The notes beneath the pieces are model-generated. The model ran no database searches. It was given only the letters and a program-made list of their open reading frames with translations, and was not told the DNA's origin. Positions 1-64,000 of a DNA stretch of 64,000 nt are shown here, piece by piece. A program made the translations under genes and the position numbers. The stretch spans positions 1,260,848-1,324,847 of the forward strand of contig KV454012.1 in the NCBI GenBank assembly GCA_001661245.1, in the 5' to 3' direction. The number at the start of each line of letters is the position of its first letter. The stretch's first letter is position 1. This DNA is from Pachysolen tannophilus NRRL Y-2460. Lineage: Eukaryota.

Positions 1-138
1 TATAAATTAGACTTTTGCTGAAAAGTTAGACCTTTTCTATTTTGGGCAATTGTTCCCTTTTATAAGTGTTAACAGATTAACTGTTTGATTTGCTTTCTAG
101 AAGATCATTTTTAATTTGAACCAGTCCATCATTTAAGT

Positions 139-169
<31 letters not shown>

Positions 170-642
170 TCTCGATAATCATAAGGGATTAGTATATTGT
201 TGTTTAATATTTGTACTGTGTTAAAATTTGATTTTCATTTTATTGGTTTTGTTGTGAAATATAATTTACATGTTACCTTGAGCAATAATGTCATTTTAGA
301 TTTTAAAGATAAGATAACCAATTCACTAAGAAGGAATTTTAATTGAAAGATTCTTGTTTATTATAAATATATTTTCAATTATCAAAAATCAATATTATTA
401 TTATCAGCAGGTTTTTTTTTTATGTGAGATGCTGCCTTATAATTTTCGAAATTTCAAATTACAATCCCTTATAAAGGATTTAATAGTATTTAATTCTCCG
501 TGGTTAATGATTCTTATGGTTAAAGATTTATTAAATTATTTTAGTCTGCATAAAAAGAGTAAGTTTTAAGAGTTTAATAGTTTTTCAGTTTTCTTCTTCA
601 TTAAGAGAATCATTCATGGATTTTTACTAACAGTTTTTGTAA

Positions 643-946
643 ATGGGTGAAGCATCAGTTGTTGGCTTTTCTGGTATATTAACACGATTGATCTCGCATG
701 GTTGGTTATCCAACATTATTGGGTTGATCCTGTAAGTTTTTATCAAATTAAAAAATTAATACTTATAAAAGTCTTACTCCTTATTAATAAAGATTACTAA
801 CTTTTCCTTTTTTTAGTTTATCTGCTTATATTGGAGCTGCTTTGTTTATTGTTATTTACTTGATAATTTTTTACTCAATGTGCTTATACCAATCTGTTGG
901 CCAAAAATGGATTGTTGTTAAAAAATTTATAGACCAATTGCTCTGA
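643..946 (+). CDS. Predicted spliced small membrane protein (exons 643..731 and 817..946; 72 aa, 5' end uncertain)
   Basis: Intron GTAAGT (732) ... TACTAAC (795-801) ... TAG (816). The spliced frame reads MGEASVVGFSGILTRLISHGWLSNIIGLILLSAYIGAALFIVIYLIIFYSMCLYQSVGQKWIVVKKFIDQLL. A second GTAAGT (559) with TACTAAC (625-631) lies upstream. No family recognised. Confidence 0.5.
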
Positions 947-1142
947 GTTTAAAAAGAGTTTGCTAATTTTTTTTTTTTTTCTTTTCAAAAAAAGTTGATT
1001 TGTATTGCTTGTAATGAACTTTTCATTTTAGTTCTTTTTCTCTTTCTAGACTCGTTGATTTCACTTTTTTTTTTTATTATTATTATTATTCAATTATATA
1101 TGTATCTTACCCAGATAGAATTTTGAAATTGGTAAAGCCAAA

Positions 1143-1175
<33 letters not shown>

Positions 1176-1229
1176 AAGTTAAATAGTTTTAACAGAGTTC
1201 CCAACTTATATTATGATATTAAATTATTA

Positions 1230-2279
1230 TTATTTTATTCTTGAACTTTCCCACATTTTTTCTAAACTTTTTTTGAAAACACAAACATTATGATCGATTA
1301 TTGATAATTGAGTTTTAACATTATCATCAATTTCCTTTTGAGATAAATTTGAAGTATCACCATTATCAATTCTAACTAAAGCTACTAATGCTAAACCTCT
1401 TATCATTTGATGTAAATATAAAATTGTTCCATTTTTCAATTTTGAAATACATTTTATTGGTTTATTATTTTTATCTTCTAATAATAATTTTTCCAGTCCA
1501 GTTTCATATAAACCATCTAAATCTATTGTAACATCAATAAATTCTGCACAAACTTCATAAGTTTGAATATCAACTGGAGAAGAATCTGTTGCAACATAAA
1601 TTTTAGAATTTATATCAAAAAGAAAAATTTTTTCAAATTTATTATATTGTATAAGTAAATCTAATAAATTTTCTAATGCTGGAAGTTCAAAAATTAATTT
1701 TTGAATTATTCTTGAAAAAGCTTCATAAATTGAATGATCAAAAATTGAAGTTAAATAAAATGAAACTTGAACACCTTCTAATCCTAAATCTAATAATTCA
1801 TCTCCAACTCTTTGCATAATATCTCTTTGTGTATCCATTCTAAAATCTTCAGATAATCCATCAATTTTATGAATTAATACTTCAATATGTATTTTTGGAT
1901 TTATTCTATAAGCATATTCAACAATCATAGAAACATTAGTCAAAGCATTTAAATATTCATCTTGAGAATCAATAACATAAACTAATGCACCAATTGATGA
2001 AAATAATTTTTCAGAATCATAAAAATTTGAAGGTTCAAAAAAATTTAATTGTCCAGGAAGTTCCATAACTGCAAGATCAATTAAAGATTTAAATTCTTCC
2101 TTTGTAGGTTTTGAAGTACTTTCCAAATATAACGTATCCAATGGCTGCATATTATGGAAAACAACTTTACAAATAGATGATTTCCCACATCGCCTTAACC
2201 CCATCAATAAAATAGTAGCTTTATTATCTTTATTTATAAGATCGCTTGCTGATTGCATTAACTGATTACTTTGATCCAT
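1230..2279 (-). CDS. GTR2: Rag GTPase Gtr2 (RagC/D), EGO/TORC1 signalling
   Basis: LLMGLRRCGKSSICKVVFHNMQPLDTLYLEST P-loop, ELPGQ, HKIDGL and TSIFDHSIYEAFS motifs. Confidence 0.96.
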   Translation of the reverse strand: MDQSNQLMQSASDLINKDNKATILLMGLRRCGKSSICKVVFHNMQPLDTLYLESTSKPTKEEFKSLIDLAVMELPGQLNFFEPSNFYDSEKLFSSIGALVYVIDSQDEYLNALTNVSMIVEYAYRINPKIHIEVLIHKIDGLSEDFRMDTQRDIMQRVGDELLDLGLEGVQVSFYLTSIFDHSIYEAFSRIIQKLIFELPALENLLDLLIQYNKFEKIFLFDINSKIYVATDSSPVDIQTYEVCAEFIDVTIDLDGLYETGLEKLLLEDKNNKPIKCISKLKNGTILYLHQMIRGLALVALVRIDNGDTSNLSQKEIDDNVKTQLSIIDHNVCVFKKSLEKMWESSRIK

Positions 2280-2686
2280 CTTTTAACCCAAAAAAACAAA
2301 AACCAAAAAAACAAAGAATAAAGAAAAAGAATTAAATATGATGAATATTTCAAAATAATTTAATTTATTAAAGTATATACCAGCTGTTATAAATTAACTA
2401 AATTAAAATATAATATATATATATATAAACTACATTGGTATTATTGATATTGACCTTTAAGTTTTTTCTTTTTCTTTTTTGCCTGTTTTTCATATTACAT
2501 TTTTCTATCTGAAGACATATAAATTTCCGCCTAAATTTTCCCCCGTCCAACCGCCCAAAGTTTTAGCGGGAACTTCCCGCCCAAAAAAAACTATTGACAC
2601 GTGCATTTACTTTAAAAGTTGGCAGATACGTTTTGTCACTTTTCTGTCACTTCTTGTCACTTTTTTTGTCACTTTTTTTTTGTGCA

Positions 2687-2696
2687 TTTTCACATG
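2687..2696. promoter_or_regulatory. ICRE/UAS-INO-like element upstream of CHO2
   Basis: TTTTCACATG matches WYTTCAYRTG, about 430 bp upstream of a phospholipid methyltransferase. A CACGTG E-box also lies at 2598-2603. Confidence 0.45.
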
Positions 2697-3121
2697 CTCC
2701 GAAAATTAAAAAAATTTAAAAAAAAATACCCCGGAATTTGAAGGTGGTTTTAGTAGGTGAGTTTAGGCAGGCCTCGGCCGAGACCCCGAAGGAAGAACAA
2801 AACATATTTTTTTCTTTTTTTTTTTATCTAATCTTTCCGCCTGATTACAAGGGCCTGCCCGCCTAAATTCTCCTGCTCTGCCGAATATTATTAGTCAAAT
2901 GTTGTTGAAAAAAAAAAGTGTAAGGGCTCTCTGCGGAGGCGAAGAGCAGGTAAATAGGCCGCAAAATAGGCAGAGACGGTGGATGTCCCAACAAAAGATA
3001 ATATTATATTTCAATTAGATTTATATATATATAGTTGAAATGGGTACTTTACAATATTATTAATAAAAATTTAATAATCTATATATATTTGTTGGTTATT
3101 TTATAAATTGAAATTTGAGTT

Positions 3122-5836
3122 ATGAATGTGAGGATGGAATTAGAAAAAGGTGAAGATTTTAAAAGTGATTGTGAAATCAAGCATTCAATTGGTAAAACTT
3201 ATGATGATGAGATATTTGATATACCAGAGACTTTTGATATGATTAGGTCATTATTTGATCCTACGGTGAATAAACTGATTACTGATTATTTAATTATTAT
3301 GTCATTAATTGTGAATTGTTTAATTTTTTATTATAATTATAAAAATGATCATATGAATTATAATAAAATTATTTTCATTTGTCTTTATATATTTTGGAGA
3401 CTTTCATATAATCTTGGATTAGGTTATTTACTTTATAAACAATCAAATGAAAATTCTTTAACTATTTGGTTTAAAAATTATTTAAATAATTCAAAAATTA
3501 TTAATCGTATCTTAAAGAAGAAAATAGGTTTTTATTTAAAGGAAAAAGAAGTTCCAATAGCATTTAAAACATGGTTAATTTTTAGAAATTTAGTTGATTT
3601 AATATTGATGAATGATTTTACTACATATATGTTATTAGTTTTATCATGTTCTTCATCATCAATTGATTTAAATAATCCAATTTTGACATTAATAAGATGG
3701 TCTTTAGGAATTTTTTGTTTCATATTTAATTTAATTGTTAAATTAAATGCACATAAAATTGTTAAAGATTATGCATGGTATTGGGGAGATTTTTTTTATA
3801 GATTAGCTGATAATAAAGAATTAATCTTTGATGGTGTATTTGATTTGGCTCCACATCCAATGTATTCTATTGGTTATGCTGGTTATTATGGATTTGCACT
3901 TATGACAAAGAGTTATACAATTTTATTCATATCTATTTTTGGTCATATTTGTCAACTTTTATTTTTGAAAATTGTAGAAACTCCTCATATTGAAAAAATT
4001 TATGGTGACCCTTCTGCTGGTGATAGTTCAAATCATCAATTTATTATGAAAAGAGATGATGATGTATTCGATGGTGATAAACCTTTGTTAATTTTTAATA
4101 ATTTCAAAATTATTAGATCAACTGATTGGTTAACTTTAATTATGTCATTCTTATTATTATTAATAGGTATTTCTATATGGCTGGAAACTCCCTTGTATTG
4201 GTTAACTTTATTAATAACTATGGGCTCAAATTTAATTATTATTTCCATATTATATTTCCAAAGTAATTTTAAATCATTTACCTTAATGAACTTAAAAGCT
4301 AATGAAGGAATTATTGAATTAAATAGTACAGAAGATATTGAAATTTCAGCTTTTAAAAATTGGTCAATCTTGTACAATAATTTGATTGTTATCAAATATA
4401 CATCAATTTTTGCATTAGCTTTAAGAAAATTAATAGATGGCAAATTGTTTAAAGATAATTATTGGGTCCCATTAAGAATTTCAATATGTATTGTATTTAT
4501 TATGTCTCAATATTTGATGAATCAAGGAATAATTGATTCAATTGGAAAATTTGGTTGGTTCTACGGTGATTTCTTTATGATATCTTCAATTACAAAACAT
4601 AAATATGTTAATAAGACATTATCAAGATCTGGAATTTATCATTTTTTAAATCAACCTGAAAGAATTAGTTCCTTATTGACTATTTATGGTCTAGCAATTT
4701 TATTCAACTCTTCTCAATTTTTAATCATTTCAATCATGTGGACTTTTTCAAATATAATCTTGTTGAGCTTTATTGAAAGACAACATATGATCAAAATTTA
4801 TGGTGAAAGCAACGTTCTCCAAAAATCAGGTGTTTCTAAATCTTTAAAGCAGTTATTCATTCCAAAACCTGTTCAAGGTAAAATTGATCATATTGGTGGA
4901 TCTATGGATAAAATTATTGATGATACATCTAAGATTGTTAATGAATTTATCAGGACTAGAAAATTTAGTAATGAGAATTTAGTAGATCCAAATCAAGATC
5001 ATTTCAAATTGATCAGAAGTAATTCTCATTCAAAATTGACTATTATCAGAGATAATTATAAAGCTAATTCCTCCCCAGAAGATGCAATTCTTGAAGAAAA
5101 TGAAGATGAAGAAGAAGCATTGTTAGAAGAGGATAAATCAAAATCGACTGTTGTGGAGCTACTAAATTATTCAAAAGATACACAAAATTTAACTTATTAT
5201 TATAATATAGGTGATCCAATAAGACTGAGTTGGAAATCACCTACAAATACTTCCAAGTCTTGGATCGGTTTATATAAGATATTATCAACTTCTAAATCAA
5301 GATTGACTACGTTGATTTCTTCATCAAACTACTGGGTGGGTTTGCATAAAGATGGATATGATGAAGAATTTAGGAAAAAATTTGTTATTGAGGAGAATAA
5401 AGACAATGGAATTATTGAATTTTCTGGAAATTTATTATATCATGAACCTGGTATTTATGAGTTGAGATATTATAATGATCTGTCACATGATGTTGGATAT
5501 ATCACTGAGCCTTTTGAAATAAGAATACCAAAATTGGTTATTCCTAAGGCCGATGCGGATATTCCACATTTCAACAATCAATTGTTAAATAAAATATTCA
5601 ACAAATTAATTGTAAACCCTGAAAAAAAGCTAAAAGATATAAATGATTCCTTGAATTATAAAAATGCCATCAATGATAAGAAATTCTTGGGGAAATTAGT
5701 CCAAACTCTTTCTTCAAGTATTGATTATAAAATAAGCGTAAACTTAATTTTAAAATCTAAAAATTTAAATGATTTGGGCTCAAAGATAATTGAAATTAAA
5801 AAACTAGTTGATGGCTTAACCAACGATAATATTTAA
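3122..5836 (+). CDS. CHO2: Phosphatidylethanolamine N-methyltransferase
   Basis: IFDIPETFDM, VKDYAWYWGDFF, FDGVFDLAPHPMYSIGYAGYYG, second GWFYGDFF repeat, multiple transmembrane segments. Confidence 0.95.
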   Translation: MNVRMELEKGEDFKSDCEIKHSIGKTYDDEIFDIPETFDMIRSLFDPTVNKLITDYLIIMSLIVNCLIFYYNYKNDHMNYNKIIFICLYIFWRLSYNLGLGYLLYKQSNENSLTIWFKNYLNNSKIINRILKKKIGFYLKEKEVPIAFKTWLIFRNLVDLILMNDFTTYMLLVLSCSSSSIDLNNPILTLIRWSLGIFCFIFNLIVKLNAHKIVKDYAWYWGDFFYRLADNKELIFDGVFDLAPHPMYSIGYAGYYGFALMTKSYTILFISIFGHICQLLFLKIVETPHIEKIYGDPSAGDSSNHQFIMKRDDDVFDGDKPLLIFNNFKIIRSTDWLTLIMSFLLLLIGISIWLETPLYWLTLLITMGSNLIIISILYFQSNFKSFTLMNLKANEGIIELNSTEDIEISAFKNWSILYNNLIVIKYTSIFALALRKLIDGKLFKDNYWVPLRISICIVFIMSQYLMNQGIIDSIGKFGWFYGDFFMISSITKHKYVNKTLSRSGIYHFLNQPERISSLLTIYGLAILFNSSQFLIISIMWTFSNIILLSFIERQHMIKIYGESNVLQKSGVSKSLKQLFIPKPVQGKIDHIGGSMDKIIDDTSKIVNEFIRTRKFSNENLVDPNQDHFKLIRSNSHSKLTIIRDNYKANSSPEDAILEENEDEEEALLEEDKSKSTVVELLNYSKDTQNLTYYYNIGDPIRLSWKSPTNTSKSWIGLYKILSTSKSRLTTLISSSNYWVGLHKDGYDEEFRKKFVIEENKDNGIIEFSGNLLYHEPGIYELRYYNDLSHDVGYITEPFEIRIPKLVIPKADADIPHFNNQLLNKIFNKLIVNPEKKLKDINDSLNYKNAINDKKFLGKLVQTLSSSIDYKISVNLILKSKNLNDLGSKIIEIKKLVDGLTNDNI

Positions 5837-5946
5837 CGAAGTTCAGAAAAGCTTTTGCATTTTGTTATATATCTTATTTGTTATAGAGATCAGAATTTTA
5901 TATAGTGTTAAATTAATTCTAAAAAAAAAAAAAAAAAATACTATTA

Positions 5947-6798
5947 TTATTCTAATGATTCTATTAAGTAGAAATTGATATTCTTTCTAATTTCCTTTGA
6001 CATATCATTACACCTTTCAATCAATTTTTCCAATACATCATCTTCTAAAGTATCATTTCCTTCACACCAAAAACCAACAATTTCATCATTCCTACTATTC
6101 ATAAAGCTAACCACTAAATCTAATTTTCCTTCTTCAACAACTTCATTAGTAATATCTTTATCTTTATCTTTACACTTTGGGTCCATAATTATATGATTAT
6201 TCGATTTTAAATATCTCAAATTTCCACTGGTTATCAAGTCTTTAGATTCTATTTGAGCATCTACCATTGCTAATGAACAACAATGTACAACATCGTTAAC
6301 TAAGTTTAATAAATTTGTATCCACCGATAAAATCTTAATAAAAATATCGATTGACGATTTTGGATAATTTTCAAGATATATACAACTCAAGAAACAACTT
6401 TCAATATATGATGATATTTTTTGTTCAATATTAGACAAATTTAATTTCCCATTATAATTTGTTATTAGGCTAGTTGAAGATGTTAAACGGGAAATGGAAT
6501 CATTCGGTTGGCTCAAATACGGTAAAAATCTACATTCCGTCGAAAGAATGGCCTTATCTATAAATGAACCCCTTATAGGTCTCGGTCCATAAATAGATAC
6601 TTGAATTATCGTATTACCAACCTCTATATATGCAGATCCATCACAATTCTTAACCAAGCCTGTATTTATGAACATCTTACTTATCTCATCATCTGGTTTT
6701 GCTTGAATTTTCTTCGATTTTTTTTCTTTTACATCGCTAAAGACTATTGGACTAGCATTTGCCGGACCTAATAATCTTCTCCTATCTTGAACATTCAT
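5947..6798 (-). CDS. MTR3: RNA exosome RNase PH-like subunit Mtr3
   Basis: N-terminus MNVQDRRRLLGP, GSAYIE, YGPRPIRGSF, YPKSSIDIF; convergent with CHO2 as in S. cerevisiae. Confidence 0.92.
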   Translation of the reverse strand: MNVQDRRRLLGPANASPIVFSDVKEKKSKKIQAKPDDEISKMFINTGLVKNCDGSAYIEVGNTIIQVSIYGPRPIRGSFIDKAILSTECRFLPYLSQPNDSISRLTSSTSLITNYNGKLNLSNIEQKISSYIESCFLSCIYLENYPKSSIDIFIKILSVDTNLLNLVNDVVHCCSLAMVDAQIESKDLITSGNLRYLKSNNHIIMDPKCKDKDKDITNEVVEEGKLDLVVSFMNSRNDEIVGFWCEGNDTLEDDVLEKLIERCNDMSKEIRKNINFYLIESLE

Positions 6799-6964
6799 TT
6801 TAATTACCGTAATTTACTATATTATATATATAAGATTGTTTCTTTTCTTCTCTATCTATGCAAAAAATTTTATTATTTATTTTTCATTTTAATTTTTGTT
6901 GTAATCTACAAACGACTTTTTTTTTCACTTTTTTTTCACTTTTTTTTTCCCAAAAAACACCATT

Positions 6965-9589
6965 TTATTCTTCAATTGTCTCTAACTCCTCCGGTGTATG
7001 GTAACCCAATTCCACTTTAGCTTCTTCCATCTGTTCATTAGAATTTTCCTTACTTGTTGTATAGATATCATCCCCATGGGTCTGCTCTTTGTAGTTGTCA
7101 TCTTTTTTAACATGATTCATGACATGATCGTCACCAGCACTGGACGATGATGGTTCATCTCTTTCTTTATACATGGGGACATAATCAATTACATCGTCTG
7201 CGCTCACTTCACAGTTTGGAATAGGAGGGTGGCTTTCTAAATTTAATAATCTTTCTCTTTCTATTTCCAGTTTATCTGCTTCTTGATGAGCACGTAAAAA
7301 CTCTCTGGAGTCGTGTGACCCAATTTTTCTTAAGGAATCATTGCAGTTATTGATATTAAGTACCGGTAACCCAGCCCCTATATTTGGATTCGATTCTTCG
7401 ATGTTATAATTTGGTTCAGAAGGTAATAATGCTTCTTCTCTTTGCCTTATAAGTTCTTTTTCTGACAAGTTCGGTGGCTCCGAAGGTGACAAGCAGAAAT
7501 ATAAAGGATAATTATTACCATTTTGGGAGGTACTTGACTCAGTACCACGAGTATTGGCATTATTGGCATTATTGCCATTGCTATTATTACCACCATTACT
7601 GTTATTACCACCATTACCTATATCATTACCTATACCATTATGATGAGTATCGGCTCTGTCATAATAAGGATATTGCTCTATTGGAGGAGGTCTTATGTAC
7701 TCTTGAGCATTGCCATTATTTTCAGCGTTTGAAGGTGACTCTGGATCATAATTTGGAGTAGAGTGATTACTACTTGAAAAAACCTCATTGGTACCATTTC
7801 CATTGCTAATACCAATACCATTACCATTACTAATATTACCGTTATGAATAGCCCTACTCTCTTCCTGTTGATTTACATGACGAATATGGGGAACATGCTT
7901 TTTCCTATAGGTACCAATAATAACTTCCGTATTCAACGTTAAAACATTTTTCATTCTTTTCAATTTATCAACATTGAAAATATTTGCTGGTACTATTTGG
8001 CTCTGATCTGTAGAATTTGAAAGTGGTATATTTTGGAGTAATCCATTATTTGTCATGATGTCACCATTGCCATTATTATTTTGACTATTAATATTATTAG
8101 TCCCATTATTACCCTTTATAACATTTTTCAATTGTCCAGAAGTACCACTATTGATATTTGTAGCACTGAACACTATATCGTCTAAGTTTTCATCATCACG
8201 AACTGCTTCAGATTGTTGATTAACAGATGATAGTGATTTATTATTCGACAAATTTGCTATGACTTCAATAAAATATTGAAATGATACCATATTACAACCA
8301 ACAATTGTAGGGAAAACATCTGCAGGTATTCTTAAAGAGGAAGAAACTTCAGTTTTAAAAGTTGTTGGATCAACAAACAATGGTATTATAGTTTGAGACA
8401 AATCTTTTCTAAAATTTTGAACTGGACCATCTGGAGCAAAATCAACTTTACATATTCTTATCAAAGTTATTATTATACCACTGGTATTTTGGACACGTTT
8501 AATATGTTGAAGACTTATTTTTACTGGAATTAATTCACCTCTAAGATACCCTAAACTAGGTACTTCCACGCTTAATTTTATAATTGATTTACTAGGAGGA
8601 GACAGAGAACGTAGTCGTTGATTCTGTTGATGCTGTTGTTGCTGCTGCTGTTGTTGCTGTTGTTGATGTTGATGCTGGTGATGATGATGATGATGATGAT
8701 TTGACTGTGGTGGCTGTGGTGGTGAGGATGGAACTGAGTATTGCGGTGTTAAGTGTGATGGTGATTGATGTTGTTGTGAAAGTTGAACTGGTGTTCCTGA
8801 CAGTGATGAGGAAGGATCTAAAAGAGAATTATCATTATCATAATTTTTAGGTGAATCATTGGGTGTCATAATTTCAGGGGATGTTATGGATGTTCCTGAG
8901 GAATTTGCAGTTGATGTATTAGTGGATGGTACTTTAATTAATTTCTTATTTGGATATTTAACTACCAAAGTTTTAATTTTTGGTAAGGGTAAATTTGATA
9001 CATTTATCGGTTGTACAATATTTAACAATTTTTCACATTTTAAAATAGATTTTGTATCAGGATCTTTTAAAAATTGTTGATGTTGTTCTAAACTATGATT
9101 TCCTATTGAAGCTCTTAATAAATAACTTATTGAACCTCTTTCAAAAGATATACTTGTATAAATATTTTTCAGTGGTAATTTAACAACAAATGGAAATCTA
9201 TGTTCTCCTTTTGTCAATCCATTTTCAGGAATTTGAATGTCTTGCTCATCTTCAGTATCATTTCCATTAACATTTATATCATCATTACCATATATGCAAA
9301 TTATATGATCAAATAAATCAGTTTTTCTAGTTCTAAACGATGAGCTAGAAATTGAACTTTTAACTTTAACATAACCCAATAAAGATAAAGTTATAATTAC
9401 ATTCATCAAATTTTTTTTTAAAACTAACACAACTTGACCACTTATTTCATCATTGGGAGTATATGATTTATGAGGATCATCCAATATTATATAAAAATCT
9501 TGAAATGAATTTAAATCTAGTCTCTTGACAACATTTGATCCCAATTTTCTAGTCCTCGAAGTTATCAATCTCGTTACTGCTTTCTTCAT
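6965..9589 (-). CDS. RIM8: Alpha-arrestin Rim8/PalF (ambient pH signalling)
   Basis: Arrestin-N (GEHRFPF, TSISFERGSISY), arrestin-C (GYLRGE, FRKDLSQ, PADVFPTI), C-terminal EKELIRQREEALLPSEP and ERERLLNLESHPP motifs; His/Gln and Asn/Gly low-complexity tracts. Confidence 0.88.
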   Translation of the reverse strand: MKKAVTRLITSRTRKLGSNVVKRLDLNSFQDFYIILDDPHKSYTPNDEISGQVVLVLKKNLMNVIITLSLLGYVKVKSSISSSSFRTRKTDLFDHIICIYGNDDINVNGNDTEDEQDIQIPENGLTKGEHRFPFVVKLPLKNIYTSISFERGSISYLLRASIGNHSLEQHQQFLKDPDTKSILKCEKLLNIVQPINVSNLPLPKIKTLVVKYPNKKLIKVPSTNTSTANSSGTSITSPEIMTPNDSPKNYDNDNSLLDPSSSLSGTPVQLSQQHQSPSHLTPQYSVPSSPPQPPQSNHHHHHHHQHQHQQQQQQQQQQQHQQNQRLRSLSPPSKSIIKLSVEVPSLGYLRGELIPVKISLQHIKRVQNTSGIIITLIRICKVDFAPDGPVQNFRKDLSQTIIPLFVDPTTFKTEVSSSLRIPADVFPTIVGCNMVSFQYFIEVIANLSNNKSLSSVNQQSEAVRDDENLDDIVFSATNINSGTSGQLKNVIKGNNGTNNINSQNNNGNGDIMTNNGLLQNIPLSNSTDQSQIVPANIFNVDKLKRMKNVLTLNTEVIIGTYRKKHVPHIRHVNQQEESRAIHNGNISNGNGIGISNGNGTNEVFSSSNHSTPNYDPESPSNAENNGNAQEYIRPPPIEQYPYYDRADTHHNGIGNDIGNGGNNSNGGNNSNGNNANNANTRGTESSTSQNGNNYPLYFCLSPSEPPNLSEKELIRQREEALLPSEPNYNIEESNPNIGAGLPVLNINNCNDSLRKIGSHDSREFLRAHQEADKLEIERERLLNLESHPPIPNCEVSADDVIDYVPMYKERDEPSSSSAGDDHVMNHVKKDDNYKEQTHGDDIYTTSKENSNEQMEEAKVELGYHTPEELETIEE

Positions 9590-9810
9590 TTAGCGATTGA
9601 AAACAAAGAAGAAAATAACTTGTCAAACTCTTCAATTATGTAACTAACTGATTGACTTATTATTATTATTATTAATTTTATTATTCACCCGCAAAATAAA
9701 ATAAAATTGAAAATAAAAAAAAGTTTGAATTATAGGTTTCCCCTGTTGATGAGGGAGTGAATCTTTTCAGTTCAGAGTTCAAAATAAAAATAAAAAAAAA
9801 AAAAAAAAAA

Positions 9811-10185
9811 NNNNNNNNNNNNNNNNNNNNNNNNNNNNNNNNNNNNNNNNNNNNNNNNNNNNNNNNNNNNNNNNNNNNNNNNNNNNNNNNNNNNNNNNNN
9901 NNNNNNNNNNNNNNNNNNNNNNNNNNNNNNNNNNNNNNNNNNNNNNNNNNNNNNNNNNNNNNNNNNNNNNNNNNNNNNNNNNNNNNNNNNNNNNNNNNNN
10001 NNNNNNNNNNNNNNNNNNNNNNNNNNNNNNNNNNNNNNNNNNNNNNNNNNNNNNNNNNNNNNNNNNNNNNNNNNNNNNNNNNNNNNNNNNNNNNNNNNNN
10101 NNNNNNNNNNNNNNNNNNNNNNNNNNNNNNNNNNNNNNNNNNNNNNNNNNNNNNNNNNNNNNNNNNNNNNNNNNNNNNNNNNNNN
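9811..10185. other. Assembly gap (N run) flanked by poly(A)
   Basis: Continuous Ns. Confidence 0.99.
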
Positions 10186-10187
10186 AA

Positions 10188-10218
<31 letters not shown>

Positions 10219-10978
10219 GATATCAATAGTTTTTTTTATATCTTTTTATATTTGTTTTTATTTTAATTTTTATTTTAATTTTATTTTATTTTTTTTTTTT
10301 TTGGCCTTTCTTCCTTTCTTTCCTTTTGATAAAAGAAGTTATCTAATTTAACAAGCAATAAATTTCTTCTAATGACTTTTATTAAAACAATTTCCCGCAA
10401 AATGATATTACTATATTAAAAGTCTAAGCTTCATATGCAATTTAAAAGTATATATCCGTATCAGATCATTTGATTTTGTACGCACGACAGAAATTATTAA
10501 TTATTATTTATAATTCTAACAGCGGTTAAATTTATATACATATATATGTATATATATAACAAACACCAATTAACTAAAACTACTAATCAATTGTTAATAA
10601 ACTGTTAATTCAAAGTAATTAGGAAACCTAGATTATAAGTCTAATGATACAAACATAATTAAAAAAAATTTAACAAATAAAAAAAAATAAAAAGAAATAA
10701 AATAAAATAATTAAAAAAACTTTTTGTTTAAGAAGAAGAAAAAAACAAACAAAACAAAAAAAACATTTGTTTTAATATTAAAAATGTAAAATATTTTTGT
10801 TTTTGTTTTTTTTTGTTTTTTTTTTCTTAAAAAGCAGAAATATGTGTTTAAATATATATTTATGTATGTGAGTGTGCAAAGTTTTAGTTTTAATTTTCTT
10901 TTCTTTTAATTATTAGGAGGAACAAGATAAGATGAAATCAAAAAAAAAAAAAACAAATGAGCTTTTTTTTTTCTCTCT

Positions 10979-12418
10979 TTAAAAAGTTTTCTTTGTACCT
11001 CTAAATTCAGCGTTTAATGGAGCACGATTAGCGCCACTAGCAGCATTTCTATCTCTTCCACCTCTGTTACTAAAATTACCTCTTTGGCCACCTCTTGAAT
11101 TACCGCCACCTCTTGGAGTACCACTACGGCTTTGATTTGGATCTCTTGGAGTTGAATAATCTAATCTAACGGCTCTTCCTTCGATATATTCACCATTTAA
11201 AGCTTCAAATGCAGCTTTTGATTCTTCTAAAGAAGAGAATTGAACATAACCAAAACCTTTTGGTTGTTCAGTATCTGGATGTGTTGGAATTCTAACACTA
11301 ATAACTGAACCATATTGGCTAAAAGTTTCAAAAATATTATCCTTATTAGCATTAAAGGATAAATTACCCAAGAATAAAGTATCTGAAGGTTGAGATGGGG
11401 CATCTCCATATTTGTTTGCTCTATCAGCGGTTCTATTAACTGGAGTATGTGGTTTTGATGTTGACATATCCAAATTAATTGGTCTTCCATCAATTTCTTT
11501 ACCTTGCATTTCAGCCAATGCTTTTTCAGCTGACGCCTTATTATCAAAATCAACATAACCATAACCACGAGATTTTCCTGTAGAACGTTCCATAATAACT
11601 CTAGCACCAGTGACTCCACCAACATGTTCAAATTCGTTCTTCAACCAATCGTCATCAATGTTCCAAGACAATCTACCAACAAACAAAGTGGCTGGTTCAC
11701 CAGATTCTGAAGTTGAAGCTGAAGAATTCTTTGCCTTTTTGTTTGGAGTTTCAGGATTAGCATCAGATTTACGTTTATTAGAAACTTCTTTTTTTTCTTC
11801 TTTTGCTTCTGATTCTGATTCAGATTCGGAATCTGAAGAATCGGAAGAATCAGAAGAAGCAGTTGCAGATTCTACTTTCTTTGAATCTTTCAGTTCAGTT
11901 TCTTTCTCATCTGAATCTGAGTCTGAATCTGATGAGGAATCTGAGTCTGAGTCTGAGTCTGAGTCTGATGAAACCTTCTTCTTAGTTTCTTTCTTTGCAT
12001 CATCTTTTTCCGATTCTGAATCTGATGAATCGGAATCCGACTCTGATTCTGATGATTCTGATTCTGAATCTGATTCAGACTTGGATTCTTTCTTTTCAAC
12101 TTTTTCAGTTTTTTTCTCTTCTTCATCGTCCGATGAGGAATCTGAATCTGAATCTGATTCTGATTCTGATTCTGAATCCAGTTTCTTCTTTTCTTCCTTC
12201 TTTTCCTCCTCTGATTCTTCATCACTTGAATCCTCAGAGTCTGAGTCTGATTCTGAATCATCACTTGAAGATTCCTCTTCACTTGAAGAATCAGAAGATT
12301 CTTCTTCTTCAGATTCAACCTTTTTTTCTTCCTTCTTCACTGGCTTCGATTTCTTTACATCCTTAACAGATGAAACCTTCTTTGATGATTTCTTTTCCTT
12401 TACAGCTGATTTACCCAT
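10979..12418 (-). CDS. NSR1: Nucleolin-like nucleolar protein Nsr1
   Basis: Acidic/Ser and basic N-terminal blocks, two RRMs (LFVGRLSWNIDD, RGYGYVDF; LFLGNLSF, KGFGYVQF), RGG tail ending FRGTKKTF. Confidence 0.96.
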   Translation of the reverse strand: MGKSAVKEKKSSKKVSSVKDVKKSKPVKKEEKKVESEEEESSDSSSEEESSSDDSESDSDSEDSSDEESEEEKKEEKKKLDSESESESDSDSDSSSDDEEEKKTEKVEKKESKSESDSESESSESESDSDSSDSESEKDDAKKETKKKVSSDSDSDSDSDSSSDSDSDSDEKETELKDSKKVESATASSDSSDSSDSESESESEAKEEKKEVSNKRKSDANPETPNKKAKNSSASTSESGEPATLFVGRLSWNIDDDWLKNEFEHVGGVTGARVIMERSTGKSRGYGYVDFDNKASAEKALAEMQGKEIDGRPINLDMSTSKPHTPVNRTADRANKYGDAPSQPSDTLFLGNLSFNANKDNIFETFSQYGSVISVRIPTHPDTEQPKGFGYVQFSSLEESKAAFEALNGEYIEGRAVRLDYSTPRDPNQSRSGTPRGGGNSRGGQRGNFSNRGGRDRNAASGANRAPLNAEFRGTKKTF

Positions 12419-12612
12419 TGTCTACCTAAATACCAATTATAATTACTCTTGAACTACTATAGATAAAGTAATAAATTCTTTCTTTTACTTCTTATATATA
12501 CAGATAGATTTAGAGATAATTTTTCACTTTTTACTGCACTTGCATAAAAAAAAATTTTTTTTTTTTTTTCTTTTTTTTTTTTTTCAGTTTAAAAAAAAAG
12601 AAAAAAAAAAAC

Positions 12613-12624
12613 AAAAAATTTTCA
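12613..12624. promoter_or_regulatory. RRPE-like element upstream of NSR1
   Basis: AAAAAATTTTCA (reverse TGAAAATTTTTT) about 200 bp upstream of a ribosome-biogenesis gene. Confidence 0.45.
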
Positions 12625-13267
12625 GTAGTGTTTTGGAATATTAAATATCCAAAAAGGGAAGCTTGATTTAGGACAATAGGGTAAATGCATTAAAAGAAGA
12701 GCAAAGAATATAGATAGATAAAAAGTACCGCTTTTTAGTATGTAATTTAGACTTGGTTCAATTCTAGTTGAATCAATAGCTAATCTTCTACGTTTATTTA
12801 AGCGACTTTATGAAGGGTTAATCTTGATGATCTTAGGGTGTGCGTAACAATGTTTAGCTTCAAATAAAGTGAATTGTAATACGAATCCTTCCCCAAAAAA
12901 TTGTTTAAATTGTTGTAAATGCATGCAGAATTTACGTATTAAAGATTATACATTTCATTTTTTCGTTTTTTTTTGGTGGAGAGTTTCAAATACTATTTGT
13001 ATAACATCAACGAACCTTTTCTCTTTTTCTTAACTGAGAAAAAAAAACATTTCAAGAGTCTTTTGAATCTTTTTTTTGTTAGCAAGAATGCTCAAACTTT
13101 TCACTTTTCATTAACAACAAATCTGCTCTCGGTAGTGTTTCGGTAGTCAAAAAACGGCCCGATAAACTACAACCAAATTAAGAACAAATTGAAACCTCTT
13201 TCAAGATAAAGAGACTGACTATTTACTTAGTTAGTTATTAGCAACTAGATATAATATAGATCAATAA

Positions 13268-13969
13268 ATGTTTTCTTCAAAATCATTTTACCAACAGGAG
13301 GAAGAACGCAAATTTAATCTAATTAAACTTCCTCTTTTACAATTAACTTTAGAGAATTTACCTTTTGCTGAATTTACAGTTGAATTAGAAGATGACAAAT
13401 GGGAAACAGTGGCTGTAAGAATAAATTCTTTATTTCCTCAAGAGAATCTAACTTATAGTGGTCTCTATATGAAGGAAAAATATGAGAAATTATATAAAAA
13501 TTTTATGGGTAATTATAAAGCTTTATTGATGGGACAAAGTCCAATTCCAATAATACTTGAAAATTTTTTCTTACAACAATCTGAAGAAGATTATTATCTT
13601 TATAATATTTTTAAATTGGTAGGTGTAATTATTATTTTTTGCTTATATATATATATATATATAAACTAACAATCTTTAAAGCAACATTATAATGTGCAAG
13701 TTATAGCCAAATTAGCACAAGATAATTTTGAAGAAGAAGCAAGAAGAAATTTCATTAAAAATAAAACTTTACTTTCAAGCAAAATTTATAAAAATAATGA
13801 AAATTATGAAAAAATGGGGAATACTGCATTAATATCAAAAATTGATTATTTACAAAATGAATTAGATAAAAAGGATAGAAAAATTGAACAATTAATACAA
13901 GAAAATAAAAATTTACAAATATTGGCACAAAATAATTTACAAGATTTAGATGTAAATAGTAAAAAATAA
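13268..13969 (+). CDS. Two-exon orphan protein, 212 aa (exons 13268..13618 and 13682..13969), possible Myb/SANT-like helical domain plus C-terminal coiled coil
   Basis: A 63-nt phase-0 intron GTAGGT ... AACTAAC ... AAG joins the two ORF-track ORFs in frame (...IFKL|QHYNVQ...). Confidence 0.7.
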
Positions 13970-14059
13970 TTAAATAAATAAATATTTTTATAATTTATAT
14001 ATAATTAAATGTGTATTTTATTCATAAAATCGAAAAAATTTGATTTTTGATTTATCTCT

Positions 14060-14293
14060 CTATTTAGAACCAGTACCAGCTTTTGGGGGAAACTCCGAAG
14101 ATGAACCATCTGAATGGTTACAAGTACACCAATTTTCTTTAGAAACCTGAGACATAGCATATGGAATATGCTCACCACAACCAATCCAACTAACACCGTC
14201 TAAACCATAATTGTTAATATAATCCTGAAACCCAAAAAAAGATCTTAGAAAATACTACTTACTACAAACTGAACAAGGAGATGGCTTACACAT
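14060..14293 (-). CDS. Spliced 56-aa Cys/His-rich microprotein (exons 14293..14263 and 14199..14060)
   Basis: 63-nt intron GTAAGT ... TATTAAC ... TTTAG. Product MCKPSPCSVCNGVSWIGCGEHIPYAMSQVSKENWCTCNHSDGSSSEFPPKAGTGSK has an MCx4CxxC-x4-WxGCGxH ... WCxC pattern. Confidence 0.85.
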
Positions 14294-14539
14294 GACTTCT
14301 TTTCTGCCTTTTTAAGTAAAAAAAAATAATGATTTTTTATAACAAAATAAGTTTTAACGTAAACTGAAATTTAAAGATATAATTAAATGTTGTATAGGTA
14401 AGATAGGATATACTCAAATCCGATTTCTATCTTTTTTTTTTTCTTTTTTTTAACTTCTACTGCCATCAGGGCAGTCACCGCAGCCGCCTTCAAAAAGAAG
14501 GAAAAAAAAATTTTTTTCTCTCCGAAAGAAAAAAAAAAA

Positions 14540-14621
14540 TGACAATCGTGGGGTTCGAACCCACGCCTCCGAAGAGACCAGGACCTTAACCTGGCGCCTT
14601 AGACCACTCGGCCAGATTGCC
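14540..14621 (-). tRNA. tRNA-Leu, anticodon AAG (IAG), intronless, 82 nt
   Basis: GGCAATC/GATTGTC acceptor stem, A box TGGCCGAGTGG, anticodon arm CCAGG-TTAAGGT-CCTGG, long variable arm, B box GGTTCGAACC, discriminator A, downstream poly-T terminator. Confidence 0.96.
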
Positions 14622-16274
14622 ACTAATTGTAGTAATATTGGTACTTCATAGTTAGTTAAGCGTTTACAGAAAAAAACTCCAATTTGACCTCAAACATATT
14701 CTTGAATACCAAATACTGTTTTTTAAAAAGATTTCCGTATTTTTTAGTTTTAGTTCTGTTTGATTGACAAATTCTTTTCATCTCTTTGTCTGAAGAAATT
14801 ATTCCATACATTACTGGGCCTACCTGGAATGTACAATATAGGGCATTGCTTTCTTTTTCACTTAAATTTTACTGAATTTTTATCATTCTTGTAATTTGTA
14901 TTTTTTCAAAATAATGATTTATCACAATTTAGTGATAAAACTAGATTAACGCAAATAACGCCGTATTGATCGTAAAGTGATAACTGACGTAGTCAAAATA
15001 TTTCATAGCTAAATTATATTTATTTTTCTAAATGAATTAGTTTGTGATCAATAATTTCGCAGATAGTCCAAAATAAACACCGTTATCATATTGTCACAAC
15101 TTAGAATTTTCCAAAAAAAAATTTGAATTTGCAGTGTTACTGCATATGGGTTTCATTACGTGCATCTTAGAATTCTTCATTTAATCATCAAAACAAAGTA
15201 AAAATTATAATTACAACAGTTGAAATGTACTTTTAAATAACGCACATAATTTAGACAATATAGGAAGTATCCATCAACAACACAGTTACTTGAAAAAAAA
15301 AAAAGAAAAAAAAAAACTAAAAGGATATCTCATATCCTACTGGAATAAAATCATTTTTGATTTTTAATTTTTGACATATGCGGAACTATGCCATGGAAAT
15401 AATTATATTAGAATCAAGAAAGGGTACATTACTCCATTTTTTTTTATTTTTTATTTTTTTCTTTTCTCCATTTTGCTTAACAAAAAAAGTCTGACAGTAT
15501 TCTTTCAACTGTTTATTCCGACTATTCAATTCGGTGCTTTATTTCGAGAAAAAAAATAGTGAGCCGCAAGTAATTAAGCATTTAATACCAAACATTATGC
15601 ATGACAGTTGAAAATTATTAATTTATTTTCAACGTTTAAAATTTCAAAATTAGTGTATTAAATATATAATAAATTAGACAAGCCTGCATTATTGTTATAC
15701 AAAAAGTATGCATGAATGCATATATGCAGACTAGTTCGTAAGTTGCATATCGCCATATGCAAAAAAGCCTTTAAATATTCCAAAAAATTGAGCAGTTTCC
15801 GGTCGGTTCTCTTTTTATTGGGTGACTTTAGGCATAGTTAATATGCGAATCTGTAAATTTTTCAAAATAAAAAAAAAAACAATAAAATTCTGTTCAACAG
15901 TTTCTAAGTTATATGTTAACCACTTGATAGATGAAAAATATATATATATATATATATATATAAAAGAAAAAAAAAAAGACTGATTTTTTTTGTTGTTTGG
16001 TTGAAGAGATTTTTTTTTATGGTTGGTAGTTATATTTTATAGTCAATTGATGGTCGATTTCTTCTCAAACATAGTCCAGTAACGTTGTCGGGTTAACTCA
16101 GTGGATTTTTTTTTTTAATTCTTAAATTTTTTGTTTATGGTATATATGTTATTTGGCAAATCAACAGTAGTTGCTACTTATTGTTGTAGTTAGTGATTTC
16201 AACACAAAGAGATCGGGATTAATAATTTCCACTCAAATCACTTTTAAGTGAAAAAAAAAAAAATAAAAAGAACT

Positions 16275-17264
16275 ATGGTTACGAATTATTCACTATCAAC
16301 AATGAATGCAGATTTCAAAGAAAATAGATCTGTTATATTGTCCAGAGATGAACTTAAGACTTCATTACATATAAACCCTGCTCCATATCGCATTTCTTCC
16401 TCAAGTTCGTTGTCTTCGTCACCAATAACTCCAATGACCCCCAATTCGAAATTTCAGTTTGTAAGTGGTGCGGGAGGTGTTGCAAAAGCTACCAAAAACC
16501 AATTATTTTCAACTTCATATTATGCTAATCGGGCTTCATCAGAAACTTCTGTTAATGAAAGTCATTACAATATCAATTTAACTTTAGCTCAAAAATTGAA
16601 AAGAAAATTTGCGCTTAAGAACCAATCTTCAAATTCACCTTATAGCGTTGATACTTCATCTGTTTCTTCTAGACGAAGGGCCAGTACTGCTTCAAGTTAT
16701 CTTAGTCCAGATGAAACTTGTAACGGTAGTTTCAACCAAGGTAATTCTAATTCAATGGATAGCTCACCAATGCTATTTAACGATATGAATTTCGGTACAA
16801 ATTCAAATTCAGATATAAGTGAAAATTATTTTGGTTATATTAATAATGGTAATAATAGTGGAAGAAAAAAATCACTGCCGCTGGTATTAATAGGTGATGC
16901 GAATAATGTTATAAATATGCAAAATACAGATATTCTATTAAGAAGTAATTATTTGGAATTGACAAAGACACATAGCAGCACGTCAAAGTCAGAAGATGGG
17001 TTAGGTTTTTCAGTTTGTGAAACAGATAGTTTATATAGTGCAAGTTCTGTTAATCAACAAATTGAGAAAAGTGAGATGAGTTTTGTGGATGAACAGGACT
17101 ACAAAGATGAAGATTCTTCAAATGAAAAAGAAGATCTGAAATCTAGTAAAAGTGATGTTCAAGAAATTGAAGAAGAATTAGCGGAAGAAGTGGCTTTTGA
17201 TATCTTGGAGAAAGTCCAATTTATCTCTTCGATTCACCCAGAAACTAGTACGGAAGTTGCATAA
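16275..17264 (+). CDS. Ser/Asn-rich orphan protein, probably disordered (first ATG at 16275; about 329 aa)
   Basis: Long ORF in AT-rich DNA; RRRAST and RKKS kinase-like sites, SP/TP sites, acidic C-terminus; no family recognised. Confidence 0.7.
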   Translation: MVTNYSLSTMNADFKENRSVILSRDELKTSLHINPAPYRISSSSSLSSSPITPMTPNSKFQFVSGAGGVAKATKNQLFSTSYYANRASSETSVNESHYNINLTLAQKLKRKFALKNQSSNSPYSVDTSSVSSRRRASTASSYLSPDETCNGSFNQGNSNSMDSSPMLFNDMNFGTNSNSDISENYFGYINNGNNSGRKKSLPLVLIGDANNVINMQNTDILLRSNYLELTKTHSSTSKSEDGLGFSVCETDSLYSASSVNQQIEKSEMSFVDEQDYKDEDSSNEKEDLKSSKSDVQEIEEELAEEVAFDILEKVQFISSIHPETSTEVA

Positions 17265-18079
17265 ATGGCTTCTTTTTTTTTTTTTTTTTTTTTTATTGCT
17301 ATCAGCTTGCTAAAGTTTTGAATTTAAAAGTTTTTTTTTTGTTTTGTTTTGTTTTGTTTGTTTGAATATTTTAGTTAAAGTACGGTTAATGAGGTTGTTT
17401 CTGTTTAGGAGTTTTTGGTTGGTTTTAAATTTTGCCGATAATTGGGTTGCTTGTTGTTGATTTACAAGCTAGATTAGTAGCTAATTTGAAGTAGTTGTGT
17501 CTTTTTTTTTTTTTTGGTTTTTTTTTTATCTTTTCTTATACTTTGTTTCTATCTTTTCTTCGAAAACACTAATAAATTTCAATTAATTTTTCATAGTTAA
17601 ATAAAGTATTTAGTTTGAACCCCAAAATGCATTTAGTTTTGCCGTGGGGTTAAAGGCTGAATTAGAAAACTAACTATTTTTAATTTGCTTTTTAATATTA
17701 CCACTAGGCAAAAAATTTTTTTTCTTATTTTCCGAGGTTAGAACGTAATATTTCAACTAAATTTGCTATCATTTCCATGACGAAGAGAAAATACAACTAG
17801 CCAACTATGAAATTGGCTTAGAATAGTCATTCTGGAAAAAAAATAAAAATAAAAAAATAAAATAAAAGAATATTTGAAAAATTTTTATAAACTATCAACT
17901 GAGCATTATTATTATTTCAAAAGATCTAGAATTATATTATAAAAATAAATATATCAAAGTAAATCATACAGGTGGTAACATAATAAGGAGATACTGGGAT
18001 CTGTTTGCATATAACTTTATATCGAGGTGTAGTTATAGGCGAAAACTACTAAAAAAAAGGCGAGAAATTCTTGGGCAAA

Positions 18080-18445
18080 TATACATAATTTAGTTTTGAA
18101 ATACAACCAATACAATCAATACAACCAACGCAACTTCTCCAATATTATGAGGTTTTAATTTAATTCTATTGAAATTCATGCACTTTCGTTGACTCAGGGA
18201 CTTATAATCTCATAATCTTTTCATAATCTCTCTTATAATCTTATGATCTAGCGATCTCACGATCTCTTCTATTGAAGATTATACAATACAATTCTATAAG
18301 ATTATGAACTTTAAAGATTCTTTCAAATTTGCCCTTTTTTCCTACATTTTTTGCTGTAGGGTAAATAGGGCAGAAACACTAGGCAGACAAATTAGGCAAA
18401 CAAATTAAGTTTAGGCAAACAAATTAGGTCAGCAAATTAGGTCGT
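18080..18445. repeat. Three adjacent degenerate short tandem arrays (AATACAACC-like, ATAATCT-like, TTAGGCAAACAAA-like)
   Basis: Visible repetition at about 18099-18135, 18202-18270 and 18379-18445. Confidence 0.6.
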
Positions 18446-18839
18446 GGCAAACCAAGCAAAAAAATATTAAAGAAAAAAAAAAAAAAGTCTAGCCACAAGC
18501 AAAAGGAGAAATTAGCCCAATTAGGAAATTAAAATTGCAGTATTTATGTCCAAAAGTAAAAAAATCGGTATTATACTTAACTATAGCAACTGCACGTAAT
18601 AATTATATTATTGAAAAGTACTGTATATCTTTTTCTATGTGGACCATTTTTAAATATGAAGTTGTTCACATGTTAACAATAGCTTTGATCTTGTTTAAAA
18701 TCCCTGAGGTTTTGTAGAAATTGCTATTATTTTGAAATTAATTATACAAAAAAAAAAAAATTTTTCACTTTTAATTGATTTTCTGTAAATCAAATCCAAA
18801 TTGTAAAAAAAAAACTACATGACTAGGTTTAATGAAACC

Positions 18840-20105
18840 TTAGCTATTTGATAATTCGTCCTTGGCACCCAAGTATACTTTGAATAAAGCACTTGTTCCA
18901 GAAAGTACTCCAAACATGTAATATAGAGGTTTAGGTACTTTATGGTCTAAATGGAAGACATCAATGGTATCGAAACAAAAATCAAAACTTAATCTTGCAA
19001 TATCTGCAAGTATTATAATTTTTTCCTTTTGTATGAGTTGTAATTCTAATTCTGGGGCAGTGGTTGTTATAATTTCTCTATTTCTTGATGGTGATGACCT
19101 TAAAGGTGATGAATTAATTGAGATGCTAGAGTTTGCGTTATGAGCCAGTCTTAAATTATTTAACATTTGTTTTGCTCTAAGTTTAATTTGTTGATTAAGT
19201 TTAATACTTGCTTCTTTTTCATTTAAATTTGATATTTTTACTAAATTTTTTTTCAATGATAATATTATATCATAATACCATGAAATACATTCATGTCTAC
19301 CCATAAATTTTCTTAATTTTGGATCTGTTAATAGTCCTAATTTAAACAACAATAAAGTTTCATCAGTTAATCCATAATAAAAATCAATTATTTCTCCAAA
19401 TCTTGTTTCGTTAAACCAATTTTCATAAATTTTTTGTAAACCCAATTTAAATCCATATTGATTAGTATAAATTAAATCATTTTTCAAATTTGAAAATATT
19501 TTTAAAAATCTTAATGGTGTCTTACCAAATCTTAATAACTGTCTATATATGGATAATCCTGATATAACTCCAGAAAATCTAGTTATATAAAAATTTGATA
19601 AAAATTTTAAAAATAAATTCGGTGATAAAAATAATAAACGTAAATTTGGTTTGTCCAAAATTATTGAAAGATTATCCTTAGATTGTTTTTGTAAAAATTT
19701 AGAAGCATATATTAACACTATTCTTAATGAATATAATAATACTTTAGCCGTCTTATCTTTCCCATCTAATCTACTCAATATTCTTAGCCAAATATCTATC
19801 CATGAAGTTGTCTCCTTACTAACAGCTTCGCTAGTAGCCTCACTAACACGACTCGATGTTAACCTTGGTGGTAAAAACAATTTTCCCTTTTCATCATCTG
19901 CTTCCTCCGACACCACAGATGAAGTTGAACTGGATAATGATGTTGGTGGAGATATTAATGAACTTTGCATATGTTTACCTTTTATAAATTTATTCTTTCC
20001 AATCTTATCTCCTTTCTGTGAAGTACTTATATGATCAACAAATACTCCTAAAGCACCAGCATCTGCTATATCGAAATCCAGAGAGTTTATAGTAGTCGCA
20101 GACAT
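18840..20105 (-). CDS. PEX25: Pex11-family peroxin, Pex25-like
   Basis: RLDGKDKTAKVLLYSLR, YRQLLRFGKTP, DETLLLFKLG, DIARLSFD motifs; N-terminal extension typical of Pex25. Confidence 0.8.
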   Translation of the reverse strand: MSATTINSLDFDIADAGALGVFVDHISTSQKGDKIGKNKFIKGKHMQSSLISPPTSLSSSTSSVVSEEADDEKGKLFLPPRLTSSRVSEATSEAVSKETTSWIDIWLRILSRLDGKDKTAKVLLYSLRIVLIYASKFLQKQSKDNLSIILDKPNLRLLFLSPNLFLKFLSNFYITRFSGVISGLSIYRQLLRFGKTPLRFLKIFSNLKNDLIYTNQYGFKLGLQKIYENWFNETRFGEIIDFYYGLTDETLLLFKLGLLTDPKLRKFMGRHECISWYYDIILSLKKNLVKISNLNEKEASIKLNQQIKLRAKQMLNNLRLAHNANSSISINSSPLRSSPSRNREIITTTAPELELQLIQKEKIIILADIARLSFDFCFDTIDVFHLDHKVPKPLYYMFGVLSGTSALFKVYLGAKDELSNS

Positions 20106-20304
20106 CTTAAAACAAGTTCATAGACAAACAAATAAATGATTCATTTTATATATTTCAATGTATTATTATTATTACTACACGTTAAATTTTTCAGATTTTT
20201 TATTTTTTTTTTTGCTCTTTTTGAGCGTGAAAAGAAAAAAAAAAGAAATTTCAAAAAATTATATACAAAAAGAGTTACAAGAAGAAAGCAAATGGATATA
20301 ATTC

Positions 20305-21492
20305 TCAAGGTTTAAGGAACTTGTGGATTAATAATCCTGCAGCGACACTGACGTTCAAACTGTCAATTGACTCATCGATGTTGTCTCTGTTCAGTTCTAG
20401 TTCTACCACGTAATTACTTCTAGCTTTTAAACTGGTTCTAACACCTTCACCTTCACTACCTAAGACCAATATAGTTGGGTTTGAATGTAAGATTTGATTT
20501 AAATCATCTGTTGATACTAGGCGTCCATCTTTTTTATTCTTTGGTGTAGGAGCAGAGGTACTAATAAATTTCCAACCATTTTCTTGAGATTTATTGAAAA
20601 ATTCCAAAGGTTTATTTACATTGTAAATTGGTAAAAATTCCATTGCACCTGATGAAGTTTTTGAAACTACTGGTGATAACGGTGAGCAATTTCTTTCAGA
20701 AGTTATTACAAAATCAACTCCGAGATAATAAGCTGTACGTAAAATTGCACCAACGTTATGTGGATCTGAGATTTCATCTAAATATAATCCAAATGCATGT
20801 TTAAAATTTTTAGTAATATTTGATCTTGCAATTTGATGGGTTTCAACAATTTCTGTATCAAAACCTTTGCTGAAAATAGAAAATTCTCCAGTTTCAGAAT
20901 TTGATTCACCTAATTTAAAAATCTCATTTGCTAATAAAGGTTTTGTCTTTAATACATACCCATTATGAACATTATTATGTGTTAAAAGATTCAATTCATG
21001 TTTTGAATCAACAAATTTATAAGGACACTCTCTAAGTTTTGCCAACTCAACTATTTCATCATGTTTTTCCTTTGGATTATAAATTAATAATTCCAAAAAA
21101 GCTTCTCTTTTATTCAGTTTTAATGCAGCAATAACTGGTGAAGTACCAAAAACGTAATCATGCAATGGAGAAGGTTGCAATTTCCTAATTGCATCCATCT
21201 TTACAAACCCACCCCGGTCACCACGACCACCCCGGTCACCCTGGTCACCACGACTACCCCCATTATACTGCTGATACCTCTTCTTATCCTTTGCATGAAC
21301 ATGAGCATATTTCCTCTTATACCAACTCTCTTTATCCTCACCAGCTCTTTCCCAAGCTTTTGGTTTCCTATTCACAACTAAATTCTTTTCAATATTAACA
21401 TTTTTCCCATTTCCAAAACCGCTCTTAAAAGGTGCCTTTATCTCGGCTCGTACAATACTAAATGTACCAAAACATCTCCTACACAAAACCAT
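20305..21492 (-). CDS. MRM1: Mitochondrial rRNA 2'-O-methyltransferase (SPOUT) Mrm1/Pet56
   Basis: LDEISDPHNVGAILRTAYYLG, VSKTSSGAME, LGSEGEG, DSLNVSVAAG; divergent from HIS3. Confidence 0.92.
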   Translation of the reverse strand: MVLCRRCFGTFSIVRAEIKAPFKSGFGNGKNVNIEKNLVVNRKPKAWERAGEDKESWYKRKYAHVHAKDKKRYQQYNGGSRGDQGDRGGRGDRGGFVKMDAIRKLQPSPLHDYVFGTSPVIAALKLNKREAFLELLIYNPKEKHDEIVELAKLRECPYKFVDSKHELNLLTHNNVHNGYVLKTKPLLANEIFKLGESNSETGEFSIFSKGFDTEIVETHQIARSNITKNFKHAFGLYLDEISDPHNVGAILRTAYYLGVDFVITSERNCSPLSPVVSKTSSGAMEFLPIYNVNKPLEFFNKSQENGWKFISTSAPTPKNKKDGRLVSTDDLNQILHSNPTILVLGSEGEGVRTSLKARSNYVVELELNRDNIDESIDSLNVSVAAGLLIHKFLKP

Positions 21493-21690
21493 ACTTCCTC
21501 ACTCACTCAACACAAGAAAAAGAGAAGAAAAAGAGAAGAAAATTTCAATTAATGATGGTAAAGAAATTAATAGAAAAATTGGTAATATTTGGAAAATGAC
21601 ATCGTTTCCTGGTCGTGCAAAAAATGAGTGAAAAATTTTTTCTTTCTTTTTGCAATTTAAAAAAACTTGAAAAATTGCTAGTTATTATGG

Positions 21691-21696
21691 GAGTCA
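21691..21696. promoter_or_regulatory. TGACTC (Gcn4/Bas1-type) core in the MRM1-HIS3 divergent promoter
   Basis: GAGTCA about 55 bp upstream of the HIS3 ATG; short motif. Confidence 0.35.
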
Positions 21697-21749
21697 ACTG
21701 TTAATGATAGATATTTAATAAAAATTATAGTTTTAAGATAATTGGAAGA

Positions 21750-22436
21750 ATGGTACTGGGTCAAGAGACAGAACCCGAGAGAAGGTTTGCATCTGTTAAG
21801 AGGATAACTAATGAAACTAGGATTCAAATTGCTTTAAGTTTGGATGGTGGAGCGGTAACTGTGGAAGAATCTATTTTCAAAGACAAACAATATAATATTG
21901 AAAGTAGTCAAGATACTAAAGTTCAATCTATTTCTGTTAATACGGGCATAGGGTTTTTGGACCATATGCTTCATGCGCTTCTGAAGCATTCTGGGTGGTC
22001 GATAATAGTAGAGTGTATTGGTGATTTGCATATAGATGATCATCACTCTGCAGAAGATGTTGGGATTGCACTTGGTATATGTTTTAATAAAGCTTTAGGT
22101 CATGTTAAAGGAGTTAAGAGGTTTGGGAGTGGGTTTGCTCCCTTGGATGAAGCTTTGAGTAGAGCTGTTGTGGATTTGTCTAATAGGCCTTATGCTGTGA
22201 TTGATTTAGGTTTGAAGAGGGAGAAAATTGGAGATTTATCATGTGAAATGATTCCTCATGTTTTAGAAAGTTTTGCACAAGGTGCAAAAATTACTATGCA
22301 TGTTGATTGTTTAAGAGGTTTTAATGATCATCATAGAGCTGAGAGTGCTTTTAAAGCATTAGCTGTAGCCATTAAAGAAGCAACTTCAAGTAATGGTACA
22401 AATGATATTCCAAGTACTAAAGGTGTTTTATTTTAA
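21750..22436 (+). CDS. HIS3: Imidazoleglycerol-phosphate dehydratase
   Basis: [54 protein letters not shown]. Confidence 0.98.
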
Positions 22437-22499
22437 TATTTATTTTTTATTTTTCTATATACAATTGTAAATATTTATATATATATATATATATATGAA

Positions 22500-23567
22500 T
22501 CATGTTTCTTTATTTAAAAGTTCCAAGATATTTTTAGCACTAATTTCAGTATTTTTAGAATCTCTTTCAAAATAATTTGGTCTTGAAGAATAACTATTAT
22601 CATAGTTGACTTTAACACCATTTTTACTATCTACACCAGCAACTTCTAACCTTATAGCTCCATTTGATGATAAGACTGCTTTTTGAACACTTACTGGGAT
22701 TTCTGCTTCTCTTAAATGTTTTCCTGGATTATTTGCAGCAATTTTTCCTAAAGAATTCATTGTTTGATGTGGTGCAGCAGCAACCAATCCTCCAACAGCT
22801 ATTTGCCAATGACTTGGAACTGAAGAAATTAATCTTGCAGGTACAACAGAACCTTCACTAAATCCATTTGGAGAAGTTGTTAATTTCCCCTTTAATCTAT
22901 AAGAAAATCCTCCTGTTCCTTTCATTATTGGGGTACCATTTATTTTATCAGTTGCTAAATTACAAATTGGTTTTTTAAGAGCTGGTGATTCTTCTTCTTT
23001 TAAAGAAAATATAAATTGAGTTATTTCATCATGTAATTCACAATCTAAACCTGATTTTATTCTTATTAATTTTTCTGGATTTTTATCTGATAAAAATTTT
23101 AAAAAAGAACCTCGATAATTTTTTAAAATTTCTAATAATTCAATTTTTTTAGATGTTGGAGTTGATTCATCTAAATTTAAAACTTCAGAAATTTTACTAG
23201 TATTTAATTCTTCTTGATTTCTAGGTATATTTCTAGTATTACCAAAAAATAATGGATTTTTACCATTTCTTGTTTCTAATGGTATATTAAATTCTTGAAA
23301 TCTTAATTTATTCCAATAAAATCCAGCTTCAGCTTCAAATTCAGTCATATGTTCAATAGTATCCAATTTATCAACAACAACATAACGCTTATTAACTTTT
23401 GATGGTAATTTGGATTTCAATCCAAAATCTTTACGATAAAATGATGCAGGCCCAGTTTCTATAATTTGTTGTGATGGATAAAGCTTTGATAATCTAACGG
23501 CGGTTAACGTATTCGAATCTTTAACTTGAGAAAGCCTAGATTTTCTCAACAACTTATTAAACGACAT
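22500..23567 (-). CDS. MRP51: Mitochondrial small-subunit ribosomal protein Mrp51 (bS1m); first ATG at 23567
   Basis: LLRKSRLSQV, QIIET...DFGLKS, LDTIEHMTEFE, WNKLRFQEFNIP, GGFSYRLKG. Confidence 0.85.
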   Translation of the reverse strand: MSFNKLLRKSRLSQVKDSNTLTAVRLSKLYPSQQIIETGPASFYRKDFGLKSKLPSKVNKRYVVVDKLDTIEHMTEFEAEAGFYWNKLRFQEFNIPLETRNGKNPLFFGNTRNIPRNQEELNTSKISEVLNLDESTPTSKKIELLEILKNYRGSFLKFLSDKNPEKLIRIKSGLDCELHDEITQFIFSLKEEESPALKKPICNLATDKINGTPIMKGTGGFSYRLKGKLTTSPNGFSEGSVVPARLISSVPSHWQIAVGGLVAAAPHQTMNSLGKIAANNPGKHLREAEIPVSVQKAVLSSNGAIRLEVAGVDSKNGVKVNYDNSYSSRPNYFERDSKNTEISAKNILELLNKET

Positions 23568-23794
23568 TTTTATCAATCAGTTGAAACACACTAAGACCAC
23601 CACTTTCAAAACTTTCCACCAATCGTTATCGGCGTCCTTGTCCTTGTCCTTGTTGTCGTTGTGGTAATACTATTATTATAGAAAGAATTTTTTTTGAACA
23701 TTGAATTTTTCTACTTTTTATTATTTTTTCCTTTTGTCTTTTTTGGCTGATTTTTAAACACTTTACCCGGACTTCCTCTTTCAGCACAATTGAC

Positions 23795-23945
23795 ATTTGA
23801 AAAACTACTTCTCTGTAAATTGGCGTTTATTGATATTGGGAACACTACTTTTGTAACAAATTTTTATTGATATTTGGAAAACTACTTTTTATAAATTAGA
23901 TTTTGTTTGATATTTTATAAACTACTTTTTGTGAATTAGATTTTA
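23795..23945. repeat. Degenerate ~40-bp minisatellite, about 4 copies
   Basis: ACTACTT cores at 23804, 23844, 23881 and 23921, each followed by AAATT/GAATT and (first three) TTGATATT. Confidence 0.75.
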
Positions 23946-24205
23946 GCTTTTTTTTAGGGGAAAAAAAACTGTGTAAAGATCAAATTTATATACATATAAA
24001 TATATATATATATATATGGTAGAAGTAAAAGTAAATCCAAAACTCAAGCAGGATAGATAAAAAGACACAGAAACTAGTTCTCGAAAGCTAAGGAAAGAAA
24101 AATAGATAGATAAAAGCAACAACAATAACAAAAAAAAAAAAAAAAAAAAAAAGGGGAATGCTATGGTTAAAAATTTTTATCTAGTTTATTAAACTTAACC
24201 TCGGA

Positions 24206-24478
24206 NNNNNNNNNNNNNNNNNNNNNNNNNNNNNNNNNNNNNNNNNNNNNNNNNNNNNNNNNNNNNNNNNNNNNNNNNNNNNNNNNNNNNNNNNNNNNNN
24301 NNNNNNNNNNNNNNNNNNNNNNNNNNNNNNNNNNNNNNNNNNNNNNNNNNNNNNNNNNNNNNNNNNNNNNNNNNNNNNNNNNNNNNNNNNNNNNNNNNNN
24401 NNNNNNNNNNNNNNNNNNNNNNNNNNNNNNNNNNNNNNNNNNNNNNNNNNNNNNNNNNNNNNNNNNNNNNNNNNNNNN
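24206..24478. other. Assembly gap (N run), followed by (AAT)n/(AT)n microsatellite with ambiguous bases to 24549
   Basis: Continuous Ns. Confidence 0.99.
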
Positions 24479-24509
<31 letters not shown>

Positions 24510-24569
24510 TATATATATATATATATATNTNTNTNTNTNTNTNTNTNTNTTTTTTTTTTTTTTTACTTT

Positions 24570-26279
24570 TCAAGCCCACAAAGCAGTAAGTACTTCCCAA
24601 CCTTTCAATTTTTTGTAAGGCGGTTCTGGGTTTTCACGAACATCTTTAAACAAAGAAGCTAAATCGACTTCACTTGGTTTCAAGAATTTTGTTTTCTTTA
24701 AAATCTTCCAGAAGAAATAAAGAATGAAAAATAATGGAATAATAAAATAATCTGTAAAGAAACTTGAAAAATCAAAATCTCCATGCATGAAATTTTCATA
24801 ACCTGCAGTTAATAAGAAAATAACAGAGAAGAATAATGATATATAAGAATATGCTTCTGTGAATTTTGCCTTATGTGGTAAATCATCTCTAGAATAACCT
24901 TGAACTTTCATTGCTTTTGACATTGCAATATGATTTACTGAAATTAAAATCCAATTTAATAAAGTATTTGAAGATGTAATATTTTGAAACCAACTGAAAA
25001 CAGTATCAGCTGAATCTGAACAAGACATATATGCTAATGGTAAGAAACATGCAGAAACTCCTAAAGCAACATATGGAACACCTCTTTTATTTGTTCTTAA
25101 AAGAATTTTTGGAGCTTGTTTTTTAACAGCTAAGGCAAATAATGTACGTGAAGCTGTTACTAAACCCAAATTACCAGAAGAAAAAGCTGAAGTTAAAACA
25201 ACAGCATTAATGATACTTGGTAATGCTGGAATGCCTGCACGTTTAATGGCAATAACAAAAGGAGATGAAGAAGCAGTACCTGTACTAGTAGCAATATCTG
25301 AATCGTTATATGGAACTAATAATCCCAAGATGAAAACAGACAGACAATATAAGAAACAAATTCTAAACATAACTCTTTTTGCAGCACGGAAAATTGAACG
25401 TCTTGGATATTCTGTTTCACCAGCTAATGTAGCAACACCTTGAAGACCAGCATATGCATATACAACAGAATTAATTGCACTCCAAAATCCACAAAATTTT
25501 CCAACATTACCTGTAACTATATATTCAGCAAATGGACCTGGATTATCCCAATATCTAAATCCAATTCTATCTTGACCTGGAACACCACCTAAATCAATAA
25601 CTAATCCACAAATAATTAAACCAAATACTAAAGAAATTTTTAATAAACCAAAACAAAATTCAACTTCACCATAAAATCTAACAGAATAAGAATTTGTTGC
25701 AACTTCAACAATTGCCATAATTGAAATCCAAATTGCTGGACTTAAAGGTGTCCAATATGAAACAACAACAGCTGCAGCTGCCAATTCTGTAGGTAAAAAT
25801 GCAGAATAAACTGAGATCCAACCATATGAAAAACCTATTGCTTCATCCATAAAATGTTCAGCTTGTCTAATTGTAGAACCAGTTGCAGGTAACATGCATG
25901 AAGTTTCTGCAATACATAATTGATTCATACTAATAATAATACCAATAAATAAATAACATAATAATATACCACATGGACCAGTTTTGGCTAAAGTACCACC
26001 AGAAGATAAAAATAAACCAGTACCAATAACACCAACTAAAGTTAACATTTGAATATGACGTTGTTTTAAACCTTGACTTAATCTTTTTCTTTCATGTTTT
26101 AAAAGATAATCTTCAGCTAATGAAACATTAGTTCTTGCAAGTTCTAAGGAAGAAAGCTCTGCTATTTCAGAAACTTCAACAACATTTACTTTACTTTTAT
26201 CTTCAATAGGTAATTTAGTAACATCAGAATGTTTTTCAGAAACTTCTCCACCATCTGAAGAAAAATTTTTTAAACTCAT
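24570..26279 (-). CDS. APC/YAT-family amino-acid permease (substrate unassigned); first ATG at 26279
   Basis: LKQRHIQM...IGTGLFL, YGEVEF, IGFRYWDNPGPF, SPFVIAI, multiple TM helices. Confidence 0.93.
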   Translation of the reverse strand: MSLKNFSSDGGEVSEKHSDVTKLPIEDKSKVNVVEVSEIAELSSLELARTNVSLAEDYLLKHERKRLSQGLKQRHIQMLTLVGVIGTGLFLSSGGTLAKTGPCGILLCYLFIGIIISMNQLCIAETSCMLPATGSTIRQAEHFMDEAIGFSYGWISVYSAFLPTELAAAAVVVSYWTPLSPAIWISIMAIVEVATNSYSVRFYGEVEFCFGLLKISLVFGLIICGLVIDLGGVPGQDRIGFRYWDNPGPFAEYIVTGNVGKFCGFWSAINSVVYAYAGLQGVATLAGETEYPRRSIFRAAKRVMFRICFLYCLSVFILGLLVPYNDSDIATSTGTASSSPFVIAIKRAGIPALPSIINAVVLTSAFSSGNLGLVTASRTLFALAVKKQAPKILLRTNKRGVPYVALGVSACFLPLAYMSCSDSADTVFSWFQNITSSNTLLNWILISVNHIAMSKAMKVQGYSRDDLPHKAKFTEAYSYISLFFSVIFLLTAGYENFMHGDFDFSSFFTDYFIIPLFFILYFFWKILKKTKFLKPSEVDLASLFKDVRENPEPPYKKLKGWEVLTALWA

Positions 26280-26379
26280 TTTTCTTCTTTTTTCTTTATA
26301 TATTATATTACTATTCAATCAAGAAACAAAAATGATTGAAAAAAGAAAGAAAGGAAGGAAATAATGAAAAAGAATAGGA

Positions 26380-27030
26380 TTATCTAATTTATTTATACAG
26401 AGCCTTATCGATAAGCACATATTTTTTAAGACAATTAAGTAAAATTTTCAAATCCGTACCAAAAACATCCAAATCTTTTTTAGATGTGAAGCCAAATGAG
26501 CCTCAACTATGGAGAAAACTAAAAAAAATTACATTCAACATCTTATCTCGGAAAGTATTCTTTACTAAAAATCAGGTAAGTATCCGTAGTTTAAAAAGAA
26601 ATTTCAAATTTGGCTGCATAAAATATGTTTATCTTGCTTATCGTGGTGCAGATAAACATAAAGAGAAAGAGAAAAAGATAGATAGAAAAGTGAAGTTTTA
26701 CAAAAAAATAGTAAGTAAAACTATTATTGTAAACGATTGAGAGCAAGGCTGTTAGTAGCTGAATAGTTTTTATTTTATTTTTTTGTTGAAACAAAAACCT
26801 TGCTTTCCGCCTATTATATATATCATTTAATTATCTTGGCGGCTATTAATGTGATTTGATTCCGTTATTAATAATTACTTATTTCTTATTTCAAATGTGT
26901 AGATTTATTCCAACATCTGTTCAAATACACAGTTTAATAGTATATGATCAATAATATCCACAATAAAAGTAGAATTATAAGTATAGTATAGTATAGTACC
27001 ACAATTTTTGTAAAAAACCACAGATAAGCA
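26380..27030. promoter_or_regulatory. GATAA(G) cluster upstream of the permease (nitrogen-catabolite-type)
   Basis: CTTATCGATAAG (26404-26415), CTTATC (26542, 26637), GATAAA (26651), GATAAG (27023). Confidence 0.55.
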
Positions 27031-27708
27031 ATTCTAATAAGCGAATGGCACTAGTAAATTTGAAACTAAAAGTATAAGAAAGACAAATTAATGATGATGA
27101 GACACTAAAATTATTGCTAAAAGAAAAAGAAATGAAAAAATCCATGTGGTGGAAGGCATTACAATTCTCGTTAAATAGATCCATATTTACACCTGAAGCC
27201 CAACTCTATAACGGTTAATAAACCCCTAATTTTTAAATGTTAAATAGAGAGAGAAACAGAATATATTTTAGTTTACGGAATTGTAATTACAACACAAGAT
27301 TTTGTGCCTCTCTATGTATTTTATGATTTTTTCCACTGATAAAGCTTAGAAAAAAAAAACAAAAAAAAAACCCCTCCCCCGCCAACACTAGTCAAGTCAA
27401 TTATTGTTACTTGGTTATCGTCCTAGTTTGTTATCCTCTTGGTTATCATTATCGTTATCTTTGTTGTTGTTGTTGTTGTTGTTGTCGGCTGAAATATGCT
27501 TAGAATATTATGGCAAAAAAAAGGGCAAAAAATGAGAGGAAAAAGAGGTAGTGCTCTGAATAACAAAACGTCCCAATTAGGAAGTAGTTAGAAGACATAA
27601 ATTTTAGGGCAAAATTAAATAATAAATAATAATAATAATAATAATAATAATATTAAAGAAACTGTTAAGGTGTGAAGTAGCGTTAAATATATCACATCAA
27701 GGTATATA

Positions 27709-29797
27709 ATGAGTGTTCAGCAGGTGAAAGCTCCTAATGTTACTCAGTTGTATAAGAGAACTGAGGTTATAGGGCGTGGGAAATTTGGTATTGTATATAA
27801 GGGTTATAATAGATCGAATAATCAAGTTGTTGCTATTAAAGTTTTAAATTTAGATACAGATGAAGAAGAAGTTAAAGATGTTCAACAAGAAATTCAATTT
27901 TTAAGTCAATTAAAATCTGTTCCGAGTATAACTCATTATCATGGCTCATATTTAAATGATACAAAATTATGGATTATAATGGATTATTGTGCTGGTGGAT
28001 CTGTTAGAACTTTATTAAAACCTGGGAAAGTTGAAGAAAAATATATTGGTGTTATTGTTAGAGAATTATTAATTGCATTACAACATGTTCATAGGGTTGG
28101 AGTGATACATAGAGATTTAAAAGCTGCAAATGTGTTGATTACAAAAGATGGTAGGGTTCAACTTTGTGATTTTGGAGTTGCTGCTCAACTTACTGCAAAT
28201 GCTTTAAAACGTACTACAATGGCTGGTACTCCATATTGGATGGCTCCTGAAGTTATTATGGAAGGAGCAAAATATGATGTAAAAGTGGATATATGGTCGT
28301 TGGGGATAACAATATATGAAATTGCAACAGGTAATCCTCCATATAGTGATAAAGATGCAATGAGAGCAATGCAATTAATAACAAAATCAAAACCTGCAAG
28401 ATTAGAAGGAAGACAATATTCACCAATTTTAAAAGAAATTATTGCTCTTTGTTTAGATGAAAATCCAGAAGAAAGACCTTCTGCTGAAGAATTATTAAAA
28501 TCAAAATTTATTAAATATCATAAAAATACTCAAACTTCACTTTTAAAAGAATTAATTTCAAGATATTTACTTTGGAGAGAAAAAAAATCTTCTAGAGATA
28601 GCATAGCATTATATAATATGGAAGAAGATATTGAAAATAATAAAAGTGGTAATATGAAATTAGATGAAGGTGATTTGGATATTAAATGGGATTTTGATTC
28701 ATTAAGTTCTAGTGAATATATAATTGAAAATGATATAAATATAAATCATCTAAATAATAATGGTAATGGTACAACTGGCGAATATGATGATGAAAATATA
28801 TATAACAATAATAACGATTTAACTAATAACGTTAGTTATAATAACAACAATAATAATAATAATAATACACAGGAAGAAGATTACTTTATGATGACAACAA
28901 ATCAACAAACTTATATGACAAATAAATATGGAACTAATGCAAATGGTAAAGATGATCCAACTTTGAGAGTAGGTGGAGGCGGAAGTACCACTGTTGGTCA
29001 TTCTTTTGGAACTACAAGAAAAGAAGCTCCAAAATCACTTTTACAATTATTCGAAGAAGATCATAGTCAACAATCACCAAATGAAATGAATCCATTTGAT
29101 GATTCAAATTTACCAAAATTGCCCTCTTTATCATTATCCAATACTAATGTTACGACAAGTACAAGTTCACCTATAATAGAAATTCCAAATGTAGACGAAT
29201 TAGCTGCTAGCGAACCTTCTTCTGCTCATCCATCCAAGTCAAGGTCCAGAGCTCCAACTTTATCCCATACTCAATCATCAGCTCCTATATTAGAAATGAG
29301 AAGTAATAGTGTTTCTCATGCAGATATGGCAAGTGGGCCTCAATTACATAGAAGGCCTACTATTGGGGGTTCAAATTTTCATCCAAACCTGTTATCTTCA
29401 ACTGTATCAATGTCAGCAATGCCATTAGCCCAAAACTATCAATCACAATCCTATTCATCTACAACAGGAACAAGTGGAACATCTAATAATAGCAGCAATG
29501 TGAGTCTGGGCACTCTTAATAGCAGAAGAACCCCGTCACCGAAAAGAAGTGCTGAAATTATTACATCATCACCATCAAAATCAACAATGGGTCCATCACA
29601 CAGCATGAAACCTTTACCATCCAATAATAATATGCAACCCTTGTTACAGCCAATAAATAATCATCAAAAGGTGCCTTCATCATCAACAAATTCTGTTCCT
29701 CCTACTTCTGCTTCAAGTATTGCGTCAACTTTTAATGATAGTACCTCTTCCATAAATTCAAGTTCTACAAATCCTTCTTCGGCAGCAAATATTCCGC

Positions 29798-29837
<40 letters not shown>

Positions 29838-30612
29838 TGGATCATTTAACAGGAATGTCTCTAATTTACATTTGCAGATGCCAACACCTACTACGGTGTT
29901 GCCAAATTTAAATGCTTTGACAAATTATGGGAATAGCTCTTCAGCTGTTGATCCGCATCCGTTAAAACAACATCATATGCAAGACAATGAACACATAAAT
30001 CAATTTGGAGTTAATGCAACCCAAGCTGCGGCTACTCCATTGACAATGACGCCTTTGAGTGAAAAACCACAGGGTACTGTCACCAACTCTTTTTTCAGTG
30101 GGGGTGTCGGCAGAACAACACCTACAAATAATGCAAATATTATTAACAACAACAACAACAACAACAATAACAATAATAATAATGGAACTCCTAATGGTTT
30201 GTCAGAGAGGAAGAATTTGTCCTCTAATTCATTGTCCAAATTGGCAAATCATGCTAATAACGCGGATGGTAATGAACAACCAACAAATCAGAGTAACCAT
30301 ATCATGAGATCTACCTCTGCAACTTTATTGAACAACAATTTGGGAGGCAGCAGTTCGAATTCAGGCTTTTCGCAACAGACCCCATTGAACAAATTTAGGA
30401 ATGCGGCAGAACCGTCATCTTCTCATAGATTATCATTGGACATCAATTATTTGAACAGCCACTTTCCAATGTTGCCGCAACTAAAACCCAGCTTATTTAT
30501 TGACGACACTACAACAGCTGATGCGCTGATTAGCGAGATTGATGATGTTTTGGGTAAATTGTTTAATGCTTTGGATATAATGGAAGAGGATTTTAGTATT
30601 TATGTTGGATGA
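27709..30612 (+). CDS. KIC1: Ste20/GCK kinase Kic1 (RAM network)
   Basis: YKRTEVIGRGKFG, VLNLDTDEEEVKDVQQEIQFL, HRDLKAAN, MAGTPYWMAPEV, KWDFDSLSS; polyN/polyQ tail with (CAA)13 at 29797-29835. Confidence 0.93.
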
Positions 30613-30767
30613 TTTCTATAGAACATCTTGGTTTTTGTTTATATCTTAAATAAATTAATGAAAAATATTATAGTTTAATAATTTAAAATGACTGGTTATG
30701 CTTCAAATCACGTACAAGGAATCTATATATACAATAATCAAAAAAAAAAAAAATGTACGTAGTCTGC

Positions 30768-33700
30768 TCATTTTAATGATAAAAGAAATCTTTCTTCATC
30801 CTTGTTACTTAAATCCAAAAGAGTTTTGATAACAGGAAGTAATTGTTGTCTCTGTTCCTTGTGTTCCAAAAACCCTAATAGCACATTTTTCACATATGCC
30901 ATGTTTGTATTTATTTCACCATCACCGGAATTATGGATATTTGCTTGGTGATCGCTAAAGGAAAAGGAATCACGAGGTTTGAATGGTGAAGTTTGCGAAG
31001 AAGAAGTAGGACTGATGGAATTACTGGAAACAACAGAGTTCGACCTTTCTTTTGCCTGTTTGAATTGCAAGGATAAAGCTTTAAAGTTTTTATTCAAGTG
31101 TTCATATTTTAAAGATGAATCGTCAACTAGTTTTTTATAGATAGAATTCAAATTCTCTAAATCTTTTACCTTTGCTTCTGTCTTACTTAGCTGTTCTCTA
31201 AGACCATCCATAGTTTTTGTGATTATTTCAGACGATTCATGAGTGCTCGACGCATCACCACGGAGAGACTCTAATTTTAATTTCTCATTCTGTAGTTTCT
31301 TCAGTTCCAGTTGCGCTGAAAGTTTTTCATTCTCAATTGTAGAAATCTTATCAGTCAAATCGCTTAGTTTACTTCTCAAATCCTCTACCTCTCTTTGCCG
31401 TCTTTTTAAATTGTTTGTCGCATCAGATTCAATCTTTTCCTTTTCTTCAGTAATGGCATTTAGCTTAGCTGTGATCTCTTTTATCCTTGAGCTCTGTTTT
31501 TCTTCGCTTTCTACTAAAAACTGACGCATTGTACTAGTTTCACGGGTCCTTTCTTGTAACATTGTTCTAGCTTCTTGCAATTCTTCCTCTAAAGTATCAA
31601 CCCTAACTTCAGACTCTCTTGCTCTCATTGTTAATTCTTCACATTGCCTTTTTAACGAGTAAGCTTGATCAGTCGAAGATGATTTCGCATTAAGTAAATC
31701 GTTGTACTTGTCTTTGAATTCATCAGCATTTTTAATCAACCTATTGTTTTCCGCTTCAAGTTTACTGAATTTGACAGTAAGATCATGAAAATCAGCTTTT
31801 AACTTTTCGTTTCTTGTTAATAGTGCGTTTTTATCATTTAACAAGGTTTTATAGTTAGCATTTAGCTCTCCAAGGTTCACTTTTAGCTCAACAACTTTAT
31901 CATTTGATTTATCTCTTTCTTGTTCTAAAAAGCTCGATTTAGCTTCGTATTCAGTAATACGTTTATTTTTCTGCTCAATAGTTGATTTTAAATTAGCGAC
32001 TTCCAATTTTAAGGAAGTATCATTACTCTTAAATTGTGATAATTCTTTATTTTTATTCTCTAATAATGACTTACTCTCTTTGACGGTTTCTAATTCCTTT
32101 TGCAATTTATTTATTTTAACTGATAATTGATCTTTTAATTCATAAGTCTTCAACAATTCCTTATTCATACCGTCAATATTTACTTGCAATTTTGTAAGTT
32201 TATCGTCTTTGGATTCAGTTTCTTGTTTTCTCTTCTCATATTCTTCTGATAAAGATTTGATTCTTTTGTCTAATTGTCCATTCAATTTTCCAACTTTTTC
32301 CAATTCTCTTTTTGTGTCTTCTAACTCTTTAGTGAGTTTAACTTTTTCGTCGACTAAAGACTGATTACTTCTTTCCAAGGAGAACTTTGACGACTCATAA
32401 CTGGCAAGAACTTCAGCATGTTGCACACGAATGGTTTCTAATTCTGTTCTTAGCTCATCTAATTTTTGCTGATCTTCCTTTGAGATGTCATTTTTTGCAT
32501 CTGAAGAGCTTTGAGCTGTTAAAGATTTAATTTGATCTTTTGCTTGAACTAATTCATCTCCAACATTCTTCAACATATCTCTCAAATTTTCTATTTCTTC
32601 CATCTTATTTCTCAATTCCGCATTGATTTTCGAAGGTTGACCCCGTTTGAAATCTTCAAATTCTTTAGATAACGCCTCATATTTAGTCTTAAATTCTTTT
32701 AAGGATTCATTTTCGGTAATTAATAATTTTTGCTTTTCCTCCAATTCCTTTTGAGCATCTTTATTTTTATCGGAAACGCTCAACAATTTTTCATACTTAC
32801 TTTGTAACTCCACTAATTTATCAAAATCAGTCTCATTATTAGAAGAAGATTTAGTAGAAAGTGGTGCATTACTATCATTGTTCTTGTTTTTCTTATTTTT
32901 CTTCTTTTTGTTTTCGGTATTCGGACCGTTGGAAGTAGCAGAGCTTTTATTCAGATCCTCATTTAATTTTGTAACTTTTTCTTTAAACATATCAAGTAAC
33001 TTAACATTTGAGGATAAAGTGGACTCTAATTCTTGAACCTTATTATTTAATTCAGCATTTTTTTCAGAAGCAGTTTTATCAGTGTCAGATACTTTTTGAG
33101 AGAGTTCATCTCTTTGCCTTTTCAATTCAACATTTTCTGTTAGAAGTTGATCTTTCAATTTTGTTATTTCATCAATTTTGGTAATACTTTCTTTATTTAG
33201 AGACTTATTTTGTTCGAGTTCTTTTGTCAATAAATTTATTTTTTCGGAAAATTCATCAATTTTCAGATTTTGTTTTTCTAATTCCTGAATTCTTGATGCT
33301 TGAATTTCTTTTGTCTCATTAAAAGAAGAGATCTCATTATGTAATTTAGTGATTGTGTCTTTTGCATTGGATAATTCTTTTTCGTTTGAAGATGAAGATT
33401 CCTCTAATGTTTTCAATTTCGCATTGGCATTTTCTAAATCTTTAACTAAATTATCGTTATTATTTGATTCCTGTTGTTGTGAAGTTTTAACATTTGCATT
33501 TAATTCATTTAATTTGTTCTCCAAATCTTTCAACTTGGCATCATTAACCTGTTTTTCCTTCAGTGATCTAGATGCATCTGCTGCCATTCTTCTCATTTCA
33601 ACGTTTAACATTTGTGTTTTAGAATTAAGACTATCTAAATATTCAACCAAAGTATCAACTTCTGCTATACTTGAACAGGGTGTATGTTCTCTTAATATTT

Positions 33701-34388
33701 TTTCAAATTTTTCAATAAAACTTGTTTTACGTTTTTCAACTTTGTAAGCATCCAATAACACAGGATATTTTTCTTCATATTTAGCAAATTTTCTGATCTT
33801 TGCTCTAATCTCAGGGGGTAACGTATTTAAATTAATTCTGGAAACATTTGCATTATTATCTTGTAAAGACAGAGATTGTTCTGCAGGAGACAGCGGTCGT
33901 AATGACAGAGACAGAGACAGAGAAGAAGACCGCGGTAATGGAGACAGTGTGGGTGTTGGAGTCGAAGTTGGTGTCGATGCTGCGGTTGGTGATTCCGACA
34001 CAAGTTGATCTCCTTCTACCATAGGTTTATCACTAGGTTCATCACTACCTTCACCCAGATTATTATCATCCAGATTAGTACCATCCAGTGATGTTTCAAT
34101 AATTGGCTCATCTTCAGGCTGAGTCATATCATCTGGGTTTGGTGTCTTTGTATTTAAAACCGCAGCCTGTCTTTGCAAATCTCGTGTCGATATCGCCGAA
34201 GAGCCTCCATTGGCGCTGTTATCAGTTCCAGCAAAATTAGAGTTCTTAGCCATTCTCATCAACGAAGACGCCCTACTGGGTGAACCACTACTACCCGATC
34301 CATCACCGCTATTATTATTTGCTTCATCTAAAGTACGTTGAAGTTCACCACTAATATTTTTACCCAACTGTGATATTTTAGAAAACAT
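30768..34388 (-). CDS. IMH1: GRIP-domain golgin Imh1
   Basis: LPPEIRAKIRKFAKYEEKYP, long coiled coil, C-terminal GRIP AYVKNVLLGFLEHKEQRQQLLPVI. Confidence 0.93.
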   Translation of the reverse strand: MFSKISQLGKNISGELQRTLDEANNNSGDGSGSSGSPSRASSLMRMAKNSNFAGTDNSANGGSSAISTRDLQRQAAVLNTKTPNPDDMTQPEDEPIIETSLDGTNLDDNNLGEGSDEPSDKPMVEGDQLVSESPTAASTPTSTPTPTLSPLPRSSSLSLSLSLRPLSPAEQSLSLQDNNANVSRINLNTLPPEIRAKIRKFAKYEEKYPVLLDAYKVEKRKTSFIEKFEKILREHTPCSSIAEVDTLVEYLDSLNSKTQMLNVEMRRMAADASRSLKEKQVNDAKLKDLENKLNELNANVKTSQQQESNNNDNLVKDLENANAKLKTLEESSSSNEKELSNAKDTITKLHNEISSFNETKEIQASRIQELEKQNLKIDEFSEKINLLTKELEQNKSLNKESITKIDEITKLKDQLLTENVELKRQRDELSQKVSDTDKTASEKNAELNNKVQELESTLSSNVKLLDMFKEKVTKLNEDLNKSSATSNGPNTENKKKKNKKNKNNDSNAPLSTKSSSNNETDFDKLVELQSKYEKLLSVSDKNKDAQKELEEKQKLLITENESLKEFKTKYEALSKEFEDFKRGQPSKINAELRNKMEEIENLRDMLKNVGDELVQAKDQIKSLTAQSSSDAKNDISKEDQQKLDELRTELETIRVQHAEVLASYESSKFSLERSNQSLVDEKVKLTKELEDTKRELEKVGKLNGQLDKRIKSLSEEYEKRKQETESKDDKLTKLQVNIDGMNKELLKTYELKDQLSVKINKLQKELETVKESKSLLENKNKELSQFKSNDTSLKLEVANLKSTIEQKNKRITEYEAKSSFLEQERDKSNDKVVELKVNLGELNANYKTLLNDKNALLTRNEKLKADFHDLTVKFSKLEAENNRLIKNADEFKDKYNDLLNAKSSSTDQAYSLKRQCEELTMRARESEVRVDTLEEELQEARTMLQERTRETSTMRQFLVESEEKQSSRIKEITAKLNAITEEKEKIESDATNNLKRRQREVEDLRSKLSDLTDKISTIENEKLSAQLELKKLQNEKLKLESLRGDASSTHESSEIITKTMDGLREQLSKTEAKVKDLENLNSIYKKLVDDSSLKYEHLNKNFKALSLQFKQAKERSNSVVSSNSISPTSSSQTSPFKPRDSFSFSDHQANIHNSGDGEINTNMAYVKNVLLGFLEHKEQRQQLLPVIKTLLDLSNKDEERFLLSLK

Positions 34389-34663
34389 TCCAAACCCCTT
34401 ATTCTAATTTTAATTCCAAATACAACTCCCAGCTCAAAAACTGAAAAATTTCCACTTATACCCTATTTCGATGGGTTTTATCGTTACCGCTGTTGAATTC
34501 TCTATATTTCTATTGTATCTATAGATCATATATATATATATATTTATCATTTAAACTACAATTTCCTCATTTTGCCTTTTCACGTTCTCTTGGTTTTAAC
34601 ATTCCATTACACTACTTTTTTTCTTTCTTTCTTTGTAACTATACTTCAAACTATGGTGTATGA

Positions 34664-35917
34664 CTATATAAATTCGACTTCTGGGTGGTAATAGATTGGA
34701 CATCTCCAGTATGGTCTCTTTATGTCTTTCCAGACTGATTCCTTTTCTCCGTCTGTTTGATGCAATGTAGTTTTTGGAGCATTTATTTCTGTATAGTTCA
34801 CTTTTAGGCCATAATTGGTTAAGTCAAGTTCAACTATTTTTTTATAAACTTCATAAACCACTAGTCTATCAGCTCCTAATCCATTGAAAAAGGAAAAGAC
34901 ACCATTTGATTTTAGTAGGCCCACCACCAAGTCGAACAATTCTAACATGTCTTCGTAGTGTTCGCTGTAAGTGTCGAAATATATTCCGTCGAAAAAGATG
35001 CCACTTGACAAGAGTTCTGGTAAAGTATCTTGCCATCTTCCAGCTAAAATAGTCACGTTTGGTTTTTCAAACCATCCATCTTGTTTCATTTTTGCTAGCA
35101 CATCAGGGTGGGCCTCACAGATGTAATGTTTCGATGGGTTTTTTTTATTTATCATTGTATCTATGATACCCATTCCAAAGCCAATATTCAACACATTTGC
35201 AGAATCTTTTGAAGCATTCTTGAATAATGATTTACAACCAGCAGCCATCAATTGGTCTTCCCATTGCATCATCACACCATCACCTTTCCCCTCTGTTACC
35301 AATGCATCGTCCTTGTAGGCCAATTTTGTTTTCAAATAAACGGAAGGGGTATTCGATGGGTCTTCTTCAACTTCAATATTATCTACCTCTACCTCTTCTT
35401 CTTGTTCTTGTTCTTGCTCCTGCTCTTGCAGTTGTTCTTGTTCATCTTCAATAAATTCTATACTGGAGTCGGTGATCTTTCTTAATAACACTTCTGCTCG
35501 AACACCAGCATCAACAATTACATTCCAAAAACTAGTATGTGCCAAATTCCTTCTATTTAATACACAACCTGGTGTTTCGTCCTTATCATTGATCAAACAC
35601 CATCCTGCACCCCTTAAAAATAACTCTTCAATTAATTGAAGTATAACTTTTTCTTCATCTTTAGAATAATCAACCGGAATATTCTCACAAATCAAATGTA
35701 ATGGTGTAGTATTACTTTCAACTTCTTGTACTTGTTCTGGAACTGGACTTGGACCTGGGCCTAGGCCTGAACTTTTCCCTGCATTATACCTTTCTGCCTC
35801 TTCTAAAGTATAAGTAGATGGGATACCCGCTTTCAACAAACTTTTAAATGGAACAAGATATTCGTCTTCGGTAATCGGACGAGTCTTAAAATAACAAAGT
35901 TCATGTAACTCAGACAT
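34664..35917 (-). CDS. RMT2: Type IV protein arginine methyltransferase Rmt2
   Basis: MSELHELC, TTPLH, GVMMQWE, LNIGFGMGIID, EAHPDV, FDGIYFDT, FNGLGAD, YYHP. Confidence 0.93.
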   Translation of the reverse strand: MSELHELCYFKTRPITEDEYLVPFKSLLKAGIPSTYTLEEAERYNAGKSSGLGPGPSPVPEQVQEVESNTTPLHLICENIPVDYSKDEEKVILQLIEELFLRGAGWCLINDKDETPGCVLNRRNLAHTSFWNVIVDAGVRAEVLLRKITDSSIEFIEDEQEQLQEQEQEQEQEEEVEVDNIEVEEDPSNTPSVYLKTKLAYKDDALVTEGKGDGVMMQWEDQLMAAGCKSLFKNASKDSANVLNIGFGMGIIDTMINKKNPSKHYICEAHPDVLAKMKQDGWFEKPNVTILAGRWQDTLPELLSSGIFFDGIYFDTYSEHYEDMLELFDLVVGLLKSNGVFSFFNGLGADRLVVYEVYKKIVELDLTNYGLKVNYTEINAPKTTLHQTDGEKESVWKDIKRPYWRCPIYYHPEVEFI

Positions 35918-36020
35918 ACTCTATTCTTTACTAAAAGAAATTTTTAATAATTTTTCAAACCTAATATTAAACAATAATACCTCTAATTAAATCAATAATA
36001 CCGTTATGAAAATTCCATTT

Positions 36021-36031
36021 AAAATTTTTCA
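36021..36031. promoter_or_regulatory. RRPE-like element upstream of RMT2
   Basis: AAAATTTTTCA. Confidence 0.4.
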
Positions 36032-36616
36032 CTGTTCTATAAAGGTACTTAATATTTTTTCCGGTATTAATGTCGCACTTGCAGGTAAAGTTGAAAAGAT
36101 GGAATAATGCGGATTACGGATTAAATAGATCAAGCAAGAAAAAGCTTGAAGTAGCTATTTATTCCACTTTTGAAAAAGGCCTTTGCTAAGTGGAATTAAC
36201 TGGTAACTAACGGTATCATGTGGTTCTGCTCTCGTGTCTTGTTTTGCTTCAAGGTTATTTTTTTTTGTTTTTCTTTTTTTTTAAAGTAGAAGTAGAAAAG
36301 GAAGAAGCAATCCGATGCAGGATTTATATAGCCAAAAAGCTGAAGAACGTAATCTCCGAAAACTCTGATAAATTGAAAGAAAGATAGAATTGCATTTTCG
36401 TTTTTTAAACCAGTTGTCTTTTTTTCAATTTCTATACAGTTTTTTTTTTTTTTTTTTGCATTTTTTTTAATTTTATTTTATATTTTTCTTTATTGTTTAT
36501 TTTAATTTTCTTTTAATTTTAAAATTCTTTCTTTTTTATAAATTTCTATTCTTCATTTTCTCTTTCTCATTGAGGATAGGTAGGTCTTTTTATTATATAT
36601 AAGAAAAAAGTCCAAT

Positions 36617-38854
36617 ATGTCCTTTAGGAATAGTTTAATTGGAAGTAGGAATTTTTCCAAGATTCTCTTGAACAATCGCGATGGGTTGATGAGACCCACG
36701 TTTAATCAACTAGGTTCAAGGCAATTGTTGAATATGTCTCCTACTCGAAGCATTGGTTCTATGAGATATATAATTAATCAGAAAAACAATTTTTCTTACT
36801 TCAACAAGTCTAGTCAAAATTGTTTTTTTTCTACTTCGATGCTGTTAAGAAATGAACTTAATAAGCCATCATCGCTGAATTCAGATTCAAATAAAGTCAC
36901 ACCATCATCTAATGCTACTTTGAACAATGCTGGTGAGAAAATTGTATATGCTGAAGCTTATTCTTTTTTCAAACATAATTTTTTCGGTAGAGTTGTTCTG
37001 AATCTTTGTATTGCAGTTGGTGTTGTTGGTACTTCGGTTGCAGGATTAATTTTAGTTTTTTTCTTGTATGATTATTCAACATATGGATCAGGTAAGTATT
37101 GGGAAGATGATACTAAATTAAGTGTTCCGGAACTTGCTTTATCACCTGAAAGAGGTGGTCCAGAAAATTTACCAATTTTAAGAGCTCAATTGGATTCATT
37201 TGATTCACCTTCAAAGGCAAATTCTCGTCATAAACCAAAATTGGTTATTTTAGGTTCTGGATGGGGAAGTGTTAGTTTACTTAAACAGTTGAACAGTTCT
37301 GATTATGATGTTACAGTTATTTCACCAACAAATTATTTCTTATTTACTCCAATGTTACCTTCAGCTGCTGTAGGTACTTTAGAAATTAAATCAATTTGTG
37401 AATCTATTAGATCTATCTTAAGTTATATCGGTGGTCATTACTTAAGAGCATCAGCTGAAAAGATTTTGTTTAGTGAAAAACTTATTAAAGTATCTTCAAC
37501 AGATCCAGAAACAGGTGAAATTCAAAAATTTTATGTTCCTTATGATAAATTAGCAATTGCTGTAGGTTCAATTTCTAATACACATGGTGTTGATGGTATT
37601 CAATATTGTCATAAATTGAAAACAGCTGAAGATGCTTTAACTTTAAGAAAGAAAATTGTTGAAAATTTAGAACGTGCTTGTTTACCTACCACATCGGATG
37701 AAGAAAGGAAAAAATTGTTATCATTTGTTGTCTGTGGTGCAGGTCCAACAGGTACTGAAGTTGCTGCAGAGATTTCAGATTTGTTAAGTGAGGATATCAT
37801 TAGAGGTTTCCCTAAAATCTTAAGACAAGAAGTTTCCGTTCATATAATCCAATCAAGAAGTCATATTTTGAATACTTATGATAAGACTATTTCTGAATAT
37901 GCAATGGAACGTTTCCAAAAAGATTCCATTGATATTTTAACAAATTCAAGAGTTCAAAAGATTACAGCCGATGAAGTAATATTCAATCAATTAAACCCGG
38001 AGACAAAAGAAGTTGAACTTAAGCTGTTACCTTATGGTTTGTGTTTATGGTCAACTGGTGTTGGTCAGAATCCATTAGCACAAGATGTTGTTCATTCTTT
38101 AACTGGTGTCCAAAAAAATAGAAGGGCTATTGAGACTGATCCTCATTTGAGAGTCATTGGAGCTCCTTTGGGAGATGTATATGCTATTGGTGATTGTTCC
38201 ACTGTTCGTACAAATATTGCAGATCATACTACTGAATATATTAGGAAATTTGTTGTTGGTAGACATTTCCCTAAGCATAAGTTGGAAAAAAACATTATTA
38301 CAGATGATGATATTAAACATTTATTATTGACTTATGATGAATTAATAGATTTAAGTCTTCAGATTGCTCAAAAACATCCATTAGCTAAGGAAAATTTACA
38401 ATTAATGCATGAATTATTACCCAAATATGATAGTAATAAGACTGGTCGTTTAACTTTTGACCAAGTTAAACTGTTATTAGAAGAAGTTGATTCAAAAGTT
38501 ACTTCTTTACCAGCCACTGCTCAAAGAGCTCATCAACAGGGTAAATACTTGGGTAAAAAACTTTCAAAATTAGCTAGATCATATGATTCATTAACTTTAA
38601 ACGATATCTTAGATGGTGACATTGATGATGCAGTTGCCAAGCCTTTTAAGTACCGTCACTTGGGTTCTTTGGCATATATCGGTAATTCTGCTGCATTGGA
38701 CATATCTGGCCATTCATTTGTCGGAGGAGTCATTGCCATGTATTTGTGGAGAAGTATTTATTTTGCCCAATCTGTCAGTACAAGAACAAGAGTCTTGTTA
38801 TTCATGGATTGGTTGAATAGAGGTATCTTTGGAAGAGATATTATAACAGTTTAG
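36617..38854 (+). CDS. Mitochondrial type II NAD(P)H dehydrogenase with EF-hand insertion (N. crassa NDE-1 / plant NDB type)
   Basis: Presequence-like N-terminus, TM segment, LVILGSGWG, FLFTPMLPS, CGAGPTGTE, AIGDC, EF-hand-like DSNKTGRLTFDQ, LPATAQRAHQQG, LWRSIY. Confidence 0.92.
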   Translation: MSFRNSLIGSRNFSKILLNNRDGLMRPTFNQLGSRQLLNMSPTRSIGSMRYIINQKNNFSYFNKSSQNCFFSTSMLLRNELNKPSSLNSDSNKVTPSSNATLNNAGEKIVYAEAYSFFKHNFFGRVVLNLCIAVGVVGTSVAGLILVFFLYDYSTYGSGKYWEDDTKLSVPELALSPERGGPENLPILRAQLDSFDSPSKANSRHKPKLVILGSGWGSVSLLKQLNSSDYDVTVISPTNYFLFTPMLPSAAVGTLEIKSICESIRSILSYIGGHYLRASAEKILFSEKLIKVSSTDPETGEIQKFYVPYDKLAIAVGSISNTHGVDGIQYCHKLKTAEDALTLRKKIVENLERACLPTTSDEERKKLLSFVVCGAGPTGTEVAAEISDLLSEDIIRGFPKILRQEVSVHIIQSRSHILNTYDKTISEYAMERFQKDSIDILTNSRVQKITADEVIFNQLNPETKEVELKLLPYGLCLWSTGVGQNPLAQDVVHSLTGVQKNRRAIETDPHLRVIGAPLGDVYAIGDCSTVRTNIADHTTEYIRKFVVGRHFPKHKLEKNIITDDDIKHLLLTYDELIDLSLQIAQKHPLAKENLQLMHELLPKYDSNKTGRLTFDQVKLLLEEVDSKVTSLPATAQRAHQQGKYLGKKLSKLARSYDSLTLNDILDGDIDDAVAKPFKYRHLGSLAYIGNSAALDISGHSFVGGVIAMYLWRSIYFAQSVSTRTRVLLFMDWLNRGIFGRDIITV

Positions 38855-39917
38855 AAACAGAAAAAAAAAAAAGACAAAGAAGAAGAAAAAAAAAAAAATG
38901 AAAAGTTATTTTTAAAGATGTTTGCATTGAACTGATTTTGAGACTTAGTTAGATAACGAATAAAATTTTATAGATACTTTTGTAAAGAATGATAAATGAC
39001 GATATTCCAATGAAAGATAATAGATAATAATGTATGTTTTTAATTTTTTGAACAAAAAAAAGATTTAGTTTAATGCAAAAAAAAAAGTGTTTACTTCACT
39101 TCCTTCTTTAGCTCTTGACCTCTTTTGACCAATCACTTTACCAATCTCTTGAATGAAAGACAAAGCTTACCATCAGGGAGGCCATCTCATATATATATCA
39201 AATAAAAGGTTATGAACCTTGGTGTTATCTCCAGCTATGGCCATAAAGGCAGCTAGAAAGGCGTCCAAACGGCGCGCAGTACTGCGGGCCGAAACACTAG
39301 GCGGGAACCCCAAGTGGGATCCCCGCGGAATCACTAAGCCAAAGAAAAAGAAAAAGGGGGAAAGCCCCTTAAGTTTAGCCGGATTTTGCGGGCACGGCTG
39401 TTCCTCTAAGACAATAAGGGGCAGCGGCGGCTGTCACTCGGCTGAAGACAAAATTAATGCAATCAGCCTTGGGTTTCAAGAATTGGGAAGCATTAGGAAT
39501 GTGGGAAACATAGGTAGCAAAGTTCTTAATGAATCAAGTAAGTCTAGTAAATCTAGTGAATCTAGTGGGTTTAGTGAATCTAAAGTTCTGGTGCCAATTT
39601 TCTTTTTTTCTTTTGTGGTATTAACGTTTTTCGTTAAAGAGAGAGAAAGAGCTTATCGGTGAAAAAAAAAAGAAAATTTGAAAAAAAGATAAAATTTATG
39701 GGTTTATTTACCAAATTGAAATTATTGTCTTGAAAATCGATTTACTCCAATTTTAATCCTAGCTTATCTATTCAGCTATATATCTATATAAGTCAAGCAA
39801 TTATTGTTTTGTTGTCTTTTTTGAAAGTAATTTGAATTTTTGTTTTTAATTGATATAGAGAAGTAACCGATCAAAACCATTTCTAATTGTTCGAGTAATT
39901 TCATTTGTGAACTTAGT

Positions 39918-42070
39918 ATGAACTATCACCTTGTTATTCTTGTTCATGGGTAAGTTAATAAAAATAAATCAGGTTTTTTTTGTTTTTTTTTAGTTTTCCC
40001 AAAATCTGAAGAATATTTAGATTGTACTAACAGTAGAATGATTTTAGATTATGGGGTAATACTTCACATTTCGATTATATAAAATCTCAACTTGAAATTT
40101 TGTCCAAGACAAGTTCTGATCTTGCGAATGCTGGTGAAAAGTTAGTTATTTACAGAACAGGTTCAAATGAAGGTTATAAGACATATGATGGGATTGATAT
40201 TTGTGGGAAAAGAGTTGCATTAGAGATTGAAAATGAAATTAAGTTGTTGAACGATTTGGGTCATGATAATGATTCAAAAGTTACAAAAATTTCAGTACTT
40301 GGATATTCTTTAGGAGGTTTGATTTCAAGATATGCTATAGGAATTTTATTGAAAAAAGGTTATTTTGATGAGATTGAACCTATCAATTTTACATCTTTTT
40401 GTACACCTCATGTAGGTGTATTAACTCCAGGTAAAGGTGTTGCTGTTAAATTATTTAATTGGTTAGTTCCATTTTTATTGGCTAATAGTGGTAAACAAAT
40501 GTTTCTTAAAGATCAAGCATCTGTTATAAATACCAATTATGAATCTGAATCTGATGAAGAATCAGGTTCTTTATCTCATGATATGTCTCGCTCTTCGTCA
40601 ACTAGAACCACAACTACAACAATTGAAAAACAGCCTTTGTTATTATTAATGGCAAATCCTCAATCAATTTTTTATAAAGCATTAAAACGTTTTAAATACA
40701 AGAGTTTATATGCTAACGTTGTTAATGATAAGAGAACATGTTGGTGGACAGCAGGTATTTCAATGATTAATCCATTTGAAGTCTTGGATGTGAATCCTAA
40801 TATTAAAATTGATGATGATGGATGTATTACTTTTGAAAATGGTAATAAGTTTGAGTTACATTTTATTAAAAATTATGAATCTATAGTTATTGATGCTAAT
40901 AGCCCAATAAAGATAATTAGAAATGATTTATATTTAAATGGAAATTCTGATGTTAAGCCTAACTTTATTGGTTGTGATAAATTTTTAAAAAATGATACTA
41001 CTAATGAAAAGGGAGATGAAAATAATTGTCGAGGTACACCTACACCAGAAGAATATGCTGGAAATTTTTTCCAAAGGAAATTTAAATGGCTTCTTGTTGT
41101 ATTTAATATTCTGGTTTATGCACCAATGTGGGCTTCTTGGTTTATTTTAAACAATATTATTCAAAGATTTCAATCTGGTTGGAGAGTTTTAAAAGAATCA
41201 GATGCAGGAGGTTTATTAGAATTATATCAATTAAGTATTGATGAGCCAACACTGATTGAAGGTAATATGGGGAAATTATTGGAAAAAGATGAATTTGAAG
41301 AAAGAAATCATGATATTGAAGGAAAGGGGAAAGCTATGGATAATATTAATTTAGATAAAAGACCATTATTACCAAAGAGATTATCTAGAACTTATGAAGG
41401 AATTAATAAGAATTTTGAAGAAAACTTTTATGATCAAACTGAAGATTTAATGGAATCTTTTTGGGATGCAATGACTTCTAAAAAATTAGATGAACAAAAT
41501 TTATTATTTGAAGCTGGTAGTATTTCCAGTAAAGATCATATATATAAACAAGAAAATGAGAATAATGAAGAAGGAAATTATGGATTAAGATTACGTCATA
41601 TTAGTCCAAGTGAAGATTTTGAAAAAACAAATACATTGGAAAAAGGAACTGAAATTGGAACTGAAATTGGAACTGAAGATAAACATAAACATTCTATATT
41701 AGTTACCACGATCAATGAACTTTGTGATTTTGATTTTACCAATGGTAGATCAAATCATCAATCGACATCCACGACCACTACCACAACCACAACTGCGGAA
41801 TCATTACAAAACCCAAATTTAAATGTATCTAGTGAGAATAATCTGCTAGATGCATCAATTTTTTTAAAACAATTTGAATTACAACTTTCAAAAGAACAAA
41901 TTGAAATCGTACATAATTTAAACATTTTACAATGGAAAAAATTCCCAATATATATCAAAAAGACAAATTCAACACATGCTCTGTCAATTGTAAGACATAA
42001 CGATTTAAATTTTGTTGAAGGAGAAACCGTTGTTAAACATTGGTTATACCAAGTTTTCAAATTAAACTAA
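39918..42070 (+). CDS. DUF676 serine hydrolase/lipase (Rog1/Lpl1/YDR444W-like), exons 39918..39949 and 40048..42070
   Basis: Intron GTAAGT (39950) ... TACTAAC (40025) ... TAG (40047) restores MNYHLVILVHG|LWGN; TYDGID, GYSLGG nucleophile elbow, TPHVG, LYANVVND, C-terminal His motif. Confidence 0.9.
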
Positions 42071-43452
42071 AAATGAAGAAAAAAGGTAGGTACCACCAAC
42101 TTATATTACAAGCTGTCATGTCACTTTTTCGTGTCACTTTTGCGTGTCATAATCTTGTGTCACCTTGTCGTGTCACTTTTATTTTTTGGGTTTTTTTGGA
42201 TTTTTTTGGGTTTTTTTTTGGGTTTTGACGGCCAAAGGAGTTATCCGTCTGCAGCCAACCCGATATCTTTGCTGGCCGCTTTACTAGCAGCATTGCTGGC
42301 TCACATTGCTGGCCGCTTTCAATTCATTTTTAATTCTTTCTTTTTACTTGTATTTGATTGGACCTGCCCCCGGAAAAATTCCCATTTCCCGAAATCCAAA
42401 CTCATCGCCAAAAGAGAAGGTTTTTTTTTTAGTCTAGTCTAAAGAAACCCACTTTTAAGCTTATCATGATGACACATAATGATTTCTGCAACAATATTAA
42501 ATCCGGTAAATTTTTCTTTTAAGCAACAAAATACAATACAACAGAAATAACGGCATGGGAAAGTTATTTAAAAGAAAGTTACTGGAAAAGAAAAGTATAA
42601 CTTGAAGTTGAAATCACCTTTCTTTCTCTTTAATTTTAATCAACTACAATAACAAGTACAAGCAAAGTCCGGGGAATAAAAGAATTTTACAGCTAGAACT
42701 ATCTTTCTTTTTTTTTTTTTTTTACCTGATTCACTTCACTCACTACATTTTATTTTCAATTCTTTTATTCTTCGTTTTGTCGTATACATAATTTTTATCT
42801 ATGAGATTTATTTACCCTTTTTAATTTATTTTATTTTTCATTCATTCTTTATTTCTCTTTGATGAAAATTTTCCAATATCCAATTTCCAATACCTGTATT
42901 AATATTGTAAGTAAGAATACATACATACATATATATAAATATATATATATATATATCTATATATATATATTACTGTCTCTATAAAAGAACTTGTTTTTTT
43001 TCTTTCTAATTTAAAAAACTAGACTTGTTGATTGATTATCGTTGTTTGAGATTATATGTGCTAAAAAATATTTAATACCCTTGCTCTTTTTCCACCAAAA
43101 AATAATTTTTCAAATAATTCTCGAACCTTTTACCAATAACGTTGATAATAGCAAGTAAAATAGATAATTTTGAATCAAATGGATAAAATAATGGAAATAG
43201 GGGAAACACAAGGAATCACAATAAAACACAAGGAATCATAGATTTGAAATTTACCAAAAGAAAAAAAAAAAAATAAATATATATAGTAGTATTTTTTTTT
43301 ATTTATCTATGTTTAACGAGATACCGATAATTACATATACATAAATAATACTTGCAACCTTTTCTTATTTACACCAACAATTGATTACGGAAAATGCATA
43401 TGTATATAAGGAATATAGGTTAAAAAAAAAGAAATAAAGAGAGAGAACGAGA

Positions 43453-45924
43453 ATGCAATCATTTCATCATAATAATCAACAGAGCTCGTTGAATGATAGC
43501 GTGGTAGAGAGTCGGCATCAGCATCAGCATCAGCATCAGCATCAGCAGCAGCTGATGCTGATGCATCCGAATTCGAATCCGAATCATCAGCAAAATCAGC
43601 AACAACAGCAGCAGCAGCAACAACAAGAGCAGCAGCAGCATCAGTTGCCGCCAATACAACACCCGCATAATCATAGTCTACTGCATCAGCAACAGGTAGC
43701 GGCACCACCTTTATATCATCCTCCTCATATTATGCTGACAACAGCGTCGATACCTCCTTCGATGCAGCATCAGCATCAGCAACAACAGCAACAACAGCAG
43801 TATTATTCTTTGCCTCTTCCAGGTGGTGCAGGTGCTGGTGGTGCCGGTGTTGGTGCCGGTGGTAGTATTAGTGCATCAACTACAGGTAATAGTGTTGGTG
43901 GTGCGGGAACCGATAGCGCCATGGCTTCTAAAAATACTGGTGAAAAACCACCATCTATACCGCAAGAACGGCATTCACGAGGGTTGACCTTATCGGATAA
44001 TAATTCAGTTCAACGGTTAGCTGCTTCTGCTAGTCCAAATTCAAAGACAACTTTGACAGCAAGAAGAGGCCCTTGGGCTCCAGATGAAGATAGTAGATTA
44101 TTGGATTTGGTTGCCTTATTAGGTGCAAGAAATTGGGTAAGAATTTCAGTTGCCTTGGGTTCAAGAACTCCAAAACAATGCAGAGAAAGGTACCATCAAA
44201 ATTTGAAACCTTCTTTAAATAGATCCCCTATAACTCCAGAGGAAGGTGCTTTAATCGAAGAACTTGTTGCAAAATTCGGTAAAAGGTGGGCTGAAATAGC
44301 TCGCCATTTAAATGGAAGAAGCGATAATGCTATCAAAAATTGGTGGAATGGAGGTGCCAATAGAAGAAGAAGAGCAACTTCAGTGACATCAGAAACTACA
44401 ACAACATCAGGTCTATTAGATGCGGAATTACTGCGTGATCAGGAAAGCAAGTTGACAGAACAACAACAATCTTTCCAACCTACGACAGCTTCTGTCGCTT
44501 TCAATACTCAGATATTTGGTGGAAATGGACAACCTTCCCAGCACCAAGGATCACAACCAACAGGTCCAGGGAAACTACAGTCTCTACAACAACAACAACA
44601 ACAACAATTTGTTCAACCAACTCAACGGTCTGCAAGTTTTGATTTCCGTTTCCCAATGAGCGTTGATTCTTCCGGACTTCAAGGACCAGCGGCAATACAA
44701 TCTCAACAAGTTCAGCAACAGCAGCAACTTCAACCACCTCCGCCTCAATTCCCACCTCCTTCTAATCTTGTACAACAACACATAAATGGTGGATTCCCGG
44801 TAGCTAACAACATCCGCAAGCGGATATTGATTGATGAACATCAGCCATTGAGAAGACATTCAGTGGCTACTATTGGAGGTCCAATCTTTCAAAGTTATAA
44901 CAACCCTAGTGCGCTTTCTTTTAGCAATACAACCACGTCATCTTCCCCATTATCCCATCCCCCGAGTATCAGTTCAAGGAATAGCTCAATTTCTCATGAA
45001 TTTTCTGGTTTATCAACTTTTTCAAATTACTTATCAGATGGTGCCAATTCTGCAGCTACTTCGAGGAGGTCTTCATATTTATCCCTGCACCAACAATTTC
45101 AGCAACAGCAGCAACAACTGCAACAACAACAACAACATGAACCCAACAATTTTACTGGATTACATCACAGAAAAAACTTGTCTCTGCAGTCAATCTCAAA
45201 TGCTGCTCCAGTTCCAGCTTCTGCTGCTGCTGCTGCTTCCACAGCCAATGCTAATAGTACAAATTCCACAACGGCGGCAGCAACATCTACCTACATTTCA
45301 CCTTCATTGGTTCCATATAGATATTCTATTTCCGGGTTAACACCAATGTCTACTTCAAATGTGAAATTACCTCCATTGTCACCACGCACATTTGTATCAG
45401 CAAATACTCATAATAACACGAATAATGGAATTAGTAGGAAAAGTAGCGTTCCATCAATTCTTGTTAATGAAAATAAACTTCCTCCATTATCACTTGGACA
45501 ATGTCCACCTCCACAAAATTCGAGTATACAGCAAAATCCAGCAAACCTGGAAAATACTGATAATAAGTCAAATACTGGAGAGAGTGTACATACTGTTACG
45601 GCAAATGTACCTAATGACACCGTATTCAAGAGAGAATTCTCGTTTGCAAACGCAACTAAAAAAACATTGGCGAACGATGATAGTAATGATCATAACAACA
45701 ACAACAACAATAATAATAAAGATGATCAGGAAAAAAGGGAAGAAGCAGAAGCAAGTGGAGGCGAAACTACAAATGATCCAAGGGAAAAAGATGTTGTTAT
45801 GGTGGATGCAGATAGAAAGGATGTGGGTATTTCATTATCACAACAAATGTCTTCTGATAAGTCTCAAGGATCAAAAAATGAAGAGGATAAGAAAAGAATG
45901 TCTATTTCTAATTTATTGGCCTAG
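43453..45924 (+). CDS. R2R3 Myb transcription factor, FlbD-like, polyQ-rich
   Basis: RRGPWAPDED...NWVRIS...RTPKQCRERYHQNLKP...GKRWAEIARHLNGRSDNAIKNWWNG; C-terminal RMSISNLL. Confidence 0.9.
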   Translation: MQSFHHNNQQSSLNDSVVESRHQHQHQHQHQQQLMLMHPNSNPNHQQNQQQQQQQQQQEQQQHQLPPIQHPHNHSLLHQQQVAAPPLYHPPHIMLTTASIPPSMQHQHQQQQQQQQYYSLPLPGGAGAGGAGVGAGGSISASTTGNSVGGAGTDSAMASKNTGEKPPSIPQERHSRGLTLSDNNSVQRLAASASPNSKTTLTARRGPWAPDEDSRLLDLVALLGARNWVRISVALGSRTPKQCRERYHQNLKPSLNRSPITPEEGALIEELVAKFGKRWAEIARHLNGRSDNAIKNWWNGGANRRRRATSVTSETTTTSGLLDAELLRDQESKLTEQQQSFQPTTASVAFNTQIFGGNGQPSQHQGSQPTGPGKLQSLQQQQQQQFVQPTQRSASFDFRFPMSVDSSGLQGPAAIQSQQVQQQQQLQPPPPQFPPPSNLVQQHINGGFPVANNIRKRILIDEHQPLRRHSVATIGGPIFQSYNNPSALSFSNTTTSSSPLSHPPSISSRNSSISHEFSGLSTFSNYLSDGANSAATSRRSSYLSLHQQFQQQQQQLQQQQQHEPNNFTGLHHRKNLSLQSISNAAPVPASAAAAASTANANSTNSTTAAATSTYISPSLVPYRYSISGLTPMSTSNVKLPPLSPRTFVSANTHNNTNNGISRKSSVPSILVNENKLPPLSLGQCPPPQNSSIQQNPANLENTDNKSNTGESVHTVTANVPNDTVFKREFSFANATKKTLANDDSNDHNNNNNNNNKDDQEKREEAEASGGETTNDPREKDVVMVDADRKDVGISLSQQMSSDKSQGSKNEEDKKRMSISNLLA

Positions 45925-46764
45925 GTGTAGGTGACAAAGAGATGAACAAGAAAAAATACAAAAAAACAAAAAAAGAAACCTAGTTTTATTTCTTTTGATG
46001 TTACAATTCAATTCAAGTCCCACTTTTATATAGATTTATGTTTCCGCTTTAATCTTTACGTTGGTGAAAGGCTGTTAACCTACTTTTCACATTTCTGATG
46101 TACATAATGATTGTTTTACACTTTTCTTTTTTGTTACTTTTACTTGTTCTGTTATATTATCTTACGCAACTCCCAAAACTGATTTGTTTCTATTAATAAT
46201 AAAATTTTTATATATTCATATATATTCCAAGTTTGTATTTTCTGATCCTAAAATCATCATTTCTAATAAATGCAGGATTAGGTTCTTACAAAGCTCGGAT
46301 ATAAAAAATTAATAATATTATTTTAAAATGAAATTTTTGCTAAAAAAGGGAAATGAAAAAGAAAATTACAACAGACAATTAAAACAATGGTTAAAACCAT
46401 CTAACGATAACTTACTATTATTTGTATTTGTATAACTTTTTTTTTTTTTCATTCTTTTTTTAACGTTGATGAAAAAATATTTCAAATAATTTCAGGTCTA
46501 AGATGAGAAACTTCCAGGAACTTCAAACATTAGACGACAACATATACAAAAACAACAACGACATTAGCAACAATATAATTCCAACAACACCAGATTAGAC
46601 GTCTAAAAAAATAGAAATAGATAACGAAAAAGAAAAGAAACTTTTGAACTTTTTTGTTTTGTATTATTGATTTATTTATTTATTTTATTAATTTTGTTTT
46701 TCTTTCTTTTTTTTTTTTTTTTTTTTTTTTTTTCTTTTCTCATTTGTTTTCTTTGTATAGAAAT

Positions 46765-48417
46765 TCAACTTAATACAGCTAATATTTGTTCACTTAAATT
46801 CAAAATATCATCTCCTCCATTTTCGCTGTCATTGCCATTACTATTTGTAGTATTATTAAGATTTTGCTGATGAATTAAAGTTATCAGTTGTTTTAAAGAG
46901 GAATTTTTGATACTGTTAACAACGGCTGCATTATTGGATTCCAATAATTGGAAAACGGTCCATAGCGAAATGTGTTCGAATGTTGAATTACCACTTTTTA
47001 AAAATCTTATCAAGAATCCGTATATACCATCATTTGGTTCGGACCAATTTTTCAAAACTGCAGAGTAATCATCAATTCTAGAGCAAAGATTGGCTAATGC
47101 AGCTGCAGAGTTACCACAAACTTCACCATTTGAAGAAAAAGTTAATGGAATCAAAGTATCAATAATACCTAATTTTAACAACTTTGTCTTTAAATCATCA
47201 GCTAATGCCAAGATTGCAAAACAGGCGGATATTTCACTTTGAACAGAAATTGGTGAATTTAATACCAATTCTTTACATTTTTTAACTGCACCTGCTTCTA
47301 ATAATGCAAGACGATTTCTTTCACTACTTGCAGCCAAATTTCTTAAAGTTGAAACTGCATGGCATTGTATTTCCTCTGATTCTGTATAATCTAATAATGA
47401 AACCAAAGGTTTTAAGAAACCTGCATCAATAATTAAAGCTTCATTTAAAGGATGAATAGATATATTTCTTATGCAAGCAACAGCTGCTAATACTAAAGGT
47501 TGATGAGTTGATTGTAATAAAGTTACCAAATTTGGTAAGCCGCCAGATCTTACAATTTCTAATTGATAATTTGAATCTGAAGCCAAGTTACGTAAAGCTA
47601 ATGTTGCCTGACATTGAACTCTTGGACTTGAAGAATCCATCAATTGAACCAATTGATTGACTAATTTTGGTTCTGAAGTAGATAATTTTTTACGATTAAC
47701 TTCATCAACGGCTATATTTGATAACGCTGTTGTACAATAATATTGAACATCTGGATCTCCACTTGATAATAATTGAACCAATACAGGTACCGCTCCTGCA
47801 TTTACCAATTCTTGTCTATTTTCTAACGAATGTGTCATATTTAACAAAGCACCTGTTGCATTTCTTTGAACTCTTAAATCTTTTGATTTCAGTAATTTTG
47901 TTAATGGAATTAATGCACCTGATTTTGCAATTTTAGCTTTATTATGATCTTGAGTAGCTAAATTTGTTATACATCCAACGGCGTTACACTGAACTTCAAT
48001 GTTTGATGACATCATTTGTTTAATTAAAGGTTCTAAACCACCCATTTCAACTATTAACAGTTTATTTTCATTATTAACAGCTAAATTACCCAATGCAGCA
48101 CAAGCAGCTCTTTGAACTTCTGCATCACTACTTTGTAATAATATTAATAAAGGTTCCAAAACATCTCTATCAACTGTTCTAACATCTTTTTCAGTAATTT
48201 CAGCAAACAGTAACGCGGCACTTCTTTGTAAATCAACATTTTCTGAATATACCAATGTACTTAATGCTCTTAAAGGACCATCACTGAAAAAATCAACTTC
48301 TGTTCGATTTTCTAAAAATTGTAAAAGTGCAGAAATTGCTTCACGTTCATTATCAGCCAACAATGGAGGATTTCGTTCTTGACTATCATCTCTTAAACAA
48401 CTACAACAAGCACCCAT
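46765..48417 (-). CDS. VAC8: Armadillo-repeat vacuolar protein Vac8; ATG at 48417
   Basis: MGACCSC myristoylation/palmitoylation N-terminus, ARM repeats ([42 protein letters not shown]). Confidence 0.97.
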
Positions 48418-49195
48418 GATCAATCGTTATATATGGCCAAACAAAATAATAATAATGAAAAAAAATTTTTGTAATAAATTATATGTTACAAATACCTTGA
48501 TTGTTCACTGCTTTGCTTTAAAAGAGAGAAAAATAAAAGAATAATATTTCTTTTCTTTTTTTTTTTCTTGTTTGTTTGTTTGTTCGTATAACCAATTAAT
48601 AATTTTAAATCTATCAGCTCAATTTTACTGATAAATATAAATTTAAATTAATTTTAACCAATAAATTATAATAACAACAACAACAGAAATTTATAATTAA
48701 TACTTCAATCAAAATCAAATTCCAAAGAATTAATATTAAAGCCACTGATGATAACTCCAATAATGAAAATACAACCTGATTAAGATAATATTTTATCTAT
48801 CTATATATATATATATATGTATATTTATATACACATATATATATATATATGTATTATCGTTAGCTTAACTAAAAATGATAAAAATGATAGAAATTTAATC
48901 GGCGCTTACAACAAATGCAAGAAACCCACAATTATTACCAATCAACCCAACTATAACAACTCTTCTGAAACAAATGAGCTTACTTCTACAACAAATCCTG
49001 TTCTTAAATTATCAATAATTTTCAATTAAAAAAATAATATTACTATCAATTTATTATATATATATTTAAAGATTATATTTTTTACTTATCATCAAAATGA
49101 TCATTTAGGAAAGAGCAAAACAAATTGTTCAAATTGGCCACGACCTTTTGTTCCCTCTATATAACAGTAGAGAAGAAGAAGAAGAAGTTATTCTG

Positions 49196-51028
49196 TTATT
49201 CTTCTTTGGAGGATACTTCTAGTTTGATGCACCATTCGTTTGTGAACCATTGTCTTCCAAATTTGCGTAAGGATCCCTTTGTGAGGATTTTCTTTGGCAA
49301 GCCAATGTCTATGAGATAATGAATTGCGTCACCAGTATGGATTATACCATAACCGTACAAATTGAGTAATGAGTTTAATGGTAAACCCATTGATACTATG
49401 AATTTTGCGTCGATGAATACACCTTCTTCTTGATGAGTTGAGTCAAGTTTGCCCAAGTTTGTTAATTGACCGGAGCCAGCATCTAGACCTGTTGGGATAT
49501 CAATTGAAAGTTTATTACAATGTTGTTTATTACACCATTCGATAAGATTTATTGCTTTCAGTAATTCATTATCCATCAAGTCTGAAAGATTTGTATCAAA
49601 ACCTTGAAGACCATCAACTATAAGTTCTAGAGGTGAATCGACTTTGTTTAAAATGTTTTTCAATTGATTCAAATTGAAAACAGGTTTTCCTCCAAATTTT
49701 TCAAATAAAGTTAATTGTTTTGAAACTATTTTAATTAATTCATCATCATCACTATCACTATCATTGATTAAAAATGCAATCACTCTTATCCCATGGTTTG
49801 TTAGTTGTCTTCCAGTGGCTAATGCTTTTGCACCTGTTCGATTATTACCAACAAGAATTAAAATCATTGGAGGTGAATTAACATTACCTCTATTATTTCC
49901 ATCAATAATAATATTATTACCCATTCTACCTGTTGTACCACCTAAAAGTTGAATTATTAATCCACTTAATCCTCTACTTGCATTTTCCACTATTAAAGAA
50001 GAATCATATCCATATTCATCCTGTGAAAGCCTTTCAATTTCTAATAAATTTATAGGACTACACAAGGGAAGTGGTGATTTTGATGATTCTAATGTCATTG
50101 CAAATAAAGATCCAGACAATGGAGTTGAGGTGGAAAGTCTTGAAGGTATGGATTGCTGTCTTTGTTGATAATTACTCAAAGATTCATGCTTATTGCTTGT
50201 ATCATTAGTATTTGCATTTATAGAATCCCAATTAGCTTCCCAGTTAGATTCACGTTTAACCATTTCATGGTTATCATAATTAACTTTTTTCACATTAACA
50301 TTAATTTCTTGATTAGGAGTAATTGCCTTTGCCCGTGCACCAGCACCAGCACCAGCACCCGCTGCCATTGCACCTGCTGCAATGGTACCGGCACCAGCTG
50401 CTGTTTGTGCACTTGCACCTGCTGGCGTGGATGGTGTTGAATTGATCTTGTTATGACCAACTAATCGTGATGAAGGATCAGTATTATCATTCAACGAAAG
50501 TTCTGCAAATACAGATGATTTATCAAATTTAGCTAGATTCGATTGGAAATCAAAATCAGTATCCAAATCAACTTCATCTGAAGAAAAATTATTATTTTGA
50601 TTTTGTTGTTTTTTAATTTTAGATTTTTTTAATTGACCATTCAATAATCTAGGCGAATTCGTAGGAGATCTTATATTTGCCGAAGAAGCTGTAGGAGTGT
50701 TTGCACCTCCCAATGCCAATATAGCATCATCTTCAAGATCACCATTTTGTGATGCCAAAGAATTTTGTTGTTGTTGTTGTTGCTGTCTTTTACCTTTTTT
50801 CTTATTAACACCCTTCTTCCCATTCTTCAACTTAGCAGGCAAATCTATTACAACTAAATCTTTTATCTGATTACCATCAACTGAAAAACTCTTGAAAACT
50901 TTATCCGAACCAACCATTGTCACATCATCCAAATTTAAAGTTTTTTCAAAAACATTTGAAATAACACCTTTTAATTGAACATTGTCATTTAAATCCAACT
51001 GCACTTTATAACCTACAAACAGGCTCAT
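49196..51028 (-). CDS. EDC3: Enhancer of mRNA decapping Edc3
   Basis: N-terminal LSm, DFDFQSNLAKFDKSSVF (FDF), RLVGHN, C-terminal YjeF-N. Confidence 0.92.
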   Translation of the reverse strand: MSLFVGYKVQLDLNDNVQLKGVISNVFEKTLNLDDVTMVGSDKVFKSFSVDGNQIKDLVVIDLPAKLKNGKKGVNKKKGKRQQQQQQQNSLASQNGDLEDDAILALGGANTPTASSANIRSPTNSPRLLNGQLKKSKIKKQQNQNNNFSSDEVDLDTDFDFQSNLAKFDKSSVFAELSLNDNTDPSSRLVGHNKINSTPSTPAGASAQTAAGAGTIAAGAMAAGAGAGAGARAKAITPNQEINVNVKKVNYDNHEMVKRESNWEANWDSINANTNDTSNKHESLSNYQQRQQSIPSRLSTSTPLSGSLFAMTLESSKSPLPLCSPINLLEIERLSQDEYGYDSSLIVENASRGLSGLIIQLLGGTTGRMGNNIIIDGNNRGNVNSPPMILILVGNNRTGAKALATGRQLTNHGIRVIAFLINDSDSDDDELIKIVSKQLTLFEKFGGKPVFNLNQLKNILNKVDSPLELIVDGLQGFDTNLSDLMDNELLKAINLIEWCNKQHCNKLSIDIPTGLDAGSGQLTNLGKLDSTHQEEGVFIDAKFIVSMGLPLNSLLNLYGYGIIHTGDAIHYLIDIGLPKKILTKGSLRKFGRQWFTNEWCIKLEVSSKEE

Positions 51029-51441
51029 GATGCCTCGTTTTTATGCTTTTTCTTTCACTCTCTCTATTAAACTACTCTATCCAATCCAATTCAATCCAAT
51101 TAGATTAACAAATATTGCTTTACTTGCTTTTAATTTAGTTGATTCTTTTACAGTTGAAACGAAGAGTTTTTGAAAATTTTTCAAAAAATTCCCCGTCTTT
51201 AAATTTCCACCTTTTTTTTATTTTTTATTATACGTGAAGAATAGATAAAAAGATAAGAAGATAAGTTAAAAAAGAGATGGACAAATAAGATACAAAGAAG
51301 AAGTTTTAGCTGATTTGAATCATTTTACTAAAGGAAGAGAAGTAAAGAACTTAAGAAGAAGAAGAAGAAGGTTAAAAAAAAAAAAAGGTTAAAAGAAAGA
51401 GAGAGAGAGAGAGAGAAAGAGTAAGAGAGAATTAAGTTGAA

Positions 51442-53910
51442 ATGAATAATAAGGTAGTTACGAGATTGGAAGAATTGTTGGTGGTGCCTGCAATAATGGA
51501 AAATGGGATAGTGACGAATGAAGTTGTTGCGGATTGTGCTATATTATCATGTGGTTGTTTGATATCGGAAAGTCTTTATAACCGGTTGTTGGATGAAGGA
51601 ATCACAACTTCTGACACCACAACTTCTGGAAAGTATATAAGGTGTCCAACTTGTCAGAACAAGTTTTCGACTTATTTAGCTGATGCAACACAATTGAGAG
51701 CCTTGTTTACTATTGTTAGCGGTCTTAAAGAATCTAATAACTTTAATAATATTAATAATAATGATGCAATTTCAGATACTAGTGATACAGTTAAAAAGAA
51801 GTTGTCGTTATCTTCGAAAAGGAGAAGAAGTTCTGCAACGAGAAGAAATTCTTCTCATCATCAACAACTGCAACATGTGGATGATAGTCAAAAAGTTTCA
51901 TTATTGGCAGCATTCCATGAAATTGTATCAAATTTTAATAATAATTTGGGCGATAAAGATAATGATAATACAAGTGTTAAAAATAGTTATAAAGAACTTT
52001 CAACAACAAAGAATGAGGAAAATTTAATAAATACTTCGAGTACTTCTCCAAGTAATGTCGAGGATTGGATTGCAACGATAAATGATTCTACAGATTTGAA
52101 ATCGTTTAGTAAAAATAGTTCCTCTATTGGACGACAGAATGATATCAACCCCGGATGCACGAATCCAGAATTATCTCCAATTTCAATACCGAGTAAAGAA
52201 TATTCAGGTACTGACACCGCTGAGATTTCAAATAAGTCTCCAACAGCACGGAAAAATTCAATTTCAAATCTTTCACAAGCTTTAAGGCAGCAGCTGCTGC
52301 TACAACAACAACAACAACAGCAAGAACAAGAACTGCTGCTGGAGCAACAGCAAGTCTCTGCACCACACGCGCTATCATCTTTGGCCTCGTTATCATCATC
52401 AACGACAAAGCCGTTAACAAAATCTTCGTCAGCAACAGCAGTTGGAGGTACCACGGTTAATACATCTTCAATGACAACTACCCCATTACATAGATCGAAG
52501 ACCAATGACGAACTTTTATTCGCAAAAAATTTTCCTTTTTTCAAAAAACAATATCAATATAGCACACATGCATCCAAATTTTTTTTGAAAAATCGGTCAA
52601 CAAAGTTATTTATTAACAATGACATATCACCAAATTTACATAAATTTGTATTATTAACTGAGAAGAAATGGGAAGTGTACTCTATGAACCCTGATTTGCC
52701 TCAAGAAGCTCCAGAACTATATTGTTGTGGTAAAAATAGCGGCGAATATGGTATAAATTTTTCTCTGTTAGTTAAATCAAATATGGATGACTTTATAAAG
52801 AATAGTAATTATTCAAGTAAAACTGAGACTAAAGATGAAATGAAAGAAAAATTAGCAAATTGGGAACATTTGTTTTGTAAATTATCAAATAATTTTTTAA
52901 TAATTGCTGGAACTAGAGGTATCTTAAGAGTGTATGATCTTAATCAACATGGAAAACCGATTTATACTTATTGTTCAAAATTTCCAATTAGATGCATTGA
53001 CATTTCAGCAAATGAAAAATTCATAAGTTTAGGAATTACTGGGAAAGACAAATATACTGGATCTGAACAAGCATTGATAGTGTTGTTAAAAGTTGTTTGT
53101 TTCTTTAATGAAGACATTAATATGGATAATGATAATTTTAAAGATACACAGTACCTGTTTGGAGATTATAATTCTTTAGAACCTTCTGCAGCTGATCTAA
53201 GTTTAAAAGATGCCACATTTACGCAACCGAAATCGACATCACGGGAATTTGTATTCAGAGTAGATCCAATTACAATTACATTACCTTATAGAGATCCTAT
53301 AAATATTTTGCAATTCTCACCAAATTCACAATATTTATCATGTGCTACTGCTTTGGAGTCTCGTTTCATGATCATATCTATAACTGATCCAAATGAGCCG
53401 AAGTTGATCATGAAGTCTTTAAGATCGTTAGATACTTCTTTGGAAAGCGAAGGTATCACTGATTTGAATATCTTCCCTGATAATAGATTAATGGTTATCA
53501 CAAGTGTTGCTTATAACTCTTCTCCAATTATCATAGATACAAAAGTAAGTTCGATAAGCAATCTTCAAGGGATTGCTCAACCAATAATGCTTCTTCGAGT
53601 ATCGGAGGTTGGGTCTAACATCCACAAGGCTTGTGTAAGTCCAAGATGTGATGCTGTTGCATTTTTAGATAGAAATGGTTTAGTTTATTTAATGAGTTCT
53701 CCCCATATGGACGATAATGAAAACAAGAGAATTGTTATTGTTACAGAGGTTTCTAGTGCATATAGAATGAAAGAAGCTGCTACTATCAAATTTGATAAAG
53801 ATGGGTACAAATTATTCATTTTAGACAGGAAGGGAGTTTTATACATTGAGGATTTTACAGCTGGTTCTCCACAAAATCATGATATTACTAGATGTAAACT
53901 AATTTCCTGA
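51442..53910 (+). CDS. PTR3: SPS amino-acid sensor component Ptr3
   Basis: N-terminal LSCGCLISE...CPTC, WD40-like C-half with LPYRDPIN, RSLDTSLESEGITD. Confidence 0.85.
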   Translation: MNNKVVTRLEELLVVPAIMENGIVTNEVVADCAILSCGCLISESLYNRLLDEGITTSDTTTSGKYIRCPTCQNKFSTYLADATQLRALFTIVSGLKESNNFNNINNNDAISDTSDTVKKKLSLSSKRRRSSATRRNSSHHQQLQHVDDSQKVSLLAAFHEIVSNFNNNLGDKDNDNTSVKNSYKELSTTKNEENLINTSSTSPSNVEDWIATINDSTDLKSFSKNSSSIGRQNDINPGCTNPELSPISIPSKEYSGTDTAEISNKSPTARKNSISNLSQALRQQLLLQQQQQQQEQELLLEQQQVSAPHALSSLASLSSSTTKPLTKSSSATAVGGTTVNTSSMTTTPLHRSKTNDELLFAKNFPFFKKQYQYSTHASKFFLKNRSTKLFINNDISPNLHKFVLLTEKKWEVYSMNPDLPQEAPELYCCGKNSGEYGINFSLLVKSNMDDFIKNSNYSSKTETKDEMKEKLANWEHLFCKLSNNFLIIAGTRGILRVYDLNQHGKPIYTYCSKFPIRCIDISANEKFISLGITGKDKYTGSEQALIVLLKVVCFFNEDINMDNDNFKDTQYLFGDYNSLEPSAADLSLKDATFTQPKSTSREFVFRVDPITITLPYRDPINILQFSPNSQYLSCATALESRFMIISITDPNEPKLIMKSLRSLDTSLESEGITDLNIFPDNRLMVITSVAYNSSPIIIDTKVSSISNLQGIAQPIMLLRVSEVGSNIHKACVSPRCDAVAFLDRNGLVYLMSSPHMDDNENKRIVIVTEVSSAYRMKEAATIKFDKDGYKLFILDRKGVLYIEDFTAGSPQNHDITRCKLIS

Positions 53911-53970
53911 AATATATATATAATAACAATTATAAGGAAGAAAAAAAAAAAAAAGAAAAACCCATGAACA

Positions 53971-55377
53971 TTAATCAATATAATAATTTTTTTTCAAAAT
54001 ATCTTTTGAATAAATCATATCAAAAATTTGATGATGTAATTTTGTAGATGATAATCGTTTACTAGCTGTAGTTGTATTAAAAAATTTTGTTTGCCAAAAT
54101 TGTTTCCAAGTGATGAATAATTTTGATATTGAAAAATTGGTATCATAAAATCGATCCATTGATGATGAATCTAATAACATTGAATCTTTTGTGTTCAATG
54201 ATGGGGAATATTTAACTGTTAATCTTGAAATATTTACAAAATTGATTGATCTTGGTTCTTTAATGAAATAAGATTTCAATGTTTCTAGAAAAGTTTTTGA
54301 TTGATGTGATTTATTGATGTTTAAATTGTTATAATATTGAATATCTTTATAAATAGTATCATATAATTGATTTTTTAATAATATTGATAAACTTTCAGGA
54401 AAATTACAATTATTTGAAATTTGATTTTTAATAAAATTAATAAATATTAATTTTGTATCTCCACCTATATCTATTATTTGATTTTTTCCATTATTTTCAA
54501 TTATTTCATCATCATTTAAATATAATCCATTAATTTTTTCAATTTTTTCCTTTCTTAAATTATTTTCTCTTATAATATCAAATAATCCACAATTTATTAA
54601 TCCAATTTGATTTAAAAAATGTGAATTTATTATTCTTTGCCATTCATTTATTGGAATTTCATTTATAAGACCTTTAGGGAAATGAGTATAATCTGGAATA
54701 ATTAATATACTTTTTAAATTTAAATAATGTGAAATTGAATGTTGAAAAGGTTTAATTGGAGTTAAAAGAATTTGTTTAAATTTATTTAAAGAATCTTTTA
54801 TAGTTTTATTTGATTCATATGAAATCAATAAAGATCTAATATCAATTGAATCTTCCATTTCAATAATTTTTAATTCTTGTTCATTTGATACAGTAATATA
54901 AATAATAAAACTTCTTTGATTTAAATCTCTTATTAATTTTTGAATTGAATGATTTAAAGGTGATCCAATAATTAAAATAGTTTCATACCTTGCACCATTT
55001 GGTAATTTATTTGCTCTTCTTTTCCTAATTTTTTTATTTTCTTCATTTTCATGTATTTCTTTTAAAATATATGAACAAAGTAATAAAGAACCAGTTAATG
55101 ATAAAATTAATAATTTTTTATTTTTTGATACCCAATTACAACATGTTTCATAAGTACTAGGTGGTGGAACATCTACAACACCAGAACCATTTTTTCCAAA
55201 CAGATACCCATAGCCATTGGGTAACTTTTCCAACATTTTATTCGCATTACCAATAATACCTTCATTAATCTCTAAAGATTTAGATTTAATAATTTCAACA
55301 GAATTTGAAATTAACCCCGCCGAAGTAGAATAAACCATATAAACGGAATCAAATACCCGATCTATTGGATCCGACAT
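53971..55377 (-). CDS. YSC83: DUF1776 / Ysc83-like membrane protein
   Basis: TM helix followed by RKRRANKLPNGARYETILIIGSP; divergent from YSC84 as in S. cerevisiae. Confidence 0.75.
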   Translation of the reverse strand: MSDPIDRVFDSVYMVYSTSAGLISNSVEIIKSKSLEINEGIIGNANKMLEKLPNGYGYLFGKNGSGVVDVPPPSTYETCCNWVSKNKKLLILSLTGSLLLCSYILKEIHENEENKKIRKRRANKLPNGARYETILIIGSPLNHSIQKLIRDLNQRSFIIYITVSNEQELKIIEMEDSIDIRSLLISYESNKTIKDSLNKFKQILLTPIKPFQHSISHYLNLKSILIIPDYTHFPKGLINEIPINEWQRIINSHFLNQIGLINCGLFDIIRENNLRKEKIEKINGLYLNDDEIIENNGKNQIIDIGGDTKLIFINFIKNQISNNCNFPESLSILLKNQLYDTIYKDIQYYNNLNINKSHQSKTFLETLKSYFIKEPRSINFVNISRLTVKYSPSLNTKDSMLLDSSSMDRFYDTNFSISKLFITWKQFWQTKFFNTTTASKRLSSTKLHHQIFDMIYSKDILKKNYYID

Positions 55378-56013
55378 ACCAGCAAACTTTCACAAACTCT
55401 TACTAATCAACCTTCACAAACCACAAACTATTGATCTCAAATATATATATATATATATCTATATATATATATAAAATGGTCATCCTGTGAACCATTTTGT
55501 TAACCATTTCCACCATTTTTATCACCAAAAAAAATCCAAGTGATCGTGTTTCCAAATACCAAAAATCCGAATTAGGAAATTTCGGATTTTTTTAACATAA
55601 AATAAAAAATTGGGTCAAAAAATGAGCCAAAAAACAAAATTGTAAAAGTGTTATGTTTTAAAAGAAATTAGTAAATTGATTGATTTAAATTAGAATTGAA
55701 TAAATCTAAATTAAGTATTGATTGTATTAGATAATTTTTCATTAATTGATTTGGTTATTTAGTGATTGGTCTTTATAGTGAAGGAAATTAAAAATTTAAA
55801 AAATTAAGAAAAAATATTTTGTACTGTTAATTGAATTTAGAGGTATTTTCGGGTTTAAGAAATTACTTTTTTTTGCCATTGAAGTTTAGTTTTTGATTGA
55901 ATTAGATAAAAGCTAAACAATTTTTAATTATTATTATTATTATTATTAGTTTGAGATTGGTAAAGGCATATTTTTGTGTGAGTTTTTGATTATAAAGTTT
56001 TTTTTTTTCGGAA

Positions 56014-57369
56014 ATGGGTATTAATAATCCAATTCCAATGAGCTTAAAAGCTGAATGTAGGAAAGCTGCAAAAGTTTTAGCATCATTTATAAAACCAAAT
56101 CAGCTGTTTGGTCCTGATCAAGTTATTCCACCTAATGTTTTACAAGAAGCTCGTGGTTTGGCGGTTATTACTGTTTTAAAAGCTGGTTTTTTATTTTCAG
56201 GTAGAGCTGGAAGTGGTGTTATTGTAGCAAGATTACCTGATGGTTCTTGGTCTGCGCCTAGTGCTATTGTAACTGCGGGAGCTGGTGTAGGGGGTCAAAT
56301 TGGAGCTGAATTAACAGATTTTGTATTTATATTAAATACAGATGAAGCTGTTAAATCTTTTGCACAATTTGGATCCATTACTCTTGGTGGTAATATATCT
56401 GTTGCTGCTGGTCCATTGGGTAGAAATGCAGAGGCTGGTGCAACAGGGTCTCTTAAAGCTGTTGCACCAGTTTTTTCTTATTCAAAGACAAAAGGTTTAT
56501 TTGCTGGTGTTTCATTGGAAGGTTCAGCAATTGTTGAAAGAAGAGAAGCAAATAGAAAATTTTATGGTGAAAATTGTAAAGCTGCTACAATATTAGCTGG
56601 TAGAGTAAGAGCTCCTCCTGCTTGTGAACCATTATTTAGAGTATTAGAATCAAGAGCTTTTACAAGAGGTGCAGCATCTGATGATTATTCAGATGATGAA
56701 TTTTATAACGATATTCCATCAGCTTTTAGTTCTGAAGAAAGTAGTCCTACTACATCTTCAAGATATTATGGAGGTAGTAGAGCAAGAAGGTATGATGATT
56801 ATGATGAATATAGTGATGAAGATTCTTATGAAAGAGGTGGAAGTAGACCCACAAGAAGTGGTCATGGTTTAAAATCAGGTTCTTCTTCAAAACCAACATC
56901 TTGGGAGGATGATGTTTATGATAGAGCTAGACCTTCAAGATCAGGAAGAGCAAATGGAAGAAGCAGGCGTGGTTACGACGATGACGATGATGAAGATGAT
57001 GATGAAGATGATGATAGCATAAACGATGTGAATAGACGTTTTAGAAAACAACACTTTAATAGTAGTTATTCTGATAAGCCAATAAGGCCAAAATCTGAAA
57101 AACCAGATTTTGGTACTACAAGAGGAGGAACAAGATCATCACCAGCATATGCCTCCTCTGAAAAACCAATCTCTTCAAATGCTACATCAAAGAAAAATAC
57201 TGCCACTGCTTTATTTTCATTTGAAGGAGAACAATCGGGAGATTTACCATTTAAAAAAGGTGATATAATTGCAATCATCCAGAAATCAGATAGTACTGAT
57301 GATTGGTGGACAGGTAGAATAAATGGTAAAGAAGGAATTTTCCCTGCAAATTACGTTAAATTAAACTGA
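56014..57369 (+). CDS. YSC84: SYLF/YAB + SH3 actin-bundling protein Ysc84/Lsb3
   Basis: MGINNPIP, KAGFLFSGRAGSG, ELTDFVFILN, C-terminal SH3 (ALFSF...DDWWTG...GIFPANYV); continuous ORF with no intron needed. Confidence 0.95.
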   Translation: MGINNPIPMSLKAECRKAAKVLASFIKPNQLFGPDQVIPPNVLQEARGLAVITVLKAGFLFSGRAGSGVIVARLPDGSWSAPSAIVTAGAGVGGQIGAELTDFVFILNTDEAVKSFAQFGSITLGGNISVAAGPLGRNAEAGATGSLKAVAPVFSYSKTKGLFAGVSLEGSAIVERREANRKFYGENCKAATILAGRVRAPPACEPLFRVLESRAFTRGAASDDYSDDEFYNDIPSAFSSEESSPTTSSRYYGGSRARRYDDYDEYSDEDSYERGGSRPTRSGHGLKSGSSSKPTSWEDDVYDRARPSRSGRANGRSRRGYDDDDDEDDDEDDDSINDVNRRFRKQHFNSSYSDKPIRPKSEKPDFGTTRGGTRSSPAYASSEKPISSNATSKKNTATALFSFEGEQSGDLPFKKGDIIAIIQKSDSTDDWWTGRINGKEGIFPANYVKLN

Positions 57370-57751
57370 ATTATAATTCTTGCAAATAAAAGAGAAAGAG
57401 AAAGAGAAAGAAATAAGACCAAATAAAAAAAAAGAAATTCCATAGCTTTCATTTTTTTTTTTCTACCTTTTTTTTTTTATTTATTTTAATTTTAAAATAA
57501 CTAACTGATATAGAAATTAAACATAAATAGGGAGAGAATATATAGTTATTCCTTTTATGAGACGTTTTTTTTTTTTTTTTTTTTTTTTGATTATTTTTAT
57601 TTTTATTCAATTTTAATTTCATATTTTTGTACTTTTAATTTTTATTTAATTGACTATATATATGTTACCGTTATGTAATAGCTAAGGTATTAATTAATTA
57701 ATTGACTATTTTATACATAAATTTAATTTTTTTGTAACTATTTTTTAACCC

Positions 57752-59887
57752 TTACATACCCCTGAAAGCATTTTTACTTGCTCTTCTTCTACCTTCAAAT
57801 CTTTGTTTTGTTCTACCACTATCTCTTTGGTTGTTTTCATCTTTCTCAAATGATACATTTTTTCTTTCCTTTTTCTTTGCTTTTGGTACAAAAGTTAATT
57901 CAGCTTCACCTTTTGCATTCTTATTCAACCTGACATTCGATTTTCGATCTTTATCCAATTTGGAAATTTTATTCAATTTCGAAACCCTGGCAGCAAATGT
58001 ACTAGACATTTTATCTTCTAAACCATTACCATTATTTCTGGTCAAATCTTCTGTTACAGGCTTCATCTCCGATAAAAATTTTTGTGTTTCTTCTTCAATT
58101 TGCAGTTTACGACGATTTTTTTCTAATTGTTTTCGAACATTTTGTTGCTGTTTCAATTTTTGTTCTTGTTCAAATTCGCTATCCTGTGACAGATTGTCAT
58201 CATCATCTTCTTCATCATCTTCATTACTATCAGAATCGTTGTGGTTCTCTTCATCAGACAAAGAAGCTCCTCCATTCCTATATTCTAATATTTCATCATC
58301 AGATTCTTCTGCTGCAGTCAATGCCCTTCCTGTTCTAGTATTTGATTCTATTTCTTTAGTCGACCTAACTGGATTCAATTGTTTATATTCATGAGAATTG
58401 ATATCAATTTCAAACTCTGGATTTTCAAACATTTCTTTGAAACGATCATCATTAACAACTTGTTCCGTGACTTTGGTACCTGATTTTTCTTGTAATCTAT
58501 TAACAAGATCTTTGTTAACTTTAATTTTTGTGTTTGTGATAGCACCAGTAGTTCTAATTCTGGATTCTCTTTCTTGTTCAATTCTTTTCTTAATTTCTCT
58601 ATCTCTTTGATCTTGATATGAATTTGGATTAGAAATTAAATTAACTTTATCATACAACTCATTATCAATGAAAAATCCGTGCATATAAGAACGTAAAACT
58701 TTTGAACCAATTAAATGAGATAAGTTCAATTTAACAACATCTTGTCTTGTGATGAATCTATAATTTGAATAAACTGAATTTGATGGGTTTTCTTCTAATT
58801 CTTCTGTAACAGAATCCAAGAAAGAACACCATTTCGGAGCAGGACCCAAATTTGGTATATAATAAGTATGCATAGGAATTCCCTCATTAGCCATGAAAAA
58901 CATTCCTGATTCCTTAATATATTCAATATCATTTATATCAACGCTTGGTTCCATCGATGTAAAAGGTTTACCATTATAACGATCCCATATTTTTGCTATT
59001 CTCTTATCTGAAGTTAAAATTTTATTTGAATTTGTAGAATTTTCATCTATCCATATAATTTTTTTAATTGGGAAACCATAACCTTGATCTTTTACTACTG
59101 AAGGTTGAGAAGTTCTTAAATCATAAATTAATGATTTCCCAGTAGAAGTACCACAAGCAAAATTTAAACCATCATTTCTAAAAGTGACACTAGTTATCTC
59201 GGTAGACTCTGAGAGTTGATCATTTATTTGCAATTTAGCAACTCTATATTTACTTCTTGGGTCCCAAAATTCAACAGTACCATCTTCTAAACCAGCTGAT
59301 ACTAAACCATGAACTTTATTAACATCAACACTGTTGCAACCAGAATTTGTATCAAGTTGGAAAGGTTGTAAAAACCTTCCTTGTTCCAAATTTAATCTAT
59401 ATAATTCATTCCCAGAAGCGCCAACATATAAATCACAATTAGTACTATTATAATTAAGACATCTTCCAAATTTGGGTATTCTAGATCTATGATGTAAACC
59501 ACCTTTTGTCTGAAATTCAATAGACCTATCATTTTGTAAATGGATAGATTTAGACCAGTCATTAGAAAGTATTAAAAAATCAACATTCTCACAATCTGTA
59601 TGTCTTTCAAATTTCAAAGATAAATTACTAAAATCATAAACATGAATTTGAGGTTTATAAGTACCAGTTGCCATTGCAAATTGTCCATCAGGTGTGACTT
59701 TTATCTTATTTGAAGCTTCACTAAACTCAAAATCCTGAATTAACTCAATACGATTCTGATAATCCAAATCATTCTTTAAAGCTCTCTTACGCTTTTTAGC
59801 AATCCAATCTGGTAAAGATCTAGAGACATTTGCTCCAGAAACCTGATAAACTGAAATATTTCCAGCTGATGTTGATTTTAATACCAT
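57752..59887 (-). CDS. ENP2: 90S pre-ribosome factor Enp2 (NOL10)
   Basis: MVLKSTS...SLPDWI, IELIQDFEFSEASNKI, LGPAPKWCSFLD, DDRFKEMFENPEF (NUC153), RRASKNAFRGM. Confidence 0.96.
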   Translation of the reverse strand: MVLKSTSAGNISVYQVSGANVSRSLPDWIAKKRKRALKNDLDYQNRIELIQDFEFSEASNKIKVTPDGQFAMATGTYKPQIHVYDFSNLSLKFERHTDCENVDFLILSNDWSKSIHLQNDRSIEFQTKGGLHHRSRIPKFGRCLNYNSTNCDLYVGASGNELYRLNLEQGRFLQPFQLDTNSGCNSVDVNKVHGLVSAGLEDGTVEFWDPRSKYRVAKLQINDQLSESTEITSVTFRNDGLNFACGTSTGKSLIYDLRTSQPSVVKDQGYGFPIKKIIWIDENSTNSNKILTSDKRIAKIWDRYNGKPFTSMEPSVDINDIEYIKESGMFFMANEGIPMHTYYIPNLGPAPKWCSFLDSVTEELEENPSNSVYSNYRFITRQDVVKLNLSHLIGSKVLRSYMHGFFIDNELYDKVNLISNPNSYQDQRDREIKKRIEQERESRIRTTGAITNTKIKVNKDLVNRLQEKSGTKVTEQVVNDDRFKEMFENPEFEIDINSHEYKQLNPVRSTKEIESNTRTGRALTAAEESDDEILEYRNGGASLSDEENHNDSDSNEDDEEDDDDNLSQDSEFEQEQKLKQQQNVRKQLEKNRRKLQIEEETQKFLSEMKPVTEDLTRNNGNGLEDKMSSTFAARVSKLNKISKLDKDRKSNVRLNKNAKGEAELTFVPKAKKKERKNVSFEKDENNQRDSGRTKQRFEGRRRASKNAFRGM

Positions 59888-60064
59888 TTTTTTTTTTTTT
59901 GAATGATTAATTAAAAAAAAAAATTAAAACCTAGAAAAGATTGAATTAAGTTCCTATAAAATAACCTTTCTTCCTTCCCTCCTAGATATCTAGGAATACT
60001 TTTCTTCAGCTTTGCTATTTATATTTAAAAGTATTTTTATATTTTACTATCTTTTTACTATAAC

Positions 60065-60075
60065 TGAAAAATTTT
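60065..60075. promoter_or_regulatory. RRPE element upstream of ENP2
   Basis: TGAAAAATTTT about 180 bp upstream of the ATG. Confidence 0.5.
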
Positions 60076-60193
60076 TTTAGTTAAAAAAAAAAAAATAAAA
60101 AAATTTTTTTTCTCTTCTCTTTTTGCCTAACAAAACTGATAAGATTCAATCAAAAATTATATTTATTTAAATATATATATGTTATTGAACTAT

Positions 60194-60910
60194 TTATTTC
60201 AAATTTGCCAATTCTTTAGAGCTAGAGTCGATGATCTTAACGTTACTGGAGGTATAGATTTCATCTGTTTTAGTTATATCATTTGGATAGACACTTTTAG
60301 AGCAATCACTAATAACAAATGTGTTATAACCCAACAGACTTGCATCTTTAGCAGAATGTAAGACACAAAAATCGTATGCTATACCTACTAAGAATACATC
60401 TGTAATCTTATTTTCTTTTAAATAATCATTTAATTCTGTCTTGTGTAAACCCCATGAGTCTTGGAAACAAGAATAGTATTCTCTATCTTCGATATAACCT
60501 TTCTTAACATTAACGGTTTTACAATTACCATTTTCTTCAAGTTTATGAAGTGGAATTTTAAACTCTTTTGCAATCTCAGAACCAAAAGAATTTTGAATAC
60601 AATGATCTGGCCAAACAACCTGCTTCATTATCTTGATTTCGCCTGTCTTGGGATCAATCTCATTTAATGGATGTTTAAATGTTAATTCTTGGAAAGGTTT
60701 CACATCCTTATGATTAGAAGCAAATGATGTATGCGTTTTTGGGTGCCAATCCTGAGTAGTAACCACCAAATCCCATTTTAATTCCAATAATTTTGCAATC
60801 TTTGGGATTATAGACCTTCCATCAGTAACAGCTAAAGAACCATTAGGTGGTAAAAAATCTTCTTGTAAATCCACAATTATCAACGCAGCATTACTATGAG
60901 AAACAGCCAT
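60194..60910 (-). CDS. PNC1: Nicotinamidase; ATG at 60910
   Basis: ALIIVDLQEDFLPPNGSL, QDWHP, HTSF, WPDHC, EYYSCF, GIAYDFCV. Confidence 0.95.
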   Translation of the reverse strand: MAVSHSNAALIIVDLQEDFLPPNGSLAVTDGRSIIPKIAKLLELKWDLVVTTQDWHPKTHTSFASNHKDVKPFQELTFKHPLNEIDPKTGEIKIMKQVVWPDHCIQNSFGSEIAKEFKIPLHKLEENGNCKTVNVKKGYIEDREYYSCFQDSWGLHKTELNDYLKENKITDVFLVGIAYDFCVLHSAKDASLLGYNTFVISDCSKSVYPNDITKTDEIYTSSNVKIIDSSSKELANLK

Positions 60911-61558
60911 TTTTCTCTTTTCTTTACCAAAACATAAAAATAGAAAAACACAAGAACACAATCAATTGAAAAATTTCTCAATTACTTAAATATAATAGTG
61001 ATGGAACAGATCCGTCCAATCTAATCTAATCTAGGCAACCAACCAACTTATACCTCTTTAATTACCACCCACTCTAACTTCACCACACATTAGCCACAAA
61101 TTAACCCAAAAAGTGAAAAAGAGAAAAATTATTTCGTATTACGTAATCCGAGAAATGACGCATGTGTCGCGAGCCGCAGCAGTGGCCAAACGAGCCGCAT
61201 TTTGTGTGTTGCATAATTGTTAAGAAAAAAAAGTATGTTAGAAACTACATCATTTTTTTTTTTTTTTTAAAAAATTGTATATTAACGTATAATAAATGTC
61301 TATATTAAAATAACTAATGGATCAAGGGTATATTAATTATTAAAGATACTAATGAATAAACCTAAGAAGGAAAAAAAAAATAAATAAATAATAAGAAGGA
61401 AAAAAAAAAAGGGAATGAAATTATAAAATTAAATTGAAAGCTGATTTTTTTTTTTCTTTCTTTCTTTATTTGATTTTTTTATCTTTTTTTGTAGTTCAAG
61501 AATGACATTAAATATTTCTAATTAGTTGTCAAGAAAAAAAAAAAGTAAACTTCTCAGT

Positions 61559-64000
61559 TTACTCTCTTTTTTTAAGAACTTTAGAAATTAATGGTTTAAC
61601 AAGAGATACTGGAGAGTATTTTTTAACTCTGAAAATATAGTAGCAAATAATCATAGCAGATAAGTTGAAAAGGATAAATGCACAGTAGAAACCAACATTT
61701 CTCCACCTGTAAACATATTTGATATTGATTATATCCAAATATTGATCAGCAACACTGTAAGCACAATATCCACAATCTGAAGTGGCATCTGGATTACTGA
61801 CATAACCATAATTGCTTGATAAATATTCTTCCAAGTATGAACCACAAGTTTCACCGGAAGGAGGTTGTAAAATGGACAATTCATCAGTTGCACAATGAAC
61901 TTCTCTATCGTGAAGTACCAAACTTACCATTGTTTGAACAAAATATGTAAATGGTGAAATTTTGTACATAAAAGTCCAAAATCCAACCATTAAATATTCA
62001 GGTTGAACAACACCACAAAAGGAAACAATGAAATTGAAAAATAATGAAAACAAAACATTAGCTGATGGTAAATCTGGAGACATATATACAACCCATAAAC
62101 TGAATGAAACATAATAAAATTGGAAAAAGAAAGAATAATTTAACCAAAAAACACCTGAACGAGTAACATTATTATCCAATTGTACTGTGAAATAAAATAT
62201 AACAAAATACATGGTTGAAAATAAAAGGGAATAAGGAATTTCATTCAAAAATTGAGCAATTAATAAAGTTGACCAATGGAAAGTATTTGATTTCGATTCT
62301 CTAACTTCAAATAATTCTCTAGATGCAATAGCTCTAGCTTGTACTTGATTTCCTAAAGGAGCACTCAAAATCATACTAATGAAAACAGCAAACATACAAT
62401 TTTGTAAACCAATTCTTGTATGTTTCAAGTTCCAGTATGAAAACCCAATTAATAAAGCACCAGTAAGGAATAACATGAATTTAGCCATAATATAGTCAAG
62501 ATCTCTGTAGAATTGGGTAGCAGTTCTTGTAACAACCAATCTGAATTGATACCAATATGGAGTTGCATAAATTCCAGCATTTTTATTAACTGATTCCTCT
62601 GGATTAGAAGCCTGGGTAGATTCAATTAACTTGGTAACTTCAACAGTTGTGTCATTAAACTCCTTACTTTGAGTCCACTTTTCATACCAATTTTCCTGAA
62701 CTGCTGCTGTAGCACCCGCTCCAATAGCTTCTAAGATATATTCAGCAGGGTTCTCATGCGGTTCACAATGTCTAGCCCCATTCCTTTCAAAATAGCTTAA
62801 TATTGTTTCTGAATTCTTACCAATGTCACCAAAGTAAACGGTTTGACCACCTTTACGTAACAATAATAATCTGTCAAATTGCTCGAATAAGGTAGCAGAA
62901 GGTTGATGGATAGTACAAAGAATAGCTTGTCCTGCATTTGCCAAACTTCTTAATAATTGTACAATGGCCCAGGCAGACTGGGAGTCTAAACCTGACGTTG
63001 GTTCATCCAAAAATAACAATAAATCTGGTTTAGCAACTAACTCTGTAGCAATAGAAAGTTTTTTCCTTTGTTCAACGTTAAGCCCATAACCAGGATCTCC
63101 GGCAACAGCATCTGCATAATCTTGCATCTGTAAAATGTTGATAATTTCTTCAACGTATTCCATTTTTTCTGCATCTGGAACTGAAAGAGGCCTTCTTAAT
63201 CTGGCGGCAAATCTTAACGATTCTCTAACTGTAAGTTCTGCAATGTGCAAATCTTGTTGCTGAACGTAACCAGTTCTTCTTTGAAATGAATTATCAACGG
63301 ATCTACCATTTACCAATATATCACCAGTAATCACACCTACCTCATTACGTTGCGAAAGTGTATTTAATAACGTTGTTTTACCGGCACCAGACTCACCCAT
63401 AAGAGCTGTCAATGTACCAGGTTTAACATAACCTTGGATATCGTCCAAAAGCTTTCTAGTACTACCTTTGTAAGGTATAACATAATCAACGTGCTGCCAC
63501 ATAAATATTTCATCGGAACCTAAAAGACGTTCGCCATCTTCAGCAACCGCCTTAGAAACCGGCTTTTTGGCGTTATCAACTTCGTTTTCTGTGGTGTCTT
63601 TTTCAGATAAAGGTCCGTTCTCAACATCAGAAGATGGTGCAACATCAGCTGGATTCAAAATTGTATCAGGAATTCGAGCACCTCTGATGAAAGAAAGGTG
63701 ATCACCACCACCTTTAGATTGTTTTAAAAGTTCGGTAAGAATACAATTTATAGTAATGAAACCAATCCAGAAACAACACAATATTCCAAAATTTCTCCAA
63801 ACATGCCAGAATTTGTATGTATATGAAACATAGACAAAAGTGTCACCATCAACTACAGTGCTACCATCACTACCAGTAAATGCACAAACTTGATTAGCAC
63901 TTGATACATTTTCATACCCTGTACCTGAAGGAACCAACAAATCAGACTGGCATTCCATATGACGGCCATGAAATTCTGTTGTAATGATTGCTTCAAAACC
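61559..64000 (-). CDS. SNQ2: PDR-family ABC transporter, Snq2-like; 5' part lies beyond the window end
   Basis: GESGAGKTT, LNVEQRKKLSI, ELVAKPDLLLFLDEPTSGLDSQ, RELFEVRES; the frame stays open to position 64000 (GFEAIITTEFHGRH...). Confidence 0.85.
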   Translation of the reverse strand, partial: GFEAIITTEFHGRHMECQSDLLVPSGTGYENVSSANQVCAFTGSDGSTVVDGDTFVYVSYTYKFWHVWRNFGILCCFWIGFITINCILTELLKQSKGGGDHLSFIRGARIPDTILNPADVAPSSDVENGPLSEKDTTENEVDNAKKPVSKAVAEDGERLLGSDEIFMWQHVDYVIPYKGSTRKLLDDIQGYVKPGTLTALMGESGAGKTTLLNTLSQRNEVGVITGDILVNGRSVDNSFQRRTGYVQQQDLHIAELTVRESLRFAARLRRPLSVPDAEKMEYVEEIINILQMQDYADAVAGDPGYGLNVEQRKKLSIATELVAKPDLLLFLDEPTSGLDSQSAWAIVQLLRSLANAGQAILCTIHQPSATLFEQFDRLLLLRKGGQTVYFGDIGKNSETILSYFERNGARHCEPHENPAEYILEAIGAGATAAVQENWYEKWTQSKEFNDTTVEVTKLIESTQASNPEESVNKNAGIYATPYWYQFRLVVTRTATQFYRDLDYIMAKFMLFLTGALLIGFSYWNLKHTRIGLQNCMFAVFISMILSAPLGNQVQARAIASRELFEVRESKSNTFHWSTLLIAQFLNEIPYSLLFSTMYFVIFYFTVQLDNNVTRSGVFWLNYSFFFQFYYVSFSLWVVYMSPDLPSANVLFSLFFNFIVSFCGVVQPEYLMVGFWTFMYKISPFTYFVQTMVSLVLHDREVHCATDELSILQPPSGETCGSYLEEYLSSNYGYVSNPDATSDCGYCAYSVADQYLDIINIKYVYRWRNVGFYCAFILFNLSAMIICYYIFRVKKYSPVSLVKPLISKVLKKRE

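What the first reader, a model, noticed from the sequence alone, without database searches (positions are those of the whole stretch)
21981..48210. Non-standard genetic code: CUG appears to encode alanine
Seen in sequence: in-frame CTG codons occur at HIS3 21981 (DHMLHAL[CTG]KHSGW), VAC8 48208-48210 (QRSAAL[CTG]FAEITEK), VAC8 47890-47892 (LIPLTKL[CTG]KSKD) and lipase 41981 (STHA[CTG]SIVRH). From recalled alignments these columns are conserved Ala (HALAKHSGW, AALAFAEITE, TKLAKSK, HAA). YSC84 PNQ[CTG]FG and MRM1 ALK[CTG]NKR are also compatible with Ala. Neither Leu (standard) nor Ser (Candida CTG clade) fits all sites as well. This matches the CUG-Ala reassignment established for Pachysolen tannophilus and relatives (NCBI table 26). 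It is known for that clade but would be new if the source lies outside it. Every ORF-track L derived from CTG should be read as A.
Basis: partly seen in the sequence, partly recalled or inferred. Interest (0 to 1): 0.92.

Follow-up and report, generated by a model that had tools for sequence, protein, structure and literature searches.

The report
Known yeast code: CUG read as alanine

Summary
All six cited CTG codons are in frame at the stated places. The four columns called conserved Ala are Ala-dominated: VAC8-70 92/119, VAC8-176 118/119, lipase-495 128/147, HIS3-78 5/5 solved structures and 46/67 bacterial homologues.

Of 14 CTG sites with at least 30 aligned homologues, 4 are Ala columns. 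The others are Ser, Gly, Val/Ile, Lys, Glu or variable. None is a Leu column: 0/13 against 175/278 for the other Leu codons, Fisher p = 4e-6.

A profile likelihood over the 14 sites ranks Ala first (+2.2), then Ser (-4.0); Leu is tenth (-18.1). CTG is the only one of 51 codons that departs from the standard code.

The public proteins from this same contig already carry Ala at 15 of 15 covered CTG sites. Two single-gene trees place the window as sister to, or unresolved at the base of, Pichiales and outside Serinales. That is where the published CUG-Ala clade (Alaninales) sits.

Verdict: NCBI code 26, already known, low interest. The tRNA(CAG) could not be checked because no genome is held.

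The parts
21981..21983 (+). CTG codon 78 of HIS3 (imidazoleglycerol-phosphate dehydratase, ORF 21750-22436), in an Ala-dominated column
   Evidence: for the sequence. A in 5/5 displayed solved chains. A 46/67, S 12, V 5 in bacterial homologues.
48208..48210 (-). CTG codon 70 of VAC8 (ORF 46765-48417), in an Ala/Thr column
   Evidence: A 92, T 27 of 119. S. cerevisiae Vac8 has A. The contig's public protein P0001 has A.
48058..48060 (-).
   Evidence: V 54, I 36, L 23, A 4 of 119. S. cerevisiae has L. P0001 has A.
47890..47892 (-). CTG codon 176 of VAC8, in a nearly invariant Ala column
   Evidence: A 118 of 119. P0001 has A.
46885..46887 (-). CTG codon 511 of VAC8, in a variable C-terminal column
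   Evidence: G 28, M 20, I 15, K 8, A 6 of 103.
41981..41983 (+). CTG codon 495 of the ATG-delimited ORF 40499-42070 (C-terminal part of a lipase-like gene), in an Ala column
   Evidence: A 128, S 6, V 3 of 147. The contig's public protein P0241 has A.
41843..41845 (+). CTG codon 449 of the lipase-like ORF, in a variable column
   Evidence: E 7, T 6, K 5, A 5, S 5, L 4 of 51.
3275..3277 (+). CTG codon 52 of CHO2 (ORF 3122-5836), in a strongly conserved Ser column; the strongest site against Ala
   Evidence: S 116, L 2, T 1 of 119.
4181..4183 (+). CTG codon 354 of CHO2, in a variable column
   Evidence: P 25, N 24, S 19, A 13 of 117. The contig's public protein P0121 has A.
5225..5227 (+). CTG codon 702 of CHO2, in a Val/Ile column
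   Evidence: V 87, I 24, L 3, A 2 of 118. P0121 has A.
5480..5482 (+). CTG codon 787 of CHO2, in a Gly column
   Evidence: G 91, S 9, E 7, D 5, A 2 of 118. P0121 has A.
36998..37000 (+). CTG codon 128 of the NDE1-like external NADH dehydrogenase (ORF 36617-38854), in a Lys/Tyr/Arg column
   Evidence: K 47, Y 16, R 14 of 88. The contig's public protein P0391 has A.
38024..38026 (+). CTG codon 470 of the NDE1-like gene, in a Glu/Ser column
   Evidence: E 94, S 17, A 2 of 119. P0391 has A.
38471..38473 (+). CTG codon 619 of the NDE1-like gene, in a variable column
   Evidence: E 30, L 23, A 13, K 10 of 119. P0391 has A.
56104..56106 (+).
   Evidence: Codon confirmed. Solved structures cover only the SH3 domain, residues 395-451.
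21115..21117 (-).
   Evidence: Codon confirmed. The only alignment over it scores -1.8 bits.
14539..14622 (-). tRNA-Leu(AAG), the only tRNA gene in the window; it is not the CUG decoder
   Evidence: ARAGORN; sequence. PMC4937558, Results section as read, describes tRNA-Leu(AAG) as part of the CUN box set in Pachysolen.

Best explanation
The window comes from a budding yeast of the CUG-Ala clade (order Alaninales: Pachysolen, Nakazawaea, Peterozyma). The simplest guess is Pachysolen tannophilus itself. Its nuclear genes use NCBI genetic code 26. In this clade the ancestral Leu-tRNA that read CUG was lost, and a duplicated alanine tRNA whose anticodon changed to CAG now reads the codon. Alanyl-tRNA synthetase recognises the G3:U70 pair and A73 rather than the anticodon, so this tRNA is still charged with alanine. 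Today's CTG codons are mostly young. They arose after the change at positions that tolerate Ala, which is why only some sit on conserved Ala columns and none on conserved Leu columns. What is shown here: the alignment signal for Ala, the rejection of Leu and Ser, the phylogenetic position, and the fact that the public annotation of this contig already reads CTG as Ala. What is inferred from the literature: the tRNA mechanism and direct proof at the protein level.
For: (1) No CTG site lies in a Leu column: 0 of 13 in columns with at least 50% Leu, against 175 of 278 for TTA/TTG/CTT/CTC/CTA in the same four proteins (Fisher p = 4.2e-6). Three of 13 CTG sites lie in columns with at least 50% Ala, against 0 of 278 for Leu codons (p = 7e-5) and 8 of 192 for Ser codons (p = 0.025). 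(2) A Codetta-like profile likelihood over 14 sites in 5 proteins gives Ala +2.2, Ser -4.0, Glu -11.9 and Leu -18.1 (tenth). Of 51 codons with at least 5 sites, CTG is the only one whose best residue differs from the standard code. None of 20,000 draws of 14 true Leu sites, and none of 20,000 draws of 14 true Ser sites, reaches the observed Ala advantage. (3) Ala dominates VAC8-70, VAC8-176, lipase-495 and HIS3-78. (4) The four proteins that the database marks as the window's own (P0001, P0121, P0241, P0391; same 2,193,613-base contig) carry A at 15 of 15 covered CTG sites. (5) In the CHO2 tree the window plus an unnamed relative (SH-aLRT 100) is sister to Komagataella, Kuraishia and C. boidinii (joint support 100) and lies outside 10 Serinales. 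In the NDE1 tree it falls in a 99* clade with Pichiales, but the order of branching against Komagataella is unresolved. (6) Literature: CUG = Ala in P. tannophilus, with 97.2% of 907 fully supported CUG positions read as Ala by mass spectrometry, and a tRNA(CAG) with G3:U70 and A73 (PMC4937558, Results section read). The Ala clade comprises Pachysolen, Nakazawaea and Peterozyma and is sister to the Leu2 (Pichiaceae) clade (PMC5951914, passages). CUG-Ala is diagnostic of the order Alaninales (PMC11182611, passages). (7) The window has 76 CTG in 25 ORFs, about 3 per gene. The paper reports 16,824 in 5,288 genes, about 3.2 per gene.
Against: Only 4 of 14 testable sites are Ala columns. CHO2-52 is Ser in 116 of 119 homologues, CHO2-787 is Gly in 91 of 118, and CHO2-702 and VAC8-120 are Val/Ile columns. 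NDE1-128 is mostly Lys and NDE1-470 mostly Glu. The total Ala score (+2.2) is close to background, whereas 13 GCC sites scored +15.7 for Ala. None of 20,000 draws of ordinary Ala-codon sites gave an Ala-minus-Ser margin as low as the observed 6.2, so CTG does not behave like an ordinary Ala codon. The margin of Ala over Ser is moderate (6.2 nats) and rests on 5 proteins; 49 of the 76 CTG codons were not examined. No tRNA(CAG) and no peptide were seen here. The species was not identified: names of the window's own records are masked, and sequencing-run names are coded. The public annotation is a human decision, not independent biological evidence.
Confidence: 0.93

Rival explanations
1. CUG is read as serine, as in the Candida/Debaryomyces clade (code 12, Serinales) or the Ascoidea/Saccharomycopsis clade.
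For: CHO2 codon 52 sits in a column that is Ser in 116 of 119 homologues. Ser is the second-best residue in the likelihood (-4.0 against +2.2). HIS3-78 has S in 12 of 67 bacterial homologues.
Against: Only 1 of 13 CTG sites is in a column with at least 50% Ser, against 72 of 192 for real Ser codons (p = 0.035). Three of 13 are in Ala columns, against 8 of 192 for Ser codons (p = 0.025). None of 20,000 draws of true Ser sites reaches the observed Ala-minus-Ser margin; the maximum was 0.2 against 6.2 observed. VAC8-176 has no Ser in 119 sequences. The CHO2 tree puts the window outside 10 Serinales and apart from Ascoidea, and the NDE1 tree puts it apart from Saccharomycopsis. The contig's public proteins carry A, not S.
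Confidence: 0.03
2. Standard code: CUG is leucine, and the cited sites are ordinary substitutions at tolerant positions.
For: S. cerevisiae Vac8 has Leu at the position of VAC8 codon 120. Leu is present in 23 of 119 sequences at VAC8-120 and at NDE1-619. A bacterial LysP chain has Leu at the amino-acid-permease site 313.
Against: None of 13 CTG sites is in a Leu-majority column, against 175 of 278 for the other five Leu codons in the same proteins (p = 4.2e-6). Leu ranks tenth (-18.1), and none of 20,000 resamples of Leu sites comes near; the maximum Ala-minus-Leu margin was -19.0 against +20.4 observed. Leu is absent from VAC8-70, VAC8-176 and the listed residues of lipase-495.
Confidence: 0.005
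3. Mixed or stochastic decoding: CUG is mainly Ala but a meaningful share is read as another residue, as Ascoidea asiatica reads CUG as both Ser and Leu.
For: CTG sites fit Ala much less well than ordinary Ala codons do, and one sits on a nearly invariant Ser column. Dual decoding has a precedent in yeasts (PMC6041473, abstract seen in the listing).
Against: The poor fit is what is expected of young codons that arose after reassignment. For P. tannophilus, mass spectrometry found Ala at 97.2% of fully supported CUG positions, with deviations no more frequent than at AUG (PMC4937558). Nothing in the window can measure decoding ratios.
Confidence: 0.03

Closest known systems
Pachysolen tannophilus nuclear code (NCBI table 26; CUG-Ala clade, order Alaninales)
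   Same: CTG fits Ala and not Leu or Ser in orthologue alignments. There are about 3 CTG codons per gene. The window falls with Pichiales and outside Serinales. The public proteins of this contig are translated with A at CTG.
   Different: No difference was found. Still untested here are the tRNA-Ala(CAG) itself, the absence of tRNA-Leu(CAG), and peptide evidence. The species within the clade was not determined.
CUG-Ser reassignment of Candida and relatives (NCBI table 12, Serinales)
   Same: The same codon is taken away from Leu. The CTG codons are few and mostly young, and they avoid conserved Leu columns.
   Different: The residue is Ala, not Ser: 1 of 13 sites in Ser columns against 3 of 13 in Ala columns. 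The window lies outside Serinales in the CHO2 tree.
Ascoidea/Saccharomycopsis CUG-Ser2, with stochastic Ser/Leu decoding in Ascoidea asiatica
   Same: A third independent reassignment of CUG in budding yeasts (PMC5951914).
   Different: A different residue and a different clade. Ascoidea and Saccharomycopsis branch elsewhere in the trees. Ambiguity cannot be measured from DNA alone.

Membership tests
CUG-Ala genetic code (NCBI table 26, Alaninales) | CTG codons match Ala, not Leu or Ser, at conserved columns of orthologue alignments | tested here: met
   Over 14 sites: Ala +2.2, Ser -4.0, Leu -18.1. CTG is the only deviant among 51 codons. None of 20,000 resamples of Leu or Ser sites reaches the observed margin. 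The fit is weaker than for ordinary Ala codons.
CUG-Ala genetic code (NCBI table 26, Alaninales) | A tRNA with anticodon CAG and alanine identity (G3:U70, A73, no long variable arm) | not testable with these tools
   No whole genome is held. The window's only tRNA is tRNA-Leu(AAG). The feature is documented for P. tannophilus in PMC4937558.
CUG-Ala genetic code (NCBI table 26, Alaninales) | No tRNA-Leu(CAG) and no Leu tRNA that reads CUG | not testable with these tools
   This needs the full tRNA gene set, and no genome is held.
CUG-Ala genetic code (NCBI table 26, Alaninales) | Alanine found at CUG positions in peptides | not testable with these tools
   This needs mass spectrometry. It is published for P. 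tannophilus: 97.2% of 907 positions (PMC4937558).
CUG-Ala genetic code (NCBI table 26, Alaninales) | Phylogenetic position in Pichiomycetes as sister of Pichiales and outside Serinales | tested here: met
   CHO2 tree: window plus unnamed relative (100*) is sister to 3 Pichiales (joint 100*) and outside 10 Serinales. NDE1 tree: a 99* clade with Pichiales, branching against Komagataella unresolved. These are single-gene quick trees, and no named Alaninales sequence was available for comparison.
CUG-Ala genetic code (NCBI table 26, Alaninales) | The public annotation of the source translates CTG as Ala | tested here: met
   P0001, P0121, P0241 and P0391 have A at 15 of 15 covered CTG sites.
CUG-Ser code (NCBI table 12) | CTG codons match Ser columns | tested here: not met
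   One of 13 sites is in a column with at least 50% Ser. Ser trails Ala by 6.2 nats, beyond all 20,000 resamples of real Ser sites.
Standard code (CUG = Leu) | CTG codons match Leu columns as the other Leu codons do | tested here: not met
   0 of 13 against 175 of 278, p = 4.2e-6. Leu ranks tenth.

The most novel reading that the evidence does not exclude
The source might be a lineage of the CUG-Ala clade beyond the genera studied so far, or it might read CUG not purely as Ala. CTG sits on a nearly invariant Ser column in CHO2, and CTG sites as a group fit Ala worse than any random set of ordinary Ala codons. Either case would add a data point on how a captured codon spreads or stays ambiguous.
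Probability: 0.03. Interest if true: 0.45.

Novelty: already known. Interest (0 to 1): 0.1.

Why it matters
For annotation it matters a great deal. Every CTG in this window, 76 in 25 ORFs, must be translated as Ala, and pipelines that use the standard code will put Leu there. Scientifically it adds nothing new. The CUG-Ala code was published in 2016, was extended to a clade in 2018, is now diagnostic of the order Alaninales, and is already applied in the public proteins of this contig. The one useful nuance is that CTG codons here mostly do not occupy ancestral Ala positions. That fits the published view that they arose anew after the reassignment.

Tried and rejected
- **Whole genome:** I asked for it in order to scan for tRNA(CAG). 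None is held, so the tRNA test was dropped.
- **Earlier notes of this scan:** nothing for this genome.
- **Sequencing runs:** 5 rows from 2 studies hold the stretch. Organism names are coded, so they gave no identification. No RNA holder is listed. I did not lay reads, since they could not bear on decoding.
- **Solved-structure searches that gave no usable column:**
  - MRM1: site 126 aligns only in a -1.8-bit stretch and site 367 lies in a gapped region.
  - YSC84: only the SH3 domain is covered.
- **Solved-structure searches that gave weak or variable single-sequence readings:**
  - PNC1-192: E, K, S, N, K.
  - GTR2-262: V in S. cerevisiae and S in a fourth chain, next to an indel.
  - Permease-313: L in a LysP chain, A in two weak ApcT alignments.
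  - EDC3-3: Q. EDC3-490: Y in a weak human alignment.
  - None of these entered the likelihood.
- **Sites dropped for fewer than 30 aligned homologues:**
  - Lipase-205 (n = 27: L 6, V 6, I 5, F 4, T 4, A 1, C 1).
  - Lipase-252 (n = 10).
  - NDE1-76 (n = 6).
  - NDE1-87 (n = 14).
  - HIS3-3 (n = 1).
- **ORFs dropped:** of the 28 ORFs listed, three were left out of the codon count:
  - 11658-12452 (+), antisense to the RRM gene.
  - 45425-45934 (+), overlapping the Myb gene in another frame.
  - The 5'-open variant of the last ORF.
- **MAFFT global alignment of CHO2:** it gave a somewhat different picture at the variable site 354. I replaced it with query-anchored phmmer alignments.
- **GC content:** a literature look for the GC content of Pachysolen, to compare with the window's 29.7%, found no usable statement (listing only).
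- **Malformed paper look-ups:** two were rejected for malformed terms. I read the sections instead.
Full report
**What the window is.** The 64 kb window has 29.7% G+C and 659 N. It carries about 25 long ORFs with ordinary budding-yeast identities by Pfam and by solved-structure matches. They include:
- a Gtr2-type GTPase (best matches are GTR2, not GTR1), CHO2, an RNase PH-domain protein, an arrestin-domain protein and an RRM protein;
- a PEX11-related protein, MRM1, HIS3, a mitochondrial ribosomal protein of the Mrp51 family and an amino-acid permease;
- a kinase, a GRIP-domain coiled-coil protein and an external NADH dehydrogenase;
- a lipase-like protein, a Myb protein, VAC8, EDC3, YSC84 and a NOL10-family protein (Pfam Beta-prop_NOL10_N);
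- a nicotinamidase and a PDR-type ABC transporter.

One tRNA gene is present, tRNA-Leu(AAG) at 14539-14622 on the minus strand.

**Checking the observation.** In the 25 ORFs there are 76 CTG codons among 14,541 codons, 5.2 per 1000, and 22 of the 25 ORFs have at least one. To test the recalled alignments without bias, I translated the ORFs with CTG masked as X and collected homologues:
- VAC8: 120 best of 1333 hits.
- CHO2: 120 of 1731.
- The lipase-like protein: 150 of 288.
- The NDE1-like dehydrogenase: 120 of 1780.
- HIS3: 18 solved IGPD sequences with 5 alignments shown, plus 80 bacterial loci of which 67 aligned at the site.

| Site | Residues in homologues |
|---|---|
| VAC8-70 | A 92, T 27 of 119 |
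| VAC8-176 | A 118 of 119 |
| Lipase-495 | A 128 of 147 |
| HIS3-78 | A 5 of 5 solved chains; A 46 of 67 bacterial |

The YSC84 and MRM1 sites could not be tested.

These five proteins hold 19 CTG codons, and 14 of them have at least 30 aligned homologues. Only the four above are Ala columns. The other ten are as follows:

| Site | Residues in homologues |
|---|---|
| CHO2-52 | S 116 of 119 |
| CHO2-787 | G 91 of 118 |
| CHO2-702 | V 87, I 24 of 118 |
| NDE1-128 | K 47, Y 16, R 14 of 88 |
| NDE1-470 | E 94, S 17 of 119 |
| VAC8-511, CHO2-354, lipase-449, NDE1-619 | variable |

Five sites had too few homologues and were dropped. Single-sequence readings from solved structures at five more sites were variable or weak. 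The remaining 49 CTG codons were not examined. Many lie in low-complexity tracts.

**Is it more than chance, and which residue?** I used the other codons of the same proteins as controls.
- *Leu columns.* In the four deeply aligned proteins, 175 of 278 sites with the other five Leu codons fall in columns with at least 50% Leu. For CTG the count is 0 of 13 (Fisher p = 4.2e-6).
- *Ala columns.* Three of 13 CTG sites fall in columns with at least 50% Ala. The comparison is 0 of 278 for Leu codons (p = 7e-5), 8 of 192 for Ser codons (p = 0.025) and 72 of 114 for ordinary Ala codons (p = 0.007).
- *Profile likelihood.* I summed the log-odds of each residue over column profiles with BLOSUM62 pseudocounts. 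Over 14 sites this gives Ala +2.2, Ser -4.0, Glu -11.9 and Leu -18.1, with Leu tenth.
- *Control codons.* Among the 51 codons with at least 5 sites, CTG is the only one whose best residue differs from the standard code, so the method recovers the code everywhere else.
- *Resampling.* None of 20,000 draws of 14 true Leu sites reaches the observed Ala advantage, and none of 20,000 draws of true Ser sites does either.

Leu is therefore rejected, Ser is disfavoured, and Ala fits best.

**CTG does not behave like an ordinary Ala codon.** None of 20,000 draws of ordinary Ala-codon sites gave an Ala-minus-Ser margin as low as the observed 6.2. This is what one expects if today's CTG codons arose after the reassignment, at positions that tolerate Ala, rather than descending from ancestral Ala codons. 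Single-base neighbours of CTG include GTG (Val), CAG (Gln), CCG (Pro) and the other Leu codons, which may explain the Val/Ile columns. This last step is inference.

**Where the source sits.**
- *Public proteins.* In each of the four large searches the top hit is marked by the database as a protein encoded by the window itself, on a contig of 2,193,613 bases. These public proteins (P0001, P0121, P0241, P0391) carry A at 15 of 15 covered CTG sites. Whoever annotated this genome already used CUG = Ala.
- *Nearest relatives.* The next hit in each search is one unnamed organism, 81% identical in VAC8, 52% in CHO2 and 74% in NDE1. The nearest named relatives differ by protein: Komagataella, Kuraishia and Ogataea for CHO2 and NDE1, and Wickerhamomyces for the highly conserved VAC8 (78%).
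- *CHO2 tree (19 rows).* The window plus that relative (SH-aLRT 100) is sister to three Pichiales (joint 100) and lies outside 10 Serinales and Ascoidea.
- *NDE1 tree (25 rows).* The same pair falls in a 99* clade with Pichiales, with the branching against Komagataella unresolved, and apart from Saccharomycopsis, Phaffomycetales and Saccharomycetales.
- *Limits.* These are quick single-gene trees, and no named Alaninales sequence was among the rows.

**What the literature says.**
- Mühlhausen et al. 2016 (PMC4937558; outline and Results section read) showed CUG = Ala in Pachysolen tannophilus. Mass spectrometry found Ala at 97.2% of 907 fully supported CUG positions, and the tRNA(CAG) carries G3:U70 and A73. 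The paper counts 16,824 CUG codons in 5,288 genes, about 3.2 per gene, against about 3.0 here.
- Krassowski et al. 2018 (PMC5951914; passages) extended the code to Nakazawaea and Peterozyma and placed the Ala clade as sister to the Leu2 clade (Komagataella, Kuraishia, Ogataea, Pichia).
- Groenewald et al. 2023 (PMC11182611; passages) made CUG-Ala the diagnostic character of the order Alaninales.

The position found here matches that clade. That the species is P. tannophilus itself is my guess. It rests on two points: no hit named as Pachysolen appears in any list while the window's own hits are masked, and I recall that NCBI names table 26 after this species. It is not shown by any search.

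**What could not be done.** The only tRNA in the window is tRNA-Leu(AAG), which belongs to the CUN-box set described for Pachysolen and is not the CUG decoder. Peptide evidence is outside these tools.

**Verdict.** Interest is low. The practical message is that all 76 CTG codons in these ORFs should be read as Ala.

Noticed in passing
window 39918-42070 (+): The lipase-like gene is longer than the ATG-delimited ORF at 40499. The public model (P0241, 684 aa) starts at 39918 with a short first exon, followed by an intron of about 95 bases with GTAAGT, TACTAAC and TAG signals (about 39950-40045).
   Followed up: partly
window 3122-5836 (+) and 46765-48417 (-): The public gene models of this contig are shorter than the open frames. 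The CHO2 model P0121 (742 aa) starts at residue 163 of the 904-aa ORF, although 119 homologues align across the missing N-terminus, including the Ser column at residue 52. The VAC8 model P0001 (506 aa) ends 44 residues before the ORF's stop.
   Followed up: partly
window 9811-10185, 24206-24478, 24529-24549: There are two runs of N (375 and 273 bases), and a stretch where every second base is N. These are gaps or withheld sequence between genes.
   Followed up: no
window 14539-14622 (-): tRNA-Leu(AAG), 84 bases, followed by a long T run. It is the only tRNA in the window.
   Followed up: partly
window 30768-34388 (-), 51442-53910 (+), 43453-45924 (+): CTG codons cluster in low-complexity tracts. 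Nine lie within residues 101-173 of the GRIP-domain protein, in a Ser/Pro/Thr-rich stretch. A doublet and a triplet lie inside a Gln/Glu run of ORF 51442. Several lie in the poly-Gln/His head of the Myb protein. These cannot be placed in alignments.
   Followed up: no
window 1230-2279 (-): The Gtr1/RagA-family ORF is the GTR2 (RagC/D) orthologue by its best solved-structure matches: E 2e-139 to yeast Gtr2 against 2e-13 to Gtr1.
   Followed up: yes
proteins P0122 and P0392 (unnamed nearest relative): The nearest relative has L at two of the window's CTG sites (CHO2-702 and NDE1-619), where most homologues have V/I or E. If that organism also reads CUG as Ala and its proteins were predicted with the standard code, these could be shared CTG codons written as Leu.
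   Followed up: no
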